Below are positions 1-64,000 of a stretch of 64,000 nucleotides of DNA, piece by piece; positions within the stretch are counted from its first letter, which is position 1; each line of letters begins with the position of its first letter. The DNA is taken from the sequence record LC727698.1; one strand, given 5' to 3'. The notes under the pieces were generated by a model, which worked only from the letters and a program-made list of their open reading frames with translations, searched no databases and was not told where the DNA came from. The position numbers were made by a program, and so were the translations under genes.

Positions 1-1
1 T

Positions 2-1003
2 AGAGTTACACTCGGTAATGACGCAACAGTACAGTATTCGAACGAACAAGGAGAGGTTTTAGATTTGCCTAATGTTATACGTCCTTTTGTGGGCGAAAAT
101 AATAATAATAATGTTCCTGCATCTAGTCGCGGTACAGTGTATGAAGGCACTGCAATAGAAATTGACTACGAAAAGCAATACCAACAACTAGAATCCGAAA
201 ACGATGCAATGAATCGTATCAAACGGACCTTTGAGATTGTAAATGAACTAACAGAGGCAGCCGCAGCAGGCGAAATCCGTTCTATGATCATTTCTGGTCC
301 TCCCGGAATCGGAAAAAGTTTCGGTGTAGAAGAAACACTAAACAGGTGTTTCTTGTTGGATAAAATTAAAGATAATAAAGAACCGTTTGAGATCGTAAAG
401 GGCGCTGCAAGTGCAATTGGTGTTTACCAAAAGCTTTACGAATTTAAAGATAAAGGTAAAATCCTTATTTTCGATGATTGCGACCGCGTACTATTTGACG
501 AAGATAGTCTAAATCTCCTTAAAGGTGCATTAGATACTACTAAGCGTAGAACTATTTACTGGCTTAGTGAGTCCCGTGTTTTAAAAGAAAATGATATTCC
601 ACCTAAATTCGATTTCGAAGGTAGTGTAATTTTCCTTACTAACCTTAACTTCGAGGATACAAAGTCCCGAATCGGAAGGCACCTAGAAGCAATTATGTCC
701 CGGTGTCATTATTTAGACATGGAAATTAGTAGTACGAGAGACCAGATCCTTCGTATTAAACAAGTTGTGCGCGACGGGATGCTTAGTAAATATGAATTTA
801 ATAACGGAGAAGATGAAGAAATCCTAGAATATATTATCGATAATCAGAATGATCTGCGAGAACTTAGCTTGCGTATGGTAATTAAAATTGCCGATCTGAT
901 TAAATTCAAAAAAGATGGTTGGCGAGAATATGCAGAGACAACTGTACTGAAACGGAATGCAAAATTCCGGCGGCTGTATAACGAAAAGTACAGTGATATT
1001 TAA
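2..1003 (+). CDS. AAA+ P-loop ATPase, 5'-truncated by window edge
   Basis: Walker A GPPGIGKS, Walker B ILIFDDCD, sensor-1 FLTN, Arg-finger-like SRC. The frame is open from position 2 (RVTLGNDATVQY...), so the TTG at 65 is probably not the true start. Confidence 0.85.
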   Translation, partial: RVTLGNDATVQYSNEQGEVLDLPNVIRPFVGENNNNNVPASSRGTVYEGTAIEIDYEKQYQQLESENDAMNRIKRTFEIVNELTEAAAAGEIRSMIISGPPGIGKSFGVEETLNRCFLLDKIKDNKEPFEIVKGAASAIGVYQKLYEFKDKGKILIFDDCDRVLFDEDSLNLLKGALDTTKRRTIYWLSESRVLKENDIPPKFDFEGSVIFLTNLNFEDTKSRIGRHLEAIMSRCHYLDMEISSTRDQILRIKQVVRDGMLSKYEFNNGEDEEILEYIIDNQNDLRELSLRMVIKIADLIKFKKDGWREYAETTVLKRNAKFRRLYNEKYSDI

Positions 1004-1011
1004 TACACAAT

Positions 1012-1033
1012 AAAGTAGCAAGGATGCTACTTT
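1012..1033 (+). terminator. Hairpin after ATPase gene (terminator-like; AGGA loop)
   Basis: AAAGTAGCA-AGGA-TGCTACTTT, perfect 9-bp stem. Confidence 0.55.
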
Positions 1034-1046
1034 CCGGAGATACGGT

Positions 1047-1604
1047 ATGAATCATTGTGTTAGGTTTGCTTTTTTAGATAGAAATATAAAAAGTTCTATA
1101 ACAACGTTTATAGTTATACCTTTAATTCTTACGTCTGTAATATATTTCCTTTTTTCAGAACAAAATGTGTGGCCAGCGTGTTTTTATTTTGTCACTATGC
1201 TTATAATTTTGTTTATTGCAGAACTAGCAGCGTGTTCATCTGGAAATTTTTTTAATTGTGCTTTAAGTATATTCTCTATTTTTAGAAATATTGGTCACTT
1301 TGATACAACTTGGAAAATAACAAATGATGGTTTTATTTATTCTTTAAAAGATAACGAAACTATACACATCTTTGTAAATAAAAACGGTGTATATTTACAT
1401 AATAATGGAAAATTTATTTATGTAGATAATGTTAAAAATACTAAAATAGATTTATCTAAACTGTCTCACCCGGTATTTATATTAATAACATTTTACCTAA
1501 AACATAAACTCAAAGAAGATATGATACTGGCAGATTTATACGGATCAGTAAGTTCTAGTGTATTCATGAATGATGAAGATTTTCAAAAATTATACAGACG
1601 CTAA
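1047..1604 (+). CDS. Hypothetical membrane protein
   Basis: 185-aa ORF, GGAG RBS, two to three N-terminal hydrophobic segments. Confidence 0.6.
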   Translation: MNHCVRFAFLDRNIKSSITTFIVIPLILTSVIYFLFSEQNVWPACFYFVTMLIILFIAELAACSSGNFFNCALSIFSIFRNIGHFDTTWKITNDGFIYSLKDNETIHIFVNKNGVYLHNNGKFIYVDNVKNTKIDLSKLSHPVFILITFYLKHKLKEDMILADLYGSVSSSVFMNDEDFQKLYRR

Positions 1605-1980
1605 AAAATATCTAAATACGTTTGTTTCTTGTAAACCAGAACAAACAGATATGCATAGTGTATTAAATGGATATCAAAATTATTGTATATTCTCGTGTTT
1701 AATAGATTCTGCACAAAATTTAATAACAACTAAATTTTCTGATACTAATACTAATTCATACGAATGGATTATTTCGTACAAAGAAAATAATAAAAATATA
1801 ACATATTCTGTTGAAAACAAACCAGACATCCTAAAGAATAACGGGTTGTCTGTTGCCTTTATTGTATGTAGGGCAAAAATAGTGTATACTAATAAATTAA
1901 CAGAATTTGGTAAAACTAAATTAAAAGAAAAAAGAAATATTCTGTTAATAGACAGAGATAAAGAAAAACTAAAAATATAA
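1570..1980 (+). CDS. Hypothetical protein
   Basis: 136-aa ORF in a tightly packed operon. Confidence 0.55.
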   Translation: MMKIFKNYTDAKKYLNTFVSCKPEQTDMHSVLNGYQNYCIFSCLIDSAQNLITTKFSDTNTNSYEWIISYKENNKNITYSVENKPDILKNNGLSVAFIVCRAKIVYTNKLTEFGKTKLKEKRNILLIDRDKEKLKI

Positions 1981-1982
1981 CC

Positions 1983-2849
1983 ATGAATAGTATAATTATA
2001 AAAACAAAAAAAGATCTTTTATACGAAACAACACTGTCGAATTTAGGATTTATAACAACTACTATACAAGTAGGTGATATAGTAGAGTTCGATAAAATAG
2101 AAGAAGAACTTAATTCTAAAGATTTCTTTACTGCTTTTGTACGTACATCTACTCATTTTCAATACGAAATAGCAAAACGTTGTGCTTCGAGATGTAAAAT
2201 TGTTTTCATAGACATAAATGGTTTTAGATCGGCACAAGAATGGGAAGATATTAAAAAAGAATTTCCGTATACTAGATTTATTTTATTAAAAAATAATATG
2301 TGGAATTCTAATATTTCTGATTTTAAAAAATTAATACCAGATACAAAAGCAATTAATATAAAATGTCTTAATAAAAACAAATTAAATTCTTTAGATTACT
2401 GGAACACAATTAAGGGTTTTTCGTTCGGCGGAACAAGCAGAGATATATTGCCTCATTTACTAAGTATATTTGTTTCATTAAATGATGATTTTGCAGAATC
2501 TGTAGCAACAGAGACAATATTAAAACGTAATTTGTCATTATCAGATATAAAAAAATATATACCGGGTCCTGGTTTAATTTATGATGTAGACGATTATTTT
2601 AATGTGTCGTATCAATCTAAAATAATATGTAATTTAGAAGCTGACTGGAAAAGTAATAAAACTGATGTAAAAAATATAGAATTCATTTTAAATGACGATA
2701 CTAGTAGTTTATTCGATATAGATTATAATGAAGAATCATCATATTCTCGGATGATATCTAACTGTGTACAAAATTTAAGTAACGAAGGATTTTGGAGTTA
2801 TCATTATTTAATAGATGAATGGATACTTAAACAAATAGAGAATTTATAA
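1983..2849 (+). CDS. Gfo/Idh/MocA-like oxidoreductase (degenerate)
   Basis: FGGTSRDILPHLLS resembles the GGxLxDxGxH motif; TAFVRTSTHFQYEIAKRCASRCKIVFIDING aligns by eye with the family segment ending in EKP, which is here DIN. Confidence 0.55.
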   Translation: MNSIIIKTKKDLLYETTLSNLGFITTTIQVGDIVEFDKIEEELNSKDFFTAFVRTSTHFQYEIAKRCASRCKIVFIDINGFRSAQEWEDIKKEFPYTRFILLKNNMWNSNISDFKKLIPDTKAINIKCLNKNKLNSLDYWNTIKGFSFGGTSRDILPHLLSIFVSLNDDFAESVATETILKRNLSLSDIKKYIPGPGLIYDVDDYFNVSYQSKIICNLEADWKSNKTDVKNIEFILNDDTSSLFDIDYNEESSYSRMISNCVQNLSNEGFWSYHYLIDEWILKQIENL

Positions 2850-3751
2850 TGAAGGTCCGTTATTTTCATCCCATAAACAATGTATTCGAAGAAACAGTAT
2901 GGGATAAGCCCGATATAAAAAATACAGAAATTGAAGTTAAAACAAAATATGTAGGTGTTTCCAATAATGATTTAAATGTAATTTATAACCAAACACCTTA
3001 TGCTAGTAACAAATATGGTTGTGAAAGTGTAGGTATAGTAACAAAAGTTGGATCTAAAATTACTGATGTAAAAGTGGGAGATTTTGTAGCCACAACTACG
3101 AATCATTTATATTCAGATTTTTATAATTGTAAAACAGAAGAATATGTAAAAATTCCTAAATGTTCTCCTAGATATATTTTAGAACCAATTGCTCGATCAT
3201 TAAATTTAATAACACAAAATTGGAACAAATTTGTAGAGTTAAATAGAAACGAAGGTAAAATACTTATTCTAGGATCTGGTTTTGTTGCATCTGTACTGTA
3301 TACTGTCTTAACAAAAGAACACGATGTTGATCCTAATAGAATATATGTTGTTGGATCTCATAATAAATCTATCTTTAATAAATCGTTGTATAATACTCTA
3401 CCGATTCACTTGTATGACATAGTGTTTGATCTGCAGGGCATGAACACACCCTTAACAAATAATATATTGAATACGAATTCCTTATTAATAATAGGTGCCG
3501 CAGGTAAACCGACTTTAATAGATTTAAATCTATTAGCACATAAATCTGTTACAATAAATTTCCCTAGTCCCGATAATAATAAATTTTACGAATCATTAAA
3601 TGATGCATGTAGAATAGTAGAAACTAAAATCTTTGATCCTAATAAATTTTGGACTAAGGGATATAAAAGAGACACTGAATGGAAAAGTGCATTCAGTACA
3701 GGGATTAATCGCCCGAAACATTATAATTATGGTTATATTATTTGGAACTAA
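2849..3751 (+). CDS. Medium-chain dehydrogenase/reductase (Zn-ADH/GroES-like) family protein
   Basis: YGCESVGIVTKVGSKITDVKVGDFV matches the GHExxGxVxxVGxxVxxxKxGDxV pattern (His replaced by Cys); Rossmann-like ILILGSGFVA. Confidence 0.75.
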   Translation: MKVRYFHPINNVFEETVWDKPDIKNTEIEVKTKYVGVSNNDLNVIYNQTPYASNKYGCESVGIVTKVGSKITDVKVGDFVATTTNHLYSDFYNCKTEEYVKIPKCSPRYILEPIARSLNLITQNWNKFVELNRNEGKILILGSGFVASVLYTVLTKEHDVDPNRIYVVGSHNKSIFNKSLYNTLPIHLYDIVFDLQGMNTPLTNNILNTNSLLIIGAAGKPTLIDLNLLAHKSVTINFPSPDNNKFYESLNDACRIVETKIFDPNKFWTKGYKRDTEWKSAFSTGINRPKHYNYGYIIWN

Positions 3752-4260
3752 CAATGGATAGAAAAGAAGTAATTTATTTTATAGGAACAGAAGTCGAACA
3801 TACTCCAGTATACGGTGAAAAAACACTTTTTGTTGCTGGTCCCCAAGACGGCGACGAAGTAGTAAGTAATGCATTGAAACATAACTGTAAACATATATAT
3901 TTCGGTGCTAATCAAAGTTTCCCTCTACACAAAATAGATATAACAGAAGTAATTAAATGGAAACAAATGATACTGCATTGCTTAAATAAAGGATTTTGGT
4001 GTACTTTAGATTTCGATATATGCAATTCTTCTGTAATTTTAGAAATGGATTTATCTAAGTATGATAAATTTATTCCTATTATAAGTGCAAAAATACCAAA
4101 TATATCCGAATACAATAAAAACACTATAATAAAGATAGATGATATAGGTTTTAATGAAACTAACGAAGGAGTATGGTGTCATAAGTTAAACGATTTAAAA
4201 GATAATACCGTACGTACTAGCTGGGACAAATATACAGGAGATATTTCAATTGACGAATAA
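3742..4260 (+). CDS. Conserved-looking phage hypothetical protein
   Basis: FIGTEVEHTPVYGEKTLFV and HIYFGANQSF segments resemble a recurrent large-phage protein (recall); start may be 3754. Confidence 0.55.
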   Translation: MELTMDRKEVIYFIGTEVEHTPVYGEKTLFVAGPQDGDEVVSNALKHNCKHIYFGANQSFPLHKIDITEVIKWKQMILHCLNKGFWCTLDFDICNSSVILEMDLSKYDKFIPIISAKIPNISEYNKNTIIKIDDIGFNETNEGVWCHKLNDLKDNTVRTSWDKYTGDISIDE

Positions 4261-4555
4261 AATTAATTATAGCAAAGTATATGAACCGAAAGGCGCACTA
4301 TATAGAATTCGTCGCATTTCTGACGGTGCATTTAGCACAGGGTCTTCCAGTCCGGTGTTTGTAACTTCTGGTCCAGGAAAAGTATTCAATACCTTAGGTA
4401 AACTTAGGTCTCATCTTACTACTATTCGTAATAACCCGGTTTTACAAGACATATACAACGAATGTGAAATTGTTCAGTATGTAGAAGCTGACCAGTCAAC
4501 ATACACTCTAGCTGAACACACAGAATTACTTATACTTAAAAAGTTAACACAATAA
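4250..4555 (+). CDS. Hypothetical protein
   Basis: 101-aa ORF; YRIRRISDGAFSTG...GKVF motif typical of small phage proteins. Confidence 0.6.
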   Translation: MTNKINYSKVYEPKGALYRIRRISDGAFSTGSSSPVFVTSGPGKVFNTLGKLRSHLTTIRNNPVLQDIYNECEIVQYVEADQSTYTLAEHTELLILKKLTQ

Positions 4556-4560
4556 CGCGC

Positions 4561-4589
4561 TTTACTGCGCGTTAATTTGCGCGTATGCT
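4561..4589 (+). promoter_or_regulatory. Sigma70-type promoter inside a GA/GG-free island
   Basis: TTTACT-N17-TATGCT. Confidence 0.55.
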
Positions 4590-4624
4590 GCAAAAACACG
4601 TAACACTAGAGCTTATATACGCTT

Positions 4625-5095
4625 ATGCTTAAAAAGCTGTATAACGCAATTTATGCGTTCCTTAACGAACTTGCTTATATAAAATATATAAGATTCTATG
4701 TCTTCTTTAAATGTGTTCATAAGCATCATTTATCGGAAATACTTCTGTTAAGTAATTTAGCAGGTACAACTATAGGAGCATATAGATTCGAACGTCTCTT
4801 AAGCATGGATTATTGTACTATATCAATTGACATGCCACTCGACGACGATTATTTTATTGCCTGTAATACAAAAGGAATTATTTCTGTAGCAAAATGTGAT
4901 CTCATATCAATGAATTTTTATGATTTTGGTACACAATTATCAAATTATTACTTTTTTAAATACAACAATACACCGAATGGTTCGTTTTTTGTGTATCCAT
5001 CTAAAAATTATTTAGTACATCCAGAAGTAATATCTTATATAAAGAAATATAATAATGAGAGTTTATATAAAAGAACAACGTATTTGCCGGGGTAA
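4625..5095 (+). CDS. Hypothetical protein
   Basis: 156-aa ORF downstream of the promoter. Confidence 0.5.
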   Translation: MLKKLYNAIYAFLNELAYIKYIRFYVFFKCVHKHHLSEILLLSNLAGTTIGAYRFERLLSMDYCTISIDMPLDDDYFIACNTKGIISVAKCDLISMNFYDFGTQLSNYYFFKYNNTPNGSFFVYPSKNYLVHPEVISYIKKYNNESLYKRTTYLPG

Positions 5096-5294
5096 TGCCG
5101 AAATATACGATATAGTTATCAGACAGGAAGGTTATTTAGAATTTCTAGAAGAAACAGAAACAGAATACACAGGATTTCTAAATGTTGTTAAAATATACAA
5201 ATGCACTGATGGGTATCAAAAACGAATTCATACAACAAAACAGAAGTTTTCTTTTCCGAAAGATTCTGACGAAATACTTATAATAGAATTATAG
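5055..5294 (+). CDS. Hypothetical protein
   Basis: 79-aa ORF, overlapping operon arrangement. Confidence 0.5.
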   Translation: MRVYIKEQRICRGNAEIYDIVIRQEGYLEFLEETETEYTGFLNVVKIYKCTDGYQKRIHTTKQKFSFPKDSDEILIIEL

Positions 5295-5304
5295 GAATTT
5301 CTGC

Positions 5305-5871
5305 ATGACTACAACTGAGGCAACTCTACTTAGTCTCGCTATCGCTGCAAGTTGTATGGTAGCAGACATAATGTATTCTAAAGAATTTGAATACATTACT
5401 AACCTTAAAATAAAAGAAGAAAAACTAAAAGAAGAATTTGCTATAAATGATGAAGATAAAATAAAATCATACATAGCATTGTGTAAAAGAAGAAAGAATT
5501 GCAGGGCAATAGCAGAAGCAATATATTATGAAGCGCGTAGTGAATCTAGGATCGGAATGCAAGGTGTAGCATTTACGATATTAAATAGAGCCATGAATCC
5601 TACTAGATGGCCCAACACTCCGTACAGTGTAGTTTACTATAAATGCCAATTTAGTTATACCTGCGACGGCAGTAGAAAACAAGGTTTTAAAGAAAAAGAT
5701 AAATGGGATTTAGCTAATATAGTGGCATATAGGGCTATAAATAGACTATCTAGCGATCCCACCAACGGCGCTGATCATTATTATGCACCGCACAGAGTAA
5801 GCAAACCGTATTGGGCAAAGAAAATGAGAAAAACTGCCAAATTAGGTAATCATGTGTTTTATAAATCGTAA
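5305..5871 (+). CDS. Cell-wall hydrolase, SleB/Hydrolase_2 family
   Basis: AEAIYYEARSE...VAFTILNR...WPNT...VVY..CQFS...TNGADHYY...PYW...LGNHVFY; N-terminal hydrophobic anchor. Confidence 0.9.
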   Translation: MTTTEATLLSLAIAASCMVADIMYSKEFEYITNLKIKEEKLKEEFAINDEDKIKSYIALCKRRKNCRAIAEAIYYEARSESRIGMQGVAFTILNRAMNPTRWPNTPYSVVYYKCQFSYTCDGSRKQGFKEKDKWDLANIVAYRAINRLSSDPTNGADHYYAPHRVSKPYWAKKMRKTAKLGNHVFYKS

Positions 5872-6115
5872 TGAGGATTATACTATGGTATGTAAAACAA
5901 TAACAAAAGAAATGTTTGAAATGCAATATAATATAAGAAACTATTCTACTGTTGCTCATATATATATTAGCACAAGAGCAAATATAATAGAAATATATTA
6001 TAGAACCCCGTTTAACCAGGGCATAGTATTGCAAAATTATTACGTTAACGAAGAATGCGACCAATATATACAGTCTTGTAGATTATATAGGGAATATGAA
6101 AAAAATAGAATATAA
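5852..6115 (+). CDS. Hypothetical protein
   Basis: ORF; probable start at ATG 5886 after GAGG. Confidence 0.45.
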   Translation: MCFINRNEDYTMVCKTITKEMFEMQYNIRNYSTVAHIYISTRANIIEIYYRTPFNQGIVLQNYYVNEECDQYIQSCRLYREYEKNRI

Positions 6116-6395
6116 AATAAATCTTTTAATCGAAGAAATAAAAGAGTTTAAAAGAACAAAAAAAGAACTCAATGAAGATCTAATGCAACATTATACAAAG
6201 TTCTATTCAGAACAAGTTAAAGATGTTTATTTTAGATCTTTAAATTTTAGACGAAATTCTGTAAAACAGCTTATTAAACAATTGCATACAGTATGTAAAC
6301 AAGCTAAAATAAAATTACTTTATATTAAAGCTAAGTCTTCAACTAAACAGCAGAGGCAAAAATGTAATAAAGTAAACGTAACTAGACGAACATAA
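6096..6395 (+). CDS. Hypothetical basic coiled-coil protein
   Basis: 99-aa Lys-rich ORF. Confidence 0.5.
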   Translation: MKKIEYKINLLIEEIKEFKRTKKELNEDLMQHYTKFYSEQVKDVYFRSLNFRRNSVKQLIKQLHTVCKQAKIKLLYIKAKSSTKQQRQKCNKVNVTRRT

Positions 6396-6411
6396 TATTT
6401 TGCGCTATACT
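6383..6411 (+). promoter_or_regulatory. Sigma70-type promoter
   Basis: TAGACG-N17-TATACT upstream of a stand-alone GC-rich gene. Confidence 0.6.
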
Positions 6412-6469
6412 GTATATCAAGCTAAGAAGCTTAACAAACAACATTAATACAACCGAGAGGTAATTTGCA

Positions 6470-6829
6470 ATGGCAAAAAGCTACGAAGAAGCATGGGCAC
6501 TGGCAGAATTTCCCGAGCACTCGAAGGTCGTCGATGGTCAAGTCGGCGGCGTAACCGAATACGTTCTCCAGGAAATCGACTCCTACTGCATCGTCGACAA
6601 GGACGGCAACAAGGTGTGGCTGAACATTCAGGGCAACATGCACCGCTTGCTCGGTCCGGCCACCCACATCAACGGGAAGAAGAAAAACGCATGGGCAGTG
6701 GACGGTGACATCATCCGCACTTGGGATGAATACGAAAAAGCCGTCGGCGACCGCGTGCCGAAAGAGCACATTATGATGCTCAAGCTTCAACACGGCGACG
6801 ATCAGTTCGAGTTCGACACCGACGACTAA
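6470..6829 (+). CDS. Host-codon-optimised acidic protein with one 'WxNGxxHRxxGPA' phage repeat unit
   Basis: GAGAGG RBS; GC-rich C-ending codons; GNKVWLNIQGNMHRLLGPA motif; own promoter and terminator. Confidence 0.85.
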   Translation: MAKSYEEAWALAEFPEHSKVVDGQVGGVTEYVLQEIDSYCIVDKDGNKVWLNIQGNMHRLLGPATHINGKKKNAWAVDGDIIRTWDEYEKAVGDRVPKEHIMMLKLQHGDDQFEFDTDD

Positions 6830-6855
6830 ACCGGCGACGAGTGCGCTAGGTTTAT

Positions 6856-6888
6856 ATAAAATAAGGGACTTTATGTCCCTTATTTTAT
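6856..6888. terminator. Intrinsic (bidirectional-type) terminator
   Basis: ATAAAATAAGGGAC-TTTAT-GTCCCTTATTTTAT, perfect 14-bp stem. Confidence 0.8.
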
Positions 6889-7016
6889 GTAAGAAATAAA
6901 CAATATAACGACATTTTTAGTTGAATGTTGCTTGCAATCATGTATTTTTGAATATAATAATTAATGTAAAATATTAGTCGTTTCTGTAATTATATTTTCA
7001 TAATAGGATATATAGT

Positions 7017-7625
7017 GTGTTCAAAAATGAATGTTTATTAGTAGGTGTGACTGAAGTTATTGCGAATATATTTTTATTTTCTAAATGTGTTTCTGAATGC
7101 AAACCAGCTGGCACATATGTAAGTAATCAATCTATAATCTTACGATGGTACTCAACTGGTATAGTAAGTGAAGTTATATATAATATCAAAATAGTGCCTT
7201 CTGTAAATAATAAATTATTTTTAAATACGATAACATGGTCTGATGGTCATTATGCCTACCAAGACATTAAAAAACAGACCAAAGTATCAGATGTATTACA
7301 TACTAATAAATATGAAACTTCGTTTGCTATCCATTTTAAAAACATATCGTTTGATATGTTTATTCCTTTTATAGTAAAGGAAGTAAGAGAATGTCAATTT
7401 ACAATACACGATCTACGGTACATAACAACGATTCCCATAGGATCGCGAAATACCAATTATAAAATAATATCGTATGTAAATGATACAGATTTATGTAATG
7501 TACATTTTAGTGCCAGGAATTACCTGTACTTTTCATTGACCACATATAATTATAATACTATATATAAACACACATTCAAAATATCAGAACAGTTTAGTAT
7601 ATGGGATATTGATGAAATATGTTAA
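7017..7625 (+). CDS. Hypothetical protein
   Basis: 202-aa ORF, GTG start. Confidence 0.55.
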   Translation: MFKNECLLVGVTEVIANIFLFSKCVSECKPAGTYVSNQSIILRWYSTGIVSEVIYNIKIVPSVNNKLFLNTITWSDGHYAYQDIKKQTKVSDVLHTNKYETSFAIHFKNISFDMFIPFIVKEVRECQFTIHDLRYITTIPIGSRNTNYKIISYVNDTDLCNVHFSARNYLYFSLTTYNYNTIYKHTFKISEQFSIWDIDEIC

Positions 7626-8227
7626 ATTTAAAAGAAATAGGAAAGTCTGAATACGGGAATATATTTGGAGTTAGCTATCTTATATATAACTGCAGACTTT
7701 CTAATTTCAATGTAGTTCGAAATTCATGCATAATATGTTTTGAGAGCAATTTTTATAATTGTATAATTCATTCGTGCGAATTGGATTTATTTTATTATAA
7801 ATATGGATCTTTAAATGACGATCCGGAAAATAATATTTATCCCACTGAAATTAAATTATTAAATTCAAACAAATTAAAGAAGAATAGAATTTTTTATTCT
7901 TATATATCTATAATATCCAAAGCAAATGAGTTATACAAATATATTCCCTATATACTATCTAGGATTGCATCCAATTCTATCGTACTTCATAATTACAAAA
8001 ACTTGAATATAGGTGATTACGGCGGTTTTATACGTGTATGGACATACTGGACTAATTCACACATACTCGGAGGACCTAATGTAAGTGTAAATAATTCGGC
8101 TATAACTGTTATATTTCCTAAGATCAATAAAACAGAATACAGCATACCTGTAATAGAATCCTATAATTTGGTATTAGAAATAGATAAAAACTCTAATATA
8201 ATTTTTCCGGTATTAATAAATGAATGA
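7619..8227 (+). CDS. Hypothetical protein
   Basis: 202-aa ORF overlapping the previous stop. Confidence 0.55.
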   Translation: MLNLKEIGKSEYGNIFGVSYLIYNCRLSNFNVVRNSCIICFESNFYNCIIHSCELDLFYYKYGSLNDDPENNIYPTEIKLLNSNKLKKNRIFYSYISIISKANELYKYIPYILSRIASNSIVLHNYKNLNIGDYGGFIRVWTYWTNSHILGGPNVSVNNSAITVIFPKINKTEYSIPVIESYNLVLEIDKNSNIIFPVLINE

Positions 8228-8699
8228 AACCATACAATCTCTCCGAAGAGAAATAGAATTATTAAAAGATCAAGGTCTAAAATTAAGACATATAAAAAAT
8301 CCTTGTAAAAAATGTATGGGTTACGGAATTATTTGTTATGGATCTACTGCTATGTGGAACAGAGGTGCAGTCGGAGGGAATGCAATAACACCCGGCCGGT
8401 GCGATTCTTGCTGGGGTTCTGGTGATGAAGATAACCCGTGGGAAAATTTATTAGAATTAACAATTCAAAAAAGAACAATAGATACAATCTACAACTCTCT
8501 TAAATTGGACGGTTGGATAGAAGTAACGTCCGATACTGTGTTTTTTAAAGGAAGTAACCGAGTTGTTACTAAATCTGGAAATATTTTATATGGATATAGA
8601 AGTTATTATAATGACAAACAATTAATCTGCTACATCGAAGAACCTAATACTTCAATTAATTTAAAAATAACTAGTTGTGTTTTTATACAAAAGTGTTAA
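8220..8699 (+). CDS. Protein with DnaJ-type CxxCxGxG zinc finger
   Basis: CKKCMGYG and CDSCWGSG after an N-terminal coiled coil. Confidence 0.65.
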   Translation: MNETIQSLRREIELLKDQGLKLRHIKNPCKKCMGYGIICYGSTAMWNRGAVGGNAITPGRCDSCWGSGDEDNPWENLLELTIQKRTIDTIYNSLKLDGWIEVTSDTVFFKGSNRVVTKSGNILYGYRSYYNDKQLICYIEEPNTSINLKITSCVFIQKC

Positions 8700-8721
8700 A
8701 ATGTAATATATTTAAAAACTT

Positions 8722-9111
8722 TTGAGATTACCAATGTATAATTTCGAAAAGTTTATAACCGAGTATCTGTATAATAAAAAAGAGACAGAGCATTACGGGT
8801 ATTTTTCTATATATAATTCTATTATTTTAAAGTGTATTTCTGGATGTTCAGATGAGCACTACGAATTTATTTCTAATTCTTTTATATCATATAAATGTAA
8901 AAAGAAATTAATAATAGAATTTTCTGTTAAATCGAAAGATAACATATACCATTCCATTAAACTTGCAGCAAAATATCACTCTAAAACAAAAGAAAAGTTA
9001 GACACTATTACTAATGTGGATAATTTATTTTTGTTTGAAACAAAAATAGGAATTATAGGTAATAATTTGTCTGTATACGTAGATTTAGGCGAAGTGGAAT
9101 ATATTGTATGA
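8722..9111 (+). CDS. Hypothetical protein
   Basis: ORF; likely start at internal ATG. Confidence 0.5.
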   Translation: MRLPMYNFEKFITEYLYNKKETEHYGYFSIYNSIILKCISGCSDEHYEFISNSFISYKCKKKLIIEFSVKSKDNIYHSIKLAAKYHSKTKEKLDTITNVDNLFLFETKIGIIGNNLSVYVDLGEVEYIV

Positions 9112-9734
9112 TATACAGTTCGCATGCAAACATATTTAGGTCTGTTGCAAATTCTCTTATTTTAGAAATTTATAAAATAAACATCTCTTTAGAAAAAATG
9201 ATAGACGATGGACACGGCGACATATTAGATAGACAAGTAGTTTGCAGGAAAGGAACTTGGTTTTCTAAAAACTATTATATAATTTCTTCTTCTGCAAAAG
9301 AATTAGTTTCTCTTTCGCCTGCATTTATAGAAATATCAAACATTACTGTATCTGCATATACTTCCGGCGCATTAAAAAATAACCCTTTATCTAAAATGAA
9401 GGGATTCGACAAATATATGCATAATGTAGGTGATGCACTAACTGCAATTAATTCGTCTAAGCTTGCAAACAAACTATTTAAATCTATAGAAGAACAAAAT
9501 ATAATTGTTGATAAAGGCAGGGAAGAATATGCGTTATCGCAAAGTTTAATAAAAGAAAATTGTCATACAAACAAAGGAATGCAATATAAACAATTAGAAG
9601 AAATAATTAATACCTATATACGTCAATTACCAGAACACTTACAACACGAAGCAAGAAACAGAATAAGAAAATCCGATAAGAAACTTAAATCTTTAATTAG
9701 TTACGCACAAGAACATAACATAACTTTTATATAG
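9108..9734 (+). CDS. Hypothetical protein
   Basis: 208-aa ORF, ATGA overlap with previous gene. Confidence 0.6.
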   Translation: MIYSSHANIFRSVANSLILEIYKINISLEKMIDDGHGDILDRQVVCRKGTWFSKNYYIISSSAKELVSLSPAFIEISNITVSAYTSGALKNNPLSKMKGFDKYMHNVGDALTAINSSKLANKLFKSIEEQNIIVDKGREEYALSQSLIKENCHTNKGMQYKQLEEIINTYIRQLPEHLQHEARNRIRKSDKKLKSLISYAQEHNITFI

Positions 9735-9744
9735 TGGAAATATA

Positions 9745-10074
9745 ATGAAAAATAGAATTAAACATATTTTGGATTTTTATAACGGATTTTCTTATATAGT
9801 CCTATCAAATGTTATATTTCTTTTTAGTTGTATAGTAACTACAGTATTCCTGTGTTATGTGTCTAAATTAAATAATATACAAAATTTAGTATCCGATACG
9901 GTTTATACAATTATAGTAGTTTTGTATTGTATTATAGGTCTTCTGTGTGGATTAAAAAGTAGTGAAATAGTAGAATTGATAAAACCGGAGAAAAATATTG
10001 CAACTACTGTAGGTGTTATAACCGGCATCACTGTAGTGTTAGTTGCTATGTTGGGATGGATATATGCGGCGTAA
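9745..10074 (+). CDS. Membrane protein (about 3 TM)
   Basis: Three hydrophobic segments. Confidence 0.6.
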   Translation: MKNRIKHILDFYNGFSYIVLSNVIFLFSCIVTTVFLCYVSKLNNIQNLVSDTVYTIIVVLYCIIGLLCGLKSSEIVELIKPEKNIATTVGVITGITVVLVAMLGWIYAA

Positions 10075-11491
10075 TAGAAATCTTTCATCTTATAATAGAT
10101 TGATATCAAAAGTAGCCGTTAAGATTAAAATTCCCCATATGATGAGCGGGAAATTAAATGGAGCATTTGATCACTATTTTAGTAAGAATATAATAGCAGA
10201 GGATGTTGCTATCAGTAGCTGGGCAGGAGATAGCAGACATGCAGGAAGATCATCAATATATTCTGACGATATACCGCGTCAATTAATACGCAACACTGCA
10301 GGAAATACTTCAGGTTGCACGTCTTACACTAACAAAGTTATTATGAATTATAAAGAGGATGCCGGAATGACTCAAGTTAACAGAACTTACACACGTAATA
10401 GCAACGATATTGAGTTTTCTCTGGAAGAAGAATTCTCTAATGTCTTTAATGAATCGCCTATAAGAAAAACGTGGGTAGCATTTATAGATTGTAACACAAA
10501 GGCAGTAGAAGAAGCATTTAAAACTTGTCTAAGTAAAGAATCGTTTGATATAATCTCTAAAAAATATACAAATATAACTTCTTATTCGTCATCCGATGCG
10601 GAGCGAGATGCAGATGTTGCATCTGAGGAAATTTGGGTAATAGGAAACGAAAAAGCAGCTATTTCTAGAATTACAGATATTTACGATAGTGTACGATTTA
10701 TGGTAATTTCTGCAAATGATAGTTGCAATGTAGCTAGGTTTGTAGAAGAATTTGGAAAAGTATATGCAAATGCATATCCTAAAGTAAAAGAAGAAAAACC
10801 GGAAATTAATATTATTGTAGCCGATTCCCACGGCTATGATTTGGAGTCGTTTGACATGACTCCTTTGCAAAACGTAGATGTCTTTATTGAAGAAAATTAT
10901 AACGATGATTTTAAAGACATATCTGAATATATAGTAGAAAAAATTATTAGTTCTAGTAAAGGTATAACACTCCTTCACGGCGAACGAGGAACTGGTAAAA
11001 CTAATTTCATCCGATACATTGCAAATAAAGCTAAAAAGAAAAAACTCATATATGTTCCTTCTGATATGGCTCCGGAGTTAGCTAGACCTCAGTTTGTCTC
11101 GTTTGTTATGAACAACAAAGATAGTGTGTTTATAGTAGAAGACGCAGAAAACATTCTCCGTCCTCGAGAAGGCGGCGGCAGTTCGGCAGTGTCTAATCTT
11201 CTTAACATGAGTGATGGTATTCTAGGTGATGCTATTCGGTGTCAGTTTATTTGTACGTTTAACTGTAAAATTACAGAAATTGACAGTGCATTGACTCGTA
11301 AAGGTCGGTTAAATGCAGAGTACGAATTTAACAAATTAACAAAAGAAAAATCCCAAAATCTTTTAGATAAAAAATACGGAACAGGAACATATGTAGCAAA
11401 AGGCGAAATGACGCTAGCAGACATTTACAATATGGATAATCCTGACTTTAAAGTCCAGCTTAAGAAACAAAAAATTGGATTCGGGAACTAA
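10043..11491 (+). CDS. AAA+ ATPase (BCS1/classic AAA-like C-terminal domain)
   Basis: LLHGERGTGKT, FIVEDAE, SNLLNMSDGILG, IDSALTRKGRL; C-terminal KIGF tail; start uncertain. Confidence 0.9.
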   Translation: MLCWDGYMRRNRNLSSYNRLISKVAVKIKIPHMMSGKLNGAFDHYFSKNIIAEDVAISSWAGDSRHAGRSSIYSDDIPRQLIRNTAGNTSGCTSYTNKVIMNYKEDAGMTQVNRTYTRNSNDIEFSLEEEFSNVFNESPIRKTWVAFIDCNTKAVEEAFKTCLSKESFDIISKKYTNITSYSSSDAERDADVASEEIWVIGNEKAAISRITDIYDSVRFMVISANDSCNVARFVEEFGKVYANAYPKVKEEKPEINIIVADSHGYDLESFDMTPLQNVDVFIEENYNDDFKDISEYIVEKIISSSKGITLLHGERGTGKTNFIRYIANKAKKKKLIYVPSDMAPELARPQFVSFVMNNKDSVFIVEDAENILRPREGGGSSAVSNLLNMSDGILGDAIRCQFICTFNCKITEIDSALTRKGRLNAEYEFNKLTKEKSQNLLDKKYGTGTYVAKGEMTLADIYNMDNPDFKVQLKKQKIGFGN

Positions 11492-11496
11492 ACATT

Positions 11497-11739
11497 ATGC
11501 GTAGATATTTCATTGCATATTTTTCACTAGTATTTGTATTAGCTATATCCGGAATTATATATGCGTTAATATATGGATTTGTATTTGCCGGAAAAGAAAA
11601 CTCTCCTGGATATTCTAATAGTAGGGATAATCTTATTAAAAATATGAATGAATTATTAGAACAACAAAAAGCACTAAATTTAGAAATAAAGGAATTAAAC
11701 AAAGAAATTAATTCTACTCAACAAAATTACAAAATGTAG
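11497..11739 (+). CDS. Small membrane-anchored coiled-coil protein
   Basis: N-terminal TM helix followed by heptad-like segment. Confidence 0.6.
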   Translation: MRRYFIAYFSLVFVLAISGIIYALIYGFVFAGKENSPGYSNSRDNLIKNMNELLEQQKALNLEIKELNKEINSTQQNYKM

Positions 11740-11762
11740 ACACCTAACAGTAGTTTCTATAT

Positions 11763-11795
11763 AATAAAACAGGAGCATTAGGCTCCTGTTTTATT
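11763..11795. terminator. Bidirectional terminator between convergent operons
   Basis: AATAAAACAGGAGC-ATTAG-GCTCCTGTTTTATT. Confidence 0.85.
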
Positions 11796-12530
11796 TTTTG
11801 AAATTTTAGTCATTATAGTATTATATAAATCATAAGCACGTTTGATTATACGTTTATATGCTCTGGGGTTTTCATTTTTAAGAAACATAATATAATTTAT
11901 GTGTGCATTTTCTATAAATGCATTTATAAATTCTTCTTTTGTTAAGACAGTTCCTTTTTTGTATAAAAAACTAAATTGATCTACAGTTTGTTCTAAAGCT
12001 TGACTTATTCTTGCATTTATTTCGTATGATTGTCTATAATATGTATCTGAAGATGCCGGATCGTATCTTTTTATTTTTTCATTCTTAAACGGTTGTCCTT
12101 TATTTTTATCTAGTGCATGCCTTAACTCATGTACTATAGTTGAAACTACACTCTTGTTATTACTAAAAGAATTACCATAATAATGAGTATAAACATATAT
12201 AGTATTAGATACTAAGTTGTATTCTCCTTTCTTTGCACCGTGTTGTCCGGAAATGTCAAACACTACCTGTATATCTTTAAATTCATTGTATAGATCATCG
12301 AATATATCATCAGGAATTATATTTTTTAAAACAACAGTATAGGTACTTAACATTAATTGTACAGTCGGCCAATCGTAGTTTTTCAACAACAATTGATCTT
12401 CTATTTCTTCTCTGTGTTGCTTTAAATTGTTGAAATATGATATAGCGTTTGCTACACACATTTTCGCAATATTTTGAATAATCAGTTCTTCGTCTGAAGT
12501 TTCGATTAAATTAATTTCGTTTAGTCGCAC
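11778..12530 (-). CDS. HExxH metallopeptidase-like protein, putative internal head protein (paralog A)
   Basis: VHELRHALD...YEINARI; leader MRLNEINLIE; GTG start. Confidence 0.7.
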   Translation of the reverse strand: MRLNEINLIETSDEELIIQNIAKMCVANAISYFNNLKQHREEIEDQLLLKNYDWPTVQLMLSTYTVVLKNIIPDDIFDDLYNEFKDIQVVFDISGQHGAKKGEYNLVSNTIYVYTHYYGNSFSNNKSVVSTIVHELRHALDKNKGQPFKNEKIKRYDPASSDTYYRQSYEINARISQALEQTVDQFSFLYKKGTVLTKEEFINAFIENAHINYIMFLKNENPRAYKRIIKRAYDLYNTIMTKISKNKTGA

Positions 12531-13200
12531 GATTTTCTGCCCTTTTCTTTAATGTAACATACAATTCGTAACATCTAGATACTATTCGTTTCCATACTTT
12601 TGGATTTTCTTTCTTTAAGTATGTAAGCTGATGACCTTTTGCGAATTTTTCTATATTATCTAGAAACCATTCTTTGGATGGTATTTCTTTTGAAGATCCC
12701 CAATACTGCAAAAATATAACCTTAAGATCATTTAATAATTCGGCTATTCTTGCATTTATTTCGTATTTTTGATTTAAATATTCTTTATGTTTATCTGAAT
12801 TGTTTGTATGTTTATATAATAACGGATTACCCTTAGAACTATCTAATGCATGTTGTAATTCATGAACTAAGGTATTTGTGTATGTTATATTATTTTTATA
12901 TGAATCTGGACCTATATCAAAAAGTGCTATGAGATTTTTGCCATCGGTTCTTTGAATAAAAGCACCGTTGTATTGTTCTGGATGCTCATTCGCATACGGA
13001 CGTATTATTAAATCGGAAATGTTATTTAAAACAGGATACTTATCGAAATATTCTTGTTTTATTAAATCTTTTAGTTTGTATGAATTGTATATTTTATTTT
13101 CTGCATTCTTTTCTATAACAAACCATATTATTTTTGCAATAGTAGATAATATTATACTTTCGCTTGCCTTTTCCGTTAGATTAAATTCTAAAATTTTCAT
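12511..13200 (-). CDS. HExxH metallopeptidase-like protein, putative internal head protein (paralog B)
   Basis: VHELQHALD...YEINARI; C-terminal YLKKENPKVWKRIV parallels FLKNENPRAYKRII of paralog A; leader MKILEFNLTE. Confidence 0.7.
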   Translation of the reverse strand: MKILEFNLTEKASESIILSTIAKIIWFVIEKNAENKIYNSYKLKDLIKQEYFDKYPVLNNISDLIIRPYANEHPEQYNGAFIQRTDGKNLIALFDIGPDSYKNNITYTNTLVHELQHALDSSKGNPLLYKHTNNSDKHKEYLNQKYEINARIAELLNDLKVIFLQYWGSSKEIPSKEWFLDNIEKFAKGHQLTYLKKENPKVWKRIVSRCYELYVTLKKRAENRATKRN

Positions 13201-13206
13201 TATATC

Positions 13207-13401
13207 CTATCCGTTATGTTTCCAATACTGGATAGATTTTTCTTGTTTAGAAACCCAGTCTTTAGAAGGTTTTCCTTTACCCTCATAATATCTAAGGGGC
13301 TTCCCTGTCTTTTTAGAAACAAGTGCCCATTTTCCATTTATATGTTTTAATTCTTCGTCTAATTCTGACGATTCTAGTATGCATATTTCGGAAAGTTTCA
13401 T
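13207..13401 (-). CDS. Small basic putative virion/internal protein
   Basis: Leader MKLSEICILE; KWALVSKKTGKPL...IQYWKH resembles a recurrent large-phage small protein (recall). Confidence 0.65.
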   Translation of the reverse strand: MKLSEICILESSELDEELKHINGKWALVSKKTGKPLRYYEGKGKPSKDWVSKQEKSIQYWKHNG

Positions 13402-13432
13402 AATCTTTAATCCTGTATTATATGTATATGCT

Positions 13433-13458
13433 TATTTATCGCATTATATAACTAAATA
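13433..13458. promoter_or_regulatory. Divergent T4-like late promoters
   Basis: ATAAATA on the minus strand (13433-13439) and ACTAAATA on the plus strand (13451-13458); T4 late consensus is TATAAATA. Confidence 0.55.
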
Positions 13459-13486
13459 GTGTTATCTTGTAAAGGAGGAGTTTTCC

Positions 13487-14467
13487 ATGGGAAGACCTAT
13501 TAAAAGCGATTGGTTTGGTGAAAGCGAAACGGGCCAACCTAAGTTAAGCATATATGCTAAGTTACCTGGTATGACTAATGCTGCCGAGGGTTTTATAGTA
13601 GCACAAAAAGGTACTCGTAAATATAAAGTAAACGTTAACGACACTATAGGCGATGTCTTTCTAGTTAATTCTAAATTAGCTGATTTAAACGAAGGCGAAG
13701 GGGTTATATTCGTAGGCGAAGTAGATAGTGACATAACTGTTTCTAAAATACAACAATACGGATTAGTAGCAGTTAATTCCACTGGCGAAATTCAATTCGG
13801 CGGACAAACACAATGGGTAGTAGACGAAGAAACAGGATTACAACCTGATACTAGTTCTGTCCCGCAACCAAGTAATCAAACGTTGCTTGCAAATGCCAGT
13901 ACTGCATTTAAGAAAGAAAACGGAACATTATGGACTGGTTCGGGAATACCGGCATCAGGAATGTTAGTATCTAAAAATAATATAATTGAACTTGCATTGT
14001 CTGCACACTTGCGCGGTTCTGTTATTAACAGAAAAATAAACGACGACGGTTCGTATGATATATCTCTAACTTCTTCAACACAAGATTGGGCGTTTGACTA
14101 TTGTGTAGGTATTGTATCGCCGGCAGTAACAGATATAACTACAGAATACGACGTTGTTCTTACTGCATATTGCAATTCAGAAGGTAAAGAACAAAACCCA
14201 GCTGTATTTACTTTAGCAAAAGAAGATACATATGTATGGAAAAATACAGTTCTAGACGGAGATATTACTGACAGTGCATCCGATCCCGATAATCGGTGTG
14301 TTCAAAATACTCTTAGATATACGTTCTTTAAAGATAATGTTGTGCCTCCAGTAGGTGAAGAAGATCCTATAGTAGGTACATTTATTATCAAATTAGAAGC
14401 AACCCATAAAACTAACTTTAATACTGTTAGTGCAAAAATGATAGTTCGTGTAACAAAAGATTTTTAA
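13487..14467 (+). CDS. Putative virion structural protein
   Basis: Strong GGAGGAG RBS, late promoter, N-terminal MGRPIKxxWFG motif recalled from jumbo-phage structural proteins, beta-rich C-terminus. Confidence 0.65.
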   Translation: MGRPIKSDWFGESETGQPKLSIYAKLPGMTNAAEGFIVAQKGTRKYKVNVNDTIGDVFLVNSKLADLNEGEGVIFVGEVDSDITVSKIQQYGLVAVNSTGEIQFGGQTQWVVDEETGLQPDTSSVPQPSNQTLLANASTAFKKENGTLWTGSGIPASGMLVSKNNIIELALSAHLRGSVINRKINDDGSYDISLTSSTQDWAFDYCVGIVSPAVTDITTEYDVVLTAYCNSEGKEQNPAVFTLAKEDTYVWKNTVLDGDITDSASDPDNRCVQNTLRYTFFKDNVVPPVGEEDPIVGTFIIKLEATHKTNFNTVSAKMIVRVTKDF

Positions 14468-14479
14468 TAAAATCTAAAC

Positions 14480-14511
14480 AAAGAAAAGCGCTTTTATATG
14501 CGCTTTTCTTT
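14480..14511 (+). terminator. Intrinsic terminator
   Basis: AAAGAAAAGCGC-N8-GCGCTTTTCTTT. Confidence 0.8.
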
Positions 14512-14539
14512 TGACACAGTTACTGTTTAATTGTATTAT
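14511..14539 (+). promoter_or_regulatory. Sigma70 promoter
   Basis: TTGACA-N17-TATTAT. Confidence 0.75.
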
Positions 14540-14570
14540 GCAACAACAAACCGTACAGTAGGATACTATC

Positions 14571-14813
14571 ATGCAAGAAATTATAGTGTACAGAAATCCG
14601 GTAGAAGCAGCGTTTTGGTCGAGCATGCAAGACGGAAATATTGTACTTTTTCTTGTGACATTTATGATTATGGCAGTATCATTAGTGGTAATGTTAGTAG
14701 CTCTGTATAACACATTTGTTGTTAATAAACGGGTTCGCAATAAATGGATTTATGTTCCTGTTGTGTTAGGAATTTTAATTTCTATGATAATATGCTACAA
14801 TCTATTTTTGTAG
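14571..14813 (+). CDS. Small membrane protein (2 TM)
   Basis: Own promoter and terminator; IIVYRNP.EA..W N-terminus; two hydrophobic helices. Confidence 0.7.
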   Translation: MQEIIVYRNPVEAAFWSSMQDGNIVLFLVTFMIMAVSLVVMLVALYNTFVVNKRVRNKWIYVPVVLGILISMIICYNLFL

Positions 14814-14823
14814 AACGAAAATT

Positions 14824-14852
14824 AATAAAAAGGGCTTAAAGCCCTTTTTATT
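14824..14852. terminator. Intrinsic terminator
   Basis: AATAAAAAGGGC-TTAAA-GCCCTTTTTATT. Confidence 0.8.
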
Positions 14853-14929
14853 TGTCTACACATACCTTTAGCACAAAAATATTGTTTTATGCTACAATGT
14901 CCTTACTATAATGTATTGAGAATATATCT

Positions 14930-16015
14930 ATGAATATTAATATATGGTATACTAACGTAGAACTACAAACAAAAACAAAGAAACAAGTACAGATTTGGCC
15001 TAAAAAAATTACTAGTCCCGAACCTTCCTACAGTTTTACAAATTGTGTAAGAAATATACAAAACGTATTTGACGAAATACATATTTTAAAGGATATATCT
15101 ATTAGACACGGAAGTGCGAAAGTAATGCAAGCAGCAATATATATAAAAGAGATAGATATGTATGGCAGATTTGATCTGAGGGCAGAATCTCTTGTAGAAC
15201 TTTTACATACAAAAAACATTTCTGTTTCGGAAGGTGTAATTAAAGGTAAGTTTTCATTTGATTTTAGTTCTAGTAGTTATAGAATTATTCCAGCAGATAA
15301 TGTAATTTCTGCCAGTGCAAAGAAAACTGCAAAAGAACTAATTCCATTTAGGGCATATAAAGATAAAGTAGGAAATTCCGTTATATACCTAGGGAAGGCA
15401 TCAACTGAATGTGGCAAACAATTATTTTTGACAATCGACTTGCCTAATCATCAAGAAGAAAAAGGTCTAGCAAAAATGGCAGTAGATCTTGTAGGCGGAA
15501 GATATGCATGGTATATAAATTCTGATCATAATGTGTATAAGAACGAATTTGAAAAACTAAAATCATATGACGAAGACATGTACAATGTTATACTAAAATT
15601 AAAACAATTAGATGTAGGTGATCTATCAAGTATATATGAAAAGTATTTCTTAAAGGCGTTTTATTATTGCACAAAAGAAGGACATCGTGTATTTGACCGC
15701 AGATTTGATGTAGCAACCGGGCGGACGCTAGGCACCGGAAGTTATCTATATAGACTGCAATATACAGTAGGTGTTCCTCCGTTGTATCAAGAAATTGACG
15801 ATATTAGCGAAATGTTTGTTAGTAGCGGAATTCCCGGAACATATGTAGCTATTCCCAAGAAATGGCTATCTTACAAATATATCAGTGCTAGCAACGCATT
15901 ACCCTTATACGTAGACTTTAAAAATAAAATCGTCCGTAAAACAACTGTAACTGACGAAATTAACCCGTATGAATATGATGATGGTTTTATAAATGAAGTA
16001 TTAAATCATATATAA
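14930..16015 (+). CDS. Hypothetical protein
   Basis: 361-aa ORF, no motif recognised. Confidence 0.7.
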   Translation: MNINIWYTNVELQTKTKKQVQIWPKKITSPEPSYSFTNCVRNIQNVFDEIHILKDISIRHGSAKVMQAAIYIKEIDMYGRFDLRAESLVELLHTKNISVSEGVIKGKFSFDFSSSSYRIIPADNVISASAKKTAKELIPFRAYKDKVGNSVIYLGKASTECGKQLFLTIDLPNHQEEKGLAKMAVDLVGGRYAWYINSDHNVYKNEFEKLKSYDEDMYNVILKLKQLDVGDLSSIYEKYFLKAFYYCTKEGHRVFDRRFDVATGRTLGTGSYLYRLQYTVGVPPLYQEIDDISEMFVSSGIPGTYVAIPKKWLSYKYISASNALPLYVDFKNKIVRKTTVTDEINPYEYDDGFINEVLNHI

Positions 16016-16457
16016 TTTATTTAATACGATACTAGACTATATATGGTATTCTTTTGTATGATATACAACGACAGTTGGGAATTTAAATGCTTTTTACAGT
16101 TGCTGCAAAGCATGCAAAATAACGCATACGTAAACAGCACAAAACACGCGCATAATGCGTTGTTTGTGTGCTTTGTGTATACTGCACTACTATGCAAACT
16201 AGCATGCAAAATAACGCATTTTTGCAGCTATAACGCTAGGGGTACGTATTCTTACAAATATAATAATTCGCTAGAATAATGTATATTTTTAAATTCTAAA
16301 TTTAACCTATCTTATAATATACATTACGGAAATGTTACAATTAAAAATTTATTATCTCAGACTTTATGCACATTCAATCTTATAATACTATATTAAATAC
16401 AAGTAAAAATATATTTATTGATTTGCAAGTAACATTTAACAAACGGAGTATATTTTA

Positions 16458-16781
16458 ATGGTCTCTGTTAATATACCGTTAATTGTATCTAATAAAATAT
16501 ATAAAATGGAATTTGAATATAGCAAGGATGATGTGTTATATTTGTGTATGTATAGTGACAATAATACATATCTACATAATATAATAGTCAATACAGAATT
16601 CTCTATGCTTTTTGTTCAATGTATGGGTAAAACTATACCACTAGAATCAATATTATATATCCAGTCAAATATAAAAACAATAAGTGTGACTGATGACTAT
16701 GGCTGTATAACCCTACATAACGATACATTTTGTTTATGTACTGGATATTTTCAGGAAAAAGTTAAATTTTTTGCAGATTAA
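16458..16781 (+). CDS. Small paralog-array protein (divergent)
   Basis: Internal ILYIQSNIKTI motif. Confidence 0.5.
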   Translation: MVSVNIPLIVSNKIYKMEFEYSKDDVLYLCMYSDNNTYLHNIIVNTEFSMLFVQCMGKTIPLESILYIQSNIKTISVTDDYGCITLHNDTFCLCTGYFQEKVKFFAD

Positions 16782-16783
16782 AT

Positions 16784-17110
16784 ATGAATGAACAAATTAT
16801 ATTATGTTTCCAAGCATGCGTTAATAAATTTGTCTACTTAGGAAACCCAAAAATAAGATTATTTGGAATCGGTAAAAGTGTCAAGATATCTGCACGGAAT
16901 TATAACAATATGGATATAGGTTCGTTTAGCAGTAATTTGAAATTTTTATTATATATCGATAGTATCCAAGATGTTGGAATATATGATGAAAATTTTATAT
17001 TTTATATATCAATAAATTCAGACGAAATATCATTTTTGGGTTCTACAGGTACAGCACAAGTAGATACTGAACTTGGAATTACTATATTCTTTACCCGCAC
17101 CAAAACATAA
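16784..17110 (+). CDS. Small paralog-array protein (divergent)
   Basis: MNEQIILCFQACV... and LLYIDSIQD units. Confidence 0.45.
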   Translation: MNEQIILCFQACVNKFVYLGNPKIRLFGIGKSVKISARNYNNMDIGSFSSNLKFLLYIDSIQDVGIYDENFIFYISINSDEISFLGSTGTAQVDTELGITIFFTRTKT

Positions 17111-17119
17111 TCTTAAATT

Positions 17120-17377
17120 ATGATATTCATTGCACAGCGACTGTTACATAAAATAACATATAATAAAAATGCAATACTGTTCGGTTGTTTTAACAGTGGA
17201 TATTTTTTAATTAATAGAAAAAGTGGTATTGGATTCTTATTTACAGATATATGTATGAAACGAATAAAATGCATTTATTTCATATTATATATTTCGCGTA
17301 ATACTAATACTATAGGCAAAGATGCAATCTATATTAAAGATTTAGAACTATTAAGAGCAATGCACATACTTCGATGA
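17120..17377 (+). CDS. Small paralog-array protein (divergent)
   Basis: MIFIAQRLLHKI and ILYISRNTNTI units. Confidence 0.5.
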   Translation: MIFIAQRLLHKITYNKNAILFGCFNSGYFLINRKSGIGFLFTDICMKRIKCIYFILYISRNTNTIGKDAIYIKDLELLRAMHILR

Positions 17378-17682
17378 ATATAAATTTAATACTGATACTT
17401 CAAAGATGTACGTCTGTAATAGGAGGATTCCAGCGCGCCGGCGCAACACTTATTCATATTTATAGTGATTCTAATTTATCTGCTATAATGACGTTACACA
17501 AAAGAAGATGCAAATGCATTGTATTTACTGACATTTTGTTTAACGACATTAAAGACGGTTCTATAGATATCATTATCTATATAAGTAAGAATGCAAACCG
17601 AATACCCTATAACTTTGCCTACATAGAAACATCTGTTACAGATGAATCTTCTGTTCCTTTACACGATATGACAGGAATATGA
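17374..17682 (+). CDS. Small paralog-array protein (divergent)
   Basis: LILILQRCTSVI and IIYISKNANRI units. Confidence 0.5.
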   Translation: MNINLILILQRCTSVIGGFQRAGATLIHIYSDSNLSAIMTLHKRRCKCIVFTDILFNDIKDGSIDIIIYISKNANRIPYNFAYIETSVTDESSVPLHDMTGI

Positions 17683-18164
17683 ATAATCCTATATATAATT
17701 TTATACTTGCAAGACGAATATGCAAACGGTATAGAATAAAATTCAATCCATTTGTAAAATTAGATACAGGAAGTTTACAAATAGATAACGTAGGTAAAAT
17801 AACAGTTAACGTAAATGTATTTAATAGTAATTTTATACCTATATTTTGGCACGAAATAGGGCATTATATTCATCATACATTAGTTAATTATAAAATTTAT
17901 TTAGATTACTATGCTCCTATTTGTCCTACACACGGGTATCTTTTATATAATAAGACACAAGATTTTTATAAATGTCTTTATTCCGAAATGTTTGCTAGTA
18001 GATTTGCACTAAAGGTGTGCGGAGCAAAACATAAGAACTACCTCATAAAATGTTTTCACACATACACTTCTGCTGCATTTAAAACCAACATCGCCAGCCA
18101 ATCTAAATTTACAAGATTTGTAGATTTTGTAGAAAAACTTTCTAGAAAATTAGATAGATATTAA
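17679..18164 (+). CDS. HExxH metallopeptidase-like protein (IrrE/ImmA-like)
   Basis: FWHEIGHYIH and downstream EMFASRFA. Confidence 0.6.
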   Translation: MNNPIYNFILARRICKRYRIKFNPFVKLDTGSLQIDNVGKITVNVNVFNSNFIPIFWHEIGHYIHHTLVNYKIYLDYYAPICPTHGYLLYNKTQDFYKCLYSEMFASRFALKVCGAKHKNYLIKCFHTYTSAAFKTNIASQSKFTRFVDFVEKLSRKLDRY

Positions 18165-18499
18165 TATATGAACACTTATGATTATATAAGACAGAATAAC
18201 GACAAAATAGTTACATTTGAAACTATATTACATATAAGCAGTAGAAGTAGAGTAATAAGACTGCATTACAATTTTAGTTATATTTTACAACGAATGTCTC
18301 TAATTCTACCAGATAAACGTGGGAACCTGGTAATTAAATACTTTTATTACCGAAGTGTATGAAATATATTTCGTGTATATTATATAACTTTCTGTTCACT
18401 ACTTATATAAAAGTACATTCCAAAAATATTGTAAATATAGTATAGTTTTCATATAAAAGTATGCGTATAATTTGCACATATAACGCAATAACGCAGCAA

Positions 18500-18636
18500 C
18501 AAACAAAACGTAATAAAAAAAATGTTGCAATAGCTTAAAAGTTTTAGTATAATAAGCACATAACAACGCAATACAGTTTACAAACAAAACGTAATAAAAA
18601 ATGTTGCAATAGCTTAAAAGTTTTAGTATAATAAGC
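18500..18636 (+). promoter_or_regulatory. Tandemly duplicated sigma70 promoter with A-tract UP element driving the tRNA cluster
   Basis: Two near-identical copies of CAAACAAAACGTAATAAAAAA(A)ATG-TTGCAA-N17-TATAAT-AAGC (-35 at 18525 and 18604; -10 at 18548 and 18627). Confidence 0.85.
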
Positions 18637-18667
18637 GTATAATGCAGCATAGATAACAAGTTAAAAC

Positions 18668-18744
18668 CCCTCGGTAGCTCAGTTGGTTAGAGCGCGCGAC
18701 TCATAATCGCTAGGTCACTGGTTCGAATCCAGTTCGAGGGACCA
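18668..18744 (+). tRNA. tRNA-Ile2(CAT), lysidine-type
   Basis: Cloverleaf with encoded CCA; GCGA-CTCATAA-TCGC anticodon arm as in E. coli ileX; A73. Confidence 0.85.
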
Positions 18745-18766
18745 ATTTTAAGATGTTGTGCTTTTA

Positions 18767-18851
18767 GCCCGAGTGGTGAAATTGGTAGACACAGGAGACT
18801 TAAAATCTCCCGCTTCACAGCGTACCGGTTCGAGTCCGGTCTCGGGTACCA
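18767..18851 (+). tRNA. tRNA-Leu(TAA)
   Basis: Long variable arm, GGAGA-CTTAAAA-TCTCC, CCA. Confidence 0.95.
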
Positions 18852-18901
18852 AACAAAAGATATAAATACTTAACAAGATAGGAAACTATTCTAAAATTAA
18901 A

Positions 18902-18977
18902 TGGCTAGTAGCTCAGTTGGTAGAGCAAATGACTGTTAATCATTGGGTCGTAGGTTCGAGTCCTACCTAGCCAGCCA
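18902..18977 (+). tRNA. tRNA-Asn(GTT)
   Basis: AATGA-CTGTTAA-TCATT, G73, CCA. Confidence 0.95.
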
Positions 18978-19003
18978 ATTACACTTTGTTGTATATTCAA
19001 TAT

Positions 19004-19079
<76 letters not shown>

Positions 19080-19148
19080 ATTTTAAATAACAGTTGTATC
19101 TAAAGAGATACAATAGTCTAAATAAAATATTCATATAATGTTTCAAAC

Positions 19149-19225
19149 GGGACTTTAGCTCAGTTGGTTAGAGCGCGCGACTCATAATCGCTAGGTCACT
19201 GGTTCGAATCCAGTAAGTCCCACCA
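19149..19225 (+). tRNA. tRNA-Ile2(CAT), second copy with different acceptor stem
   Basis: D, anticodon and T arms identical to 18668-18744; acceptor GGGACTT/AAGTCCC; CCA. Confidence 0.85.
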
Positions 19226-19275
19226 ATTTTTATATACAAATCAAACTATACTTAAACTATATAATGAATGAATAT

Positions 19276-19360
19276 GCCCGGTTGGTGAAATCGGTAGACA
19301 CAGGAGACTTAAAATCTCCCGACGAAAGTCGTGCCAGTTCGAGTCTGGCACCGGGCACCA
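19276..19360 (+). tRNA. tRNA-Leu(TAA), second copy
   Basis: Same anticodon arm as 18767; different acceptor, variable and T arms; CCA. Confidence 0.95.
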
Positions 19361-19369
19361 AACTCCTAC

Positions 19370-19399
19370 AAAAGGAACATATTATAGTATGTTCCTTTT
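19370..19399 (+). terminator. Terminator after first tRNA cluster
   Basis: AAAAGGAACATA-TTATAG-TATGTTCCTTTT. Confidence 0.75.
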
Positions 19400-19586
19400 T
19401 TATTATGATATTTTTATTATGAATGAAATAATGCATATATCTGCCAACACATACGTAATAGAATATCGCGTATTAAACAAGTTAGTAGTCACTATAAAAA
19501 ATAATAGATCTTTTACATTATGGGTACATTTTGATATCGGTACATTTTCTATGGCATGGAAATACAATGCAATATAGAATTAAAAA

Positions 19587-19748
19587 ATGAAATACATTAT
19601 TAATTTACAATACTCAACAGAAGTAATATATATGCCGTGTTTCAACATAATATCGTTATGCGATAATAGATCTGTTACTATCCTTTCTATTACTATGATA
19701 TTTAAGATAAGATACTATTTGCATCCGATGTTCCGTTATATTCTATAA
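19587..19748 (+). CDS. Single-unit member of small paralog array (53 aa, below ORF-track cutoff)
   Basis: MKYIINLQYSTEVI N-terminus (hand translation). Confidence 0.4.
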   Translation: MKYIINLQYSTEVIYMPCFNIISLCDNRSVTILSITMIFKIRYYLHPMFRYIL

Positions 19749-20224
19749 TACATAATATTTTTATTGTAACAAATACCAGAAGTTCTTAGATAATATATAG
19801 CAATTCTGTTTATTATCGATATTGCGGTATACTTAGTATTTCTTATTAACCGTATTACATAGAATAAAGAATGGAAAAAATTTTAACTATTTCACATAAA
19901 ACATTAATATGTGAACTGTCGTTATTAAAATGGTCGAAATCCATAGTTTGTGCATATTCTGGCGAAATAATATGGTATGTTCGGTTGCATAAGAAATGTT
20001 ATGTAGTACAGCTAAGATGATAATGAACTGTATTTTTTCCTATTCGTACTATTTAGAACGCATCGTATGTCATGCAAAAATCTACAAAGGGTTTGTAGTC
20101 AGTAAAAATACTTTTTGTGAGAAATCCGTAATAGCTTTATACTTAATAAATAGTGGTAGTTATTTTCATAAATGTTACGTCGATCATTACTTAATTGTAT
20201 AGATATATATTTTAATAAAAATAG

Positions 20225-20253
20225 TTGACCAAACGCACAAAACAGTATATAAT
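20225..20253 (+). promoter_or_regulatory. Sigma70 promoter upstream of tRNA-Arg
   Basis: TTGACC-N17-TATAAT. Confidence 0.8.
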
Positions 20254-20304
20254 GTTACGCATACAAAGCATTATTACAAAGCTATCATTAGTTGCACAAG
20301 ATAT

Positions 20305-20381
20305 GCGCTCGTAGCTCAGCTGGATAGAGCATCCGCCTTCTAAGCGGATGGTCGGGGGTTCGAATCCCTCCGGGCGCGCCA
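20305..20381 (+). tRNA. tRNA-Arg(TCT)
   Basis: TCCGC-CTTCTAA-GCGGA, CCA. Confidence 0.95.
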
Positions 20382-20402
20382 ATTTTTAAAGAGTGTTGTG
20401 TT

Positions 20403-20636
20403 ATGCAAACAATAAGATTTGACATAAGACTTCTCGATTATAGTAAGAAACAAGGCTTTTGCTGTATAGGTAAAGATATATTCGAAGTGTGCAGAAAAAC
20501 TCGGATCAGTCCAGGACAGTTAAACTTACGAAAAGATTATATAGGACGAGTATTAGTATGGATTGATTCGAACTATAATCTGCACAATACCTGTTTAGTA
20601 GGCTGGACTCGGTATAAAAAATTTATTCATAATTAA
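20403..20636 (+). CDS. Hypothetical protein
   Basis: 77-aa ORF directly after tRNA-Arg. Confidence 0.5.
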   Translation: MQTIRFDIRLLDYSKKQGFCCIGKDIFEVCRKTRISPGQLNLRKDYIGRVLVWIDSNYNLHNTCLVGWTRYKKFIHN

Positions 20637-20640
20637 TAAT

Positions 20641-20883
20641 ATGAATAGATGCAAAGAACATCTACAATACAGAACAATCAAAAAGCATACATTAACTTGT
20701 AGGAAATGCAAAGAGTTATCGTTACAAATAAAATTATTTTGGCTTCAACAACAAGCATTCAGTATTAGAACTGATACTAGCGGAATATACATATTCGATA
20801 ATAAATATAATTCTATTTACGTATACTCTGTGGCTTGGTATAATACAGAATTATACGGTAAAGGGACAATAATTTTAGAATAA
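20641..20883 (+). CDS. Hypothetical protein
   Basis: 80-aa ORF with a CxxC. Confidence 0.4.
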   Translation: MNRCKEHLQYRTIKKHTLTCRKCKELSLQIKLFWLQQQAFSIRTDTSGIYIFDNKYNSIYVYSVAWYNTELYGKGTIILE

Positions 20884-20911
20884 ACATGTATATATAAGAG
20901 TACCTCAATTA

Positions 20912-21244
20912 ATGAATAATTATTCTAATGATACAGATATTCTAAAATGGATAAAGCGTAACAATAGAAAAAATGCACGTCTAATTTCATATATAGACGG
21001 AATATATAATATTGTTTATTTCGATGGCGGAAAAGCAAGAGTTGGCATAGTAAAAGACAATATGCACTGCAGATACGGAATACATAGTCGTGGATCTATG
21101 TATTCGAAAGATATAATGAGCCTGTGGCAATCTAGTACAGGTTCGTGTTCGCCTGATGATGTAAAGATTATGCAAGATTATCTAGACGATAAATGTATGC
21201 TTCCGGAATTTGATTTTTCTCAGATTAAAAATTTAAAATGGTAA
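20912..21244 (+). CDS. Hypothetical protein
   Basis: 110-aa ORF with normal protein-like composition. Confidence 0.6.
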   Translation: MNNYSNDTDILKWIKRNNRKNARLISYIDGIYNIVYFDGGKARVGIVKDNMHCRYGIHSRGSMYSKDIMSLWQSSTGSCSPDDVKIMQDYLDDKCMLPEFDFSQIKNLKW

Positions 21245-21267
21245 ATAATATAACAATATAGTTTTAT

Positions 21268-21344
21268 CGCAGGGTATGCAAGAGGTCTAAGCAGAAAGGC
21301 TCATAACCTTTTTATCGTGGGTTCGAATCCCACCCCTGCAACCA
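21268..21344 (+). tRNA. tRNA-fMet(CAT) (initiator-like)
   Basis: C1:A72 mismatch, CGCAGGG/CCCTGCA-A-CCA ends like bacterial fMet; anticodon stem AAAGG/CCTTT has only two of the three G-C pairs. Confidence 0.8.
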
Positions 21345-21353
21345 GTTTTATAT

Positions 21354-21430
21354 CTAGGCATAGCTCAAGTAGGTAGAGCACTTGCTTTGGGAGCAAGAGG
21401 TTGGGGATTCGAGGTCTCCTGCCTAGACCA
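21354..21430 (+). tRNA. tRNA-Pro(TGG)
   Basis: CTTGC-TTTGGGA-GCAAG, CCA. Confidence 0.9.
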
Positions 21431-21439
21431 ATTTACTAT

Positions 21440-21512
21440 GCAGTCCTAGCTCAATTGGTAGAGCACTGTCCTTCCAAGTCAGATGTTACGGGTTCGAGTC
21501 CCGTGGGCTGCT
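21440..21512 (+). tRNA. tRNA-Gly(TCC), CCA not encoded
   Basis: CTGTC-CTTCCAA-GTCAG, U73; followed by CAA. Confidence 0.9.
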
Positions 21513-22269
21513 CAATATTCTAATATAATTGATTAGTATATCTAATCGATGGTTAGTGTAGTGGATGCATATGGAAATATAGAAGTATTAGTTATGCCAT
21601 CTAACATAACGGTACTAGAATTACAGGCATATACAACAGAGCTATTGTATGTAAGAAAATCTCATTGTTTATGTTTATACCTTCCTGATATAGGAAATTA
21701 TGCTTTATGGTTTTTTTAGACAGATAGGATAAAAATATAAATTGATATTATTCTGTTTAAGGAACTAGAATTAAATGGCAGGTTGCTTATTTAGACTAGA
21801 TTTGTCTATTTTTCGTGAAAATGTATATAGTATTTCTAGTTTGTCTTATACAAAATCTATATGCATTTCAATAAAAACTAAACCGACAAGCAATAGAAAA
21901 CAATTAGAAATATATGTTGTAGATAAAACAACTGATTTTTTAGTTGCATGCAAGTATTTTTAGCTTATCTATTTTGACTTGCCTTTAAAATAAATAACCA
22001 TTATATATTTGATATAACAACTATTCTAAATAGAAATAAAACCATAAATACACATAATAACGGTGTGGATTTATGGAAAACATATTTAGGATATCTATTA
22101 ATGCTAACGAAGGTATTATACGAATATCCCCTACTTACTTTTTTAATGGTGTTTTTTATTCAAAGCATTTGAATATTTTTATAATAGATCCCGACGGATA
22201 TCTAATAAGAAAAATATATACTTGTAGTACATTCTTATGATGATTTCTTTTAAATATACAAAATAACAT

Positions 22270-22298
22270 TTGACAAAAGTATAATTATTTCGTATAAT
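22270..22298 (+). promoter_or_regulatory. Consensus sigma70 promoter
   Basis: TTGACA-N17-TATAAT upstream of ORF 22330 and the Ser tRNAs. Confidence 0.85.
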
Positions 22299-22329
22299 AA
22301 GTGTATAAAATAACAAAAGAGAATTTTAA

Positions 22330-22689
22330 ATGATTTCCAAAATTCAAATTGTATACGGAATATATCTTCCTACTGCCGATGCAAAAATTATATACGAAGA
22401 CTCAGAATACGAATCTAATAAAATAAATAAAAATATTAGATTATTTGCAAATGATGATTATTTAGAAGATAAGATTTTAGAAAATAAGGAATTCGAAGAT
22501 AATCCCTATGTTCCGCACTTTTATGGTATCTTTTGTAAAGAATTCGATAATGACCAAAGTGCATACTTATATAATGTTCCTAAATCTTTTATAGATGAAT
22601 ATAATAATGTAGCTCCAGCTATTTTAGCTAGACTCGGTTATTTATATAGAGTTGCAGGAAAACAACCTTGTAGAATAATTTACGAATAG
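22330..22689 (+). CDS. Hypothetical acidic protein
   Basis: 119-aa ORF between promoter and tRNA-Ser. Confidence 0.65.
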   Translation: MISKIQIVYGIYLPTADAKIIYEDSEYESNKINKNIRLFANDDYLEDKILENKEFEDNPYVPHFYGIFCKEFDNDQSAYLYNVPKSFIDEYNNVAPAILARLGYLYRVAGKQPCRIIYE

Positions 22690-22703
22690 AATTAACTAGT
22701 TTT

Positions 22704-22793
22704 GGAGAGGTGATAGAGTCTGGTTTATTATACTAGTCTTGAAAACTAGCGGATCGAAAGGTCCCGTGGGTTCGAATCCCACCCTCTCCGCCA
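22704..22793 (+). tRNA. tRNA-Ser(TGA)
   Basis: Long variable arm, CTAGT-CTTGAAA-ACTAG, G73, CCA. Confidence 0.95.
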
Positions 22794-22798
22794 AATAT

Positions 22799-22888
22799 AG
22801 ATACTTGACCGAGTGGCTTAAGGTGCTTCCCTGCTAAGGAAGTGAGTTTGAAAAAGCTCCGTAGGTTCGAATCCTACAGTATCTGCCA
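22799..22888 (+). tRNA. tRNA-Ser(GCT)
   Basis: Long variable arm, CTTCC-CTGCTAA-GGAAG, G73, CCA. Confidence 0.95.
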
Positions 22889-22894
22889 ACACAC

Positions 22895-22919
22895 AAGCGG
22901 AACAATTGTTCCGCTTTTT
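22895..22919 (+). terminator. Terminator after Ser tRNAs
   Basis: Palindrome AAGCGGAACAATTGTTCCGCTT plus T-tract. Confidence 0.8.
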
Positions 22920-23224
22920 ATTAACCTAATAAATGTTGTTTTATAATGAGTAACATTATAAAACATATCTTTCGAAATTTCTAAAATAATTTGCAATAAT
23001 ATTTGTTTTAGTTATTATATAGAAAAAGATTACTAGACAAAGTATTATTGCAGATGTCAAATGCAATCAACTAATATTATTATCTAATTTAGCAAAATCA
23101 GAAAATACTCATTTAAATCAGTATAGTATTACATTCTGGTATTTTCCATTAAAACAATAAATTTACAATTTTATTAATACACCGAGTATAGTATATTAAA
23201 TATAAATCACACGAGGTCACAGTT

Positions 23225-23440
23225 ATGAACAAACATTTCGATATAATTGCCGAACTCGAATATCCTACTTATACTGTACAAGTAAGGAAATATCGCGACG
23301 ATGGTAGATATGAGGTTGGCCAACAACCTAACGAGGGCGAGTATGTTGCACGCCACGAAAATTGCACTGCCGACGACGCAATCCGCGTACTATCTCACTA
23401 CTGCACAGCAGCCCTTTATAAAATAAAGAAACAATACTAA
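23225..23440 (+). CDS. Hypothetical protein
   Basis: GAGG RBS, 71 aa, moderately GC-rich codons. Confidence 0.7.
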   Translation: MNKHFDIIAELEYPTYTVQVRKYRDDGRYEVGQQPNEGEYVARHENCTADDAIRVLSHYCTAALYKIKKQY

Positions 23441-23444
23441 TTAA

Positions 23445-23663
23445 ATGAGAATATTTGTTATGTGTACAGATGCCGGTCCTTCGCCGGCATTTTGGCAAGA
23501 ACCAAACTGTGGAATAACCTATGACACTAAAGATGCGTATGGCGATTTCAGTGTTAATGACATATTCAATGTATTAGTAAACAAAGTAAACATAGTGTTA
23601 TGTGCGAATGTGTCCAACTACGAGATATTAAGCTATTCTAGGTTCTTAAAATCATGCACATAA
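23445..23663 (+). CDS. Hypothetical protein
   Basis: 72-aa ORF in operon. Confidence 0.5.
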   Translation: MRIFVMCTDAGPSPAFWQEPNCGITYDTKDAYGDFSVNDIFNVLVNKVNIVLCANVSNYEILSYSRFLKSCT

Positions 23664-23917
23664 TTAAACTATGTTCCATGTATCAATATCTCGAAATCAT
23701 CATAGAAAATCTGCAGGACAAAACAACATCAATTATAATTAGATTCGAAGTACCGACAGAGTATGGTAGTATTTCATCTTTCATATTTCATTTTAAAATA
23801 CATAAGAAAACAACTAAAATAACTAATAATCTAAATGATTATTCTATTAGAATAAATTATTTACATAACAGTTATATCAGATGGATTAATAACCCAAGAA
23901 TGAAACTTTATAAATGA
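23654..23917 (+). CDS. Hypothetical protein
   Basis: 87-aa ORF; MHIIKLCS start resembles the array family. Confidence 0.4.
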   Translation: MHIIKLCSMYQYLEIIIENLQDKTTSIIIRFEVPTEYGSISSFIFHFKIHKKTTKITNNLNDYSIRINYLHNSYIRWINNPRMKLYK

Positions 23918-24074
23918 TAAACATATTTAAAATACAGATGCACTTAGCACATATGATATATTATCATTTATCTATATATACTATAGATTCATCGTCATCA
24001 CCCATCGTTTTTATTAATTTAAATAATCCTAAACCCATATGGAACAGTCATTATGAAATTAAAGAGTATAATGA

Positions 24075-24425
24075 ATGAACTTTGAGTATGTATTTAAATT
24101 AATCAATCTACTAAAAGTTTCTAGTTCGATAGAATGTATTTCGTTATCTAAATTTTATAACGACTATGGCGTATATATAGAATACAAAAATAATAAAAAA
24201 CTGCATCGCTTGTTAGACCATAACATTACTAGCCCAATCAACATTATAGAAGAAGAACTAGAACGCATAATTAGAATTTCTGCATCTAATGTGAAAATAT
24301 CACCAGTGTACAATCGTGCTACCCAGAAAGAAATATTAAATATGTGGATAAATTATACATTAATTTGGCGAAGAACATTTTATTCTAGTGCATATACAAT
24401 GCAACCGTATTTGAAGGTAAAATAA
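24075..24425 (+). CDS. Hypothetical protein (array-like N-terminus)
   Basis: MNFEYVFKLI... and IIRISASNVKI units. Confidence 0.45.
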   Translation: MNFEYVFKLINLLKVSSSIECISLSKFYNDYGVYIEYKNNKKLHRLLDHNITSPINIIEEELERIIRISASNVKISPVYNRATQKEILNMWINYTLIWRRTFYSSAYTMQPYLKVK

Positions 24426-24605
24426 ATGACAATAGACGAATTTCTAGAACAATTAGACTGTGCATGTACTGATGGCAATTGCATATTTCGCCCATCGCAT
24501 CGGAAAGGAATGGTAACTAACGGCGGTTGTAAGTGTCTGTCAGACAGAAATAAACACACTAATGTACTGAGGTATATTAATTTCTTAAAATCTAAAATAA
24601 AATGA
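24426..24605 (+). CDS. Small Cys-rich protein (59 aa, missed by ORF track)
   Basis: MTIDEFLEQLDCACTDGNCIF...GMVTNGGCKCLS (hand translation); the GMxTNGGCxC motif recurs in phages (recall). Confidence 0.6.
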   Translation: MTIDEFLEQLDCACTDGNCIFRPSHRKGMVTNGGCKCLSDRNKHTNVLRYINFLKSKIK

Positions 24606-24820
24606 TAGATTACATCTTTAAATTAAGTTCCTATTGTTTAATTTTTATAGATTCATCACGCCATTATGGTGTACACTACGATCTGGCAGAATATTTTTCA
24701 GACGGTTCTATATGGTATAAATGGTCTTACGAGACTACTTCGCACAACGATACTCAGTATAATAAAGGAAAATACACAAAAAGTTTTATATACTTAATGG
24801 AAGGAAAATATTCAGCATGA
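24602..24820 (+). CDS. Hypothetical protein (array-like N-terminus)
   Basis: MIDYIFKLSSYC, similar to MIDWVFKLSASC at 43547. Confidence 0.45.
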   Translation: MIDYIFKLSSYCLIFIDSSRHYGVHYDLAEYFSDGSIWYKWSYETTSHNDTQYNKGKYTKSFIYLMEGKYSA

Positions 24821-25335
24821 AAGGGTATGATTTAATTAAAGAATATTATGGTACCCGGGTTGCTAAACGTTCCGGGATTCCGTTAATGAACCATATAGAT
24901 GAAGGTCTAAAAATTTTAGATACAATAAATTCTTCATACGAAGTAAAAGAAGCATTTTGTTTACATCCTTTGCTCCAAAATAACGAAGAATTTGAAAATA
25001 ACTATGATTTAGTAGTAAGCACAGGCGGTCTGGTAACAAAAAGTATTCTTCTTGCAATGGAATATAGACATAAAGCAAATACATATTTGTGTAAAAAAGA
25101 AACAGATCATTGGACAGTTGAATATGCATCTAAAAAAATAGGTCATATTATTCATCCTGTAAAAGAAATGCTAATAGCAGATAAGGTTCAAAATTTCAAA
25201 GATTTTAAAATATATCATAAAGACACCCACAAAAGATCTCATCAGTTATCTAAATATTTTAAAAATTGGTTAACAATCTTAGAAATATCCGACGTCGACG
25301 CTAAAGATTTAGAACAAGTGTGTTATAAAGATTAA
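24817..25335 (+). CDS. HD-domain-like putative phosphohydrolase
   Basis: RSGIPLMNH...AFCLHP...MLIADKVQN pattern parallels RelA/SpoT-Mesh1 hydrolase motifs (RxSGxPYxxH, LHD, KLADRxxN); the HD Asp is replaced by Pro. Confidence 0.5.
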   Translation: MKGYDLIKEYYGTRVAKRSGIPLMNHIDEGLKILDTINSSYEVKEAFCLHPLLQNNEEFENNYDLVVSTGGLVTKSILLAMEYRHKANTYLCKKETDHWTVEYASKKIGHIIHPVKEMLIADKVQNFKDFKIYHKDTHKRSHQLSKYFKNWLTILEISDVDAKDLEQVCYKD

Positions 25336-25363
25336 CACGCATTAGATTTATAAATGCAATGCC

Positions 25364-25371
25364 ACTAAATA
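25364..25371 (+). promoter_or_regulatory. T4-like late promoter
   Basis: ACTAAATA, identical to 13451-13458, 26 nt upstream of the SGNH gene. Confidence 0.5.
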
Positions 25372-25396
25372 TCTTTAATTATGTAGGAGATATATT

Positions 25397-26035
25397 ATGT
25401 GGCAACAGCGTTGGGCATTAGTTGGAGACTCTATCCAGGCATGGGTATTAGAAAATAGTAATAGTGGTATTATTCCGAGGGCAGATAAACTCACTGCATC
25501 TATGATACCGTTTAAAGTAAACGCATCTATACAGAACGTGTCTGTCCCGGGTATGCGTTTAGCAAAAGGAACTGATCCTAGTGATCCGTTTGATATTACT
25601 TCATTAAGCAAATTACATGGATTTTTCGGGTTAAACGGAGTTGTGTGTACATTAGGTACAAACGACTACGGAAGTCCATACGTAACTACAGTCGATTATT
25701 TTTATGCTTTAACTGATTTTTTGAATGCAGCAATATCGTTAACTATACCTGTTGTAATTGTTTCGCCTATATGGCGACAAGATAAGGATACATCTGTATT
25801 AAAATACGACGGAACGACTAATGTACTTGCAGATTTTCAAAATACAGCACAATGGGTTACTTCACTTGTTTCTGCTAATAATAGTAATGTCTATTTTATA
25901 GATGGGAAACAAGCACCTGTCCAAAATGCAACATATTTTGGCGATGGATTGCATTTAAATGCTGCCGGTCATGCTAAATTTTGCACATGGTTAGTAAATG
26001 AAATGAAATCCAAAAATCTTTGGCAACAATATTAA
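25397..26035 (+). CDS. SGNH/GDSL-family esterase
   Basis: Block I LVGDS, block II NVSVPG, block III LGTND, block V DGLHLN. Confidence 0.9.
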   Translation: MWQQRWALVGDSIQAWVLENSNSGIIPRADKLTASMIPFKVNASIQNVSVPGMRLAKGTDPSDPFDITSLSKLHGFFGLNGVVCTLGTNDYGSPYVTTVDYFYALTDFLNAAISLTIPVVIVSPIWRQDKDTSVLKYDGTTNVLADFQNTAQWVTSLVSANNSNVYFIDGKQAPVQNATYFGDGLHLNAAGHAKFCTWLVNEMKSKNLWQQY

Positions 26036-26071
26036 TAAAACATTGCCCGCATTAGCGGGCAATGTTTTATT
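26034..26071. terminator. Terminator
   Basis: 17-bp perfect stem AATAAAACATTGCCCGC-ATTA-GCGGGCAATGTTTTATT. Confidence 0.85.
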
Positions 26072-26141
26072 GTATTTTTATTTTTCTTATGCTATTATAC
26101 AAATAATAAATAATGGACGTTTAATAACAAGGAAATGTTTT

Positions 26142-26372
26142 ATGAGTTCAGAATTTGATATAGATGACAGCGGACTTGCTGAAACCCACGAACAAATTGT
26201 AGAAAAAGCTGTAAGTAAAATACGAAAAGAAATGGCAAGAAATTCTGGCTATACCGAATGTATAGATTGCGGAGAAGAAATAGGAGAAGAAAGAAAACGT
26301 ATACTGCCAAGCGCAACAAAATGTGTGGAATGCCAGTCGTTGTTTGATCTGAGAAATAAGTTATACAAATGA
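26142..26372 (+). CDS. TraR/DksA C4-type zinc-finger protein
   Basis: ECIDCGEEIGEERKRILPSATKCVECQ; acidic N-terminal FDIDD; start moved to ATG 26142. Confidence 0.85.
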   Translation: MSSEFDIDDSGLAETHEQIVEKAVSKIRKEMARNSGYTECIDCGEEIGEERKRILPSATKCVECQSLFDLRNKLYK

Positions 26373-27196
26373 ATCTATCATTATTATGTAAATTATCTAG
26401 AGTAGTTAGAAATAGTACAATCGTTGTTGTTTCTATTAAATATTCTAATTTTTTTATTTCCATTTTTAATAAAATATATAGTTTAATAAGAATTGATATT
26501 GCTTCTAATTTAGTTACATGTTGCTTATCACCGACTGTTATAAACCTATTATCGTTTTGTATAGAAGAAAGAAATGAAAATAAATCTAAAAAAGATAATA
26601 ACACTAAACAAACTTAGTTGAACATTATAAGATTATATTTAGAAAACAAATATAACCCGAATGTCTCTGAATTACATTATAACGTATTAATAGATATAAT
26701 ATATTAAGAATCTAAGCAATAAATATTTGCATATAAGAAGGATTCTAATATGTCATATAATCCAAATTTCAATACCTCTATTATAGGATTATCGTATAAT
26801 TCTATAAAATTACATATAGTAGAACATGTACAAAAAGACATAAAAGGTAATACAGTTTACATTATATCATTTGTAAATGATTTTGGATTTATTTTTGCTA
26901 AGGTAAAAACTAAATATGATCCTAAAACTGTCTTATAATGCACGCCAAATATGCATAGAACCAAGTACCATATATACATGTGTATGGGTCCGGGGAGAAA
27001 AAGGGATAGTTTTGTATAGACGTATGATTTATGATACAAAATCGATGAGTATAGGTAATTATGATTATACAACTTATATTTCGCACGAAATAGGAGGCCT
27101 AGGCTGGACCAGTTATAAGAATTTAAAAAAATGCTAGATTTCGTTGCTGTAAAACAGTATACTAAACACTCAACACATTAACTAGCAGAGGTAAAC

Positions 27197-27346
27197 GTGG
27201 ATAATATCAAATCGTGCAAATGCGCACATGATTTCCAGGACAGTGTGTACGGCAAAGGTAATCGTGTGCATAACGTGTTTACTAAGGGCTATCGTTGCAC
27301 TGTTTGCGGTAAAGAAATTATTACTTCTTCCACCGGCAAGAAGTAA
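27197..27346 (+). CDS. Small zinc-ribbon-like protein (49 aa, missed by ORF track)
   Basis: GAGG RBS plus GTG; CKC.HDFQDSVYGKGNRVHN...YRCTVCG; promoter TAGATT-N17-TATACT at 27135-27163 and terminator downstream. Confidence 0.75.
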   Translation: MDNIKSCKCAHDFQDSVYGKGNRVHNVFTKGYRCTVCGKEIITSSTGKK

Positions 27347-27351
27347 AATAT

Positions 27352-27378
27352 AAAAAAGGGCACACTGTGCCCTTTTTT
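27352..27378 (+). terminator. Terminator
   Basis: AAAAAAGGGCAC-ACT-GTGCCCTTTTTT. Confidence 0.8.
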
Positions 27379-27468
27379 AATAGTAAGAAACAAAGTAAGT
27401 CATGCATTCAACTATCTATAATATACACTGTGCATTCTAATACACAGTGTATTGTTGCGAGTAATTAA

Positions 27469-27690
27469 ATGTCAACAACGCCTAGGGGAAAGAAAACTAA
27501 AATAACATGCAATAATATAGAATGTAATAATGTATTCGAAGTAAGAATTGCCGATGTTAAAAGAGGTTGGGGACTATATTGTTCTAAGTCTTGTAAACAA
27601 ACTGCACAAGAGCAGCAACGGCAAATGATAAAAAAATTATCCGGAGAACATTTGTTACCGAAGAATAAACGAAGGAAAAAGTATTGGTAA
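27469..27690 (+). CDS. TRASH/MYM-like zinc-finger protein
   Basis: CNNIEC...F.VRIADVKRGWGLYCSKSC. Confidence 0.7.
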   Translation: MSTTPRGKKTKITCNNIECNNVFEVRIADVKRGWGLYCSKSCKQTAQEQQRQMIKKLSGEHLLPKNKRRKKYW

Positions 27691-27864
27691 GAGGTATAGT
27701 ATGAGTTTAATACTAAACTATTCAATTTGTGCAAATACTACAACCATAACTTTTTATATTTTCGGATTAAACATTAAAAAGGCATGGGTATACGTTACAA
27801 AGTCAGATAAGTATGGTAGGTATTTGTACGTATCTCAAGACGGATGTATGGGTGTCTTTCCTGA

Positions 27865-28161
27865 ATGGCAAATATAATTAAAATGAAACCGATATTGTAT
27901 TATGTAGGTGATAATCCCGAAGGGGCATTTTTGTGCGAAATTTATGGCAAGGAATACCCATTTATCAATAATGAAACTAGATTTATTAAAGTTAATTCTA
28001 TTTTTTATATATCTTTTATATCTGTTAAGTATACATATATAAAATTTCTAGTTAGATATAGATTTGTTGTATGGAGGTTATACGACACTGACATTTATAT
28101 TTCCTTTAGTAGAGCTATGACATCTGTTGAGCGAGAAATTAATAAAATAAGAGGAATTTAA
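27865..28161 (+). CDS. Hypothetical protein
   Basis: 98-aa ORF. Confidence 0.4.
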   Translation: MANIIKMKPILYYVGDNPEGAFLCEIYGKEYPFINNETRFIKVNSIFYISFISVKYTYIKFLVRYRFVVWRLYDTDIYISFSRAMTSVEREINKIRGI

Positions 28162-28204
28162 AAAATGCGTTATTTTGCACGTTTGCATTATGCTATACGC
28201 AAGT

Positions 28205-28233
28205 TTGCAATAACGTGCAAACGCATGTATAAC
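28205..28233 (+). promoter_or_regulatory. Sigma70-type promoter in GA/GG-free island upstream of tilS
   Basis: TTGCAA-N17-TATAAC. Confidence 0.5.
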
Positions 28234-28466
28234 GCTAATACAGCTAACAATACAGTGCATAAAAACATGTACAGCATACTAGCGTTACAACGCATATCGT
28301 TGAACTATAAATGTATATATATCTGGAGCAATATGGTATTCTTGTCAGTTACTACTGATGATACCTTAACTACATATCATATATATAGAAAAAGTTTAAG
28401 AACTGGTTTAGAATCGTGTAATTTTTCTTATGTACTTGGATTAGTTATGAAGGAAGGATATTAGGT

Positions 28467-29078
28467 TTGATTAAGTTAGTAAAACCCATTGCATATTATG
28501 GACAGAAATTTGGTATCGCTGTTTCGGGCGGTATTGATTCTATGGTTGCATTGTCCTTCTTAAAGAAATATCCACAAAATAACTTCGATGTCTTTCATGT
28601 AAACCACGGATCGGAGTATGATATCAAAGCAGAGCAATTTGTGAGAGATTATTGTAGCGACAATAAAATAAATTGCCATGTATACTGCATTAACACAAAA
28701 AAACCAAAAGGTTGTAGTTGGGAAGAACATTGGCGAAACGAACGATATAAATTTCTGCACTCTCATGAATTAGAAATCATGACTGCACATACACTAGACG
28801 ACAATGTAGAGACGTGGTTGTTTTATAGTATGCACGGTTCGCCACGTATCATTCCGTATCGGAAAAAAAATGTCATTCGACCGTTTATGCTTACTACAAA
28901 AAATGAATTTAAAAAATATGCGAAAAGTAATGGCGTACAATGGTTAGAAGATCCTAGTAACCGAGACACTAATTTTAATAGAAATCAAATTCGACATAAT
29001 ATAATTCCTCAAGCACTTAAAGTAAATCCAGGATTGTTTAAAGTGATTGCAAAAAAAGTAAGAGAAGAGAATGGCTAA
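28467..29078 (+). CDS. tilS: tRNA(Ile2)-lysidine synthetase, catalytic PP-loop domain only
   Basis: AVSGGIDS (PP loop), HVNHG, RNERY, TAHTLDDNVET, IRPF, EDPSN, RNQIRH; 203 aa, lacks the C-terminal domains. Confidence 0.9.
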   Translation: MIKLVKPIAYYGQKFGIAVSGGIDSMVALSFLKKYPQNNFDVFHVNHGSEYDIKAEQFVRDYCSDNKINCHVYCINTKKPKGCSWEEHWRNERYKFLHSHELEIMTAHTLDDNVETWLFYSMHGSPRIIPYRKKNVIRPFMLTTKNEFKKYAKSNGVQWLEDPSNRDTNFNRNQIRHNIIPQALKVNPGLFKVIAKKVREENG

Positions 29079-29186
29079 ACACTCACTTCTAACAATGTTT
29101 GTTATTTCTATTCAAGCAAGGAATTATCATATAATACCGTATGTCGGTGTTAAACATAAACTTGTGTTTATTTTATCTAGTAGCAA

Positions 29187-29534
29187 ATGAATACTATAAT
29201 AACGCTAAGTGCTTTGCAGGAAACAATACAACCAGAGGACCGGTCATACCGCTATAATTTTATTATCAAAGATAGACGTGGTAATAATATATTTTATTGT
29301 GTAGAAATTGAAAATTCATTACAGTCGTGGTTTGTAGACTATACATATAACAATAGTTTGATATACTTAGATATATTTAAGATTCAGCTATTAACACAAA
29401 AAATATCATCTTATATTTTTAACAGAATAACAGTAGTATTGTCAGACAGTAACTCAAGTACAATTTTATACAATGAAATAGCAAATGATAGTATTAGTAG
29501 TAAAAATTATTCATCTAAAATAGTATTAGCATAA
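29187..29534 (+). CDS. Small paralog-array protein (divergent)
   Basis: MNTIITLSALQETI and IVLSDSNSSTI. Confidence 0.45.
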   Translation: MNTIITLSALQETIQPEDRSYRYNFIIKDRRGNNIFYCVEIENSLQSWFVDYTYNNSLIYLDIFKIQLLTQKISSYIFNRITVVLSDSNSSTILYNEIANDSISSKNYSSKIVLA

Positions 29535-29745
29535 ATGAATGTATTTCGGTATAAGACCATAACGCACTATTTGCATTAAATTCCAAACTAAAAATGTAAC
29601 TTCTTTATGTATATTCTTATTATTGCAATTCTAGTAAAATCTGTACAACTATTACTGAGTTAGATGTACAGGACAAAGAACCATAAAATGCTTGACTATC
29701 CATTCGTGTTAGGTTAATTTAACAAAATTATATAAGGTATTTTAA

Positions 29746-30078
29746 GTGTTTATCATTAAATTACAAAGCAATTGTAACAAAATAGAAATAGATAACTCAA
29801 AATACAATTACGGGTTTTTTATTGTTAACTCAGAAAACATGAAAGTATTCCATTACAGTAACAAAGAATCGTCTTTGTATTCTATGTTTGCAAAAAATCT
29901 ACATATCAATGTATTTTTGGTGTCTACCTTGTGTTGTATTATATGTTTCGACTATCCTACTTTATACTTAGAAATGGAATCAAACCGTGCAGTGACATTA
30001 GGTATAAATCCATGTTTCTTAAATATAGATATACAAGGTTCTCGGTTCCATAATTGGGATCCGGTGTGTTTTGTATAA
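29746..30078 (+). CDS. Small paralog-array protein (divergent)
   Basis: MFIIKLQSNCNKI. Confidence 0.5.
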   Translation: MFIIKLQSNCNKIEIDNSKYNYGFFIVNSENMKVFHYSNKESSLYSMFAKNLHINVFLVSTLCCIICFDYPTLYLEMESNRAVTLGINPCFLNIDIQGSRFHNWDPVCFV

Positions 30079-30126
30079 ACATGTGATATAATTTATGTTT
30101 AGTTATTTCTTAAATAAGGTATTGAA

Positions 30127-30468
30127 ATGAAGGAAAACAATATACTAGAAATGCAAGCAGGATGCTCAAACGTAACTGTTATAGGTAACTGTGTTATAAG
30201 TATAGAAGGATTATATGACAAACCTACAAAAACATTAAACTTTTTTGTAAGATATAATTTAAACCATGATTCAGAATACTTATCATACATTTACACATTT
30301 AAAAATGATATATGTGTACTGTCTTTATCTAGTAAATGTTTTATGATTAAAATGGCCTCAGAGATGTATTATAAAACTAGATCTGTATGTATTATTAATA
30401 ATAAAGGAAACGGATTGTTATATAGTTACAAAAATCACACATGGGCTCGGACATGCATTCTAATATAG
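30127..30468 (+). CDS. Small paralog-array protein (divergent)
   Basis: ILEMQAGCSNV and VLSLSSKCFMI. Confidence 0.45.
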   Translation: MKENNILEMQAGCSNVTVIGNCVISIEGLYDKPTKTLNFFVRYNLNHDSEYLSYIYTFKNDICVLSLSSKCFMIKMASEMYYKTRSVCIINNKGNGLLYSYKNHTWARTCILI

Positions 30469-30800
30469 AAAAAATTTATTATATTTCTAAAAATACACGA
30501 AGTATAAAGGTAATGGACCATACAATCACTATATGGTCGTTATATATTTCACCTAATATTACTATAATTTTATGGGCAACTAATTTAACTACAGGATTAT
30601 GTACCTTAAAATATAAAAATGAATTCAAAATAGATTTATTTAAATTAGTCAATACAGTGTATTCTATAAAAAACAGATATAGAAACAGTACATATGTATT
30701 AGATGATATAATGCACAATACTATATGCTCTGTGGGTATATTAAGACCCCGTATTGCAGATGAAGTATATTGCAGATATAGAATATCGTATGTCAGCTAG
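30441..30800 (+). CDS. Hypothetical protein (array-like)
   Basis: IYYISKNTRSI unit. Confidence 0.4.
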   Translation: MGSDMHSNIEKIYYISKNTRSIKVMDHTITIWSLYISPNITIILWATNLTTGLCTLKYKNEFKIDLFKLVNTVYSIKNRYRNSTYVLDDIMHNTICSVGILRPRIADEVYCRYRISYVS

Positions 30801-30949
30801 CATTACATATATTGTATCAATTACTGCTAGATGCACATCTATATATGAAGATGCGTATAGTGATTTCGTTATATTTTGTATAGCAGATGTATTTGGTAGT
30901 TATATAATTCAATATATGACAGAACGCAACAATAGGTTTATAGCTGTAT

Positions 30950-31273
30950 ATGAATATACATTTTCTACAATATGATATGTCTGATTCAAGTATATTATGC
31001 AATATAACAAGATATTCGTATACAATAAGACTGAGTAATTATACATCGTTTCATTTTGTTATATCCGGAATGGGTAGGCCTATAACAAAAGTTGTATCCA
31101 GTATACTGTGTACTCCTATTCATATAATAGATGTGTGTAATGTTTCGCATCGTGCAAGAGATACGATTTTTTCGTACAATGACACCCAATTACGCAGTTC
31201 TTTGCATTTGTTTTCTATATCATTTTGGAAGTTAAAAGCATATACTATGATAAACGTATCCTACATAATATGA
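30950..31273 (+). CDS. Hypothetical protein (array-like)
   Basis: MNIHFLQYDM start. Confidence 0.35.
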   Translation: MNIHFLQYDMSDSSILCNITRYSYTIRLSNYTSFHFVISGMGRPITKVVSSILCTPIHIIDVCNVSHRARDTIFSYNDTQLRSSLHLFSISFWKLKAYTMINVSYII

Positions 31274-31764
31274 TATTTCAAAAACCATTTATAGAATTAA
31301 ATAGTATCCCAGATTACACTCATCCGGGCGGATTTGCATACCAACGAAAAAATCATATACACGAAGGCGTAGACCTTTATTGTAAAAATAAAGAACCTGT
31401 GTTTACAATGTTATCGGGTAAAGTAGTTAATATAATAAAAGATTTTACAGGACCGGGCTGCGGAACACCTTGGTGGAATAAAACAAGTGCAATAGTAATA
31501 GAAGACGTATTCGGTGTATGGGTATACGGCGAAATATTAGTAGGAAATTGGATTAACATAGGAGATACTGTACCAGCTGGAACATGTATCGGCAGAGTAG
31601 AACAAGTGTTAAAAAAGAACAAAGGACGTCCTATGTCTATGCTTCACGTAGAACGATATACAAAAGGAACTACAAATTCTATTGGATTATGGCAATTAAA
31701 TACTAGCAGACCTGAAAATTTATTAGATCCAACACCTTTGTTACGGCGTATCATAAATGAATAA
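31270..31764 (+). CDS. M23-family peptidase
   Basis: HEGVDLY (HxxxD), V.aGd.IG-like IGDTVPAGTCIGRV, LHVE, LLDPT; start set at ATG 31270. Confidence 0.8.
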   Translation: MIFQKPFIELNSIPDYTHPGGFAYQRKNHIHEGVDLYCKNKEPVFTMLSGKVVNIIKDFTGPGCGTPWWNKTSAIVIEDVFGVWVYGEILVGNWINIGDTVPAGTCIGRVEQVLKKNKGRPMSMLHVERYTKGTTNSIGLWQLNTSRPENLLDPTPLLRRIINE

Positions 31765-32098
31765 TATATTATATATTCAGAATTTTATAAGAAGTAGAAA
31801 ATTAGAAGCAGAATACGGATGTATAGTTACCATTAATAATAATACAGGAGCTAGAGAATTTACAGCATATCATCTCAAAAACTGGCATAATTGTTCATTT
31901 ATATCCTATAATAATTGCAGTATAGATATTATTGCATTATGTAACCATACACACACGATAGCATATGGAGCAGATAATGCAAGTTTTATAATAAAAAATA
32001 ATAACAGAAATATACTACTGTCAGTAGTTGATACGAATATGACATATTCGTCTTGTTATTCATCTTCTGTAATTATAAATATTTCTGTTTTATTATAA
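31757..32098 (+). CDS. Small paralog-array protein
   Basis: MNNILYIQNF and IIALCNHTHTI. Confidence 0.5.
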   Translation: MNNILYIQNFIRSRKLEAEYGCIVTINNNTGAREFTAYHLKNWHNCSFISYNNCSIDIIALCNHTHTIAYGADNASFIIKNNNRNILLSVVDTNMTYSSCYSSSVIINISVLL

Positions 32099-32099
32099 A

Positions 32100-32423
32100 A
32101 TGAATTTAATATTTTGTATAGCTAGCATTGATAATATACAAATAGGTATAGACCGGTCAATCGGACATATAAACAATATAATATATATCCGAACTAGCCC
32201 CTCTAATGATATAATCAAATATATAACAGAAGTAAAATATGGTAAAACAGTATCACTTATGTTAAATCTCGATATATCAATATTTAAAGAATTATTTATT
32301 TTTATTTTGTCATGTAAATGTAAACACATCACTGAACTAAGAATATACAATAAAGTAGTATTTTATTTTTATTCTGATAACAGAAGATCTTTAACAGATT
32401 TGTTATATTACATAGGTCAGTAA
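32100..32423 (+). CDS. Small paralog-array protein
   Basis: MNLIFCIAS and IFILSCKCKHI. Confidence 0.5.
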   Translation: MNLIFCIASIDNIQIGIDRSIGHINNIIYIRTSPSNDIIKYITEVKYGKTVSLMLNLDISIFKELFIFILSCKCKHITELRIYNKVVFYFYSDNRRSLTDLLYYIGQ

Positions 32424-32535
32424 CAGTACATTTACAGAAAAATATAATATCTTATGTATTATTCATTATAAAAACTCTGTTGTGTTATTAAGTATTGTAT
32501 GTTAGCGTACAAGTTAATTAAATGCGGAACACTAA

Positions 32536-32829
32536 ATGGATATTATTCTTTTTATATCAAATAATACATACTATATAACATCAACGAGTAATAGCACATT
32601 CTTATTATACAGATTTGATCAAAAATGTATCTATGTTGTAACAAAAAATCTTAATTCACATCCGGTAGTGATAGACGACGGAAGTAATGGCTGGGGGACA
32701 ATATATGAGATTCCCGCATTAGTTCAGTTTTACACAGATATTTTTAAATTTTCTGTGCATCACGAGTTAATTCAAATATATGTGCTCACAAAAGTAGGTC
32801 AATTTTTCTCTAAGATTGTTACTTACTAA
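32536..32829 (+). CDS. Small paralog-array protein
   Basis: MDIILFISNNTYYI. Confidence 0.55.
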   Translation: MDIILFISNNTYYITSTSNSTFLLYRFDQKCIYVVTKNLNSHPVVIDDGSNGWGTIYEIPALVQFYTDIFKFSVHHELIQIYVLTKVGQFFSKIVTY

Positions 32830-33151
32830 TACAATTGTACAATACATAGGTAATTTGATGGACAATATATTTTATATTTCGTACGAGATAGCTGTCCAGT
32901 GTTCTAATATAACTACATTTTATTTAATTAATAAACACAATAGAGTATTTTATGCAATACGTTCAGCCGCAGGACACCCAATCGACATTTTCGATTTTGA
33001 TTGGAAACAAAAAATCTTACTAACGTCTAAATATTGTAATAAGCTTTTATTTATTATTAGTAGAGAAAAGATACAGGTAACTACTACTAAGTTAAAGATA
33101 TTTTATTGTCTTAGTAACGTATCTGCTAAATCGGATCAAGTTACACTATGA
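32816..33151 (+). CDS. Small paralog-array protein
   Basis: Internal MDNIFYISYEIAV and ILLTSKYCNKL. Confidence 0.45.
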   Translation: MLLTNTIVQYIGNLMDNIFYISYEIAVQCSNITTFYLINKHNRVFYAIRSAAGHPIDIFDFDWKQKILLTSKYCNKLLFIISREKIQVTTTKLKIFYCLSNVSAKSDQVTL

Positions 33152-33372
33152 ATATCATACCATTAATTTTAATTAGTGTATACTAGTTATTGTGACACTA
33201 TTAAATATGTCAATTAGATAAAATAAATTATTAATGAAAAATCTATTTCCTACCGGATGCATATTTAATATATTGGTATTATCTTATCACACAGATACAA
33301 TATATGCTGCATGTTACTCAGATTGTCGTGTTATTGCACTAAACAGTTATTATACATACTATATACCTTTAA

Positions 33373-33633
33373 ATGACTAAATTAATACTTACAATTTCTA
33401 TTAATACCAAACAGATAGCATTATTAAACGATGTTGTGCATTTTCGAAATTATAATAAAGCGGTATACTTTATAAATTTTTTATCTAAATCTAAGTCATT
33501 AATTATTGTGGACGAGTTAATAACAGATAGTTTTATTATCTTTTATATAAGTGAAAATTGTTCCGAAATTTATGTCACCCCTAGATATGCTTTTATATGT
33601 AATTTCAATGGGGTTGGGTTTTTTAGATCATAA
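33373..33633 (+). CDS. Small paralog-array protein
   Basis: MTKLILTISINTKQI and IFYISENCSEI. Confidence 0.55.
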   Translation: MTKLILTISINTKQIALLNDVVHFRNYNKAVYFINFLSKSKSLIIVDELITDSFIIFYISENCSEIYVTPRYAFICNFNGVGFFRS

Positions 33634-33664
33634 CTAGTTGTGTTAATTAGGATAACTATACTTA

Positions 33665-33958
33665 ATGAAATATGATTTTATATTACATATGAGTAATAAC
33701 ACAAATTGTATTATATTCGACACAAGTATTACCTTTGTTGACAACAAAGGTATATTCTTTTATAAAATAATACCAATACACTTGCATGGTATGTGTAATT
33801 TTCCTTATATAGATAAAAGTTGGTCAAACTATATTTCATTACCTATAATTATACAATATTATACAAATAAACTGGTATATTTACCGTCTATTATACTTTT
33901 TCGTCAAAATAAATCTAATATATCAGCAGATACTGTATTTCGTACAAATATGTTATGA
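33665..33958 (+). CDS. Small paralog-array protein
   Basis: FILHMSNNTNCI and IIIQYYTNKL. Confidence 0.55.
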   Translation: MKYDFILHMSNNTNCIIFDTSITFVDNKGIFFYKIIPIHLHGMCNFPYIDKSWSNYISLPIIIQYYTNKLVYLPSIILFRQNKSNISADTVFRTNML

Positions 33959-34236
33959 ACGATGAATTAATACTATTGTTAAGTAAAGAGACTTATATAA
34001 CTTCATTTTCTCATAACTGTGTAGACTTGTTCAGCGCTGCTGGAATTATATTTTATAGCATATCTATACCATACATGGGTTCCCGTGCTGCTAGCAGAAT
34101 ACATCATTTATATTTGTGTGTGTTTACACTATCTCCTTTCATAATACAATCATTTTGCCGTGTAATATTCGATAATAAGTATACAATTTGCATATCATAT
34201 AACGGTACACTTATATGGAAAGGTCTTTACCAATAA
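33955..34236 (+). CDS. Small paralog-array protein
   Basis: LILLLSKETYI and FIIQSFCRVI. Confidence 0.55.
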   Translation: MNDELILLLSKETYITSFSHNCVDLFSAAGIIFYSISIPYMGSRAASRIHHLYLCVFTLSPFIIQSFCRVIFDNKYTICISYNGTLIWKGLYQ

Positions 34237-34304
34237 CTTTTTCAGTTGCTATAATATGCACAATGTGCAATAATAAAAACAATGTGCAATTGTGAATAAA
34301 ATAT

Positions 34305-34604
34305 ATGAATATTATTATTAACATTCAAGAATCGACATCCGAAATCTTCTTTGACACATACTACATCACGTTAACGTCAAGTTTAGGCGGTCATGTTCTT
34401 TCGATAAACCGAAGAACAGGAAAAGGCGCAATTATACTTCATAATATAAAGTTAGATCACATCTATCCTATTATACTATTACAGAACGCAACTGTATCAC
34501 TTGTTGTATGGGGTGCTGTAGACATTAAAGTATCATTTAAAGATATATACGATGAATACATCTTCCTTGCTATAGGTAGAAGGCATTATTCTGATTATGC
34601 ATAA
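34305..34604 (+). CDS. Small paralog-array protein
   Basis: MNIIINIQESTSEI and IILLQNATVSL. Confidence 0.6.
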   Translation: MNIIINIQESTSEIFFDTYYITLTSSLGGHVLSINRRTGKGAIILHNIKLDHIYPIILLQNATVSLVVWGAVDIKVSFKDIYDEYIFLAIGRRHYSDYA

Positions 34605-34860
34605 AATTTATTATGACGAAATTTTAGAAATATCTAAAAAAGCTAGATTAATTGTAAATTACTCTGGCATCGTTTCTATATACACAAAATCTTCTAATTA
34701 TTATAATATAAATTATAATTTTTATAGTAATCCATTTAATCAGTGGAATAGGGCAATATTTATAGCATCTAAACAATGTGGACACATAGCATTTTCTAGT
34801 AACCGGATGCGTATATTAACTGATAAAAATATATTGTGGTATTATAGTACTCTTCTATAA
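34597..34860 (+). CDS. Small paralog-array protein
   Basis: ILEISKKARLI and IFIASKQCGHI. Confidence 0.5.
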   Translation: MHKIYYDEILEISKKARLIVNYSGIVSIYTKSSNYYNINYNFYSNPFNQWNRAIFIASKQCGHIAFSSNRMRILTDKNILWYYSTLL

Positions 34861-34875
34861 GGTATAGATCGAAAA

Positions 34876-35178
34876 ATGGAAATACCTAATGACAAGTGTA
34901 TGTTGTTAATATTTCTGAGTAGTGTCTCCGATACTATACACATAGAAATCAGTTTTAGAAAAAGAATTAGAAAATATTTGCACACACTAAAAATATACAA
35001 AGAAGATAACATTTGCATATTTATAAATGGCATACTACTATTTAAAAAAGATATATGTAACGATATAATAATTCCTATTTTGATACAATCGAACACAAGA
35101 TCTATATCACTGCATAACAACTTCTTAGAAATATTTTCTAACAGATATTATTTGATGTTATTTAGAAAAATGTCTTAA
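34876..35178 (+). CDS. Small paralog-array protein
   Basis: LIFLSSVSDTI and ILIQSNTRSI. Confidence 0.55.
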   Translation: MEIPNDKCMLLIFLSSVSDTIHIEISFRKRIRKYLHTLKIYKEDNICIFINGILLFKKDICNDIIIPILIQSNTRSISLHNNFLEIFSNRYYLMLFRKMS

Positions 35179-35192
35179 ATAGGAAAAAATGC

Positions 35193-35444
35193 ATGATTGT
35201 TATACTTCTTTCACACTTTACACGTGAACTAAATGCAGAATTTAATGAATTAGAACTTACTGTGTATGGTAATAGATTAGCGCAAATATATCCAACAGCA
35301 TTTATAGATACTAACATTCTATGGCATTATATGAGTGAATCTGATTTCTTACTATTTTATATTTCTAATAATGCAAAAACGATAAAATTAAACCATTCAC
35401 ACCGAATATTATTATATAACTCTCCCATACCGCACTATATTTAA
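35193..35444 (+). CDS. Small paralog-array protein
   Basis: MIVILLSHFTREL and LFYISNNAKTI. Confidence 0.55.
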   Translation: MIVILLSHFTRELNAEFNELELTVYGNRLAQIYPTAFIDTNILWHYMSESDFLLFYISNNAKTIKLNHSHRILLYNSPIPHYI

Positions 35445-35476
35445 AGAGATAAGTATGTGAACTATCATTTAAATAG

Positions 35477-35845
35477 TTGTTGTACAGAAACTACATTATT
35501 AAACTCTTTTTTAATAAGCAGGTTAATGTCCGTCTAAACCCTATGTGCAACCTACCATTTATTATATCAAATAATTCCTACACACTAACCTATGGACCAG
35601 ATAGAACGATGACAGGAGCAGGCATATACATTGCTAATATATACGGATTTGTGTTTCTATACTCAGTTGTTACTATTTCTAATTTTCAAATATGTTTTAG
35701 TATGCTTAACGAAATAGATCCTTTGTATTTGCAATACGAATGCGATTCAATAAAAACAATAAACACAAAAATGTATTATAGACTAAATGTCAATTCATTA
35801 CTTAATACAATGATATGTAAAGAATATTATGAATTTAATATTTGA
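35477..35845 (+). CDS. Small paralog-array protein
   Basis: FIISNNSYTL and LYLQYECDSI. Confidence 0.5.
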   Translation: MLYRNYIIKLFFNKQVNVRLNPMCNLPFIISNNSYTLTYGPDRTMTGAGIYIANIYGFVFLYSVVTISNFQICFSMLNEIDPLYLQYECDSIKTINTKMYYRLNVNSLLNTMICKEYYEFNI

Positions 35846-36113
35846 ATTATTAAGAAACACTAGTAAAATCATACCGTATGATGGTCTGAATGCTGTTAGA
35901 TTTATTCTTGTAAATACTGATTATATAAAAGTAGCATCTTTTTGTTTATCATTTTCTACATGGACCTGCCGTACATTTTTAAGTATAAACCAGTTTCAAA
36001 TGTCAGAATCTACGTTAGTTATCATATCTAATAAAATAAAGAAGATCAAAAGAGTAAAAAAATCATACGCTTTAGTTTTTGACGAATCATATATTCTGTT
36101 GAAAATCAAATGA
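35829..36113 (+). CDS. Small paralog-array protein
   Basis: MNLIFELLRNTSKI and LVIISNKIKKI. Confidence 0.55.
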   Translation: MNLIFELLRNTSKIIPYDGLNAVRFILVNTDYIKVASFCLSFSTWTCRTFLSINQFQMSESTLVIISNKIKKIKRVKKSYALVFDESYILLKIK

Positions 36114-36364
36114 TAATACATATCTCACATTTAACACATATAATAAATGCATATTCTAAATATATAATCGTCACTAATAAAGCTAATGAAATTATACTTT
36201 GCAATTACATATATAACCAAACTAAAATTTACATTAACAAAGTATTACCAAGTATCGACTTAATCTGTTATATTCAACATAACACAAAAACAATTAGTTA
36301 TCCCATTGTAAATAGCCATTTTCTATTATATCCATATCTTTGCAATAATGCCTTGGTTGTATAA
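36110..36364 (+). CDS. Small paralog-array protein
   Basis: MIIHISHLTHII and ICYIQHNTKTI. Confidence 0.6.
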   Translation: MIIHISHLTHIINAYSKYIIVTNKANEIILCNYIYNQTKIYINKVLPSIDLICYIQHNTKTISYPIVNSHFLLYPYLCNNALVV

Positions 36365-36366
36365 TT

Positions 36367-36648
36367 ATGGATTTTATTTTCCTACTACAACATAACACTT
36401 CTATTATATTATATCGTAATAGTATTATAGAATTATACACAGAAGACGAAATGCCAGTAATAGACATAGATATAACAAATTCTATGTTCATATATCTAGA
36501 TATTTTTAATGACAAAACTGCAATACTCTATCTACAACAAAATACACACAGTATAGGTATAGAATCATCAAATTCTTATTATATGATAAGAATGAGAAAT
36601 ATGTACCATAGAAACGTTTATTATATTATAACACATGGACTATATTAA
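36367..36648 (+). CDS. Small paralog-array protein (canonical)
   Basis: MDFIFLLQHNTSII and ILYLQQNTHSI. Confidence 0.7.
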   Translation: MDFIFLLQHNTSIILYRNSIIELYTEDEMPVIDIDITNSMFIYLDIFNDKTAILYLQQNTHSIGIESSNSYYMIRMRNMYHRNVYYIITHGLY

Positions 36649-36919
36649 ACTTATCTCCGCAGAAGTAAATCAAATTAAAAAATCCACCCATTCCGGCGGC
36701 ACCCGTCACGGCTTAACACTATATAACGTAGATGACCAACCTATAATAGAAATAAAGATCCAAAAAATAATATCCCGTGCATATGTGCGTGCAAACTACG
36801 ATAAGTTGTGTAATGAAATCTGCATTCTTTATATACAAAGCCAAACAACTTTAATATCTACCACACGGAACTCACTAGTAATCTTTACTTCCCACTATAT
36901 AGTTCACTCTATCATATGA
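36635..36919 (+). CDS. Small paralog-array protein (canonical)
   Basis: MDYIKLISAEVNQI and ILYIQSQTTLI. Confidence 0.7.
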   Translation: MDYIKLISAEVNQIKKSTHSGGTRHGLTLYNVDDQPIIEIKIQKIISRAYVRANYDKLCNEICILYIQSQTTLISTTRNSLVIFTSHYIVHSII

Positions 36920-37194
36920 ACCTAATATATGCACTGCAACGTAAAACTAGATATATATCCCAATTTGATACTACTTATCGTTTAATTAACTCAGATAGAA
37001 AATGCTTTTATCTTATAACACGCAAGAACAAAAAGACCATAGTAGACATAGACTATAATGTCTTTAATGATATTTTCGGTATATTACATTTACAGTCTAA
37101 AACACATATACTACAACGTTCATACTACCTAATAAAAATATATGATGTATGTACGGATTTAATATTTTTTATATACCACCATAACCATAAATGA
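36916..37194 (+). CDS. Small paralog-array protein (canonical)
   Basis: MNLIYALQRKTRYI and ILHLQSKTHIL. Confidence 0.7.
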   Translation: MNLIYALQRKTRYISQFDTTYRLINSDRKCFYLITRKNKKTIVDIDYNVFNDIFGILHLQSKTHILQRSYYLIKIYDVCTDLIFFIYHHNHK

Positions 37195-37472
37195 AATTTA
37201 TTATAACATTACAATCATACACAACTACAATACAGTTTCTAACTAATGATTTTATATTATATTCTGATAGAAATAAATTATTAGAATTAGGTATATACAA
37301 TAACAAATTCAACTGTTACATACATATCAATAATTTTAATAATAACAATATAATCATGTGTTATCTTCAGCATATAATTTATACAATACACATTCATCCC
37401 TTTGTTTTATCTATGTGTAATAGTAATTGGTTATCAGTTAATACAAAATGTTATTCAAGAAGACTTTATTAA
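37191..37472 (+). CDS. Small paralog-array protein (canonical)
   Basis: MKFIITLQSYTTTI and MCYLQHIIYTI. Confidence 0.7.
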   Translation: MKFIITLQSYTTTIQFLTNDFILYSDRNKLLELGIYNNKFNCYIHINNFNNNNIIMCYLQHIIYTIHIHPFVLSMCNSNWLSVNTKCYSRRLY

Positions 37473-37512
37473 AGTAATGAAGATGAATGATAGAAATCAC
37501 TACACTATAACT

Positions 37513-37793
37513 AATGAGTGATAATACTCTAATAGATAGAAACTATAGTGTAACAACCAATGAGTGATAATACTAATACTGATAGATATAGCTATAGTAT
37601 ACCAATAATGAGTGATACTAATAGAAGCTATAGTGTACAAATAATGAGTGAATTATGTAGTACATATTTCGGTGAATACTGATATAATACCAATAGATAG
37701 TGATACTAATAGATATCAATACTAATACTAATATTGATAGATAGCTATAGTGTACAAATAATGAGTGAAATAGGTAGTACATATTTCGGTGAA
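37513..37793. repeat. Imperfect iteron-like direct repeats (putative origin)
   Basis: AATGAGTGA at 37513, 37559, 37607, 37643, 37760; CTATAGT four times; a ~50-nt unit GCTATAGTGTACAAATAATGAGTGAA..GTAGTACATATTTCGGTGAA at 37627-37676 and 37744-37793. Confidence 0.85.
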
Positions 37794-38180
37794 CCCTAAC
37801 ATCACCAAAGAAAGAAGGACCAAAATTTTGGAAATCTTGCTCTATAGGTCCCATTCATTTTCTTCCCAGTTACTTTTATATTCTTTCAGTTTCTAGCCAT
37901 TTCTAACCATTTTTATAGATTTTTTTTGGAAAAATCCGTTTTCTGCTATATAGGGACCTTCTTATAAAATATAAGTTCTTTTTCAATAAAAAATATTTTT
38001 TTTGAAAATTTCCAATTCTTGCTATATAGGCCGGTTTCATTATATATCCCCATTTGCATAACATATACGGAATATAGTATGCTATACGTATATAAACCGT
38101 GACTCTAGACAACTCACTTACTGTACGCTTGTTAATATAATTCCATTTCGTAGTATAACGTATATATAGGAAAACTAGTT

Positions 38181-38450
38181 ATGGATCTGATACTATTTCT
38201 TCAACATAATACTGTAGAGATGGACTATAGTGAATGGTACGTTCGTCTTAACAACAAGAATGAAAAGCATATAGCTATGATTACAGGTAACGGTCTTAGA
38301 CTGTATTATAGAAATATCAATAGCTTACTTGGTATTCTTCATTTACAATACTGTAATTATAATTTTTTCATGCATACGGACAATTATATTTCTTTTACTT
38401 TTGCTAATAATAATAGGTTTGTACATGAAATACATGTTGATTTGAAATAA
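38181..38450 (+). CDS. Small paralog-array protein (canonical)
   Basis: MDLILFLQHNTVEM and ILHLQYCNYNF. Confidence 0.7.
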   Translation: MDLILFLQHNTVEMDYSEWYVRLNNKNEKHIAMITGNGLRLYYRNINSLLGILHLQYCNYNFFMHTDNYISFTFANNNRFVHEIHVDLK

Positions 38451-38453
38451 TAT

Positions 38454-38777
38454 ATGGATTTCATACTATTACTTCAATCTCAATGTCATGAGATTGTATA
38501 TACCAAACAAATGATTGATATGCTTAATGCGCATGATAATAGGCAGTTCGTATATGGAATTACGTTGCCTATGGGGAGAAAACATGTGTCATATAGGGCA
38601 TATTGTTTGTATAATAATATATGTGATGTGATAGGTTTATTACATATGCAATCCATTACATCATTAATAGAAGTTAACCATTTTAAATCAGTTTTTGGTA
38701 AAAAAGATATTATTGTTAATATGAGGTTTGTTAACGGTTATCTTCAATATGTTATAGTATCTAATATATGGACTTAA
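38454..38777 (+). CDS. Small paralog-array protein (canonical)
   Basis: MDFILLLQSQCHEI and LLHMQSITSLI. Confidence 0.7.
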   Translation: MDFILLLQSQCHEIVYTKQMIDMLNAHDNRQFVYGITLPMGRKHVSYRAYCLYNNICDVIGLLHMQSITSLIEVNHFKSVFGKKDIIVNMRFVNGYLQYVIVSNIWT

Positions 38778-39052
38778 TATTATTATTTCAGTCTCGTTGT
38801 TATAAGATTTGGTATTCAGATTATATTATAGATATGATCGACTATAGTGATTATACTATAGTATCATTACTACGCCCGCCGAATGGGCGTATGTATGCCT
38901 ATTGTTCGTGTAACAATATAAACAACGAAATTAGTATAATGCATTTGCAGAATAGCATACATTCATTACAAATAAGTTATAGTACCCGTTCTATAATGTG
39001 TCGTATGACTAATGTGTATGAAGATCTAATTCAATATATTTGTATACTTTAG
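38768..39052 (+). CDS. Small paralog-array protein (canonical)
   Basis: MDLILLFQSRCYKI and IMHLQNSIHSL. Confidence 0.7.
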   Translation: MDLILLFQSRCYKIWYSDYIIDMIDYSDYTIVSLLRPPNGRMYAYCSCNNINNEISIMHLQNSIHSLQISYSTRSIMCRMTNVYEDLIQYICIL

Positions 39053-39330
39053 TAATGTATTTTATCTTGTTTATACAGAAATTGTGTTGTTCGATTAGAA
39101 GGGCTTCGCATGGATTCGATATTTTTGATACAAATGAAGTAGCATATTCATTAATAGATCATCATGGTTTCAGTATGAAACATTTTGTTTCATACTCTGT
39201 TATAAATGATGTAATAGGAATTATACATTTACAAGTGCATACAAATAAGTTTTATTTTCTTAATGAAAAACATCAAATGGATATGATTTGTTTTCTAGAT
39301 AGTAAAGGCGGTCATTTTTTTAGTTTATAG
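39040..39330 (+). CDS. Small paralog-array protein (canonical)
   Basis: MYFILFIQKLCCSI and IIHLQVHTNKF. Confidence 0.65.
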   Translation: MYTLVMYFILFIQKLCCSIRRASHGFDIFDTNEVAYSLIDHHGFSMKHFVSYSVINDVIGIIHLQVHTNKFYFLNEKHQMDMICFLDSKGGHFFSL

Positions 39331-39342
39331 AGGACGGAATTT

Positions 39343-39606
39343 GTGTTATTAATATTAATGCTTCAGCGTAATGTCGAATGGATTCTTTATACTGATTGTG
39401 AAATTCGACTTGTTCTGCCCGATTATAACACGTTATATCGTTTTCTAAATCAGATACAGAAAATTAATGGGTATCTAAATTGCCATGCTAGTAATGACAT
39501 TGTAGGTATGTTTTATTTACAGTACAATTGTGATACTATATCATTTAATAGATTTGATGAATTTATGATACTAAACCACAATGGCGTAATAATTTTTGGC
39601 TGGTGA
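39343..39606 (+). CDS. Small paralog-array protein (canonical)
   Basis: MLLILMLQRNVEWI and MFYLQYNCDTI. Confidence 0.65.
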   Translation: MLLILMLQRNVEWILYTDCEIRLVLPDYNTLYRFLNQIQKINGYLNCHASNDIVGMFYLQYNCDTISFNRFDEFMILNHNGVIIFGW

Positions 39607-39902
39607 CTAGTATGGATATTATATTGATCCTTAGCAGTGAAGTTATAAGAATACAAGGTTGTTTTTATGATATAGAAACTTTACAAATAAGGTTCTTCAA
39701 TAAATACGACTCAATATATTTTTGTAATAAAATGGGAGGATTTGTTAACTATAAAACATTTCCCAATGAACTATTAAGTATAATTCATTTGCAGCAGAAT
39801 ACACATAGGTTGATAACACACAGTAAATGTATATTTTTTGATAGTGTAGATTTTATTTCTATTCACTGGGAGACTTTGTTTGACACAAACGAATATGTAT
39901 AA
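39603..39902 (+). CDS. Small paralog-array protein (canonical)
   Basis: MDIILILSSEVIRI and IIHLQQNTHRL. Confidence 0.65.
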   Translation: MTSMDIILILSSEVIRIQGCFYDIETLQIRFFNKYDSIYFCNKMGGFVNYKTFPNELLSIIHLQQNTHRLITHSKCIFFDSVDFISIHWETLFDTNEYV

Positions 39903-40146
39903 TGATATAAATTATATATTACTAATTAGTAACCAGTCTAAATATATTTCGTTGAAGGCACTTGGATTAACTGTAAAAACACGTGAACCAAGGTTAACTC
40001 ATTATATTATATTTTAAATATGAACGAAGAATATGATATATTATATTTGTCTAACAATACTATGCAAATAACATTTCGTTTTTCAGTATATTGTTTTTAT
40101 GATAAAACTCGTAGTATTATATATTGTCAATAAGACAGAAATATAA

Positions 40147-40461
40147 ATGGATTTAATATTAACACTTCAGCATAAAACTGTGCTAATATCACAGTTTAGT
40201 GCATTATTTGTATTTCAAAATATAAACAGTGATACTATATTTTGTTTGGATATAAGTAGACATGTATATTATTTCGAAATAATATTCAGGTTATATAATA
40301 ATAAGAATGGCATGGTGTATTTGCAACATGCCATTAATTCTATTAAGTTTACCTTTAGTTTACAATATCATACAATTCGTGGATATTCTAGTATACCATC
40401 TATATATATGTATGATAAAAAATATGCTATTGTACACGTACCATATGTTAGGAATATTTAA
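40147..40461 (+). CDS. Small paralog-array protein (canonical)
   Basis: MDLILTLQHKTVLI and MVYLQHAINSI. Confidence 0.7.
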   Translation: MDLILTLQHKTVLISQFSALFVFQNINSDTIFCLDISRHVYYFEIIFRLYNNKNGMVYLQHAINSIKFTFSLQYHTIRGYSSIPSIYMYDKKYAIVHVPYVRNI

Positions 40462-40760
40462 TGGATCTTATATTATACATTCAGTACAGTGCTCATAGAA
40501 TAGAAACTGTTTATAAATCATATCTATTATATAATAAACATTCGCTTTATTACAGACTGTCTGTATATAAGAGATTATTAATACCATCAGGTAGTAAATC
40601 ATATGCAAGGGCTTCGGCTGAATATTCTGCTATTACAGACAAAATAGGAATTATACACTTACAATCGAAAACACACGCAATATTATTTGTTATGGATGGT
40701 TGTATGTGCATTCACGACAAATCGTATCAAACACTCCATTATATTATACCAAAGTCATAA
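40461..40760 (+). CDS. Small paralog-array protein (canonical)
   Basis: MDLILYIQYSAHRI and IIHLQSKTHAI. Confidence 0.7.
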   Translation: MDLILYIQYSAHRIETVYKSYLLYNKHSLYYRLSVYKRLLIPSGSKSYARASAEYSAITDKIGIIHLQSKTHAILFVMDGCMCIHDKSYQTLHYIIPKS

Positions 40761-42131
40761 TGTTCATAAGTTTTATTCCGCCTGTTGCAATGTTGATACG
40801 ACTACAATCAAATCTACATATTATCTGTTTTGATTCTATTTATGATAGTATAGTGTTTTGTGATAAAGACTACGACGAAATACATTGCTGCTTATGGTAG
40901 CGTGTTTGCATTTAACGCAAAAACATGTTATACAGTATTGTTTGTTGAGTATTTTGACATTGTTGTTTCTAAAAATCTTTTATATAAAGGATTAATATGC
41001 ATAATATATTTAAATTATCATATTGTACAAATATGTTTAAATTTAAAATATTATGGGATCAAAAAGTATACCTATGCTCGTTTATGTCATTGCGGTATAC
41101 TACCCTATATATTTCTGCAGGTCGTATCAGATAAATGGTAACAAATATATTAGAATTAATGTATGTATGTCACCATACATATAATATAACAACTGACAGC
41201 TACTATAACATTTTCTTCTTAAATAAAAATAATAAAATTATCTTTGTTGTGTATTAAAACAAATGGGAATATTTCTCTTATCACGCAATACTTGCTATAT
41301 TTGTGTTATACATGTCAGACGTATTGTATACAAGATTAAGATGTATGACAGACACGGCAATTATGTGTTTACAATTAATGTTATCTAAGAACATATTAAA
41401 TTATATAGAATTTGGTTGTATGTAATACAGTTTAATAATGGCAACAGATATTGATAAAATAACATACATTTCATTTAACTCATGCTATATATCAGTTAAT
41501 CGTTTTAGTGTTATTATATATTATGAGTACGGTAGATTGATTTTATATGATGATACCCCCGGGCTTATATAAGAACGTATTCTACATACAGTATAATGTG
41601 CGTCATATAAGCATATATTATTTTGATGCATGCGAATGTAATATATTACAGGTAGAATGCAATAATTTTCTTACTCTAACATATAAATTAAATGAAAAAA
41701 CCAATAAGTAATATAGTTGAATTATCGCTTAATACGCACCGGTTTAATACCAATTATATAACTAGTGCTCATTGTTTAGTATTTTATAATGCGTCGTCAT
41801 ATCCTATACATTATGTTCGTTTACACACAAACAAGCGTTAACACTTATGTCGCCGGTATCAATTCATAATATAGTTTGTATTCAACACTATCTTAATAGA
41901 TGGTATACTAGAATATCCCCAACAGGGATTAATGTGTATTCAGATTCATATGTTAGAATTAGAATAAATGTTCATAAATAAAAATATTATAAATCACGAT
42001 ATACATTATGATATGTTGCAGGTATCTTCGTGCGCACATACAATAGATTCATCGCTATGTAGTACATATCTATTGGCATGCATTTATAATAGTAATGAAA
42101 AAATTATTATAATTAGTGTTGCATATCTAAG

Positions 42132-42290
42132 ATGAATGGTATAAAAGATATAATAGAATTTTCATCGCATGCATACGAAATATGTGCAAATACAGCAAGA
42201 CTTAGAGATATAGTATACTACTCGATACTCATAAAGGCAAAAGACGGTCTTGCATTTTATATGGTAGACTCGTTTGCATATATAACATGA
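42132..42290 (+). CDS. Single-unit array member (52 aa)
   Basis: MNGIKDIIEFSSHAYEI (hand translation). Confidence 0.4.
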   Translation: MNGIKDIIEFSSHAYEICANTARLRDIVYYSILIKAKDGLAFYMVDSFAYIT

Positions 42291-43546
42291 CCAGTATCCT
42301 TGAATGTTCTTACAATACTTCTAATATTATGTTTCGTTTTTGTAAAAACATTAACCTTTTAGTTGTGAACTTTCTAAACAAAAATGCTAACATACATTTC
42401 ATTGTAATAGTTATATACAATTACTAATACATAGGAGAGTAATAAATGAATAGAGCAGCAAAGAAAAATGTTTCTATATTTGTTATTCAGAATCATACTT
42501 TTAGAGTTCATGTTGTGCGATATGATTCTGCGAGAATTTCAATATATCTCTCACTTGTACATAATTGCGTTGCATCTTAAGAACTATATCTGCATAATGT
42601 AGGTTACATTTGCATGTATAGGATTATCTTTCATATAATATATGCTTATTAACTATACGACATGTATTGAATTACTTTATAGTATTGTATGATTCGTAAA
42701 AATATAGTTCTAATATCACACAACACGTCAAAAATAATATTAGAAAGAAGAACAAGTAAAGTATTACGTGTTTCTATGTTTAAATCAATCGGAAAATACT
42801 ACTACCATTATTATACGGCGTGTGGAAATATATAATGCAAGATCATCATTTCACTACACTGTTGTATATGTCTAATCGTGCAGATAGAATAAAGATTTTC
42901 CGACAGCCTTCCTGTCTTATTGTATATATTAAGTCAGGTATGTTATATATTAATAAACAATTCTTAAAATGTTAGAATATATAGATACTCTCAAATATAA
43001 TTACATTTTAACTGTATGCAGCGGTGTAGAGTCTATATCATTTGAATCATTTACTAGATCAGTAATATCAGTTTCCATAATATATAATAATATTACTATC
43101 TTTCCGTACCAAACTACACGAACTATACTGTATGGTGTATAATCTTATTTTTATTTCTTTTAATGTTTCTTTAATTAGTTTTTCTATTTTTAATAAAACA
43201 TTTGAAGTTTATATTTATGGAAAAATGTTATTGGTAATTTATTATACAGGACTGCATATATGTTAGATATATTGCTACGGTTCCAACGCAGAGTGGATAC
43301 AATTAAGGTGGAGTTAATATGGCGTCACTTGCATTTTTATGAAAAAGCCGGCGAGGAGTTAGAGTTATTTCATATTATATTTCTGCCGCCCGATCACCGA
43401 AGTATTAATTAACAAAAACAAGTTGTATTTTTCGGCATAAAAATTTATGAATAAAGATACAAACAAAGAATCACCTATTATTAAAGAATTATATTTTATA
43501 TTAAGATTGTAAGTAAAATAAAATACTTTTAGAATCTAAAACTAAA

Positions 43547-43696
43547 ATGATCGATTGGGTATTTAAATTGTCTGCTAGTTGCTACGAAATAGACGGACAA
43601 CACAGTGAGTCAATAAGAATATATAATTCATATTGTCTTTTAGGAACTATACAATGTTATTGTGCTCAGTTAAAAATAAATTTATATAAATTTTAA
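43547..43696 (+). CDS. Single-unit array member (49 aa)
   Basis: MIDWVFKLSASCYEI (hand translation). Confidence 0.45.
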   Translation: MIDWVFKLSASCYEIDGQHSESIRIYNSYCLLGTIQCYCAQLKINLYKF

Positions 43697-44024
43697 TATT
43701 GTGGGAAGAATTCTTTTAAATAGGCATACACTATATGAATGATCTATTACAATACCAACTCACATTATGTTCCATATCTTTGCAGAAAGCTCGTTTTAAG
43801 TCAGGCAATGTGTATTACATTCTAATTGAACGTAACGACAGCGGTAGGTATTCCCGAGATGTAAAAATACTTAAATGATATGCGTATATTTGTAATATCA
43901 CAAAATTGCATGACTATCAGACTTTTTTATCATACATATTTCATTAAAGATGTAAATTATGATTCAATTTGTGTATTATATAAAACGAATAGCAGAATTG
44001 TAATACATCCGAGTTTTACAGTAG

Positions 44025-44222
44025 ATGAATATATTCGATCTGTCTTATAATTCTTCATCTATTTTGATGAAATCGAATAGAATATACATTAGTAATGATA
44101 CCTATTATAATTATTCTGTAGGCGCTACATATGTATTACCTGCAATAACAAAATATATACATCAAACATTCTATGTAAACGCTGCAATATATAGATTTTT
44201 AGATACAGGTATACTAGTATGA
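44025..44222 (+). CDS. Array-like small protein
   Basis: MNIFDLSYNSSSI. Confidence 0.45.
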   Translation: MNIFDLSYNSSSILMKSNRIYISNDTYYNYSVGATYVLPAITKYIHQTFYVNAAIYRFLDTGILV

Positions 44223-44407
44223 AATTCAATATATTTAAATTGCAAAGAGGATGTCACTTTATAGATTGTCATTTTTATGACATTCTTAGATTTTCAAAAC
44301 CTACATATTTTCGAGATGCTGATAGAATAACTATATTTTCATTAATAGGTACTAATAGTATCAGAATTTACGAGGATATGTATAAAGGATATGCACAAAC
44401 CATATGA
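44219..44407 (+). CDS. Array-like small protein
   Basis: MKFNIFKLQRGCHFI. Confidence 0.5.
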   Translation: MKFNIFKLQRGCHFIDCHFYDILRFSKPTYFRDADRITIFSLIGTNSIRIYEDMYKGYAQTI

Positions 44408-44688
44408 TTGAAATATTAATATTTTCGAGTGCTAGTGATTATATTAGTATAAGACATGATATGGCACGGCTATATAATCTTAATGGTGTTAGTGAATTAA
44501 TATTTGTATCAAAACCATACAAATATATTATATTAACTAATTTAAAAAATCATATAGGTATATTCTGTATTTCAAATATAATAAGTGAAAGGGTGATGGG
44601 AGATATTACTAGTAACGAATGTTGGGCTTATCCTTGGCCTCCAGATACTGGCATAGATGTATATATTGATTTCCTGTATAAAAATTGA
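44404..44688 (+). CDS. Array-like small protein
   Basis: MIEILIFSSASDYI and IFCISNIISE. Confidence 0.5.
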   Translation: MIEILIFSSASDYISIRHDMARLYNLNGVSELIFVSKPYKYIILTNLKNHIGIFCISNIISERVMGDITSNECWAYPWPPDTGIDVYIDFLYKN

Positions 44689-44754
44689 TGAGCTTTCTAC
44701 TAAACACACAATATAACCATAGACAAATAAGTGCATTATGCTAATATATACATG

Positions 44755-45190
44755 CTTACTAAACAGTTACTTGTTAAGTAAGTTAAAAAGTCTGTAACAG
44801 TGATGTTACAGGATACACAGGCAAATACGGTTGGAAGATGCTGTGTAAAGAACAAATATCCAGCTCATTCCTAGGCATTATAGCCTACACATTATATTTG
44901 AATGGGCATAAAAACTTCCAAAGAACCTTCGAAATTTTCTCATAGGATAGTGTATTAGAAGGAATGCACTATCAGGAAGCTGTAGGTGATGGTTGCTATC
45001 CCAGACAGTCCTTTCTAAAATACTTTAATATGATATAAAGTTCTATGCAACCGTATACATGCTGTAAGATATTAGATTACACCATGTATTAAACGTAAAA
45101 GCAAAACCTTCAGTTAGTAATCTCGCAGTGAAGGGGGTAGGTGAGTGCTACCCAAACTCAACAAACAACTAATGGTCTAGAAAAGGTATA
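44755..45190 (+). ncRNA. Long ORF-free structured leader / ncRNA candidate
   Basis: Follows TAGACA-N16-TAATAT (44720-44747); several hairpins such as CTGTAACA-GTGA-TGTTACAG and GATAGTGTATT-AGAAGG-AATGCACTATC. Confidence 0.4.
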
Positions 45191-45196
45191 GTATAC

Positions 45197-45604
45197 ATGC
45201 AACATACTCACATTCGTTTCTACAACGAAGAAACTCAACAGATCGATAACCGCCGTGGCGCTACTGTTGCCTGGGAAACCGCCGGCAACAAGATCCGTAT
45301 TTCCGTAGCAGCATGTTCGGAAATGGATAACTTCAACCGCAAGACCGGACGTGAACATGCTGCTAGCCGACTCGAAAGTGGCGACTACATCGAGTTTAAC
45401 GGCACCGAACTTCTTAATGCACAGATGTCTTCTGTAAGTCATGTGCAGTCTGAAGGTCTCGTTCGTGCTATGTGCTTCTTGCTAGCACAAGGCAAAGGCG
45501 ATCTATATTACCCGGCAAGCGAAGGTCAGCTTCGCAGCGAAGCCGAGTGCAATAGCTACAACGCCCTCGAGTACCTGAAACACCAGATGGGCATTCATCA
45601 GTAA
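45197..45604 (+). CDS. Hypothetical protein, host-type codon usage
   Basis: GATVAW...SVAACSEMDNFNRKTGREHAASRL; GC-rich codons. Confidence 0.8.
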   Translation: MQHTHIRFYNEETQQIDNRRGATVAWETAGNKIRISVAACSEMDNFNRKTGREHAASRLESGDYIEFNGTELLNAQMSSVSHVQSEGLVRAMCFLLAQGKGDLYYPASEGQLRSEAECNSYNALEYLKHQMGIHQ

Positions 45605-45617
45605 GTATTCGGCCATT

Positions 45618-45660
45618 CGGAATTGCGATTTAGGTTTTGGAATTCTAAATCGCAATTCCG
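45618..45660. terminator. Long perfect hairpin after gene
   Basis: CGGAATTGCGATTTAG-N11-CTAAATCGCAATTCCG (16 bp). Confidence 0.65.
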
Positions 45661-45845
45661 GTTTCCAAATTCAATTTTAGGCACAAACTCGGATCCGCAT
45701 TTGCATTTTGCATTTACATTTTGTGTTCTGAGTGTATATGCAAAATGCAATCGCGCATGTTGTCGATGCATTGGCTAATCTTTTATTTTTGATAGTTTAG
45801 AAAAGATTAAGAACAGAAACTATCTGTAAATTAATAAAAATAACA

Positions 45846-45874
45846 TTTACATTACATACACATATGCATATACT
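45846..45874 (+). promoter_or_regulatory. Sigma70 promoter with no ORF downstream
   Basis: TTTACA-N17-TATACT. Confidence 0.7.
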
Positions 45875-45880
45875 ATATAC

Positions 45881-46158
45881 AAGTTATGCGCTGTTGCATA
45901 CGTAAATACCTCCTATGTTGTTTAGATATGTCGATTCTGGTATAACCAGATAGACCTAAGGATGATGCTAGTGATTCCTTAGTATTGTATATTCTAGCTG
46001 AGTATAAAGAGTAAGGGGCTTTATACAAATAACAATTCCCTAGGCAAGATATACCGCTCCGTTGTGCTGACGAGCATAATTTGCCCAGATACAGAGCACG
46101 TGACTGGTCTGAGGAGCATTTATATCAGAAAGGCAGACTTATGTTTGCCTTTCTTTTT
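45881..46158 (+). ncRNA. ~280-nt sRNA candidate
   Basis: Bounded by promoter 45846-45874 and terminator AGAAAGGCAGAC-TTAT-GTTTGCCTTTCT-TTTT (46127-46158); internal hairpins; CCTCCT near the 5' end. Confidence 0.55.
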
Positions 46159-46177
46159 GAGCAGATATTCTCTTATT

Positions 46178-46261
46178 CACTTCCTTATTCATTTCTTTAT
46201 TCATCTCTATTTCGTTTGTCACTTCCTTATTCATTTCTTTATTCATCTCTATTTCATTTGT
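46178..46261. repeat. 42-bp pyrimidine-rich tandem repeat (2 copies)
   Basis: CACTTCCTTATTCATTTCTTTATTCATCTCTATTTC(G/A)TTTGT at 46178 and 46220. Confidence 0.9.
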
Positions 46262-46383
46262 TATTGCAAATAAGACTAATTCTTATTTGCGTTTGTAATT
46301 TCATTTGTTATTGCAAATAAGACTAATTCGTATTTGCATTTGCAACGAAAAAGAATATGCAAATAATAACTAATCTTATTTGC
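46251..46383. promoter_or_regulatory. Cluster of three Fur-box-like 19-bp operators (47-bp tandem duplication)
   Basis: GCA-AATAAGACT-A-ATTCTTATT-TGC at 46266-46290, a near-identical copy 47 nt later, and GCA-AATAATAAC-T-AATCTTATT-TGC at 46359-46383. Confidence 0.55.
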
Positions 46384-46546
46384 ATTTGCACTGCCTATTA
46401 TATGGATTGGTAGCATACTTGGAAATGGATAGTAAATAAGTAGTTGATTTGTTTATAAATTTTAATTCTATATCGTACTGATTGACCTTGCTATATATAG
46501 CTCGCGCGCGTATACAAGATGGTAAAAAATAATTTAAAAATATTTT

Positions 46547-46679
46547 AAAAAATGCTTGACTTTCCATTACTACGACCTTAAAGTGCGAACTGTAGACGCA
46601 GTGTGTAGAGCGCTACATAGTAAGCAACGCAGAAAGTAAACAAAAAATGCTTGACGCAATGCAAACTAGGCTCTACACT
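46547..46679 (+). promoter_or_regulatory. Two tandem sigma70 promoters with shared AAAAAATGC-TTGAC upstream element
   Basis: TTGACT-N17-TAAAGT (46556-46584) and TTGACG-N17-TACACT (46651-46679). Confidence 0.75.
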
Positions 46680-46762
46680 GTATACAAGCTTAAGGGGTAG
46701 GTGCCCCGAAAGTGTAGTAAGTAAACAACATAATCCTTCCATCAGCTACAGAGGTATACAAC

Positions 46763-47467
46763 ATGTCCGTACATATCACTCGTCAACGTACCGACAAACA
46801 ACACGTCCTGGCACTGGCAATCAACGGTGTGGTCATCGGCCAGACTATGGCTACCTACACCACCCCGAGCAAGCGCACCTGGTCGGCGACCGCCGAAGTC
46901 GAACTGGCAGACGGCACCGTCGTACAGTTCGAGCAGAAGGAAGTGTTCAGCGCGATCCGCATTACCCGCGAAATCGAGCAGGCGCTCGACGGCAAGGAAC
47001 TGGCGGCCAAGTACACCCCGGAACCGAAAGTTCCCGGGCAGAAGGGTCCGAAACCGCTCACCGACGAAAGCCGACTCAGCAACGCGATCGCGATCGTCAA
47101 AGCGGCCATCACCCACACCGGCTTCGACGAAGCTACCCTGGTGTTCGACGGGGTCGACAAGGCCAACTTCGAGCAGAACAGCACTTCCGTCGGCAACAAG
47201 CTGCGCCGCCTGGGCTTCGTCTTCGAACTCGGCGCCGGCAAGGCGAACAGCGGCAAGGGCTTCCTGATCAACCGCAAAGCGCAGGCCGAGGCAGAAGCTG
47301 CCGAACGCAAGGCCAAGCGCGATGCCGAGAAGAAGGAACGCGAAGAAAAAGCGGCGGCTGCCAAGCGCGAAGCTGACGAACGTAAGGCCAAGCGCGAAGC
47401 CGAGCGCGCCGAAAAGGTCGCTGAAAAGAACGCAGCGATCGCCGGGGCGGCACAGGAAAGCAAGTAA
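46763..47467 (+). CDS. Early host-codon-optimised protein with A/E/K/R-rich helical C-terminal tail
   Basis: GAGG RBS, about 60% GC, tandem promoters and terminator. Confidence 0.9.
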   Translation: MSVHITRQRTDKQHVLALAINGVVIGQTMATYTTPSKRTWSATAEVELADGTVVQFEQKEVFSAIRITREIEQALDGKELAAKYTPEPKVPGQKGPKPLTDESRLSNAIAIVKAAITHTGFDEATLVFDGVDKANFEQNSTSVGNKLRRLGFVFELGAGKANSGKGFLINRKAQAEAEAAERKAKRDAEKKEREEKAAAAKREADERKAKREAERAEKVAEKNAAIAGAAQESK

Positions 47468-47482
47468 TTGCCCAACTGCGCC

Positions 47483-47509
47483 GAAAGGGGAGCAATTTGC
47501 TCCCCTTTC
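47483..47509 (+). terminator. Terminator
   Basis: GAAAGGGGAGCA-ATT-TGCTCCCCTTTC. Confidence 0.85.
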
Positions 47510-48238
47510 TTCATGACCATATAATCTATATACTACTGTGTCTTTAACTATATTTTCTATATCAGCTAGTTTGTATGCAATAACTTGGTATTCTATGCCA
47601 GCGACACAATGTTGTTATATAGACATAATAACACGCGACGCTGATATTTTTATAACCTATCCATTTTATAATAACATACTTGTATCTAAAATTATTTCTA
47701 ATACAATACCTGTAGGAAGTTATGAACACTATATTAGAGATATGTCGTGGAATAAGAAATGATTATATAACAGTCAATAATTTTACATATGACTACTATC
47801 TAGAGGTAAACACACCTGCGTTTTCTTTAATGATAATTATTCCGACAGTTCCTATATTAGACAATACTTGCATTACTTTTATAAAAAAGTATTAATATGA
47901 ATATATTCTTTATATCAAACAGTCTATCTAATATACTATATCATAAAGCTTATGATATACATATGATAGATATTAAGATTAATAATTCTGCTTCTATTTG
48001 GCTTACATATTCTTTCAATATTACTAAGGTATCATTTAAATATATTATCTAATTCATTTTCTTATTGTATGAGTTGCAATTGCAAATTACTCTTATTTGT
48101 AATTACATATAAACAATCAGTTGCTATTAAAAGTATTTGCTGTTAATATATTATATAACAGTGCAATTGATATTTTAAAATACAGTGTGCAATACATCTT
48201 ACATGTATTAAAATTTGTGTGTTACTTAGTTTGCATTA

Positions 48239-48442
48239 ATGATTAATATACCTCTCTTACAGTACAAAACTAATACTATAGACAATTTGTTCGGGCGACG
48301 GTTCTCAAAATGTATACAAGTGCGAGATGACAATCTAATTATACTTGTTAGTTTCTATATAGAAGGTTCTAAATATAGAAAATTTGTACATAACAAAGAA
48401 TACCTCGAAGGGATTTCAGCATATGCAAACAACAATCGTTAA
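48239..48442 (+). CDS. Array-like small protein
   Basis: MINIPLLQYKTNTI. Confidence 0.4.
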   Translation: MINIPLLQYKTNTIDNLFGRRFSKCIQVRDDNLIILVSFYIEGSKYRKFVHNKEYLEGISAYANNNR

Positions 48443-48689
48443 TGCCCTAAAATCTATTAATGTAAAGTATTCGGATATATTTTACACAAATGGTAATTTG
48501 TGTAATACCGTTACAATACGAAATATTCGCAAAAATGGTAAATTAGATTCGGCAGAACAAATTAATGTAGAATCAGTTGTGAGCAATTATTTGATTCAAA
48601 AAGATTTAAATTTGCCCTTTTCTATTCAGTGGGCAAATAATGATTGTTGCGAAGAGTATACTACACTTATTCTCTTCTTCAGAAAATAG
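48384..48689 (+). CDS. Hypothetical protein
   Basis: Likely start MQTTIV at 48423. Confidence 0.55.
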   Translation: MYITKNTSKGFQHMQTTIVNALKSINVKYSDIFYTNGNLCNTVTIRNIRKNGKLDSAEQINVESVVSNYLIQKDLNLPFSIQWANNDCCEEYTTLILFFRK

Positions 48690-48947
48690 TGTATGATTGT
48701 ATTAAAAAGATATATTCGTTTGCATAGCATATACAGATTGTCTTACTATGCGCACGGCATACATTTTAGCAAAACAAAGAAGATAATGCTTTACGTAGGA
48801 AACGCAGGTCCCGTACCCGTAACATGACAGTATATAGCGTTAAAATGTGCATTTTTTGCACGATTTTGCGGGGTATGCGTTACAAGCAATACACACATAC
48901 TGCTTTTAAAATGCATGCTTACATGCGCTTTGTAGGGGGTTTAAAAC

Positions 48948-49160
48948 ATGCTTAAATTAGTTACCACTGTGCTATACAACGTCTGTGTAGCTTCGTTGAT
49001 AATGATTGTGTTTATATGTGGTATAAATTTAGTAATGTATATAGATAACAATACTGCCAATAATCCAGTTGTTATCTTTATTTCCCTTCTATCGGTTATT
49101 TGGGGCGTTGCGCGGTTAAGCTATATGTTTGTTACTATCCAATTTCAGTCCAAGAAATAA
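48948..49160 (+). CDS. Small membrane protein (2 TM)
   Basis: GGGG RBS; two hydrophobic helices. Confidence 0.55.
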   Translation: MLKLVTTVLYNVCVASLIMIVFICGINLVMYIDNNTANNPVVIFISLLSVIWGVARLSYMFVTIQFQSKK

Positions 49161-49175
49161 AAGTATTGGTAACAT

Positions 49176-49517
49176 ATGATAGATAAAAACGGAAATACAG
49201 AAGACTTTGATTTTGATGATGCATGCACTATAACTGACCTGCCTGTTCCTCTTCAGCAAAAAATACAATCATATAAATTAAATAAAATATTGGTTATGGT
49301 TGCAATCCTTAAATATTCGAACATAAAACAAGAAATTGGATGTTTCGCTATCATATGGGATCATATAATAAAAATAACGGTTGAAGTAAAATGCAACCCG
49401 TATGCAGAAACACACATACTCATGCATGCGCATGTATTTTCTAATTCCGATTCATGTACTCATAGTGTATTGCTGAATTACAGAAACAAATATTTACCCA
49501 CTAATTATTATAATTAA
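49176..49517 (+). CDS. Hypothetical protein
   Basis: 113-aa ORF. Confidence 0.5.
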   Translation: MIDKNGNTEDFDFDDACTITDLPVPLQQKIQSYKLNKILVMVAILKYSNIKQEIGCFAIIWDHIIKITVEVKCNPYAETHILMHAHVFSNSDSCTHSVLLNYRNKYLPTNYYN

Positions 49518-49518
49518 T

Positions 49519-49923
49519 ATGGAAGATATTCTTAAAATTGCCAAACTAATCGGGTACGTAAACATACATGCAAATAAACATTTTCAGTATGGTTTTAACA
49601 AAGATATGGAACATGTATGTGTTAGTGCCAAGACTAGGACAAGTATGAACGGAATAAAATACCTTTATGTAGTAATGAATATATATTATATATATTGCCA
49701 GCAAGAAAGTGTTGCCGTTATATTAAACGAAGTAAACACTGATGAAATGCCTGTATTAGATAATCTTTATGCTAAACTTAATGATTTAGTTACACATAAA
49801 TCTATTATAAAATTTAAATATACAGAAATAACACAAGAACAAATAGATTTGTTGAATAATAGTGAAAGATATATAGTATATTTTGACTCTAATTTAGAAT
49901 ACGGAATAGCTTCGTTTTATTAA
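49519..49923 (+). CDS. Hypothetical protein
   Basis: 134-aa ORF. Confidence 0.5.
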   Translation: MEDILKIAKLIGYVNIHANKHFQYGFNKDMEHVCVSAKTRTSMNGIKYLYVVMNIYYIYCQQESVAVILNEVNTDEMPVLDNLYAKLNDLVTHKSIIKFKYTEITQEQIDLLNNSERYIVYFDSNLEYGIASFY

Positions 49924-49936
49924 TTTTGAGGAATAT

Positions 49937-50134
49937 ATGAAAAAACAAACAGGATTTACAGATTGGCCATTGATTAGTTTGGGTACAATTATTATCTTGT
50001 GTGTATGGGTATTAATTCTACAATACACAGAAATAAATGTACTAGAAGAAAAATGTAACAAAGTAGGTGGTATTTTTAATAACACCGTTTGCATACGGTC
50101 AGATGCAGTTATTAATTTAGATAAGGTAAAATAA
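49937..50134 (+). CDS. Small membrane-anchored protein
   Basis: GAGG RBS; KKQTGF N-terminus, TM helix, C-terminal Cys pair. Confidence 0.65.
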   Translation: MKKQTGFTDWPLISLGTIIILCVWVLILQYTEINVLEEKCNKVGGIFNNTVCIRSDAVINLDKVK

Positions 50135-50135
50135 A

Positions 50136-50393
50136 ATGCCAAAACTTTACGTTAACAAAAAACATGATACCATTTATCTTCAATTAGATCATTTCTCATC
50201 TAATACTGTATCTCCAATTAATTATAACGAAGATGTAGAATATGTAATTGATAGGATCCGTAGTCTGCACAAATCCAGCTTCGGATTTAGTCATATGAAT
50301 ACTCTACAAGAATATCTTACGGCAAGAACAGAACAGGATAAGAAGTTTAAGCTTAAAATAGAAGACTTTGAAGTAGTATCATTTAAGATTTAA
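50136..50393 (+). CDS. Hypothetical protein
   Basis: 85-aa ORF. Confidence 0.55.
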   Translation: MPKLYVNKKHDTIYLQLDHFSSNTVSPINYNEDVEYVIDRIRSLHKSSFGFSHMNTLQEYLTARTEQDKKFKLKIEDFEVVSFKI

Positions 50394-50414
50394 AATTATA
50401 CATAATCAAAGTAT

Positions 50415-50443
50415 TTGACATTTGATGTGTATACTAGTATAAT
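50415..50443 (+). promoter_or_regulatory. Perfect consensus sigma70 promoter
   Basis: TTGACA-N17-TATAAT followed by about 850 nt without an ORF of 60 aa or more. Confidence 0.9.
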
Positions 50444-50449
50444 TTGCTC

Positions 50450-51075
50450 ATGCTGTCGTAACAGCTACTTTGTTCCATTCACAAGCAGCTCTGTTCCATT
50501 ATTGGATATTGGTAGTAGAAACTATCCCCATCGTGCCTACAGTATTGTTCTGTTAGAGACAGATTAAAGCATACAAAAGTAGGTTATTTAAATTATGATT
50601 TTGGGTGCTGAAGTATAGTCGTTAGACAAGGATATGTCTAATGTTGCAAAGGACTATGCGAAACGTATTATATATCTTATCCGATATTAGATATGTAATA
50701 AAAGGATGAAGCTCTGGTAGAAACAGAGTGTAATTCTTGCTTGTATTTCACACGGATATACAAAAGAATATACACACCAACTTCAGCATTGATGTAAATT
50801 TTCTAGCATAGGTATATAACATCGATGTTCCGGGATTCATTGGAAACAATGAGAGAATGATGTAATCTGAGGAAAAAGGTCCCCGCCTCGTCCATATTAC
50901 GAAATGGTTTTGAGTACTTATGCCCTCGTCCTATATTGGCATATGGGTTTTATATTTCTCCCGTAATTACGGGAGAATATAATTTCCTGAACCTACTTGG
51001 AAATGGACGCTTCTGCTGTGCTTCGCACAGCATCTAAGGGCCTTCACCCTTACCGCTAAGAGCAAGAGCAAAAGC
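50450..51075 (+). ncRNA. ~600-nt large structured ncRNA candidate
   Basis: Nested long-range helices 50577-50585/50990-50998 and 50606-50614/50780-50788; GAAA tetraloop hairpin 50837-50852; several local stems. Confidence 0.6.
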
Positions 51076-51309
51076 AATATAATTACAAATAAGAATTAAT
51101 TATTGTTTAGTTTTATCGTAATGAATATGAAGATAAAAACTAAACAATAATTCACATGTAGCGTTAGCTACTGTGAATATCTACTATAGTATTAACCATA
51201 TATGTATACAAGGGCATAATATGGCTGTTACTTGTTGACAATTTGATATATGTGTTACACTGCATAAATCAAATGTACATTACAATGTTTTGATTATTAG
51301 GAACATACT

Positions 51310-51900
51310 ATGTCATTTTCTTTGACTGCTGCTATTAATCGATATACTAGTCTAATAGAAGAAAATTTTAAAATAAGTTATCTGAGGCAATTTAGGTTAG
51401 GATATATCTCGTATAAATTATTAAGAAATAAAACATTATTACATACTGAAATATCACATAGACGTGATCATGTAGCGGTAATTACTTCTTATACATATGT
51501 AGAAAATAATGTCGAATTAAATAAAAAATCATCTTTTGCACATTCATATGTTGTTACTACCGATTGCTCTAAATTTAAAGTAGGAGATATAATACAGTTT
51601 TACGAGCTAATTCCTCGTGGAAATGTTTTTGATATTGAAGAGAATACTCAAATTGGCTGGTCCACCGCCAACATTGGAATTAACGAGAATCCGTTTAATC
51701 TTCAATATATTTCGAACAATAAGTATATTCGATTAGAAACAGGAGATATATTTGTCGGTATTAATGACAGTATGGTAAATGAACTACAAGAACATATGCA
51801 TGTTCATTCTATATGTACTAACGAAACAAAGAAGTTTTATGTAAGAGAAATTGATTTAAACATGCTACATTACAAAAACACATTATGGAATAAAGAATGA
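51310..51900 (+). CDS. Hypothetical protein
   Basis: 196-aa ORF with AGGA RBS. Confidence 0.65.
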   Translation: MSFSLTAAINRYTSLIEENFKISYLRQFRLGYISYKLLRNKTLLHTEISHRRDHVAVITSYTYVENNVELNKKSSFAHSYVVTTDCSKFKVGDIIQFYELIPRGNVFDIEENTQIGWSTANIGINENPFNLQYISNNKYIRLETGDIFVGINDSMVNELQEHMHVHSICTNETKKFYVREIDLNMLHYKNTLWNKE

Positions 51901-52445
51901 ACTACAAAGCATTAGAAGTATTTTATTTCTTTCTAGAACATTACAAGGTAAATCCAGTCGCCGACTTGGAATTTAAATTCGAACCCTCGGGTAGTGATGA
52001 TCAATCTAAGCGCAAGTCATCACTGTCGTTTGTTAAACGCATTGGTGTTCTTACTCCTTCATTTAACGAATTATACGAAGTTCAGAATCGATTCATGACA
52101 GATCTTCGAGAAATGAATGTAGTATATAAGATAGGATTTAATTATAATGCATTCAACGTATTAGCACCTTTGTATGCAAGATATGAAAAGAATGTAAAAG
52201 AATTTCGTCGACTTTTAAAGAAATATTCGAGTTTCAACGAAGTAACAGAATATTACAAAAAAGCCGACAACATGTTACCGGACAATGTATACGAAACAAT
52301 GAAGGAAGATTTTTCATTGTTTAATGACGTTACTACAAAGAGGTTATCTGAAATAAAACTTTGTTATCCTAATTGGCAAGTATGGGATTCTGAACATCCT
52401 AACTGGGAAACAATAAATCAACTTTATAAGAATGCAAAGAAATAA
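51897..52445 (+). CDS. Hypothetical helical protein
   Basis: 182-aa ORF, ATGA overlap. Confidence 0.7.
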   Translation: MNYKALEVFYFFLEHYKVNPVADLEFKFEPSGSDDQSKRKSSLSFVKRIGVLTPSFNELYEVQNRFMTDLREMNVVYKIGFNYNAFNVLAPLYARYEKNVKEFRRLLKKYSSFNEVTEYYKKADNMLPDNVYETMKEDFSLFNDVTTKRLSEIKLCYPNWQVWDSEHPNWETINQLYKNAKK

Positions 52446-52454
52446 TGCATATTT

Positions 52455-52480
52455 AGAAAGGGAATTATAATTCCCTTTCT
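52455..52480. terminator. Palindromic terminator
   Basis: AGAAAGGGAATTATAATTCCCTTTCT. Confidence 0.8.
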
Positions 52481-52496
52481 TTATGGATCTATATTA

Positions 52497-52521
52497 GCAA
52501 ATGCTAATTAATCTTATTTGC
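52497..52521. promoter_or_regulatory. Fur-box-like operator
   Basis: GCA-AATGCTAAT-T-AATCTTATT-TGC. Confidence 0.5.
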
Positions 52522-52573
52522 ACAAATTTAATCCTATTGTGTTTTCTATTTTGAAGTGCTACATTACATGTAG

Positions 52574-53161
52574 TTGCATAAAACTATATACAGGAGAAAT
52601 GATATGTGCTATGCATGGGATATCAAAGACGGGGATGATATCGAAGTCGAAGCAGTTATGGATGAACGAAGCTATGAGTGGACCGGCAAGTTACGTATCA
52701 TCCAGTATCGGACCCTTCAATCAGCTCAGTGGCGTGTTATTATCAATATAGTAGAATTTTGGAGTCATTCTACTGAAAGTATACTGAAAGAACTTGGTAT
52801 AGAAGCTAAACACATCACTAAAGGATATGCTACACTTAGTATGGTTCGTTTCCCGGAAGTTGATTACCTATTTGGTGTAACACCCGATAATGCAGATTAT
52901 GTAACTGTTAACCACAGTGCAGTAGATATTTCTGACAGTTGGTTTGTTGCAAAAAACATAAAAGCAGTTATGTATCATCTGGGATCTGAAATTCAGATCA
53001 CTCCGTGGTTTGTGCGTAAAGGTAATAACGAGTCAAACTTCGATTGTATTGATCGATTAGTAGCTCTAGTAAAAGAGAATACTGATGTTGACACGTATCA
53101 GTACATCAAAGTAGGTTGTCCTGAGGACAAGTCATTTTACTTTGCGTGGATAGACAAATAA
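52574..53161 (+). CDS. Hypothetical protein
   Basis: ORF; likely start at ATG 52604 after GGAG. Confidence 0.7.
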   Translation: MHKTIYRRNDMCYAWDIKDGDDIEVEAVMDERSYEWTGKLRIIQYRTLQSAQWRVIINIVEFWSHSTESILKELGIEAKHITKGYATLSMVRFPEVDYLFGVTPDNADYVTVNHSAVDISDSWFVAKNIKAVMYHLGSEIQITPWFVRKGNNESNFDCIDRLVALVKENTDVDTYQYIKVGCPEDKSFYFAWIDK

Positions 53162-53237
53162 TTCGTTTGCTATACGTACTAATACGTTGTATACTGTTAG
53201 TACGTATAGTAGAAGTAGCACATAACGTTTTGATTTA

Positions 53238-53501
53238 ATGGAGCCTAACATGAAAAAAGAATTTGAATCGTGGGTTCGGACTCGTTCTTCGGCACCGCTT
53301 GCGTATAATGCAGTTGACGACTTGTACCTCAACCCGCATGTTCAGGCACGCTACGAGGCTTGGAAAGCCAGTCGTGTGGCACTAAGGGTAGTGTTGCCGA
53401 AATCTCACATGGCGTCGGAATACGCGCCCAAAACAAAAGTTTTCAATACAACCGATATGGAACTGGCCCTCCAAGAAGCCGGTATCGAGGTAGTGAAATG
53501 A
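53238..53501 (+). CDS. Prophage-type hypothetical protein
   Basis: EFESW...Y....VQARYEAWKASR.AL.V.LP pattern recalled from Pseudomonas/enteric prophage ORFs. Confidence 0.7.
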   Translation: MEPNMKKEFESWVRTRSSAPLAYNAVDDLYLNPHVQARYEAWKASRVALRVVLPKSHMASEYAPKTKVFNTTDMELALQEAGIEVVK

Positions 53502-53764
53502 GCAGACTGACCGCTGAGCAAGCCCGTGACATAGCGCGAGCGAAAGACGATGTCGATGCCATCCTCAACGACATCGCCAAAGCAGCCGCAGAAGGAAAGT
53601 ACGTGTACACTACCCGCGCATATGGGTTCGGCATCGGCACCTCGCGGCGCAGCGAAGCGATCCTCAAAGTGTTGCGTAGCCTCGGCTACGACTGTGCGGT
53701 GCATGCCGAAGGACGCCAGTCTGTTGACCTGTGGCTCGAAGTAAAATGGGGAGACAAGCCATGA
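53498..53764 (+). CDS. Prophage-type hypothetical protein
   Basis: GC-rich; start MSRLTAEQARD at 53498 (ATGA overlap). Confidence 0.75.
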   Translation: MSRLTAEQARDIARAKDDVDAILNDIAKAAAEGKYVYTTRAYGFGIGTSRRSEAILKVLRSLGYDCAVHAEGRQSVDLWLEVKWGDKP

Positions 53765-54492
53765 CTGACACCAACAAAATAAAAAAGCTAGCAAAACTGG
53801 CTACGCCGGGTCCGTGGTATGCAACTTGGGAGGAAGGCGATGACATTGCATGGTCGAATCTGTTTCCTGTAATCCGAGCGGACAATGGCGAAGTCGTGAT
53901 CGGTAACGAAGGCTTTTACAGCGATTTGGAGCAGGACAAGGCTAACGCCACTTTCTGTGCTGCCGCCAACCCCCGAGCCGTCCTCGACTTGCTAGACGAG
54001 ATCGACAGGCTCAGGGCAGAGCGAGACGCCGCCCTGGCCAGGGTCGTAGAGCTGGAACGCGGCAAGGTCTACGTCGAAGCCCGGCAATGCGACGAGTGCC
54101 AGCATGTCGGGATCAACGATTCCGCCACGGTCGTGGCTGCCTGCCACGAATGCGATTGGACCGGACCAGAGCCAGAAGAGGATAAGTGCCCCGGTTGCCA
54201 GAGGGAGAATTGCATGGCCGCAGCCTGCCCGCAGTGTGGCGCCCGATATGTCCTTGTTGCCAGCGAAGAGATAGCCGCCCCTGTAGCCCAGGCTCAGCAC
54301 AGCGTGCCAGAGGAATGGCACTGCATGCTAGCGAATCTTCAGTGGCACTACGAGCCGTATGACGATCACTACCACCGTGACCAGGGCTTCTATTGCCCGG
54401 TCTGTGGCGGTGAGAAGGACGAAGGGCACAAGCAGGGTTGCAACCTGGCCAAGTTGATCGCCACTGCCGACCTCAAAGAAGACAAGAAATAA
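53761..54492 (+). CDS. Ead/Ea22-like protein with CxxC zinc-ribbon modules
   Basis: LAKLATPGPW...ANATFCAAANPRAVLDLLDEIDRL (ea22/ead signature); multiple CxxC; about 60% GC. Confidence 0.75.
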   Translation: MTDTNKIKKLAKLATPGPWYATWEEGDDIAWSNLFPVIRADNGEVVIGNEGFYSDLEQDKANATFCAAANPRAVLDLLDEIDRLRAERDAALARVVELERGKVYVEARQCDECQHVGINDSATVVAACHECDWTGPEPEEDKCPGCQRENCMAAACPQCGARYVLVASEEIAAPVAQAQHSVPEEWHCMLANLQWHYEPYDDHYHRDQGFYCPVCGGEKDEGHKQGCNLAKLIATADLKEDKK

Positions 54493-54533
54493 AATTCTAA
54501 ATTACTCGAACAAACATAATGGGAGCAGCATAC

Positions 54534-54764
54534 ATGAGCCTCAAATATAACGGATATGTCTTTAACATCGGTATCCTTGGCCAAAACGAAGCTATCAGTG
54601 AATACGCCTATCCCACCGATGATCCCGAAAGTGATAAAAAGAAAGCTTTTTTGACTGCAATGGCAAAATTCGTCGAATCAGATGATTTCGAGAAATTTAC
54701 TAATCAAATGTATAACAATTTCTCGATTAATGTTCAAGCACTAGTTTCTACGTCTACAGAGTAA
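54534..54764 (+). CDS. Hypothetical protein
   Basis: GGAG RBS before MSLKY. Confidence 0.65.
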   Translation: MSLKYNGYVFNIGILGQNEAISEYAYPTDDPESDKKKAFLTAMAKFVESDDFEKFTNQMYNNFSINVQALVSTSTE

Positions 54765-54769
54765 ATTAT

Positions 54770-54823
54770 CAGTATTGATGCTGATATAGACTATTACAGC
54801 TTCTTGTATCAGCATCAATACTG
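54770..54823. repeat. 17-bp perfect inverted repeat with 20-nt spacer
   Basis: CAGTATTGATGCTGATA ... TATCAGCATCAATACTG. Confidence 0.85.
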
Positions 54824-54976
54824 CAAAAAATAAAGAATAATTAATTCCAGTTCTTTGTTCCTGTATTAAGTGACAATAAAGAAGGCATAACTACTTTGTC
54901 TTTGATGATAAGTAGTAATTATCCTTACGATAACTACAAGAATATCGACTAGCTATTATGATAGAGGCAAAAATAA

Positions 54977-55153
54977 ATGAACATTTTAAAACATATATAT
55001 TGGGCTGTGCGTTATGGTGATTGGAATATAGGATGGGATCCGACTTGGGGTAGCAAACCTGATGAACCTTTTATTTGGTGTAAGCCGATATATTATGACG
55101 GACATCATTGCTACCTGCGAGTAGGCTACTTTTGGATAGGAGTAACATACTAA
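54977..55153 (+). CDS. Small Trp-rich protein (58 aa, missed by ORF track)
   Basis: GAGG RBS; MNILKHIYWAVRYGDWNIGWDPTWG...YYDGHHCYLRVGYFWIGVTY (hand translation). Confidence 0.65.
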   Translation: MNILKHIYWAVRYGDWNIGWDPTWGSKPDEPFIWCKPIYYDGHHCYLRVGYFWIGVTY

Positions 55154-55203
55154 CATTTACAATATATCTATAAAAGAATATATCAGTAACACAGTTGTTA
55201 AAT

Positions 55204-55228
55204 TGCAAACACTAATTAATCTTATTTG
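55204..55228. promoter_or_regulatory. Fur-box-like operator
   Basis: GCA-AACACTAAT-T-AATCTTATT-TGC. Confidence 0.5.
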
Positions 55229-55394
55229 CATTTGCTATCTTGTATAATAGAAACGACTTCTAAACATGGATATGAGATGGAAAACTTAGATAGGATCTCT
55301 GTTACAAATTTTTGAGTTACAATACATAGTAGTTTTGCTATTATGTGTTTATAGAAGTTTAATAACAGAACTAAAACATAAAGGATTGTCTGTC

Positions 55395-55736
55395 ATGAAA
55401 AGTTACGCAAAGTTTTATGTAGGGAAAAACATATATGATGCTGAAGTGCCGGATTTGGACATAAACATGTCAGATGCAGAACTTTTCGAAGTAGCACTGC
55501 ATCAAATGGCAGTACAGTGGTCTAGCACTGCCGGGCATCCGCATCACAAGGATGCAATGCGTAAAGACGGCAAGGTAGCCCGGAGTAAAGAACGGGTGTA
55601 TATTCGCGGCAACGGCTGGTCCGTTTCGTTACATAGTCCTGAATTTGTAGAAAAACATTCGGCATACCTTGCCGCAGCGGAGTGGAAACTACTAACAGAT
55701 TTGCTTGTGTTTGACACTTGCTGGAACGCTAATTAG
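55395..55736 (+). CDS. Hypothetical protein
   Basis: AAGGA RBS before MKSYAK. Confidence 0.7.
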   Translation: MKSYAKFYVGKNIYDAEVPDLDINMSDAELFEVALHQMAVQWSSTAGHPHHKDAMRKDGKVARSKERVYIRGNGWSVSLHSPEFVEKHSAYLAAAEWKLLTDLLVFDTCWNAN

Positions 55737-55763
55737 TAATTCTCTCTACACAGGAGAACGGCA

Positions 55764-56096
55764 ATGAATACTATAAGTGTAAGAAATATGCGTTATATTG
55801 TACGCGGTTTGGTTACTCATGCAATTGCCCGGGGTTATTCAGTTTCCGTTTATGAAGGGGGCGACTGGGCGATCGAGAAGAGTACTTCTGTAAAAGATAT
55901 TATGAATTCTATCATGTCTACTGACAGTGATACATTCTGTATCTATAATGCAGAGAAAGTGAAGGTAGGTCATGTATATTGCATTTATTGCAATAGTGAT
56001 TACGAAGTTATTGCAGATTACACCGATTCACCTCTTATGCAATCGATTCTCGTCGAAGCTCTACGCAGAGCAAATCGAATAGAAGAACTGAGCTGA
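55764..56096 (+). CDS. Hypothetical protein
   Basis: AGGAG RBS; GY.VSV.EG...IADY pattern recurrent in phages (recall). Confidence 0.8.
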   Translation: MNTISVRNMRYIVRGLVTHAIARGYSVSVYEGGDWAIEKSTSVKDIMNSIMSTDSDTFCIYNAEKVKVGHVYCIYCNSDYEVIADYTDSPLMQSILVEALRRANRIEELS

Positions 56097-56098
56097 GA

Positions 56099-56129
56099 AA
56101 AAGAAGCAGGAATTATTCCTGCTTCTTTT
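56099..56129. terminator. Palindromic terminator
   Basis: AAAAGAAGCAGGAAT-T-ATTCCTGCTTCTTTT. Confidence 0.85.
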
Positions 56130-56141
56130 GTATGTTACAAG

Positions 56142-56166
56142 TTAAACAAGATTAATTTGCATTTGC
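56142..56166 (-). promoter_or_regulatory. Fur-box-like operator (minus orientation)
   Basis: Reverse complement reads GCA-AATGCAAAT-T-AATCTTGTT-TAA. Confidence 0.45.
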
Positions 56167-56201
56167 TATGTAATAATATTTTCTATTGAATTAAATATTA
56201 C

Positions 56202-56438
56202 ATGTGTTACTATATGCACAATGCTGTTAAACAAAGCGATAAATTAATAATTATGGCAAATAAATTACATATCATCTGTGCAAAATGTAGTAGCACTCTT
56301 ATAAACATAAAAATACCAAAGGTATGTGCAGATGATCCATTAAATGTAGTATATTTTTCGTGCGAAAACTGTAAGGAACTTACAGGCATATACGAATGGG
56401 CAGAAACAAATAATCGCAAAGTAGTTGACGATAGGTAA
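56202..56438 (+). CDS. Small zinc-ribbon protein
   Basis: CAKC ... CENC; likely start MANKL. Confidence 0.6.
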   Translation: MCYYMHNAVKQSDKLIIMANKLHIICAKCSSTLINIKIPKVCADDPLNVVYFSCENCKELTGIYEWAETNNRKVVDDR

Positions 56439-56445
56439 GAAGTAA

Positions 56446-56751
56446 ATGGAAGCATATACAGATTGCCCTATCCTACTGATCGGTGATGCTCCGCACGAAG
56501 AAGCACCTATAAGAAAAATAATTATAAAAGGTTATGATTTTAAATATATCTGGGCAGTATACCATTATATGGATTTAATTCCTATAAGGGTTCAGATAAA
56601 ACGCTGTTATGTGTACGAAACTCCGGGTAGAGTAGGTTATGTAAAATCTATTAGGGAAGAAGTATTAAGAAAACGCAAAAAGAAACAACGTGACATATGT
56701 GAATACGATACATATCAAGATGAAGACGATTTTTGGAAAGGAATGTATTAA
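56446..56751 (+). CDS. Hypothetical protein
   Basis: MEAYTDCPI.L.GD.P..EAPIR...YDFKY motif recurrent in phages (recall). Confidence 0.7.
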   Translation: MEAYTDCPILLIGDAPHEEAPIRKIIIKGYDFKYIWAVYHYMDLIPIRVQIKRCYVYETPGRVGYVKSIREEVLRKRKKKQRDICEYDTYQDEDDFWKGMY

Positions 56752-56752
56752 A

Positions 56753-57046
56753 ATGCATAATACTCGTATTGTTGTTCGACTCAATGTTATCACTCCTATT
56801 TCAACTGCCAATGGCGTTGTAGTTGATTCGGTAGTCCGCGGGCATCGAGCAGGCATTAAGCAAGGCAAGCAAATGTATCATGTTTATTCTATTCAAACAG
56901 GCGAGTATCTCGGTTTGAAATCAGAAGACGACGTAAGCGAAATTAAACCGTCTTCGTATGAAGAATTTCTTACTCCGAGAACAATTACTTCAAACGAAGT
57001 AGAACAAATTAAATCTTCTTTCGAATGGTACGAAGCTAACGTTTGA
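56753..57046 (+). CDS. Hypothetical protein
   Basis: AAGGA RBS before MHNTRI. Confidence 0.65.
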   Translation: MHNTRIVVRLNVITPISTANGVVVDSVVRGHRAGIKQGKQMYHVYSIQTGEYLGLKSEDDVSEIKPSSYEEFLTPRTITSNEVEQIKSSFEWYEANV

Positions 57047-57047
57047 T

Positions 57048-57075
57048 AATAAAGGGGGAATTATCCCCCTTTATT
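57048..57075. terminator. Terminator
   Basis: AATAAAGGGGGA-ATTA-TCCCCCTTTATT. Confidence 0.85.
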
Positions 57076-57281
57076 TTTCTTTTATAAACATAAATAATTC
57101 GCATTTGCACTGAAGATGCTTTATAACGCATAAATTTACATAGCTAATACACACATATTGCTAACGTTAAAAAGCGCGTTATATAGCTTATAATTGCATA
57201 TTGTGCAATGCATTTGTTGGTGTTATATTAAACATGCGCAACAATCAACTATACAAAAACATTTATTATGGAGATACAACA

Positions 57282-57572
57282 ATGAAAAATACACTGTGTC
57301 TCGTTGCATTTTTGGGTCTCACAGTAATAGCTCATACTTATGCAGCAGATTCTGCAAATAAAGACGTGAGCACCCTGACTATGGAACAGGATCTAGAAAC
57401 ATATCTAAACGAAGAGTTTGGATTAACAGGGAAAGTTAATTGCAATAATGCTGTTAACGGAATGTTCGAATGTGTCATGCACGACGGACAAAAGAAATAC
57501 ATGTTTGCATGTAATGCAGAAGACAGTGTATGCATAGTAGTATCTGTCCCGATTAAAGGAATTCGGTTATGA
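57282..57572 (+). CDS. Secreted/periplasmic small Cys-containing protein
   Basis: GGAG RBS; signal peptide MKNTLCLVAFLGLTVIAHTYA-ADS. Confidence 0.7.
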   Translation: MKNTLCLVAFLGLTVIAHTYAADSANKDVSTLTMEQDLETYLNEEFGLTGKVNCNNAVNGMFECVMHDGQKKYMFACNAEDSVCIVVSVPIKGIRL

Positions 57573-57757
57573 AAAAAGCTCTTTCAAGTGTAATAGGCAT
57601 CATTGTTCTGTTACTAGGCGTATTTATGGTAGATAATCCTACAATAGGATTAATGCTAGGAGGGTTAGTAGGTAGTTATATTTTCAGCATAGGCGGAGTA
57701 ATTCTATGTGTTATATCGTTTATGATATTTGCACTTGCCTTTGTTGAGATGAAATGA
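57569..57757 (+). CDS. Small membrane protein
   Basis: Almost entirely hydrophobic, Gly-rich. Confidence 0.6.
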   Translation: MKKALSSVIGIIVLLLGVFMVDNPTIGLMLGGLVGSYIFSIGGVILCVISFMIFALAFVEMK

Positions 57758-57955
57758 ATGATTTATTTAAGTATTTGGACATTTGTATCTATAATAGTAT
57801 CGATATATCATAATATTTTAACTATAAAAATGCATAAACAGGTACTGTTGTATAAAGATTATACTTTTTATAAGGAAAGATTAGATTTTGTCTGTAATAG
57901 TTATATATTTTTCAATGTAATATTCTTCATTTTCATTGCATGCGTTACAAAATAG
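57758..57955 (+). CDS. Small membrane protein
   Basis: Two hydrophobic segments. Confidence 0.45.
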   Translation: MIYLSIWTFVSIIVSIYHNILTIKMHKQVLLYKDYTFYKERLDFVCNSYIFFNVIFFIFIACVTK

Positions 57956-57979
57956 ATCACAAAAAGTTTTAAAATTCAG

Positions 57980-58008
57980 TTTACAGCATGCATAGTTTTA
58001 CGTATTAT
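57980..58008 (+). promoter_or_regulatory. Sigma70 promoter in GA/GG-free island
   Basis: TTTACA-N17-TATTAT. Confidence 0.7.
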
Positions 58009-58054
58009 AAACACACAAAGCAATACAGCATAACGCATTGTAAGCAACACTAAA

Positions 58055-58280
58055 CGGGAGACACCGTCCCGCAAGCAGCCCGCCCGCGATGTTCGCGGGC
58101 TGCGGCAAACAGGTGTACAAGGTCTAGTAACGTGGAAGGCGCAGCATACCTTTCCCTAAATCGGAAATTGGTCAATGACGTACCTGCCCCTGGACACTGC
58201 TAGACCTTGCTGCTACAGGCGGGACAGCTACAAAGGTACACTGTATGTATCTATGCTTTACCCCGCTTTGTAGCAGGTCT
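58055..58280 (+). ncRNA. GC-rich multi-helix structured ncRNA candidate (~225 nt)
   Basis: Perfect helices 58066-72/58219-25, 58075-83/58095-103, 58118-27/58200-09, 58227-35/58266-74; no ORF; own promoter. Confidence 0.7.
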
Positions 58281-58512
58281 TAAAACGGTCTACTGGCATA
58301 TGCCTTAGTGCTAGTAGGAATCATTAACCTAAAACTATTATATGCTTCCTGGAGGTGAAGAGTATGCCGCCGCAGCATTAAATATACATTATGATGATGA
58401 TAATTATGAATGCCGAAACACCGCTTCGATTCGTTTAAAAGACAAATGTCTGAATCGAATGTTTTTGGGCAAAAAGGTCCCTTAGATGGGATTTTTTTGC
58501 GGCTGCTAACTA

Positions 58513-58537
58513 GCAAACGCGAATTAATCTTATTTGC
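58513..58537. promoter_or_regulatory. Fur-box-like operator just upstream of promoter TTGACT-N17-TACATT (58557-58585)
   Basis: GCA-AACGCGAAT-T-AATCTTATT-TGC. Confidence 0.5.
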
Positions 58538-58614
58538 AATTTAAGAAAAATACCAGTTGACTGTAGCTTGTTAACATAGTACATTTAACTCATAAATCCG
58601 CAGGAGTAGCAGTT

Positions 58615-58782
58615 ATGTCGCTGAAAAAGAAACTTTTAAATTCTGTGCAGATTAAATATTTCGGCAACATTTATACTTACATTTATGATGCCGTTCATGA
58701 CGTTATTTATTTCGATAACCAGCAAATGTCTTATGCTGAATTTGAAGAGGCAGTAGACTGTAAGCTAGGAGAAGTTCTGTGA
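58615..58782 (+). CDS. Hypothetical protein (55 aa, missed by ORF track)
   Basis: AGGAG RBS; MSLKKKLLNSVQIKYFG... (hand translation). Confidence 0.7.
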   Translation: MSLKKKLLNSVQIKYFGNIYTYIYDAVHDVIYFDNQQMSYAEFEEAVDCKLGEVL

Positions 58783-59054
58783 ATGAATATGTTGATACAC
58801 ACAGAGCTAAAAGAATACTAATAATTTCTTCTATATGTTTTTTTGTAACTGGCATTCTGATAGGATACAGCCTAGCGTCGAATTCTGAGTCTGCTTCGTT
58901 ATATATGCAGTATAAAGAACTTGTAAAGTCTTGCGAAGCAGAATTGCCAAGAAATGAAAATTGCCAAGTAATCGTATATGCTATACCAACACCCGAAGTA
59001 GAAGAAGAGAAACTAGAAATACAAACAATTCTTAAAGGGGTCGAAATAAAATGA
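58779..59054 (+). CDS. Membrane-anchored hypothetical protein
   Basis: TM helix; CE.ELPRN.NC motif. Confidence 0.7.
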   Translation: MNEYVDTHRAKRILIISSICFFVTGILIGYSLASNSESASLYMQYKELVKSCEAELPRNENCQVIVYAIPTPEVEEEKLEIQTILKGVEIK

Positions 59055-59287
59055 GCGTATACTGTAATTGCATAGCATGCGGTGGAGATGATCCGTATGC
59101 TGTATGTGAAAATGTGTTAATGGATATCCAAAAGCACAAATATAATACTGGTCCCAGCTGGGGGCTGGTAGTTGCGGCAGTATTGTGTTTAGTAGGAATG
59201 GGATTAGCAGGTAACGCAGCACTATCTGATAAAAAAGAAACACCGTGCGAAACTACACAACAAAAACAAGAGGTGTATAATGAGTAA
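59051..59287 (+). CDS. Small Cys-rich membrane protein
   Basis: CNCIAC, C-terminal TM helix. Confidence 0.6.
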   Translation: MSVYCNCIACGGDDPYAVCENVLMDIQKHKYNTGPSWGLVVAAVLCLVGMGLAGNAALSDKKETPCETTQQKQEVYNE

Positions 59288-59486
59288 CAAAACAACAGAC
59301 ATGCTGGTAGATGAATTTCTGTGCGAGCGTGCATCTTTTTCTCCGTTTAGCGAAGGTGTTCATGCAGCTAAACTAGGGCAGAAATATACAGACTGCCCGT
59401 ATACCAAAAATGAGCCGTATGAACGTAACGAATGGATTCGAGGACATCAAATGTGGCATGATTATTCTGTTCAACAATACAAATAA
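59280..59486 (+). CDS. Rmf/CrpP-fold small protein
   Basis: FSEGVHAAKLG....DCPY......RNEWIRGH parallels RMF RGYQAGIAG....CPY...RSQWLGGW. Confidence 0.6.
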   Translation: MSNKTTDMLVDEFLCERASFSPFSEGVHAAKLGQKYTDCPYTKNEPYERNEWIRGHQMWHDYSVQQYK

Positions 59487-59501
59487 TATTCAGAGGATAT
59501 T

Positions 59502-59705
59502 ATGAAGAAACTATCTATGTGCGATTTTGCCAAATGGAAGGCAAACTATTACAGCACTAATAAATCCGGTCAGCCACTCCGGCTAGGACAAGCATTTATT
59601 AACGAATTTTCCGAACAGGGTGATATGCCTCAGCCAAATCTATATTATGAAGAAGATAATGCAACTGCTGAGCTTATCATTCTAGAAAAATACATTATAT
59701 ACTAA
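59502..59705 (+). CDS. Hypothetical protein
   Basis: GAGG RBS; RLGQAF.N....LYYE motif common in phages (recall). Confidence 0.75.
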   Translation: MKKLSMCDFAKWKANYYSTNKSGQPLRLGQAFINEFSEQGDMPQPNLYYEEDNATAELIILEKYIIY

Positions 59706-59715
59706 GGAAGTAGTA

Positions 59716-59910
59716 ATGTATCTTGCACACCTATTCGCTTTGGTCCCGTCTATGTTTGCAGTATTAATTAATGCTATCTTTATTAAATACGGTTTGGGAC
59801 CTGCTTCTATAATAGTATTTATGGCCTTAGTTGTAACTGTAACAGGAATTGGGTCTGTAATAGATATGATGCGTGCATTGTCTGAAGTAGACAATATTAT
59901 TGATAGATAG
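59716..59910 (+). CDS. Small membrane protein (2 TM)
   Basis: AAGGA RBS; hydrophobic. Confidence 0.65.
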   Translation: MYLAHLFALVPSMFAVLINAIFIKYGLGPASIIVFMALVVTVTGIGSVIDMMRALSEVDNIIDR

Positions 59911-59935
59911 TATTTATGTATGCATAAGAGAACTT

Positions 59936-60235
59936 ATGAAACTCAACGAAGTTACTACAATTTCTGATCTAGACAATATTCCTGTCACTGACAAATTTAT
60001 AGTTGTCGGCGAAGATATGGTAGGTCTTGCTTTTATCGATAACGATGGAAAGTTAAATGATGGATTCTTTTTTGAGTGTACTTATACTCAGAATAAGGAA
60101 CAAATATTTAAAGCTGTTCAACATTTAAAAAAACAAGTAGATGAATTAAATAATTGTAATAAAGAGAAAGTTATAGCACATATCATGCGAGCTCCTGAGT
60201 TTGCATATGTTTGGGTATACTTTGAACAAAAATAA
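59936..60235 (+). CDS. Hypothetical protein
   Basis: Start set at MKLNEV. Confidence 0.6.
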   Translation: MKLNEVTTISDLDNIPVTDKFIVVGEDMVGLAFIDNDGKLNDGFFFECTYTQNKEQIFKAVQHLKKQVDELNNCNKEKVIAHIMRAPEFAYVWVYFEQK

Positions 60236-60258
60236 TAGTTCTATATTTTTTGATATAT

Positions 60259-60283
60259 GCAAACGCAAATAATTAGAATTTGC
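60259..60283. promoter_or_regulatory. Fur-box-like operator (divergent)
   Basis: GCA-AACGCAAAT-A-ATTAGAATT-TGC. Confidence 0.4.
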
Positions 60284-60517
60284 AGAACCTGTTACAAACT
60301 TTCTGTTTATATAAAATACAATCATGCTATAATAGTTTATAATAAAACTGTAAGCATATAGCACCAAAAGAACAAAGATGAAGTTCATTCTTTGTCTAAA
60401 GATTAAGTTTGCTGAGAATTTTGATAAGAAACTTCAACTGCTAGATATTATATCAATAGTGCATTTATCATGCATTGAACAGAAAAGAAGTACTCTTTTA
60501 TCTACGAGGAAAAGCAA

Positions 60518-60733
60518 ATGAAATACAAAATCATTCTTCAAAACCGTAGCAATGATGTTGTCGCTGAATTTTCGGTAGATAACGAAATTAACCCCGAGAT
60601 CATGGATACTTCTATTATTGTTCATGAAAGGACATCGTATATGTACACTGGCTCAGGCGGTTCTTACTACGATACCATTTATTTTAGTGAAATATATAAG
60701 ACCACTAACACGACAGACTTGTCGTTGCTATAA
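60518..60733 (+). CDS. Hypothetical protein
   Basis: GAGGA RBS. Confidence 0.7.
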   Translation: MKYKIILQNRSNDVVAEFSVDNEINPEIMDTSIIVHERTSYMYTGSGGSYYDTIYFSEIYKTTNTTDLSLL

Positions 60734-60806
60734 CAGAAAACGCTTTACAATAGCTCTAAATGTGCTATTATGTAGTTGTACATAAAACAACGCAGGAGAT
60801 TATATC

Positions 60807-61004
60807 ATGCGTAGCACACTCGGAGTAGAACATGCATCGAGAGAAATTCTTTCTGCATGGGTCGATGTAATGCAGCAACTCAACTGTGAGCATTTCTATA
60901 GCGAACTGAAAGACAATGCAGTTCGCTTAGATTTACAGGAATATATGTATACTGAACGTCTCGTTCAATATTATACAGATCTTCCAGTCACTAATGCTGT
61001 TTGA
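60807..61004 (+). CDS. Hypothetical protein
   Basis: AGGAG RBS; promoter TTTACA-N16-TATTAT at 60744-60771. Confidence 0.7.
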   Translation: MRSTLGVEHASREILSAWVDVMQQLNCEHFYSELKDNAVRLDLQEYMYTERLVQYYTDLPVTNAV

Positions 61005-61025
61005 TGCCTTCGTCGGGCGTGAACT

Positions 61026-61060
61026 ACATTCAAAAGGAAAGGACCTTTCCTTTTGAATGT
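61026..61060. terminator. Palindromic terminator
   Basis: 17-bp arms ACATTCAAAAGGAAAGG-A-CCTTTCCTTTTGAATGT. Confidence 0.85.
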
Positions 61061-61173
61061 TAAGTGTAAGTGCAAATTAATCTTATTTACTTGTTACAAT
61101 TTAGTTCTTGAATTCACACATAATAGTATGTATAGTTTTAATATATAAGATACCAACATGCGAGGTTGTAAAA

Positions 61174-61626
61174 ATGAAACTTCATAATATGAATGGTAAT
61201 ATTTTTATTCGGTTTGAAGTAGATACTTCGTCGGATAATTTTGTAGAAAAAGTTTACGAAGAAATTATGCAGCTTCCTGCAAAATTGTATTTCGAAAAGA
61301 TAGAACGTAGAACTTGGTTCTGTAGCTTTTACACAGGCTACGACGAATTGGTAGAATTCGTTAATGAAATAAAAGACAGAGTTAGTTCAGAAGGTGTTTT
61401 CTTTGACAGACCATTGCAGCTAACTCTTATCAATTCGGGTGGGGTAGAAGTAAATATTTCCGATATAGAACCAGATCTTCACTATCTCTTTGATAACGAT
61501 ATTACAACTACAAAACTCATCACTATGGAAGGATCTTGCAATATGGTAGATTTGCTCATGTGCGAATGGGTACCTATTAGCATCCGAACTTCCATTGCTA
61601 AGGCATTTACTGACAAATTTTTGTAA
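61174..61626 (+). CDS. Hypothetical acidic protein
   Basis: GAGG RBS before MKLHN. Confidence 0.7.
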   Translation: MKLHNMNGNIFIRFEVDTSSDNFVEKVYEEIMQLPAKLYFEKIERRTWFCSFYTGYDELVEFVNEIKDRVSSEGVFFDRPLQLTLINSGGVEVNISDIEPDLHYLFDNDITTTKLITMEGSCNMVDLLMCEWVPISIRTSIAKAFTDKFL

Positions 61627-61718
61627 TAAAATACCTGTTGACGCATATAGCAATATGCGCAATAATATGCACGAAAGCAAGAACAGATCCAAATAACCTT
61701 TTTATAAGAGATTATATT

Positions 61719-62366
61719 ATGTCTAAGTATCTTTCTTTTAGCGTAAACGTAGACATGGACAACGCTGGTCTGCTGAAATGGTTGCGTCCTACCACCGGAC
61801 GGCTAGATGGATTCGAAGAGAGTGTTAAAAACTTCGTTTCTTCTTTCCGCTCAATTGAGTCTAGCCCCACAGTGTTTCAAGTTTACGACGATGATAATCA
61901 GCCGTTGCAAGTAAGCAACATGAGCTGCTTCTTCCGGTACTATCCGGTGTATGGTATGTGCCTTGCACCGGGTTCGATGGTTAAGGAACAATATCGTCGG
62001 GAGATCCTCGACTACACTACTGACGAGTTCTGTTCATTCAGTAACTACTTCAGCGACGGCAAGGCAATCCGCGGCGGGGCAGTCTTGTGGTGGGATGTAG
62101 AGAAAGACTTAGTATGGTCTGTTAGTCCCGAATTGATTCGCCTTGTATATGCCCGCTTGCAAAGCGATATGGATATCGGATGGTATCATCTCGGGCAAGA
62201 AGTTATGGCTGTTGTTCCCCTTCGTTCGTATCCCAATGATGTTGCCCGATGGAAATATGTACAGGGTAATATCTGCGGCATCGATGATCAAGTAAGCATT
62301 CGCAGCAATGTCGACGGTCGAGTCACCCGGCTTAACTGGGAATACATCGTAACCCAAGGAGGCTGA
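61719..62366 (+). CDS. Hypothetical protein, partly host-type codons
   Basis: Start set at MSKYLSF. Confidence 0.75.
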   Translation: MSKYLSFSVNVDMDNAGLLKWLRPTTGRLDGFEESVKNFVSSFRSIESSPTVFQVYDDDNQPLQVSNMSCFFRYYPVYGMCLAPGSMVKEQYRREILDYTTDEFCSFSNYFSDGKAIRGGAVLWWDVEKDLVWSVSPELIRLVYARLQSDMDIGWYHLGQEVMAVVPLRSYPNDVARWKYVQGNICGIDDQVSIRSNVDGRVTRLNWEYIVTQGG

Positions 62367-62367
62367 T

Positions 62368-62595
62368 ATGGGCGGTCTTGCTAATATAATTGCATGCATA
62401 GCTTCTATTGTTGCAATTGTTACTGGAAATATCTGGTATTTTATTGCACTATTGCTATGCACAGCATTTATGTCTCCCGAACGAAAAGGATCATTAATTG
62501 ATGTATTTTCGTTCATTGTAGGGATTGTTGCTATATTTAACGGAGACATTGCATGGGGCATAGTGTTCATAGCATTAGTGACAATAGTTAAATAG
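62368..62595 (+). CDS. Small membrane protein with internal duplication
   Basis: GGAGG RBS; ASIVAIVTGNIWYFIALLL repeated as VGIVAIFNGDIAWGIVFI. Confidence 0.7.
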   Translation: MGGLANIIACIASIVAIVTGNIWYFIALLLCTAFMSPERKGSLIDVFSFIVGIVAIFNGDIAWGIVFIALVTIVK

Positions 62596-62624
62596 AAAGG
62601 AAGGGGTTTAACCCCTTCCTTTCT
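62594..62624. terminator. Palindromic terminator
   Basis: AGAAAGGAAGGGGTT-T-AACCCCTTCCTTTCT. Confidence 0.85.
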
Positions 62625-63029
62625 TTGCAGGTGTTAAATGTCATCGATTTTTTATCTTAGCGAATTAACAGAATACATAGAAATTTTAAACAATAAAAGA
62701 ATAAAAATAAGTTCCAAGACATATTCTATAGGATATGTATCACTAGAAACACCTCGGCGCACATTTTACTGGACACTTTTTGGATGAAATACAATAATCA
62801 TATCTAAATAGCTACCTACCTTTATATCAAAAACCATTCTATGAAATATATTTCCTAAATCATATTACAAAAGTTATATTTGAATTTTGGATTCTTATCT
62901 CAACCTTGCATTGCAATATAAAATGCGAATATGAGTGTGCTATATATATTTGCATACGCATGTACATATGCATAAGCGTATTGAGAAAAACAATTTATTT
63001 TATTCTATACGATTATCTTTAATACCTAT

Positions 63030-63374
63030 ATGTTGTTTGATAATAAAAGTATAATAAGTAAAAGACATTATCCATTGTATAATGGTTTTAATATATTTCG
63101 CTGTAGTGTCGGATGTATATATTTTTCATATGATAAAATGTCATTTATTCACGACATATTCATGCAAACCATTTCGTTGTTCCTTACGACGTTATTATTG
63201 TTTTTACTTATAACTCCTTTATATTATATAGGATTGAAAAATCCAGTCAATATAACTACATTTGTTTCGTGTTTAATAATAACCATTCTTATAACAAGTT
63301 ATTATTTTATGTCAGTTTTGACTTATATATTCTGTATTACTGTTCAGTCAAAAATTTATAAAAGAAAGAAATAA
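63030..63374 (+). CDS. Hypothetical membrane protein
   Basis: Two C-terminal hydrophobic helices; weak RBS. Confidence 0.35.
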   Translation: MLFDNKSIISKRHYPLYNGFNIFRCSVGCIYFSYDKMSFIHDIFMQTISLFLTTLLLFLLITPLYYIGLKNPVNITTFVSCLIITILITSYYFMSVLTYIFCITVQSKIYKRKK

Positions 63375-63381
63375 TTTAGTT

Positions 63382-63435
63382 TCTTTTTCAATATCTTTTT
63401 CTTTTTCAATATCTTTTTCTTTTTCAATATCTTTT
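63382..63435. repeat. 18-bp pyrimidine-rich tandem repeat (3 copies)
   Basis: TCTTTTTCAATATCTTTT at 63382, 63400, 63418. Confidence 0.9.
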
Positions 63436-63459
63436 TCTTTATCTTTTATCATTGCAAAT

Positions 63460-63570
63460 ACAAATAATAATTATTCTTATTTGCATTTAGTGATGTAAAT
63501 AATTCTTATTTGTATTTGCGATTAATTCTTATTTGCTACAATAGATAGAATAAGAATAATTCACATTTGC
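63460..63570. promoter_or_regulatory. Cluster of four Fur-box-like operators
   Basis: AATAATAAT-T-ATTCTTATT (63463-81), GATGTAAAT-A-ATTCTTATT (63492-510), TTTGCGATT-A-ATTCTTATT (63515-33), AATAAGAAT-A-ATTCACATT (63549-67). Confidence 0.55.
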
Positions 63571-63857
63571 AATGCCGCTAAAAGCGCTGTAAGCGCTGTA
63601 TGTTGCGTAGTAGTGCTAAGCAATGCGTTAGTACAGCTACGCGCACAAACGCTGTTATGCGCGCTTGTAGCGCGTTTTAGGGCCCATGCGCATGCGTATA
63701 CCTGTAGCTTTACATAGTAAAATGCAGAAAAGACGTCGTCTATTAACGTGCCTGTCTTAATAGAAATATACAATTGTACAATACCAGCGAAATCCTACAC
63801 ACTACAGACATGCAAACAAGCAACGTGCTTGCAAGCATAAAAGTTTTTAAAAAGTAG

Positions 63858-63886
63858 TAGACACAGTGTAGCATCCCTAGTAAGCT
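63858..63886 (+). promoter_or_regulatory. Sigma70-type promoter
   Basis: TAGACA-N17-TAAGCT. Confidence 0.6.
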
Positions 63887-63918
63887 ACACACATAAACAA
63901 CACAACGGAGTACAAGCT

Positions 63919-64000
63919 ATGTCTAATGTAAGCATCCCTGCTGTAACGGTAGAGAACATCAGCACCCTGCGCATCGTGCGCACCGCTAACAAAGAGGTCG
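63919..64000 (+). CDS. GC-rich early gene, 3'-truncated by window edge
   Basis: GGAG RBS; MSNVSIPAVTVENISTLRIVRTANKEV... Confidence 0.7.
   Translation, partial: MSNVSIPAVTVENISTLRIVRTANKEV

Follow-up and report, generated by a model that had tools for sequence, protein, structure and literature searches.

The internal proteins of bacteriophage T4 carry an N-terminal leader of about ten residues (MKTYQEFIAE) that ends in (L/I)-x-E and is found on otherwise unrelated small proteins. Packaging needs no more of IPIII than its first 10 residues, of which residues 8 and 10 govern processing, and the prohead protease gp21 cuts after L/I-x-E; as regards a 10-residue leader cut by gp21, the literature agrees with the T4 background given in the initial annotation of the locus described here. 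The T4 enzyme Alt, an ADP-ribosyltransferase processed at both termini, is loaded in the prohead, trimmed by gp21 and delivered with the DNA onto host proteins. The inner-body or ejection proteins of the jumbo phages phiKZ, 201phi2-1 and SPN3US are head proteins whose propeptides a gp21-related protease cuts off after Glu, and they are ejected into the host. To our knowledge, few head-carried proteins delivered with the DNA are known outside T4 and the phiKZ group. Polyvalent proteins are also predicted to enter with phage DNA (Iyer et al. 2017, PMC5512222); the part of that account drawn on here links polyvalent-protein domains neither to a T4-type leader nor to gp21-type processing.

The window analysed here, 64,000 nucleotides of sequence record LC727698.1, is the end of the genome of Pseudomonas phage 30-3 (100% match), a jumbo phage of 285 kb that is like PA5oct (98% match). 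It contains one operon of three minus-strand genes encoding proteins of 64, 229 and 250 aa, with a GATAAATA box at its start and a strong hairpin at its end. This cassette is a variant of the T4 internal proteins and of the polyvalent-protein metallopeptidases, and we lean towards reading the three genes as a late operon whose products are internal to the virion, in the manner of the T4 internal proteins.

The likeness to the T4 internal proteins includes the leader of about ten residues, the clustering and apparently late expression of the genes, a small and basic product (64 aa), and the occurrence in PA5oct of a protease of the gp21 type together with a gp22/gp23-type head. The T4 leader has M1, a basic residue 2, F7, an aliphatic residue 8 and E10 in common with the family-typical MRLQELFLVE. 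In contrast to T4, the mature parts are without sequence similarity to the T4 proteins, the cargo includes two predicted enzymes of 26–28 kDa, the phage does not belong to Tevenvirinae, and its box is GATAAATA instead of TATAAATA, from which it differs in the first base. Targeting and cleavage are demonstrated in T4 and are inferred for the cassette proteins. A route like that of Alt is proposed for the cassette enzymes, which differ from it in being zincin-like and in having a single predicted processing site. The phiKZ-type proteins differ in their S/A-x-E sites, longer propeptides and nucleus-forming lineage, and we know of no zincin of the present family reported among the ejection proteins of phiKZ, 201phi2-1 or SPN3US. 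The polyvalent-protein metallopeptidase (MPTase; Iyer et al. 2017, PMC5512222) resembles the cassette zincins in an HExxH helix, a Glu on the next helix and an Asp at +3, and in its predicted delivery with DNA; relatives of the cassette proteins, though not these proteins themselves, are likewise embedded in polyproteins. Unlike it, most members of the cassette family stand alone, at a length of about 250 aa, and have a leader of their own.

A putative late cassette of three genes

The features of the cassette are as follows; the promoter box, the ribosome-binding site and the leader codons were read directly from the sequence.

13433..13440, minus strand: GATAAATA, putative late-promoter box, 31 nt before the first ATG of the cassette; includes ATAAATA
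13411..13414, minus strand: AGGA ribosome-binding site of gene 1
13207..13401, minus strand: gene 1 (PA5oct gp382 homologue), 64 aa, ATG start, leader MKLSEICILE
13372..13401, minus strand: leader codons 1–10 of gene 1
12511..13200, minus strand: gene 2 (gp381 homologue), 229 aa, ATG start, zincin-like, leader MKILEFNLTE
13171..13200, minus strand: leader codons 1–10 of gene 2
12850..12864, minus strand: HELQH of gene 2, residues 113–117; columns invariant in the 123-sequence alignment
12748..12762, minus strand: EINAR of gene 2, residues 147–151; holds the Glu predicted as third zinc ligand
11778..12530, minus strand: gene 3 (gp380 homologue), 250 aa, GTG start, zincin-like paralogue of gene 2, leader MRLNEINLIE
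12501..12530, minus strand: leader codons 1–10 of gene 3
12117..12131, minus strand: HELRH of gene 3, residues 134–138, on predicted helix 125–143
12009..12023, minus strand: EINAR of gene 3, residues 170–174, on predicted helix 168–191
11766..11795, no strand assigned: hairpin terminator common to the cassette and a converging plus-strand gene; the gene 3 stop codon lies in its loop

The three leader-bearing genes of the initial annotation, two of them with HExxH, are all present where it placed them, and its T4-like ATAAATA promoter lies within GATAAATA (13440..13433, minus strand). Genes 2 and 3 overlap by 20 nt. The GTG start of gene 3 is supported by the same choice in the PA5oct annotation, by an upstream AAGGG Shine-Dalgarno sequence, and by an orthologue (50% identity) that has ATG at the same aligned position and the N-terminus MNLSEIYLNE. 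The terminal hairpin has a fold energy of -19.2 kcal/mol (z-score -7.0), and none of 200 shuffled sequences was as stable.

Several observations support the late expression that had been suggested for the cassette. In PA5oct, 18 of 32 copies of GATAAATA are located at most 60 nt upstream of a virion-protein gene, versus 2% for permuted octamers, and the virion genes with an upstream box, at least 18, include this cassette. In many IMG/VR loci, N-ATAAATA likewise stands in front of family members. A late sigma factor of the gp55 type is encoded by PA5oct: gp137 matches phrog_12791, a late sigma family (E 8e-82). Early PA5oct transcription is reported to proceed almost wholly from the Watson strand, whereas the cassette occupies the Crick strand.

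The product of gene 1 is not a paralogue of the two zincins. If cut at E10, its mature form would have a computed mass of 6.3 kDa and a pI of 9.6, and a three-strand sheet with a helix is predicted for it. It has no family match in Pfam, PHROGs or NCBIfam, no fold match in PDB and no relative in a word-indexed protein search; among the loci listed, the only homologue found beside family members elsewhere is the orthologue on contig L009.

The N-terminal leader and the head machinery

The three proteins have the common N-terminus M-(K/R)-(L/I)-x-E-(I/F)-x-(L/I)-x-E with Glu as residue 10, and residues 8–10 are ILE, LTE and LIE in genes 1, 2 and 3, respectively. From the composition of 93 PA5oct virion proteins, the chance of E5 with [LI]8 and E10 is about 4e-4 per protein, so that about 0.2 matches are expected in 449 genes; the combination is seen in three adjacent genes, one of them unrelated to the other two. 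The genome-wide scan suggested in the initial annotation was run with the looser [LIV]-x-E at residues 8–10 and gave no enrichment in PA5oct, either genome-wide (14 of 449 annotated starts) or among virion proteins (3 of 93 mass-spectrometry-positive versus 11 of 356 negative proteins). The signal is therefore carried by the full leader, in favour of which the bare tripeptide was dropped as a genome-wide marker.

The leader is conserved throughout the family. Four proteins of only about 29% identity all have M1, E5, L8 and E10, and a hydrophobic-x-E site ending at residues 7–13 is present in 120 of 127 family representatives, with L (82) or I (30) at P3 and T (76) or S (17) at P1'. In the 123-sequence alignment, E10 occurs in 122 of 122 aligned sequences and thereby equals the residues of HExxH and E-x-N-A-R in invariance; P3 is L, I or V in 114 of 115 sequences. 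Mean information is 2.56 bits for positions 1–10 versus 1.55 bits for the whole protein. The earlier statement that the site ends exactly at residue 10 is correct for the three cassette proteins but does not extend to the wider family, where it ends at residue 8 (22 proteins), 9 (46) or 10 (39). The L009 orthologue of gene 1 reads MRLDEFEVRLDE, and its L-x-E thus ends at residue 12.

The same leader was found on proteins of other kinds. With leader patterns that were relaxed after the data had been seen, 22 ORFs without HExxH that adjoin family members among the IMG/VR loci listed bear it (0 in the reversed-sequence control), as do, in similar form, the PA5oct virion proteins gp150, gp205, gp237 and gp238. 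Contig L011 has a three-gene cassette in which all genes are leader-bearing and only one encodes HExxH.

The head module of PA5oct is encoded outside the window. PA5oct gp152 matches Peptidase_S77 (E 5e-24), the family of the T4 gp21-type prohead protease; the match of gp154 is to the Gp23 capsid family (E 1e-96). The gene order is portal, gp150, gp151, protease gp152, gp153, capsid, where gp153 is rich in L/I-x-E sites and is placed like the T4 scaffold gene 22. In T4, the head genes are ordered 20, 67, 68, 21, 22, 23, and the portal-to-capsid order of PA5oct matches it. The T4-like character ascribed to the leader is thus upheld by its conservation across the family, its occurrence on unrelated neighbours, and a phage that encodes a gp21-type protease within a T4-order head module.

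The initial annotation had described the products as head-packaged. For the two zincins, association with the virion is indicated by annotation: gp380 and gp381 are entered in the PA5oct GenBank record as "structural protein, ESI-MS/MS", which speaks for presence in the virion and not for a place within it. The 64-aa gp382 was not detected by PA5oct mass spectrometry, for which only one tryptic peptide of at least 7 aa is expected. The main text of the PA5oct paper does not mention the gp380–gp382 genes. The intact N-terminal peptide of gp380 is LNEINLIETSDEELIIQNIAK, and the peptide starting at T11 is TSDEELIIQNIAK. For gp381 the intact peptide is ILEFNLTEK, and the capsid protein has a candidate site at FLVE42|NASAG.

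Alternatively, the N-terminus could be an uncleaved segment with a structural or regulatory part in the enzyme, such as that of an autoinhibitory plug, and the proteins would then reach the virion by another route or reside elsewhere in it, for instance in the tail or baseplate. Mass spectrometry does not place them within the virion. Conservation runs on beyond residue 10, through T-T-E-E-D-R-A-(I/L)-x-S-L, and the leader could hence belong to a longer N-terminal element. However, the same leader occurs on unrelated proteins without the following T-T-E-E-D, and its length varies from 8 to 11 residues, yet the (L/I)-x-E-(T/S) junction is constant; copies of the domain inside polyproteins keep this junction but lack the initial M-(K/R). 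Both predicted models show a flexible leader: residues 4–12 of gene 1 have pLDDT below 50 and are predicted disordered, and residues 1–10 of gene 3, with mean pLDDT of 72, are mostly coil outside the fold, the first long predicted helix starting from residue 12. Together with the matching protease encoded by the phage, these observations leave an uncleaved segment improbable. Leader-dependent loading combined with cleavage at E10 appears likely.

The predicted zinc site and fold

The initial annotation had assigned a gluzincin-type zinc site to the two larger proteins, and conservation and structure prediction both point to such a site. H134, E135, H138, E170, R174 and R231 (gene 3 numbering) are invariant in 123 sequences, and an Asp follows HExxH by three residues in 122 of them. 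The AlphaFold model of gene 3 has a pLDDT of 93 and a pTM of 0.90. Its predicted strands (63–67, 88–92, 102–105 and 110–114) all precede helix 125–143, so that the predicted order of elements is a sheet, the HExxH helix and the Glu helix, a zincin-like topology.

No curated family covers these proteins. All Pfam matches are under gathering scores, NCBIfam gives nothing relevant, and PHROGs matches are sub-threshold or of "unknown function". A sequence search of PDB gave E-values of at least 0.34, and a Foldseek search against PDB at least 0.08. NleD/M91, IrrE-ImmA/M78 and SprT-like proteins, which are small HExxH enzymes of one domain directed at particular proteins inside the cell, show a weak profile and fold resemblance, with all matches below family thresholds. 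Membership in the SprT-like/Wss1 group was rejected: the third His ligand of SprT is absent after HExxH in the cassette zincins (HELRHALDKNKG), and the invariant Glu is found 32 residues past the second His.

The absence of any peptidase family above the curated thresholds would also be expected if the HExxH/E proteins were not peptidases and used the metal for other chemistry, or were non-catalytic structural components. The best solved-structure match is indeed the HExxH domain of an alpha-ketoglutarate-dependent oxygenase, but this match is weak (E 0.08, TM 0.35). The sub-threshold Pfam matches are nearly all to zincin peptidase families (DUF6782, M91, SprT-like, M76, M90, MPTase-PolyVal, M48, M78), the fold matches among viral proteins are to domains of polyvalent proteins and to IrrE-like and SprT-like proteins, and the order of secondary-structure elements with an invariant H-E-x-x-H...E is typical of gluzincins. 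We therefore consider a non-peptidase function very improbable and treat the two proteins as putative metallopeptidases.

Family distribution and proposed role

An exhaustive profile search found 319 related protein clusters, nearly all metagenomic; a word-indexed protein search had retrieved only three relatives of the 250-aa protein. The zincin family formed by these clusters is unnamed in curated libraries. By tblastn against 50,697 deposited phage genomes, it is found only in 11 PA5oct-like phages and is absent from their wider relatives. Among the loci with family members, a gp23-like gene was observed in L054 and a gp55-like gene in L042.

In most members the domain stands alone, with no attached cargo. 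It is also found inside polyproteins, together with ART-PolyVal (P0051), GNAT (P0069) or nucleotidyltransferase domains (P0015 and P0064). The MPTase-PolyVal profile (PF18818) matches one of 123 members, below threshold (E 0.002). In the polyproteins, the domain borders are (L/I/V)-x-E sites, which suggests that the prohead protease, besides the embedded metallopeptidase, cuts polyvalent polyproteins apart.

The position of the domain between other effector domains could also mean that the packaged zincins act on phage rather than host proteins, processing virion or ejected proteins in the prohead or after ejection. In the polyvalent-protein study (Iyer et al., PMC5512222), autoprocessing is favoured as a main role of the metallopeptidase domains, and an uncharacterised zincin of other jumbo phages is described that could serve maturation. 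The two paralogues and the small co-transcribed protein could, accordingly, be an enzyme-substrate set. Against this, the (L/I/V)-x-E sites at the polyprotein borders already fit the prohead protease, so that a second processing enzyme is not required, and the stand-alone members that prevail in the family have nothing attached to release. The restriction of the family to 11 PA5oct-like genomes among deposited phages fits an accessory function better than core assembly. Phage proteins as the substrates thus seem unlikely.

For a late operon of internal virion proteins, we propose the following course of events. The gp55-type sigma factor would guide host RNA polymerase to GATAAATA late in infection, and the N-terminal leader would tie each product to the scaffolding core during prohead building. 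The gp21-type prohead protease gp152 would then cut after the Glu of (L/I)-x-E, freeing within the capsid two zincin-like metallopeptidases (about 26 and 28 kDa) and a basic protein of 6 kDa. At the next infection, the mature proteins would exit the capsid with the DNA, and the two enzymes would cut proteins of the newly infected cell before phage gene expression. Ejection and action on host proteins, for which T4 and Alt provide the analogy, are plausible, and we hold them at a little under even confidence.

More tentatively, and as a possibility that we would not yet call probable, the leader M-(K/R)-(L/I)-x-E-(L/I/F)-x(1-3)-(L/I)-x-E may serve a broad and mostly uncultured group of T4-related large and jumbo phages as a general capsid-loading label, with the zincin family as its commonest cargo. 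The enzymes may then be a new class of pre-made proteases that enter with the DNA and, within seconds of infection, cleave proteins of host defence or regulation.

Head-carried proteins act ahead of any phage gene being read, and are for this reason prime candidates for counter-defence. The operon offers a sequence label that more than 100 diverged proteins have kept and that is portable to unrelated ones. This label appears to mark head cargo in a jumbo phage of Pseudomonas aeruginosa that can be cultivated and for which virion proteomics exists. The operon also connects stand-alone zincins to the "polyvalent protein" polyproteins. The leader could load foreign proteins into PA5oct-type capsids, as was done with T4. 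If the leader is a general label, the whole injected proteome of such phages would be readable from sequence alone. The two enzymes are obvious candidates for explaining the broad host ranges of PA5oct-like phages.

Organization of the cassette and its probable late promoter

Positions 11000-14500 of the window are 100% identical to Pseudomonas phage sp. 30-3 (LC727698.1) and 97.6-98.7% identical to ten further records of PA5oct-like jumbo phages (genus Wroclawvirus, ~285 kb). The complete annotated PA5oct genome (MK797984) was used as the reference for annotation. Three leader-bearing ORFs behind a T4-like promoter, two of them with HExxH and EINAR motifs, had been proposed in the initial annotation and were recovered at 13401..11778, with the promoter box at 13440..13433.

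Promoter box and genes of the cassette in the window
13440..13433, minus strand, GATAAATA box, 31 nt upstream of the first cassette ATG
13401..13207, minus strand, 64-aa gene, leader MKLSEICILE
13200..12511, minus strand, 229-aa gene, leader MKILEFNLTE, HELQH at residues 113-117, EINAR at 147-151
12530..11778, minus strand, 250-aa gene with a GTG start, leader MRLNEINLIE, HELRH at residues 134-138, EINAR at 170-174

The ORFs are arranged head to tail on the minus strand (Crick in PA5oct), the GATAAATA box lies upstream, and the stop codon of the 250-aa gene lies within a hairpin (-19.2 kcal/mol, z-score -7.0); the cassette is therefore one operon. The 229-aa and 250-aa proteins are paralogs (36% identity across 132 residues, E 8e-21). 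The GTG start of the 250-aa gene is supported by its use in the PA5oct annotation, by an upstream AAGGG ribosome-binding site, and by P0003, the only moderately diverged ortholog (50% identity), which begins with ATG at the corresponding position of the alignment.

The plus-strand gene at 10043-11491 encodes a BCS1-like AAA+ ATPase (PA5oct gp378) and converges on the cassette; a gene for an 80-aa membrane protein (11497-11739) lies in between. A published review speculates that phage BCS1 proteins transport folded proteins into heads. The divergent neighbor (13487-14467, plus strand) is homologous to gp383, a PA5oct virion protein by mass spectrometry; a PHROGs search with gp383 gave no family match, and its counterpart in one related genome is annotated as a putative surface or adhesion protein.

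The GATAAATA octamer occurs 32 times in PA5oct, 27 of these within 60 nt upstream of a correctly oriented ORF. Eighteen copies are at most 60 nt upstream of a virion-detected gene or of the cassette, compared with 2% for a set of 100 permuted octamers. The genes preceded by it include those for the tail sheath, baseplate proteins, gp148, gp159 and gp237; further sites lie upstream of gp130, gp136, gp195, gp197, gp305 and gp349. The T4 late box, TATAAATA, differs from GATAAATA at one base. PA5oct also encodes a candidate cognate factor:

PA5oct 70783-71625 (L004:20783-21625), outside the window, gp137, annotated as hypothetical protein, T4 gp55-type late sigma factor

This protein matches the PHROG 'sigma factor for late transcription' (phrog_12791) at E 8e-82 and has collinear tblastn matches to T4 gp55. 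Early PA5oct transcription is reported to run almost exclusively from the Watson strand, opposite to the cassette. GATAAATA appears, judging from sequence, to be the late-promoter box of PA5oct-like phages, in line with the initial proposal of a T4-like late promoter (ATAAATA). The main text of the PA5oct paper gives promoters of the sigma-70 type (TATAATA, TTGAC) and does not contain the GATAAATA box; we found no literature description of this box and the gp55-type factor in PA5oct.

Zincin family and its N-terminal leader

A word-indexed search returned only three relatives of the 250-aa protein, and among 50,697 deposited phage genomes this zincin family was found only in the 11 PA5oct-like phages. 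When 1.84 billion representatives were searched exhaustively with a profile, 319 proteins matched at E <=1e-3 (71 at <=1e-10), mostly of 220-280 aa. Many contigs carrying the genes are 100-520 kb long; a gp23-like gene flanks one locus and a gp55-like gene another. N-ATAAATA, mostly as GATAAATA, is located within 60 nt upstream of the zincin-family gene in ~35 of 54 IMG/VR loci (hand count) and also in contig L010. At several loci (L019, L039, L042, L045, L048 and others) it ends just 4-5 nt upstream of the ATG, so the late mRNAs would be nearly leaderless. An apparent 3' end of a tRNA gene directly precedes the zincin-family gene in L027, L028, L042, L059, L062, L065 and L066.

In an alignment of 123 family members, numbered by the 250-aa protein, H134, E135, H138, E170, R174 and R231 are invariant, D141 is present in 122, and E10 in all 122 sequences covering the column. 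Mean information is 2.56 bits at positions 1-10 and 1.55 bits over the whole protein; the leader is thus constrained as strongly as the metal site. Among 127 full-length representatives, 120 have hydrophobic-x-E ending at residue 7-13 (residue 8 in 22, 9 in 46, 10 in 39). At P3, L occurs 82 times, I 30 times and V 7 times; at P1', T occurs 76 times and S 17 times. K or R stands at residue 2 in 106 representatives, and E or D at residue 5 in 102. A typical N-terminus reads MRLQELFLVE/TTEEDRAIISLS, the slash marking the putative cut. We found no description of the family or of its family-wide T4-type leader in the literature.

The AlphaFold2 model of the 250-aa protein built with this alignment (pLDDT 93.1, pTM 0.90) has residues 1-10 mostly in coil (mean pLDDT 72), a helix at 12-38, and strands between residues 63 and 122; helix 125-143 carries HExxH and helix 168-191 carries E170. 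Iyer et al. 2017 (PMC5512222) describe the same order of elements for zincins. The gluzincin-type zinc site postulated initially agrees with both the invariant residues and the predicted fold. We also weighed the reading that these proteins are not peptidases. No solved structure matched the model at E < 0.08, the best being an HExxH oxygenase domain (TM 0.35), and jannalysin and collagenase peptidase domains matched weakly. In BFVD, uncharacterised phage proteins rank first (E ~1e-4), ahead of proteins labelled 'large polyvalent protein associated domain', IrrE-like or SprT-like. Sub-threshold Pfam matches of family members are to DUF6782 (15 members), M91 (11), SprT-like (8) and M76 (4), as well as M90, MPTase-PolyVal, M48 and M78. 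The leader of the 64-aa protein is modelled as disordered (pLDDT under 50 at residues 4-12), and three strands and one helix come after it (block-mean pLDDT 80-88, residues 21-60); a fold search with this model gave no match.

Head machinery, virion proteins and other leaders

T4 gp21 cleaves after the Glu of L/I-x-E. The T4 leader is MKTYQEFIAE; in T4 IPIII, packaging needs no more than the first 10 residues, and processing depends on residues 8 and 10. PA5oct encodes a Peptidase_S77 (gp21) homolog, gp152 (E 5e-24), and a Gp23-family capsid protein, gp154 (E 1e-96), in the order portal, gp150, gp151, protease gp152, gp153, capsid, which we take to correspond to T4 genes 20, 67, 68, 21, 22 and 23. 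In the gene 22 position, gp153 has many L/I-x-E sites. The capsid protein (85850-87037) has a plausible maturation site, FLVE42/NASAG, where a cut would likely remove a 42-residue propeptide; its distance upstream of the conserved RRxxPxxIAxxIxGVQPM is presumably similar to that of the T4 gp23 cleavage site.

The homologs of the 250-aa and 229-aa proteins, gp380 and gp381, are annotated in PA5oct as 'structural protein, ESI-MS/MS'. The 64-aa homolog, gp382, has no such mark in that annotation; cut at E10, the protein would be 6.3 kDa with pI 9.6 and a single tryptic peptide of at least 7 residues, which makes a miss by mass spectrometry plausible.

Given the amino-acid composition of PA5oct virion proteins, E5 with [LI]8 and E10 has a probability of ~4e-4 per protein. 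About 0.2 matches are thus expected in the genome, and three adjacent genes, one unrelated to the other two, have this full motif. In the genome-wide scan suggested initially, loose [LIV]-x-E at residues 8-10, compared by hand with the annotation tables, was not enriched in virion proteins (3/93 MS-positive vs 11/356 negative). Related leaders, found with patterns loosened after viewing the data, occur on four MS-detected virion proteins:

PA5oct 82921-83142, outside the window, gp150, leader MKINDIITE
PA5oct 130473-131921, outside the window, gp205, leader MKLFEVFTLYE
PA5oct 156341-157528, outside the window, gp237, leader MFLKDVKITE
PA5oct 157529-157843, outside the window, gp238, leader MKIKDILVE

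The gp150 gene, between the portal and protease genes, has the place of T4 core proteins gp67 and gp68. In 49 distinct IMG/VR loci, 56 ORF starts fit such a pattern, 22 of these ORFs being without HExxH; reversed sequences gave 0 matches in 1014 candidate starts. Owing to the loosened patterns, these counts serve as description and not as formal tests. The three-gene cassette of the window recurs on contig L009, and L011 has in a row genes for 77-aa (MKLKDLMTE), 275-aa (MKIVQLLE, HExxH) and 246-aa (MKITNLLAE, without HExxH) proteins. We found no literature description of this leader on many unrelated neighbor proteins of uncultured T4-related large phages.

Two other window genes, homologs of gp375 (8734-9111, plus strand; MYNFEKFITE, resembling the T4 leader) and gp415 (23225-23440, plus strand; MNKHFDIIAE), have I-x-E ending at residue 10. 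Neither has the M-(K/R)-(L/I)-x-E start, and neither was among the proteins detected in PA5oct virions; these ends may be chance matches.

Polyproteins and the proposed function

The zincin domain is internal in P0015, P0019, P0051, P0064 and P0069, preceded by, e.g., LEEEIVDE/TAEENQ and followed by (L/I/V)-x-E/(A/S)SGYIPS. These proteins also hold ART-PolyVal, GNAT, nucleotidyltransferase and DUF5661 domains, and the gp21-type sites at their domain borders suggest that they are cut by the prohead protease. Together with locus L014:10001-12529, they come from 240-kb-class phage contigs and consist of nucleotidyltransferase, DUF5661, zincin and sometimes GNAT or ART-PolyVal domains, with a repeated ~50-aa module that always starts with (L/I/V)-x-E/(A/S)SGYIPS. 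They fit the term 'polyvalent proteins' as used by Iyer et al. 2017 (PMC5512222), who predict that such proteins travel with phage DNA and give their commonest domain as the zincin-like metallopeptidase, the same enzyme type as the cassette zincins. One subtype described there has Asp three residues past HExxH, as does the zincin family.

The most economical reading is that the cassette is a late operon of T4-type internal virion proteins, with the same mechanism as T4 IPI-III and Alt. The leader would load the proteins onto the scaffolding core and be cut off after E10 by the gp21-type protease; the cargo, a small basic protein and two predicted zincin-like metallopeptidases, would exit with the DNA. 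Of this picture, the operon anatomy, the conserved leader, the promoter type and the protease gene are observed, and the PA5oct annotation puts the two large proteins in virions; loading, cleavage, ejection, catalysis and targets belong to the proposal. We weighed against this an N-terminus that is an uncleaved structural or regulatory element. Among jumbo phages, phiKZ and SPN3US are known to eject head proteins; their sites are of the S/A-x-E type. As to targets, we weighed phage proteins as substrates instead of host proteins. A jumbo-phage review reports one to three SprT-like metallopeptidases, possibly host-targeting, in some 'group 2.2' phages. The hypothesis of an injected cassette is directly testable, as PA5oct-type phage is cultivable and proteomic data exist already.

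Follow-up and report, generated by a model that had tools for sequence, protein, structure and literature searches.

The poxvirus host-range families and the African swine fever virus (ASFV) MGFs are terminal multigene families that belong to the concept of the 'genomic accordion'. They consist of dozens of co-oriented, divergent, small accessory paralogs at the genome end, and closely related strains differ through gain, loss and disruption of members. In phages, the T5 pre-early genes, the SPO1 host-takeover module and the Kayvirus Tre genes are early/host-takeover sets of the terminal repeat, with many small uncharacterised genes on a single strand where a long direct terminal repeat begins, and early use of the host RNA polymerase. 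We analyzed a 64-kb window, the terminal 64 kb of Pseudomonas phage 30-3, which is a jumbo phage of the PA5oct type (genus Wroclawvirus), and found a locus that resembles both kinds of gene set. It carries ~45-50 small co-oriented genes that are one genuine, highly divergent protein family. Together these genes comprise ~11 kb and roughly a tenth of the gene complement of the phage, and all are on the plus strand, co-oriented with the early genes. The locus differs from the poxvirus and ASFV families in belonging to a bacteriophage, its far smaller modules (45-55 aa), the absence of recent near-identical copies and its unrelated sequence. The T5, SPO1 and Kayvirus sets are mostly unrelated genes, whereas one family supplies nearly all of the genes in 30-3; moreover, half of the 30-3 array lies outside the repeat as placed in PA5oct, and only a single member has documented early expression.

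A full-length profile HMM seeded with 12 core ORFs (inclusion at E<1e-3) converged on 28 plus-strand ORFs of 37-113 aa, with no match on the minus strand and at most one among 1,220 shuffled sequences. A single-unit HMM detected 60-64 domains in 39-47 ORFs (~45), again with none on the minus strand; 10x shuffles gave 0-1. The original prediction of a divergent paralog family with a shared motif is thus borne out, and the three proteins that it quoted are encoded at 38181-38450, 38454-38777 and 40461-40760. Its count of 40+ members is reached when ~20 single-unit ORFs (40-57 aa, 41-44.4 kb) are included, but not without them. Membership of these mini-ORFs is statistically weaker, as HMMs built from the double-unit genes pass just 9 of 26; in a leave-one-out HMM analysis, 16 of the 21 single-unit mini-ORFs at 41-44.4 kb beat at least 95 of 100 of their own shuffles (p=5e-12). 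The other 221 kb of the 30-3 genome returned no family match. Members are confined to the 64-kb window, and the only location of the family is the edge of the long terminal repeat, as this repeat is given in the PA5oct record.

The array had been described as continuous from 16458 to 44688, which it is not: the stretch from 17.7 to 29.2 kb is largely taken up by tRNA genes and by genes outside the family, which encode TilS, a DksA-type zinc finger and a GDSL hydrolase. All blocks are on the plus strand. An outlying block of four family ORFs is located at 16458..17682 (16458-16781, 16784-17110, 17120-17377, and 17374-17682), three of which match the full-length HMM at E 2e-10 to 6e-16; ORF 16784-17110 is marginal (E 0.03). 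Two short ORFs of 62 and 53 aa (19389..19748) lie amid the tRNA genes and match the unit HMM (iE 3e-5 and 1e-7), the half-unit HMM backing the first one only. Between TilS and an M23 peptidase (29187..31273) are degenerate members with mostly marginal HMM scores: ORF 29746-30078 reaches E 1.5e-7 and 29187-29534 a unit iE of 2e-5, while 30127-30468, 30441-30800 and 30950-31273 are marginal or have the motif only. The left main block (31757..37472) comprises 18 close-packed ORFs that are 80 aa or longer and for the most part two-unit members (E 1e-10 to 9e-25). ORFs of this length cover 91% of its plus strand; the figures are 9% for the minus strand and 1% for shuffles. The right main block (38181..40760) holds the clearest copies, eight two-unit and two one-unit ORFs (39880-40017 and 40020-40133; E 1e-14 to 7e-24), with ORF coverage of 90% on the plus strand and 0% on the minus strand. 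It is followed by 21 head-to-tail single-unit mini-ORFs of 40-65 aa (40997..44407), each with the motif at its start in the translation (coverage 90% versus 4% on the minus strand and 18% in shuffles), and by a final member of 94 aa (44404..44688, full-length HMM E 9e-16). Packing within the array is tight and on a single strand, with many stop/start overlaps between neighbouring ORFs. Both HMM and BLAST scores fall outward from the core, in agreement with the predicted decay of the motif, with the caveat that the HMM seed lay in the core.

The two main blocks are separated by a non-coding spacer without strand assignment (37473..38180) that contains degenerate, iteron-like repeats (families D1-D7 plus tandem repeats) and the ends of the PA5oct record: position 1 of PA5oct corresponds to window position 37803 and its last base to 37802. 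This junction is the left boundary of the 39-kb direct terminal repeat of PA5oct, and the array core straddles this boundary. With repeat ends taken from PA5oct rather than from 30-3, 38181-44688 lies within the annotated repeat and 16458-37472 outside it. Pharokka labels the repeat region at the array centre as 'CRISPR' in the phages Paride and Deifobo. We reject a CRISPR array here, as the repeats of this 0.3-kb patch in the spacer are neither near-identical (65-90% identity) nor regularly spaced (22-201 bp).

Each protein is made of one or two tandem copies of a module that fill its whole length (40-57 aa for one-unit and 85-113 aa for two-unit members). The common motif is hydrophobic-I-L-x-L-Q/S-x-N-T-x-x-I, and the two motifs of two-unit proteins are 49-61 residues apart. 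The two-unit architecture is seen in the HMM of the N-terminal half, which scores 15 of 28 C-terminal halves above all 560 shuffles. The helix predicted for the motif is rich in I/L and terminates in Q (54%) or S (46%), with D/E in no case. No column of the family alignment is invariant and Ile4 alone exceeds 90% conservation. The expectation of a conserved scaffold in otherwise near-unalignable proteins holds: a short motif is shared and the remainder is very divergent, the best pair of paralogs having 34% identity across 76 aa. Conservation of the motif acts on protein and not on DNA, because across 69 motif instances the first two codon positions hold the information while the third has ~0 bits, and because serine at the Q/S position is encoded by both TCN and AGY codons. 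In the sister-phage comparison, motif codons were not significantly more constrained than other codons (p=0.17).

Comparison with related phages gave dN/dS values of 0.46 for the two-unit genes and 0.30 for the mini-ORFs, versus 0.08 for neighbouring genes. dS is similar between gene classes, and non-synonymous evolution is ~7 times faster in the family than in its neighbours. Off-frame controls ranged from 0.64 to 2.06 (0.76 and 2.06 for the mini-ORFs), and the pooled in-frame value is below both. The family ORFs are real coding sequences whose frames are kept open by selection, and the family evolves fast, with purifying selection relaxed. Per-gene pN/pS extends from 0.06 to above 1, with several members at 0.06-0.2.

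The paralogs are old, with 34% identity at most. The motif is retained between paralogs that are less than 30% identical, and just 4 of 26 genes have their nearest neighbour as best match. Sister phages differ by the loss or disruption of single members. Intact orthologs were found in 61 of 78 comparisons for two-unit genes, 60 of 63 for mini-ORFs and 33 of 33 for control genes; accordingly, 17 of 78 two-unit comparisons were disrupted, versus 0 of 33 for controls. The three sister phages have 34-39 members per strain and differ by whole-gene indels, and additional copies occur in Paride and 30-2. The suggestion of an accordion-like family therefore stands as regards small copy-number differences between strains. 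No ongoing accordion is visible, because the 30-3 genome has no recent near-identical duplicates.

In database searches, the family is restricted to the genus Wroclawvirus (PA5oct-like phages). Among 1.84 billion representative proteins, the only real matches were proteins of 82-110 aa resembling members from PA5oct-like phages. In a named search of 5.8 billion proteins, every match was from a PA5oct-like phage, was encoded in the window or was on a short metagenome contig; both of the contigs inspected (n=2) are syntenic and PA5oct-like. Searches of Pfam, PHROGs and PDB sequences with the family gave no matches. Texts on PA5oct and MIJ3 and a 2026 jumbo-phage review mention neither the family nor the word 'paralog' and, judged on these texts, the family is previously undescribed.

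Two AlphaFold models of moderate confidence (pLDDT 67 and pTM 0.49 for model 1; pLDDT 73 and pTM 0.61 for model 2) predict a common module of a helix and beta-strands, in which the motif is a helix followed by strands, twice over. This alpha+beta arrangement, with the motif predicted as helix then strand, disagrees with the beta-rich repeat that had been suggested. Foldseek matches were all weak, with none at E<=0.001 for either model.

Our tentative reading, to which we give slightly less than an even chance, is that these are accessory binding proteins particular to the genus, which act in the infected cell. The motif would form a buried N-terminal helix and first strand, the common core of each module, while the remaining strands and loops would diverge freely to give each paralog a distinct binding surface. 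One-module proteins would probably pair and so recreate the two-module fold. The family may thus supply the phage, inside the cell, with a set of accessory binders that serve host takeover or counter-defence, in which each member would be dispensable singly while the set as a whole is maintained. In favour of this reading, one member, at 34305..34604 on the plus strand, is the ortholog of PA5oct gp450 (EST35_0450) by coordinate mapping to the PA5oct record. PA5oct gp450 is reported as highly transcribed early, and early transcription in PA5oct is on the same strand as the array genes (PMC7318152). A sigma-70-like site (34226-34255) is present within the 69-bp gap upstream of the ortholog in 30-3. 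No member has the virion note of the PA5oct record. On the other side, the highly transcribed early genes named are gp34-gp105 and gp450, and gp2-gp33, the right half of the array, are absent from that list (PMC7318152), suggesting that most members may be weakly expressed. Near-random amino-acid composition, few Shine-Dalgarno-like motifs, the lack of significant extra constraint on motif codons and the moderate confidence of the models also weigh against it.

Among the alternatives, a family that is largely decaying, or a 'gene nursery', fares best, although we regard it as unlikely. An ancient expansion would be drifting under very weak selection, with few members still functional, for instance the gp450 ortholog. 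The original prediction had already raised a gene nursery, and this alternative retains some weight because the amino-acid composition is near that of random codons at the same base composition, Shine-Dalgarno-like motifs are few (two-unit genes, 9 of 27; mini-ORFs, 3 of 21; other ORFs, 11 of 30; random positions, 9%), and two-unit genes are disrupted between sister phages where controls are not. The wide range of per-gene pN/pS and the absence of gp2-gp33 from the list of highly transcribed early genes are also in its favour. However, one-strand ORF coverage is 90%, against a chance level of 1% for ORFs of 80 aa or more, pooled dN/dS is lower in frame than in both off-frame controls, several members have a pN/pS of 0.06-0.2, the motif survives in highly diverged paralogs, and mini-ORF orthologs are nearly all intact.

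We consider it rather improbable that the family consists of miniature saddle-shaped 'double-wing' proteins that bind DNA as the T4 MotA C-terminal domain does; they would be sequence-specific and would redirect the host RNA polymerase or mark DNA in a phage that depends on the host enzyme throughout infection. PA5oct needs the host RNAP (PMC7318152). Model 2 has three helices and six strands, as does the MotA C-terminal domain (PMC2988021), and its top PDB match is that DNA-binding domain (1kaf; E 0.02, prob 0.99, TM 0.49, 98 columns), followed by LAGLIDADG saddle domains (TM 0.42, E about 0.1). The two are also alike in size and two-fold pseudo-repeat. However, this fold match is below significance and is confined to model 2; model 1 failed to retrieve 1kaf, and its top matches were VOC/glyoxalase modules (TM <=0.40, E >=0.2). 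There is no detectable sequence relationship, with no match to Pfam MotCF (PF09158) among 58 members even at E<=10 and hhalign probabilities of 0.1% against an 83-sequence profile of the MotA C-terminal domain and 0.2% against that of T4 MotA alone. Furthermore, MotA has an N-terminal sigma-70-binding activation domain, which family members (37-113 aa, filled by their modules) do not have, and their net charges of -5 to +9, many being acidic, give no clear hint of DNA binding. More speculative still would be ~45 miniature saddle-shaped, 'double-wing'-like nucleic-acid readers, acting as one-module dimers or two-module monomers, each with its own DNA or RNA site; such a set might reprogram transcription combinatorially or discriminate self from host (possibly modified) DNA.

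LAGLIDADG homing endonucleases likewise exist in one- and two-motif forms, with an N-terminal helix and then beta strands in each module. We reject membership in that family, as there is no Pfam match, the module is half the size (spacing of 49-61 aa versus 75-100 aa per motif), small packing residues are absent, and the helix ends in Q/S rather than in an acidic catalytic residue. The paired beta-alpha-beta3 fold of VOC/glyoxalase/bleomycin-resistance proteins was also rejected, given the weak model 1 matches and the absence of invariant metal or ligand residues.

It is very unlikely that the ORFs are open only for ribosomes trailing RNA polymerase (an anti-termination leader or spacer) or for head filling, with functionless products. 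Tight one-strand packing, stop/start overlaps and random-like composition would suit this explanation, but it predicts no conserved residues and dN/dS like that of the off-frame controls, whereas the motif is kept via synonymous codons and the in-frame value is lowest. Together with the maintenance of the ORFs, this speaks against the 'headful stuffer' put forward earlier. With a conserved motif at their very start and a variable remainder, the proteins recall the virion-packaged internal proteins of T4-type phages, on which the motif would be a shared N-terminal targeting signal, yet two-unit members also have the motif mid-protein, and the ESI-MS/MS virion note of the PA5oct annotation is on neighbours (EST35_0038, 0048, and 0051) and on none of EST35_0002-0033 or 0442-0461, making this origin highly improbable. 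There is a negligible chance that the apparent protein motif reflects repeats at the DNA level, such as iterons, promoters or a CRISPR-like array: this idea draws on the Pharokka 'CRISPR' call, but that call is a separate patch in the non-coding spacer and third codon positions of the motif carry ~0 bits.

A single orphan family accounts for about one tenth of the genes in a lineage of jumbo phages under study as therapeutics and as killers of dormant Pseudomonas (PA5oct and Paride). If its members are binders on a shared scaffold, they would represent in phages what the terminal multigene families are in large eukaryotic viruses, and would be a natural set of ~45 variants of one tiny fold; one- and two-module genes side by side would then offer a clean case for the study of domain duplication and fusion. 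If most members drift instead, the array would be a measure of the amount of coding DNA under weak selection that a jumbo phage with headful packaging can carry.

The final 64 kb of Pseudomonas phage sp. 30-3 (LC727698.1, 284,544 bp), to which positions 36000-41000 of the window are 100% identical, encode a family of small, co-oriented ORFs that share the motif hydrophobic-I-L-x-L-Q/S-x-N-T-x-x-I in one or two units. Positions 36000-41000 also show 93-96% identity to the jumbo myoviruses PA5oct, MIJ3, Callisto, PAC2, Paride, Cassandra, Deifobo, Ettore and 30-2; the records of 30-3, 30-2, PA5oct, Paride and Cassandra are assigned to the genus Wroclawvirus, family Arenbergviridae. The G+C content is 25-30% throughout the family region, compared with 35-42% further right (up to 42% at 46-48 kb).

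The three proteins quoted in the original prediction are present (38181-38450, 38454-38777 and 40461-40760). A full-length HMM, built from 12 ORFs at 36.3-40.8 kb and refined iteratively on all six-frame ORFs of the window, united 28 ORFs at E<1e-3, all on the plus strand, as had been claimed; the same search gave no match on the minus strand and 0-1 among 1,220 composition-matched shuffles. The proposed repetition of the motif within a protein also held. With an HMM of the N-terminal half, 15 of the 28 C-terminal halves scored above the best of 560 shuffles, and the N and C half-profiles align across the 22-column motif (hhalign E=8e-5), with a motif-to-motif spacing of 49-61 residues in the two-unit proteins.

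A unit HMM identified 60-64 domains within 39-47 ORFs and none on the minus strand. Between 40997 and 44407, 21 ORFs of 40-65 aa (mini-ORFs) are tiled with the motif at every start. HMMs from two-unit genes individually recover only 9 of 26 short ORFs; in a leave-one-out test, 16 of the 21 mini-ORFs outscore 95% or more of the shuffles of their own sequences (overall p 5e-12). The predicted count of more than 40 paralogs is therefore right only if single-unit genes are included. The mini-ORFs resemble N-units, each with its own ATG. Their origin as split two-unit genes was rejected, as N-like and C-like units do not alternate among them.

The family is limited to 16458-44688, and no match at E<0.01 was found in the rest of the genome (221 kb, 1,342 ORFs, scanned locus by locus). 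The array is not continuous over this interval but broken up by tRNA genes and unrelated genes. It comprises a four-gene outlier (16458-17682), scattered or degenerate members (19.4-19.7 kb and 29.2-31.3 kb) and a main body (31757-44688); between these parts are 12 tRNA genes, a PP-loop TilS, a DksA-type zinc finger protein, a GDSL hydrolase and an M23 peptidase. Elsewhere in the 30-3 genome, homologs of ClpX, ClpP, ClpA and FtsH are annotated, as are folE, queD, a 6-pyruvoyl-tetrahydropterin synthase and queE (DNA loci L009:40131-43653 and L010:49122-49994, corresponding to LC727698 140131-143653 and 199122-199994), which make up a 7-deazaguanine pathway and suggest modified DNA or tRNA.

The main body is divided by a 708-bp non-coding spacer (37473-38180) rich in degenerate repeats. 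The PA5oct record ends at window position 37802 and starts at 37803. Its annotation assigns the first 39,080 bp to a direct terminal repeat, on the basis of doubled read coverage (PMC7318152). The clearest copies, originally noted to flank a repeat region, thus adjoin the spacer on both sides of the left boundary of the PA5oct terminal repeat. With the boundary mapped from PA5oct, the genes at 38181-44688 would occur twice per virion DNA. Directly left of this boundary an iteron-like unit is present in 6-7 degenerate copies (37488-37802), and immediately right of the boundary a unit that ends in TTGCT(A/C)TATAGG occurs two to three times (37826-38030). The repeat patch could serve in packaging or end formation, as an origin or as a cluster of promoters; the Pharokka label 'CRISPR' that it carries in Paride and Deifobo looks like a false positive. 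Two minus-strand ORFs overlap the repeat-rich spacer (37618-37854, 78 aa, and 37903-38112, 69 aa) and count as genes in the annotations of PA5oct, Paride and Cassandra, although they may not be real genes because their translations are of low complexity.

The closest pair of paralogs is 34% identical across 76 aa, and the best match is the neighbouring gene in only 4 of 26 genes (2 expected by chance); the paralogs are old. The sister phages Paride, Cassandra and 30-2 each carry 34-39 members. Given this divergence and these numbers, slow birth-and-death replaces the accordion-like behaviour originally suggested. Paride has an extra member that is absent from the window (DNA locus L004:21388-21675) and about 65% identical to the ortholog of the gene at 36367, its neighbour; in 30-2 there is a further copy near 38 kb (DNA locus L006:23300-23572), also absent from the window. 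These extra members show directly that genes have been gained or lost within the genus. In the 37-kb sister-phage comparison, nucleotide identity is lowest in the array core (34000-38000), at 92-95% versus 97-99% elsewhere.

In a search with a profile against 5.8 billion proteins there were 17 matches, each from a PA5oct-like phage, encoded in the window or located on a short metagenome contig; the two contigs inspected are PA5oct-like and syntenic. Among 1.84 billion cluster representatives, searched exhaustively with HMMER, there were 26 matches, 24 of them family-sized (82-110 aa). The other two protein database matches, P0019 (801 aa) and P0035 (549 aa), were rejected as spurious: they are translated tandem satellite DNA with 8-13 near-identical repeats, and indicate that repetitive ORFs can build up spurious profile scores from small motif scores. 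Scans against Pfam and PHROGs (10, then 58 members) gave no match, the PDB sequence search returned nothing relevant, and Rfam detected only the 12 tRNAs.

Structures were predicted in two AlphaFold2 runs with alignments of paralogs and orthologs, for 38454-38777 (model 1; 25 sequences, pLDDT 67, pTM 0.49) and 36367-36648 (model 2; 58 sequences, pLDDT 73, pTM 0.61). In both models the hydrophobic stretch of the motif forms a short N-terminal helix with Q/S at its end, followed by the N-T turn and by x-x-I, which opens a strand; the predicted unit is a helix plus 2-4 strands. Neither model has a Foldseek match at E<=0.001. The weak matches of model 1 are VOC/glyoxalase modules (TM <=0.40) and an uncharacterised phage protein. 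The top match of model 2 is the C-terminal DNA-binding domain of T4 MotA (1kaf, E 0.02, prob 0.99, TM 0.49), followed by LAGLIDADG domains (TM 0.42). The MotA domain has been described as a 'double wing' in the shape of a saddle, with three helices and six strands (PMC2988021), and model 2 has the same number of elements. This match would favour the family being double-wing-like DNA binders. Against this, 87 homologs of T4 motA (NC_000866) were collected, and profile-profile comparison with 83 MotA C-terminal domains gave a probability of 0.1% (0.2% with T4 alone); the predicted likeness to MotA is therefore a weak structural lead only.

PA5oct requires the host RNA polymerase, and its early transcripts come almost exclusively from the Watson strand (PMC7318152). 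The early genes reported there as highly transcribed include gp34-gp105 and gp450, but not gp2-gp33, which correspond to the right half of the array. The family member at 34305-34604, the ortholog of gp450 (EST35_0450), is preceded by a 69-bp gap with a sigma-70-like site. A promoter and terminator consensus scan was uninformative in DNA this AT-rich (159 sites versus 137 expected), and only the few sites in intergenic gaps were used. A gene-poor stretch contains tandem repeats of 42-47 bp (46150-46342, 95-97% matches) and a terminator-like hairpin (46265-46291), and by coordinate mapping lies near the highly transcribed 'ncRNA001' of PA5oct. A Shine-Dalgarno-like motif precedes 9 of 27 two-unit genes, 3 of 21 mini-ORFs and 11 of 30 other ORFs (9% of random positions). 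The tRNA genes in the array region (18668-22888) comprise three with anticodon CAT, two Leu-TAA, Asn, Thr-TGT, Arg-TCT, Pro, Gly and two Ser, and TilS (28467-29078) is a tRNA(Ile)-lysidine synthetase. ATA makes up 58% of the Ile codons of the family and AGA 49% of its Arg codons, and codons cognate to the phage tRNA set account for 33% of codons in the family versus 24% in control genes. Translation of the family may therefore depend on phage-encoded tRNAs.

The information in 69 motif instances is at codon positions 1 and 2, with about 0 bits at position 3, and at the Q/S position Gln is encoded by both CAA and CAG and Ser by both TCN and AGY. In the two main blocks, ORFs of 80 aa or longer take up 90-91% of the plus strand, versus 0-9% of the minus strand and 1% in dinucleotide shuffles; coverage in the mini-ORF region is 90%, 4% and 18%, respectively. 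With the region aligned to the three sister phages, pooled in-frame dN/dS is 0.46 for two-unit genes (off-frame 0.64 and 0.94; dN 0.031), 0.30 for mini-ORFs (off-frame 0.76 and 2.06; dN 0.015) and 0.08 for nine neighbouring non-family genes (off-frame 4.99 and 1.89; dN 0.004), with dS much alike in all three classes (0.05-0.07). The family thus codes for protein, but the constraint on it is relaxed. Gene by gene, pN/pS ranges from 0.06 to >1, and motif codons show no significant extra constraint over other codons on the short timescale of the sister-phage comparison. The amino-acid composition of the family is near that of random codons of equal base composition. Counted simply, ortholog comparisons between sister phages are intact in 61 of 78 cases for two-unit genes (11 net frameshifts and 6 in-frame stops), 60 of 63 for mini-ORFs and 33 of 33 for control genes.

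The relaxed constraint and the disrupted members would also fit a rival explanation, that the family is largely decaying or is the gene nursery considered originally; this is contradicted by the ORFs being kept open and by the deep conservation of the motif. Retention of the ORFs merely for coupled translation or as a stuffer, including the headful stuffer first envisaged, is contradicted by the motif and by dN/dS. A role as packaged internal proteins is contradicted by the motif copy inside the protein and by the PA5oct record, in which no family member carries a virion mass-spectrometry note. A DNA-level repeat as the source of the motif is refuted by the codon-position analysis.

This paralog family is not mentioned in the PA5oct, MIJ3 and Paride papers or in a 2026 jumbo-phage review, and the Avs5 and Paride papers contain nothing on the array region. 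Terminal multigene families are a kind already known from large viruses; the family itself, its tiny module, the one-unit and two-unit gene forms and the scale in a phage are new. Most likely, it is a multigene family specific to the genus, whose small accessory proteins act in the infected cell. Its members would have in common a compact alpha+beta module with a core of the conserved helix and first strand, and diverge elsewhere; one-module members probably pair into a two-module arrangement. The set as a whole would be maintained while single members are dispensable, a pattern typical of host-interaction or counter-defence repertoires.

Follow-up and report, generated by a model that had tools for sequence, protein, structure and literature searches.

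A non-coding gap in Pseudomonas phage 30-3 as the probable left boundary of a long direct terminal repeat and packaging junction

The 708-nt non-coding gap at positions 37473..38180 of the DNA analysed here, which the open reading frame list places between two members of a ~90-aa paralog family, is very probably a boundary of the direct terminal repeat (DTR) of a jumbo phage and the junction at which its DNA is packaged, as judged from alignment with the ends of a sister phage. The DNA is the last 64 kb of record LC727698 (Pseudomonas phage 30-3, 284,544 bp, genus Wroclawvirus), a PA5oct-like jumbo phage. This 64,000-nt stretch is called the window; its coordinates plus 220,544 give those of the record, and the whole 284,544-bp genome was rebuilt from the public LC727698 record. 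A preliminary description had proposed a replication origin in the gap, as distinct from a terminal repeat or packaging site; the site coincides with the DTR boundary of PA5oct, an outcome that the description had itself named as refuting, and an iteron-type theta origin is not supported. The combination of repeats and a flip in skew can, in a phage, indicate a genome end instead of an origin.

Megablast of positions 36,500-39,500 matches LC727698 at 100% and ten records from eight related phages, which include PA5oct, MIJ3, Paride and Callisto, at 91-95%, and a search for more distant DNA with the region gives matches confined to 11 Wroclawvirus records. The PA5oct record (MK797984) annotates a repeat_region at 1..39080, a 39,080-bp DTR that was found by double coverage and whose length is termed 'estimated' in the paper on the phage (PMC7318152), and the ends of PA5oct were set with read mapping and PhageTerm (Lood et al. 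2020, PMC7318152). The last base of that record aligns to window position 37,802 and its position 1 to 37,803, which puts the inferred terminase cut and left DTR edge at 37802..37803 (CCCTAACAT/CACC, the slash marking the cut), between the repeat array and the T-rich stretch of the gap. The junction is invariant in eight phages; a conserved 38-mer at the boundary has no exact match in viral or metagenome collections, and no independent contigs ending there were found. Position 39,080 of PA5oct aligns to LC727698 10,697 (GGTGGAT/TGTTACG). By homology with PA5oct, the left 26.2 kb of the DTR occupy 37803..64000 on the plus strand and the repeat continues for 10,697 nt at the LC727698 record start, which gives a predicted DTR of ~36.9 kb for 30-3, against 39.08 kb in PA5oct, and a predicted virion DNA of ~321 kb. 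The physical ends of 30-3 can be deduced because the alignment to the PA5oct ends holds at base level; they are predicted by homology, those of PA5oct being set from reads, and 30-3 and its relatives gain predicted physical ends that are absent from their GenBank records.

Within the predicted repeat, all ORFs of at least 60 aa between 38,181 and 44,688 lie on the plus strand and read inward from the left end. RNA-seq of PA5oct shows early transcription of the DTR from the plus strand, which is the strand given here, and the PA5oct repeat carries 105 genes, many of them early-transcribed (PMC7318152). The main text of the PA5oct paper has no description of arrays, shared motifs or skew (PMC7318152). 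A Pfam search with eight larger DTR ORFs gives one match only, to the Ead/Ea22-like model (PF13935, E = 2e-8), and the ORF with this domain has 253 aa and lies at 53,731-54,492. The counterpart of PA5oct ncRNA001, which makes up 2-5% of phage RNA-seq reads in that phage, is found at 45,901-46,136 (99% identical, no Rfam family match) and is directly followed by tandem repeats of 42-47 nt at 46,150-46,342, the whole region covering 45,901-46,342. Islands of 40-56% G+C occur within the DTR of this 33% G+C genome at 45,000-48,000, at 52,000-56,000 and at LC727698 6,000-10,000. Near the record end, at 63,380-63,447, a perfect 18-nt tandem repeat (3.4 copies) overlaps a 12-nt repeat.

The genes on the two sides of the gap belong to one family and lie on one strand, as had been noted earlier, and an HMM built from eight downstream genes matches the four adjoining upstream genes with E = 3e-16 to 4e-8. 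No family was matched in a PHROG search of four paralogs, the immediate neighbours of 83-107 aa. The paralog array as a whole (32,536-41,141) consists of ~25 tandem ORFs of 83-122 aa, most of which have an N-terminal MDxILxLQ motif and an internal HLQ motif; it straddles the DTR boundary, and near the boundary the number of paralog genes varies among relatives, with extra copies in 30-2 and Paride. Two minus-strand ORFs within the gap are rejected as genes: the one at 37903-38112 has 1-2-nt indels inside it in close relatives, and the one at 37618-37854 lies almost entirely within the repeat array, whose unit number varies between phages. A cluster of 12 tRNA genes, which includes three Met(CAT) and two Leu(TAA), is located elsewhere in the window, at 18,668-22,888, and agrees with what has been reported for the tRNAs of PA5oct.

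The unique-sequence side of the cut is occupied by a degenerate direct-repeat array on the plus strand (37488..37802), which abuts the cut and whose unit is formed by CTATAG, 9-11 nt and (A)ATGAGTGA. The repeats that had been listed from inspection are all present: five copies of AATGAGTGA (37513, 37559, 37607, 37643 and 37760), four array copies of CTATAGT (37543, 37592, 37628 and 37745) and a duplicated unit, first put at ~50 nt, which measures 60 nt (37626-37685 and 37743-37802, 90% identity) and is nested in a higher-order 113-nt duplication (37567-37676 and 37684-37793, 81% identity). The repeats are non-random, with motif counts far above chance. AATGAGTGA is found nowhere else in the 64-kb window, where 0.67 copies are expected against the five seen, and 0 of 100 shuffles reach five. 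Successive AATGAGTGA copies are 46, 48, 36 and 117 nt apart, an irregular spacing that is out of helical phase, and similarity among the array units is just 65-84%. All eight relatives compared, which are phages ~92% identical, vary in how many units they have and in how these are arranged, and the array of 30-3 is shorter than that of PA5oct. The octamer TTCGGTGA lies in this array at 37785..37792 on the plus strand, 10 nt upstream of the left cut.

The GenBank records of Paride (OR805295, at 158,126-158,490) and Deifobo (OR805293) label the left-boundary array 'CRISPR'. A CRISPR array is rejected here, given degenerate repeats, 'spacers' that also recur, and distances between repeats that range from 36 to 117 nt. 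No cas genes were found in the window, and its Rfam-type RNA families are 12 tRNAs only, with no CRISPR RNA family. The label in both records looks like a false positive.

From the junction to 380 nt on its DTR side, the sequence, which includes a palindrome and three boxes, is almost invariant in eight phages. The perfect 12-bp palindrome CCAAAATTTTGG (37820..37831) lies 18 nt inside the DTR and is identical in the eight phages. The start of box 1, TTGCTCTATAGG (37837..37848, plus strand), is 34 nt to the right of the cut in all relatives. The unit of box 2 and its T-tract (37919..37954, plus strand) consists of an eight-T tract, GGAAAAA and then CTGCTATATAGG, and that of box 3 and its T-tract (37995..38030, plus strand) is 81% identical to it. 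Comparison of relatives reveals short variable repeats between boxes 1 and 2 (37853..37905, plus strand; a 21-nt unit and a 10-11-nt unit), and because these vary, the spacing of boxes 1 and 2 differs between phages: values of 96, 106-107 and 127 nt are seen, a change by roughly one or two turns of the helix. Boxes 2 and 3 keep the same distance among relatives (74-77 nt). The three YTGCTMTATAGG boxes had been recognised in the preliminary description and do exist, at 37837, 37943 and 38019, with two of the coordinates first given being off by 1. They are the only copies in the genome (284.5 kb), all on the plus strand, with 0.01 expected per window. The motif at 46487 that had been called similar is TTGCTATATATAGC, which is only loosely alike and is missed by a search that tolerates one mismatch at most, so this part of the description does not hold.

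The right boundary of the DTR repeats this organisation in part. In seven phages, the sequence up to the right cut and ~45 nt beyond it is invariant and is then followed by a hypervariable array, with 1 to 5 copies of CTATAGG across the seven. The right array of 30-3 (LC727698 10,725-10,811) has the same orientation as the left array, starts ~30-45 nt outside the right boundary and contains three copies of the 29-nt unit CCGTCTATAGGTTCACTTATGAGTCATTT (region LC727698 10,440-11,340). This unit is composed of CTATAG, 8 nt and AT(G/A)AGT and is related to the left-array motif. The bipartite motif CTATAG-N6-13-ATGAGT, both hexamers of which were picked after viewing both arrays, occurs genome-wide seven times on the plus strand and never on the minus strand, with 0.3 expected per strand; of these copies, the left array has four and the right array two. 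The octamer TTCGGTGA, which was also picked after inspecting the sequence, stands 9 nt before the right cut and 10 nt before the left one; it is not rare, with seven copies on the plus strand and three on the minus strand of the genome and 2.7 expected per strand, and PA5oct has TTCGGTGG instead of TTCGGTGA as its right-hand octamer. The matched offsets of the octamer and the presence of the bipartite motif at both boundaries are suggestive and no proof. Both cut-adjoining sequences are more conserved than the surrounding genes; each DTR boundary has a conserved core of its own and a hypervariable outer array, and TTCGGTGA at 9-10 nt before the cut is a possible third feature in common. Consensus-like TTGACA elements are also seen just inside the DTR at the right boundary.

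The strand composition changes at the left boundary. The C- and A-rich stretch at 35207..37706 (plus strand), which spans the last ~six paralog genes of the unique region, is the most C-skewed part of the genome and its only segment at the 1.5-kb scale with a GC skew < -0.15, reaching a minimum of -0.26 in a genome with mean +0.057 and sd 0.081. The G- and T-rich stretch at 38150..40000 (plus strand) spans the first six paralog genes inside the DTR. The two 60-mers that had been offered as examples are exact, with 18 C and 3 G at 36841-36900 and 3 C and 13 G at 38581-38640. The claim built on them, a GC-skew switch independent of gene orientation, stands as a local feature and falls as a genome-scale switch of polarity. 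The cumulative GC skew had been expected to reach its minimum near 37.5-38.1 kb; the whole-genome minimum is at record position 41,732, ~68 kb off. In the rebuilt genome the curve descends over the minus-strand structural block and climbs over plus-strand genes to a maximum at ~283,150 (record), and the site is a dip of 143 units within a range of 5,750 units. The minimum at LC727698 ~41,700 coincides with the end of the minus-strand structural block and is indistinguishable from a gene-orientation effect; it is also the first place to look for a genome-scale origin.

The local switch is nevertheless not explained by gene orientation, because the flanking genes are of the same family and strand and their third codon positions flip. 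Third positions have G/C = 37/91 in the upstream stretch, and G/C = 89/53 with A/T = 160/276 in the downstream stretch, a flip that points to a mutational signature rather than an amino-acid effect. The jump in GC skew at 38156 is the second largest of the genome. Purine skew is about zero on both sides, and it is the keto skew (G+T versus A+C) that flips at the site, with a cumulative minimum at 37,825, 22 nt from the cut. The keto jump is also the second largest in the genome, the largest one adjoining a change of gene strand, and at the exact cut position it has an empirical p of 0.002-0.005 in windows of 1-2.5 kb. The cut lies at the centre of the switch, which dies away within ~2.5 kb in either direction. 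At the right boundary of 30-3 the jump is non-significant at the exact position (p 0.09-0.6), and the polarised substitution spectrum of eight relatives, with small counts, shows no significant asymmetry. The most A+C-skewed stretch of the genome is LC727698 5,801-7,300.

The same signal was sought in other phages with long terminal repeats. The Xanthomonas jumbo phage XacN1 (AP018399; PMC5852040) has a DTR of 65,875 bp, which carries early or takeover functions. In the 120 kb sampled from it, the top two keto jumps (0.308 and 0.289, with 0.155 in third place) fall within ~225 and ~100 nt of its DTR boundaries (~65,876 and ~318,796), and the genes on either side of its internal left boundary are minus-strand genes. 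Transcription, in the form of simple gene orientation, is rejected as the cause of the skew, as the flanks of the left boundary are same-strand in both phages, plus in 30-3 and minus in XacN1. The jumps in CBB, which was partly sampled, are weak, of the same sign and non-significant, and T5 has no keto jump at its DTR boundaries.

Among other explanations of the gap, a classical bidirectional (theta) origin with iterons is very improbable. Direct repeats and a local minus-to-plus skew switch that does not follow gene orientation are what such an origin would offer, but every defining feature that was tested fails: the regular repeats of ~17-22 bp that iterons form are replaced by the irregular, out-of-phase spacing described above, the copy number changes among phages ~92% identical, and the global skew minimum lies far away and tracks the gene strand. 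There is no DnaA box (<=1 mismatch) in 37,000-40,000 and no AT-rich unwinding element above the background (AT 64-82% per 50 nt, with ~72% locally), no initiator gene is nearby, the neighbours being paralogs without a known family, and the DNA helicase and ribonucleotide reductase genes named in the record are >120 kb away. The site, moreover, coincides with a predicted genome end. A different proposal is that DNA synthesis begins at the DTR boundary, which is compatible with the packaging-junction explanation and would account for the skew. It could take the form of a nick whose 3' end is processed and extended with strand displacement, duplicating the DTR, or of a secondary origin that acts locally next to the terminal repeat, comparable to those near the ends of T7. 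In packaging of the T7 type, the concatemer has one DTR per unit and the virion has two, so extra DTR synthesis is needed. A site-specific start of synthesis at the boundary is possible because the local switch has the polarity of diverging forks, the bottom strand being apparently exposed to the left and the top strand to the right, and third codon positions show this polarity in G/C as well as in A/T; the coincidence of the two largest XacN1 jumps with both of its boundaries speaks in the same direction. The non-significant right boundary of 30-3, the weak signal of CBB, the absence of one in T5 and the substitution spectrum of the relatives count against it, divergent genes could contribute at the XacN1 right boundary, and the mechanism is speculative, so that this proposal is considered possible and somewhat unlikely. 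Its extension to long-DTR jumbo phages in general is held with still more reserve: strand-specific synthesis, nick-primed or from a local origin, would start at each repeat boundary and make the second repeat copy before packaging, with the A+C to G+T jump as its heritable trace and the arrays as loading sites. If true, the 'origin' signal would report the duplication of the terminal repeat and not the replication of the genome.

The boxes and the T-rich sequence upstream of them might instead form a cluster of early promoters for the host polymerase at the leading end of the genome, with the array as a regulatory element. Phage T7 has its early promoters A1-A3 at the leading genome end. The boxes of 30-3 point at the first DTR genes, are found a short way inward from the predicted genome end and show strict conservation, boxes 2 and 3 have TTGGAA or TTGAAA 17 nt before TATAGG, and PA5oct, which needs the host RNA polymerase, shows early transcription almost exclusively of the plus strand (PMC7318152). 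Against this, the conserved T at the last position is missing from the candidate -10 hexamers TATAGG and TATATA, a consensus sigma-70 scan (hexamers 16-18 nt apart) returns none of the three boxes, and the region holds five promoter-like matches where shuffles have a mean of 8.6; a consensus promoter and terminator scan finds nothing at the boxes. The box motif is also absent elsewhere in the 37-kb early region, box 1 differs in its spacing to the T-tract, and the highly transcribed early genes of PA5oct in RNA-seq are gp34-gp105 and gp450 and not the boundary genes, which leaves promoters as an unlikely reading. It is improbable that the gap holds nothing more than functionless, slippage-prone repeats, or a degenerate CRISPR-like array, in a long intergenic space with a coincidental skew. 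The highly variable copy number and the 'CRISPR' labels of two GenBank records would fit this, but the dissimilar units and repeated 'spacers' are not those of a CRISPR array, a related motif in the same orientation is present at the other DTR boundary, the cut-adjoining sequences are more conserved than the genes around them, and 22 nt separate the keto skew minimum from the cut.

The explanation preferred here, a packaging junction at a DTR boundary with putative cut-positioning elements, is likely when taken as a whole. According to it, the gap 37,473-38,180 would join the end of the unique genome to the left edge of the long DTR, and the replicating head-to-tail DNA would be cut by the packaging enzyme between 37,802 and 37,803, which would generate the left end of the virion chromosome. 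The array, the palindrome and the three T-tract/TTGCTATATAGG boxes would be binding sites for the machinery that recognises or positions the cut, not initiator iterons, and the candidate binders would be the terminase small subunit or an accessory protein. This assignment of the arrays, palindrome and boxes as putative sites of the packaging machinery is a tentative one, with somewhat less than an even chance; it draws on their position, their pattern of conservation and their presence at both boundaries. A packaging site alone predicts no strand-composition switch, which counts against the explanation. The most likely cause of the skew is exposure of single-stranded DNA in a strand-specific manner next to the boundary, and the switch would be a record of that exposure and not of genome-wide fork direction.

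Among known systems, the left boundary of PA5oct is the same locus in a sister phage, and its junction, three boxes and first DTR genes align base for base with those of 30-3. Iteron origins, such as the lambda ori and plasmid oriV, are alike in their clustered non-coding direct repeats, whereas in 30-3 the spacing is irregular, the copy number is variable and there is no unwinding element, DnaA box, initiator gene or genome-scale switch. The pac site of SPP1 has a cut, pacC, with the boxes pacL and pacR to its sides, to which the small terminase binds. The site of 30-3 resembles it in that repeated boxes with A/T tracts, here predicted sites, lie to either side of a cut, but packaging in SPP1 is of the headful type and proceeds from a single pac cut, and SPP1 lacks an exact DTR. 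The terminal repeat of T7 is reportedly flanked, as Dunn and Studier described in 1983, by the arrays SRR and SRL and by the end-proximal promoters and origins phiOR and phiOL. The T7 concatemer junction is alike in that short imperfect repeat arrays enclose its terminal repeat on either outer side, as they also do with the DTR in 30-3, and in that packaging, transcription and replication elements are crowded there. It differs in that the T7 repeat has 160 bp and the one described here ~37 kb, the repeat units are unrelated in sequence, and T7 uses its own RNA polymerase, whereas none was found in PA5oct (PMC7318152). By analogy, T7 may be considered the nearest precedent for synthesis linked to a boundary. 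XacN1 shares no sequence similarity with 30-3, has no obvious array at its left boundary and has another gene orientation, but it is alike in its very long DTR and in an A+C to G+T jump of the same sign at both boundaries. The composition jump at repeat boundaries, which is seen in these two distantly related jumbo phages, is a testable lead on how terminal repeats tens of kb long are regenerated from concatemers with one copy per genome, and it gives precise coordinates for a search for nicks, nascent strands and bound proteins.

Follow-up and report, generated by a model that had tools for sequence, protein, structure and literature searches.

The jumbo phage phi30-3, a PA5oct-like phage of Pseudomonas, carries in its early region a palindrome that recurs between the genes. 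The initial annotation took the copies for Fur-box-like operators, with the site of a phage-encoded repressor as the alternative. This raises the question of which protein is likely to read these boxes and what it would do at the promoters nearby. We analyzed the last 64 kb of the phage sequence (the window), whose end is the end of record LC727698.1.

Definition and distribution of the palindrome

The window was searched with the degenerate 25-mer pattern GCAAAYRNNAATWANTCTTATTTGC, allowing up to three mismatches. This search gave 17 matches at 13 distinct places, all within positions 46266-63570, against a chance expectation of 0.02 places (dinucleotide shuffles). The number of places agrees with the count of about 13 copies proposed initially, and a weight matrix made from the window sites raised the count to 15 at a cut-off of at least 23 bits, adding the sites at 57084, which had been missed, and 63512 (Table 1). 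One coordinate was corrected from 55204 to 55205, and the copy described as partial at 51085 proved to be a half-site only. Before 46 kb, where the initial annotation had noticed no copy, no site in the window reached 14 bits. Confinement to the early region was borne out, and matches to the matrix continue out of sample beyond the window end (record positions 428, 1148, 2469, 4046, 5727 and 7391, together with weaker ones; eight in all). The total in phi30-3 is about 24 copies within 25 kb, and a scan of record positions 50001-220544 (about 170 kb of the remaining genome) gave no match to the motif. When positions were compared in PA5oct, all of the phi30-3 boxes fell in the block matching PA5oct gp34-gp105, which is the block with the strongest transcription at 5 min (PMC7318152). 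A scan of IMG/VR yielded three single matches, which are probably due to chance.

The conserved unit is a 25-bp palindrome of the 12-1-12 form (about 25 bits) rather than the 19-bp unit of the initial annotation, and the columns with the highest conservation are the outer GC...GC. The box is built from the hexamers GCAAAT and NNNAAT, a central N, and the hexamers ATTCTT and ATTTGC. Column counts and mirror symmetry over 21 sites gave A-A-T at positions 10-12 and A-N-T at positions 14-16 of the inverted repeat. Additional outer hexamers in phase with the box were found at 7 of 42 flanks (0.28 expected). Comparison with the record annotation confirmed that the boxes are intergenic without exception. 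The motif, its distribution and its conservation are established by these results. The long leaders that follow clusters 1 and 2 were also aligned, and they are not homologous.

Table 1. Boxes and adjoining features in the window; (-) marks the reversed orientation in the matrix list.
Feature	Position	Strand	Remarks
Tandem repeats, 12/42 nt	46154..46261		Rich in CTTATTCA; immediately ahead of cluster 1
Box, cluster 1	46266..46290		Near-perfect palindrome, 11/12 mirrored pairs; 15/18 to Fur 9-1-9 core
Box, cluster 1	46313..46337		Central 5 nt inverted relative to PA5oct and MIJ3
Box, cluster 1	46359..46383		Additional in-phase ATTTGC hexamer after box
gp38-like gene	46763..47467	+	PA5oct virion protein; paralogue of gp86 and gp98; downstream of cluster 1
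Box	48076..48100		Upstream of operon beginning at 48239
Half-site alone, ACAAATAAGAA	51085..51095	-	Below 14 bits as full site
Box	52497..52521		Between terminator-like hairpin and predicted promoter of anti-END1 homologue
PA5oct gp52 homologue	52604..53161	+	First gene past box 52497; PA5oct gp52 is a published inhibitor of END nucleases
Box	55205..55229		Additional 3' ATTTGC hexamer
Box	56142..56166	(-)	Directly 3' of terminator-like hairpin
Box	57084..57108	(-)	Abuts terminator 57048-57075
Box	58513..58537		Just past 3' end of ncRNA002-like transcript; predicted promoter TTGACT-17-TACATT, 58557-58585
Box	60259..60283		Upstream of predicted promoter 60306-60333
Box	61066..61090		Upstream of predicted promoter TTGAAT-17-TATAGT, 61108-61136
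Tandem repeats, 18 nt	63380..63447		Immediately ahead of cluster 2
Cluster 2, four boxes	63460..63570		63460, 63495(-), 63512 and 63546(-); upstream of gp86-like gene
Start of gp86-like paralogue	63920..64000	+	Crosses record end; downstream of cluster 2

Comparison with Fur boxes and with predicted promoters

Sequence comparison indicates that, in architecture and in most bases, the boxes closely resemble Fur-box-type operators of beta- and gamma-proteobacteria. The 9-1-9 consensus quoted initially, AATGAgAATcATTctCATT, is indeed published for Xanthomonas, in which proven Fur boxes score 15-17/19 (PMC1790865). The phage sites match the 9-1-9 core at 12-16 of 18 positions (mean 14.1); these rank as the best matches of this kind that the window contains and lie clearly above the AT-rich background. 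Among the window positions with at least 14/18, 11 of 18 are inside the block, as are both of those with at least 16/18. Against the extended Fur box, the phage sites agree at 17-21 of 24 positions. A 25-nt palindromic Fur motif has been described in Acinetobacter; its listed sites include ATTCTTATTT and AATAAGAAT halves, and some of them likewise have no TGA/TCA core (PMC3055841).

The pattern derived from the phage retrieved 36 bacterial sites, almost all from beta- and gamma-proteobacteria and including genomes of 60-70% GC. This retrieval pattern fixes the right half, so that the sites show compatibility and not equivalence. Their unconstrained left halves are GCAAATGATAAT or GCAAATGAGAAT, and 7 of 10 tested large ORFs adjoining the sites encode TonB-dependent receptors. 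The likeness to real Fur boxes is established, and it is stronger than the initial annotation had shown. A verdict of 'not Fur', reached with the E. coli 19-mer GATAATGATAATCATTATC (9-12/19), was overturned by the bacterial sites and the published motifs; it was misleading because this 19-mer is shifted by 3 bp against the 9-1-9 form and leaves the outer hexamers out of account.

The TGA/TCA core dominates Fur half-sites, and in Bacillus Fur, PerR and Zur the positions of the TGA core set specificity within the Fur family, with G at heptamer position 2 separating the specificity of Fur from that of PerR and Zur. None of the 42 phage half-sites has this core, the left halves reading TGC or TAC and the right halves TAA; for the TGA core, the initial annotation was accordingly right that the differences often remove a GA/TC step. 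At position 8, 16 of 21 phage sites have C and 29 of 36 bacterial sites have A; at position 19, 19 of 21 phage sites have T.

For transcription, the phage relies on the RNA polymerase of its host. The centre of the box, in 9 of 19 units, lies 63-76 bp ahead of a predicted sigma-70-like start site (between -63 and -69 in eight of them), and in the remaining units it lies 100-220 bp upstream. The description of the boxes as often just upstream of promoters thus applies to about half of the sites. No box overlaps a predicted -35 or -10 element. Because the boxes are located upstream of, and not over, the predicted promoters, a classical Fur operator role is unlikely. Overall, the initial reading of the boxes is partly supported. 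The boxes sit 3' of terminators and 5' of promoters and therefore are mostly untranscribed. Two non-coding RNAs are transcribed throughout infection in PA5oct (PMC7318152), and neither has a canonical box upstream.

Candidate readers of the boxes

We consider binding of the boxes by host Fur an evenly balanced proposition. Confinement of the motif to one block, the early transcription of that block, the reliance on host RNA polymerase, the bacterial sites, the published motifs and the extra hexamers count in its favor; the missing TGA/TCA core, the absence of overlap with promoters and the PA5oct host transcriptome paper, which makes no mention of iron genes and reports no response of the iron regulon, count against it. 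We infer both this binding and its effect from sequence. Within the long terminal repeat of PA5oct-like jumbo phages, the about 24 boxes stand at the heads of some 20 early transcription units, and the most likely binder would be the iron-loaded dimer of host Fur. Centred about 63-69 bp or more before the predicted start, Fur would not block RNA polymerase in the classical manner, because the boxes are upstream of the predicted promoters. It would more plausibly tune or boost the early promoters, for example by counteracting the silencing of AT-rich DNA, and the boxes could soak up Fur after genome amplification. PA5oct DNA contains modified G in the GA/GG context, a modification that could hinder a host protein such as Fur.

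The boxes might instead be bound by a phage-encoded or virion-delivered protein, with a specificity like that of Fur or copied from it, which switches the early block on or off; this seems possible, although somewhat doubtful. The paralogue family of gp38, gp86 and gp98 is the only positional candidate. In phi30-3, cluster 1 lies directly upstream of gp38 and cluster 2 directly upstream of gp86, and multi-box clusters also precede family genes in the relatives L021 (four boxes), L023 (five boxes) and L019; clusters ahead of the family's own genes are a layout typical of autoregulated regulators. Members of the family have basic C-terminal tails, and gp38, as a virion protein in PA5oct, could enter the cell along with the DNA. 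The two non-coding RNAs without a canonical box would fit such a protein, which modified DNA could also favor, and the deviations of the two half-sites at the positions of Fur specificity are systematic and conservative, in the distant relative L021 as well. On the other hand, an unrelated protein is very unlikely to have sites that agree with the extended Fur box at 17-21/24, and the position of the boxes off the promoters argues against reading them as phage operators. The family has no matches in Pfam or PHROGs, and its N-terminal domain, confidently predicted as five strands and a helix, matched no known DNA-binding fold (best PDB E-value, 0.07). The box stays invariant while the family falls to about 40% identity, so that operator and regulator do not co-vary. 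L021 (48% GC) aligns with phi30-3 over 29%, and its boxes are identical despite a gp86-type protein of about 40% identity, which fits a very conserved binder. Searches of 30 early proteins against Pfam and 10 against PHROGs (four in both, 36 distinct) revealed no Fur-like or other DNA-binding domain, and no regulator among the early proteins was found by PDB sequence search, by single-sequence AlphaFold (pLDDT 52) or by Foldseek with a better model.

The departures from the Fur core would admit some other protein that reads AT-rich palindromes, such as a nucleoid protein or another member of the Fur family, for example Zur, and upstream activators typically sit around -66. Fur matches the boxes far better than any of these, however, and we regard a different host protein as very unlikely; judged by eye, the boxes do not fit the consensus sequences of IHF, Fis, CRP/Vfr, sigma-54 or Zur. 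IHF, Fis, CRP, sigma-54, lambda CII, RsaL, Lrp and a MotA-like -30 box were weighed by eye and dropped. That the palindromes act as RNA hairpins, serving as processing or termination signals, is hardly credible: a few copies are near-perfect palindromes and the stretch 46265-46291 was scored as terminator-like by a scan, but the mirrored positions pair at only 8 of 12 on average, 14 of 21 sites have C opposite T at the pair 8/18, without compensation, and, as noted above, most boxes are untranscribed. A search of 36-64 kb against Rfam gave nothing.

The boxes could also be passengers, with little function of their own, of a cassette of terminator, box, promoter and leader that was spread by recombination. 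In L021, a cassette of about 150 nt, with its module of hairpin and promoter, occurs four times in nearly identical form, and some breakpoints among phi30-3, PA5oct and MIJ3 lie less than 100 nt from a box and in one case within box 2469 itself, although these are suggestive only. Among close relatives, the divergence is 2.8-2.9% in boxes and 3.4-3.8% in flanks, too little for purifying selection to be judged. In phi30-3, however, the sequences around the boxes are mutually unrelated, and only the 25-mer is common to all, in both orientations; the box survives in the otherwise unalignable L021, and a cassette leaves the likeness to Fur boxes unexplained. This origin is therefore quite unlikely. 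The distant relative L015/L016 does not have the motif; where cluster 1 would be, it carries a single perfect 25-bp palindrome of unrelated sequence.

Returning to host Fur, a more elaborate scenario, which we consider rather improbable, is that a virulent jumbo phage recruited this essential iron sensor to act as a positive factor or an anti-silencer across all of its early anti-defence block and re-shaped the box to its DNA chemistry. Both half-sites would then have dropped the GA step of the TGA core, the context of the modified guanine in PA5oct, and the left half would have retained the critical G as TGC, so that Fur can still read the modified DNA. Because the block is present in both terminal repeats, there would be about 50 boxes per packaged genome, and replication would drain Fur and open host iron uptake.

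Related systems and significance

The closest known elements are the Fur boxes of beta- and gamma-proteobacteria (9-1-9 core AATGAKAAT-N-ATTMTCATT; 25-nt form in Acinetobacter baumannii). These share with the phage boxes the 12-1-12 palindrome with its AAT-N-ATT centre, the GCAAAT and ATTTGC outer hexamers with additional ones in phase, and the core matches of 12-16/18, and sequences of the phage pattern precede genes for TonB-dependent receptors in bacteria. The phage boxes differ in having no TGA/TCA core, in lying upstream of promoters and in reaching about 24 copies in 25 kb of a lytic phage. Among Fur-controlled genes on temperate phages, the Shiga toxin 1 operon with its iron-regulated promoter is the classic case, and it shares with phi30-3 a phage-borne promoter read by host Fur (putatively here); there, one box lies over one prophage promoter, whereas here boxes lie upstream throughout the whole early regulon of a virulent jumbo phage. 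At E. coli ftnA and Neisseria norB/pan1, upstream Fur sites activate transcription or relieve silencing by H-NS. Similar to the boxes, these sites lie tens of bp upstream of a promoter in AT-rich, silencing-prone DNA, and for phi30-3, activation or a role of MvaT/MvaU would be an analogy of mechanism only.

Short repeated sites at many early promoters are also known for phi29 p4, SPO1 TF1 and T4 MotA, and those of TF1 occur in a terminal redundancy and on modified DNA. These sites have cognate phage proteins, whereas the phi30-3 sequence is Fur-like and a phage protein is a candidate only. The T4-type promoter-early stem-loop elements (PeSL) are repeated intergenic modules of promoter and hairpin that flank small early genes at mosaic joints, a resemblance seen in the four L021 modules and at some joints of the phages compared, but the conserved element of phi30-3 is a palindrome resembling a protein site, and it persists even where other parts of the module are different.

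Should a phage protein bind the boxes, they delimit its regulon and offer a direct handle for finding it. If Fur reads the boxes, the iron state of the host would be linked to the first genes of a family of therapy-candidate phages, at least one proven anti-defence gene among them. Laboratory broth and infected tissue differ strongly in iron, and such coupling could thus affect the efficacy of these phages in vivo; it could also bear on how relatives such as Paride replicate in dormant cells. Among virulent phages, the block would then be the first known case of an early regulon built on a host metal sensor, and it would provide a test case for site-specific proteins on DNA modified with 7-deazaguanine.

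Distribution of the box and its genomic setting

A conserved, block-specific, Fur-box-like site lies upstream of the early units of phi30-3. The motif reported at 46266-63570 in the initial annotation is real: a search with the degenerate 25-mer (a 12-1-12 palindrome, at most three mismatches) found 13 distinct places in this interval, where 0.02 were expected, and a weight matrix made from the window sites found 15 sites of at least 23 bits. With the same matrix no position before 46 kb in the window reached 14 bits, in agreement with the earlier failure to notice the motif there. The previous list was incomplete, as the matrix scan recovered a further site at 57084 (minus strand), and the copy described as partial at 51085 stands as a half-site (one arm of the palindrome) and not as a full site. 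Just beyond the window end, the matrix gave out-of-sample matches at record positions 428, 1148, 2469, 4046, 5727 and 7391, with an additional cluster of half-sites at record 1690-2011, and the remaining 170 kb of the phi30-3 genome contained zero box matches. A lone weak box-like match far from the block, inside an annotated CDS at record 37800-37824 (three mismatches, 20.8 bits), is probably due to chance.

The first base of the window corresponds to record base 220,545, and the two ends coincide. Positions 46000-54000 match Pseudomonas phage sp. 30-3 (LC727698.1, 284,544 bp) at 100% identity; at 96-98% they match PA5oct, MIJ3, Paride and seven further Wroclawvirus records. The corresponding stretch of PA5oct falls within the annotated terminal repeat of 39,080 bp, and all the sites are present at syntenic places (8,670-35,435), in the block with the strongest early transcription. 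The repeat genes gp34-gp105 are the highly transcribed set at 5 min (PMC7318152). PA5oct is rifampicin-sensitive, lacks its own RNA polymerase and has promoters reported as sigma-70-type (TTGAC / TATAATA); its authors do not mention the palindromic motif (PMC7318152 and preprint).

As initially stated, every site is intergenic, and each precedes plus-strand genes. In most units the box stands 0-22 nt past the hairpin and T-run at the end of the unit before it. In 9 of 19 units the box is followed by a predicted sigma-70-like promoter that scores at the 90th percentile of the background or higher. The -35 hexamer of this promoter begins 28-41 nt past the box centre, so that the centre stands at -63 to -76 relative to the predicted start site (-63 to -69 in eight of the nine); 1.9 such units were expected by chance. 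The description of the boxes as often just upstream of promoters thus applies to these nine units, whereas in the others the best predicted promoter is 100-220 nt away. The boxes do not overlap the predicted promoters. Genes of the putatively box-controlled block are included in the table below, and the block qualifies, at least in part, as an anti-defence island.

Coordinates of selected genes in the box-bearing block (L003, the stretch from the start of the record)
Feature	Coordinates	Remark
gp38/gp86/gp98 paralogues	window 46763-47467; window 63920-64000 continuing at record start; L003 5919-6380	
gp52 homologue	52604-53161	PA5oct anti-END nuclease inhibitor (published); first gene after box 52497
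Ead/Ea22-like protein	53761-54492	

Islands of about 42% GC (window 46000-48000 and 52000-56000; genome, about 30%) coincide with genes of this block, which suggests that they are acquired cassettes. Tandem 46-nt and 16-nt repeats occupy 37509-37727, near the left end of the terminal repeat; in the Deifobo record the homologous stretch (L014 10970-11267) is annotated as 'CRISPR', probably in error for such repeats. ATTTGC-type hexamers form an imperfect palindrome at 45693-45758, ahead of the promoter predicted for an ncRNA001-like transcript region (about 45880-46160), which had no match in Rfam and is partly conserved in a distant contig of 44% GC (L015, about 2700-3017).

Box anatomy and likeness to Fur boxes

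The 21 aligned sites carry about 25 bits across 25 bp. Mirror symmetry is seen between positions 1-6 and 20-25 (GCAAAT / ATTTGC) and between 10-12 and 14-16 (AAT / A-N-T), with asymmetric positions at 7-9 (R-C-N) and 17-19 (C-T-T). Since on average only 8 of the 12 mirrored pairs are complementary, and 14 of the 21 sites have C/T at pair 8/18, it is the sequence that is conserved and not a hairpin. Boxes occur in both orientations, and an extra in-phase GCAAAT hexamer accompanies 7 of the 42 flanks (expected, 0.28). The five central nucleotides of box 46313-46337 are CTAAT (phi30-3) or ATTAG (PA5oct and MIJ3); the spacer separating the two arms is inverted, as hairpin-mediated template switching would predict.

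Matches to the E. coli 19-mer Fur consensus were little above background (9-12/19 per box), but this count was misleading, because the register was wrong: the E. coli consensus is the 9-1-9 consensus of Fur-repressed Xanthomonas genes, AATGAgAATcATTctCATT, shifted by 3 bp (PMC1790865). In the right register, the boxes matched the Xanthomonas-derived core at 12-16 of 18 positions (mean, 14.1), and the 25-bp Fur form at 17-21 of 24. Eighteen window positions had at least 14/18 core matches, 11 of them in the block, and both of those with at least 16/18 were in the block. The proposed likeness to gammaproteobacterial 9-1-9 boxes is thus borne out. For Acinetobacter the Fur motif has itself been described as a palindrome of 25 nucleotides, with ATTCTTATTT and AATAAGAAT halves in the sites listed (PMC3055841).

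When 185,579 bacterial genomes were searched with the phage-derived pattern, 36 sites were found, almost all in beta- and gammaproteobacteria, 60-70% GC genomes among them. Where the pattern imposed no base, these sites have GCAAATGATAAT or GCAAATGAGAAT; position 7 is G in 24 of the 36, and position 8 is A in 29. TonB-dependent receptors made up 7 of the 10 large neighbouring ORFs tested.

The phage boxes also depart from Fur sites. The TGA/TCA core is present in 0/42 half-sites; left halves have TGC (position 8 is C in 16/21 sites) and right halves TAA. In Bacillus Fur, PerR and Zur, these half-site core positions discriminate within the Fur family. Both deviations remove a GA/TC step, as had been remarked. 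The way in which PA5oct DNA resists enzymes points to a G that is modified where it stands in GA or GG. The 7-deazaguanine synthesis genes folE, queD and queE are encoded by the phage. Iron genes are not mentioned in the PA5oct paper.

Boxes in relatives

Among close relatives, divergence of boxes (2.8-2.9%) and flanks (3.4-3.8%) is about equal and decides nothing on selection. Contig L021, from a metagenomic relative (48% GC), aligns over only 29% at 78% identity. It has 11 half-sites (expected, 0.55) and full boxes, one with exactly the sequence of the phi30-3 box at record 1148; these share the TGA-less variant, and a four-box cluster precedes its gp86-type gene. At L021 3569-5985, different genes are each headed by one of four near-identical cassettes, roughly 150 nt long and made up of terminator, box, promoter (TTGCAT-16-TAGTAT) and leader; the layout recalls the PeSL modules found in T4-type phages. 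Two other contigs have half-sites ahead of a gp38/gp86/gp98 family gene: three in L019, and five of the nine (expected, 0.42) in L023. The dispersed motif is absent from contigs L015 and L016 (44% GC). At the place of the 46266-46383 cluster, L015 has a unique perfect 25-bp palindrome, AAATGAGATGAGTCTCATCTCATTT (3032-3056), with TGAGA-type Fur-like ends and different spacing.

Candidate binding proteins and implications

Judging from the sequence comparisons, there is about an even chance that iron-loaded host Fur binds the boxes. Binding by a phage-encoded protein is possible, if rather doubtful, and the gp38/gp86/gp98 family is its only positional candidate: multi-box clusters stand ahead of the gp38-like and gp86-like genes, and the gp98-like gene comes after box 5727 (record). 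PA5oct gp38 is a virion protein, and the N-terminal 85 residues of the family were modelled from a ten-sequence alignment as five strands and a helix (pLDDT >90), followed by low-complexity acidic linkers and basic C-terminal tails, the latter a point in favour of such a binder. However, a Foldseek search with the domain model gave no significant PDB match (best E-value, 0.07), the paralogues were its sole matches in BFVD, and the family had no match in Pfam or PHROGs; homologues were found only in related metagenomic contigs. Moreover, the box stays unchanged even where identity within the family falls to about 40%, a pattern that would fit a highly conserved host protein better than a binder from this family. 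Readings other than these two rank last, well below both.

If host Fur binds the boxes, it would modulate the early promoters rather than occlude them, because the boxes lie upstream of the predicted promoters; amplified phage genomes may also titrate Fur. Upstream Fur sites are known to act positively or by relief of silencing. No description of the boxes was found in the papers on PA5oct, MIJ3 and Paride, nor by searching full texts for the motif strings. Known phage Fur boxes are at single prophage promoters, and an early regulon with a systematic Fur-box variant in a virulent jumbo phage would extend this known type.
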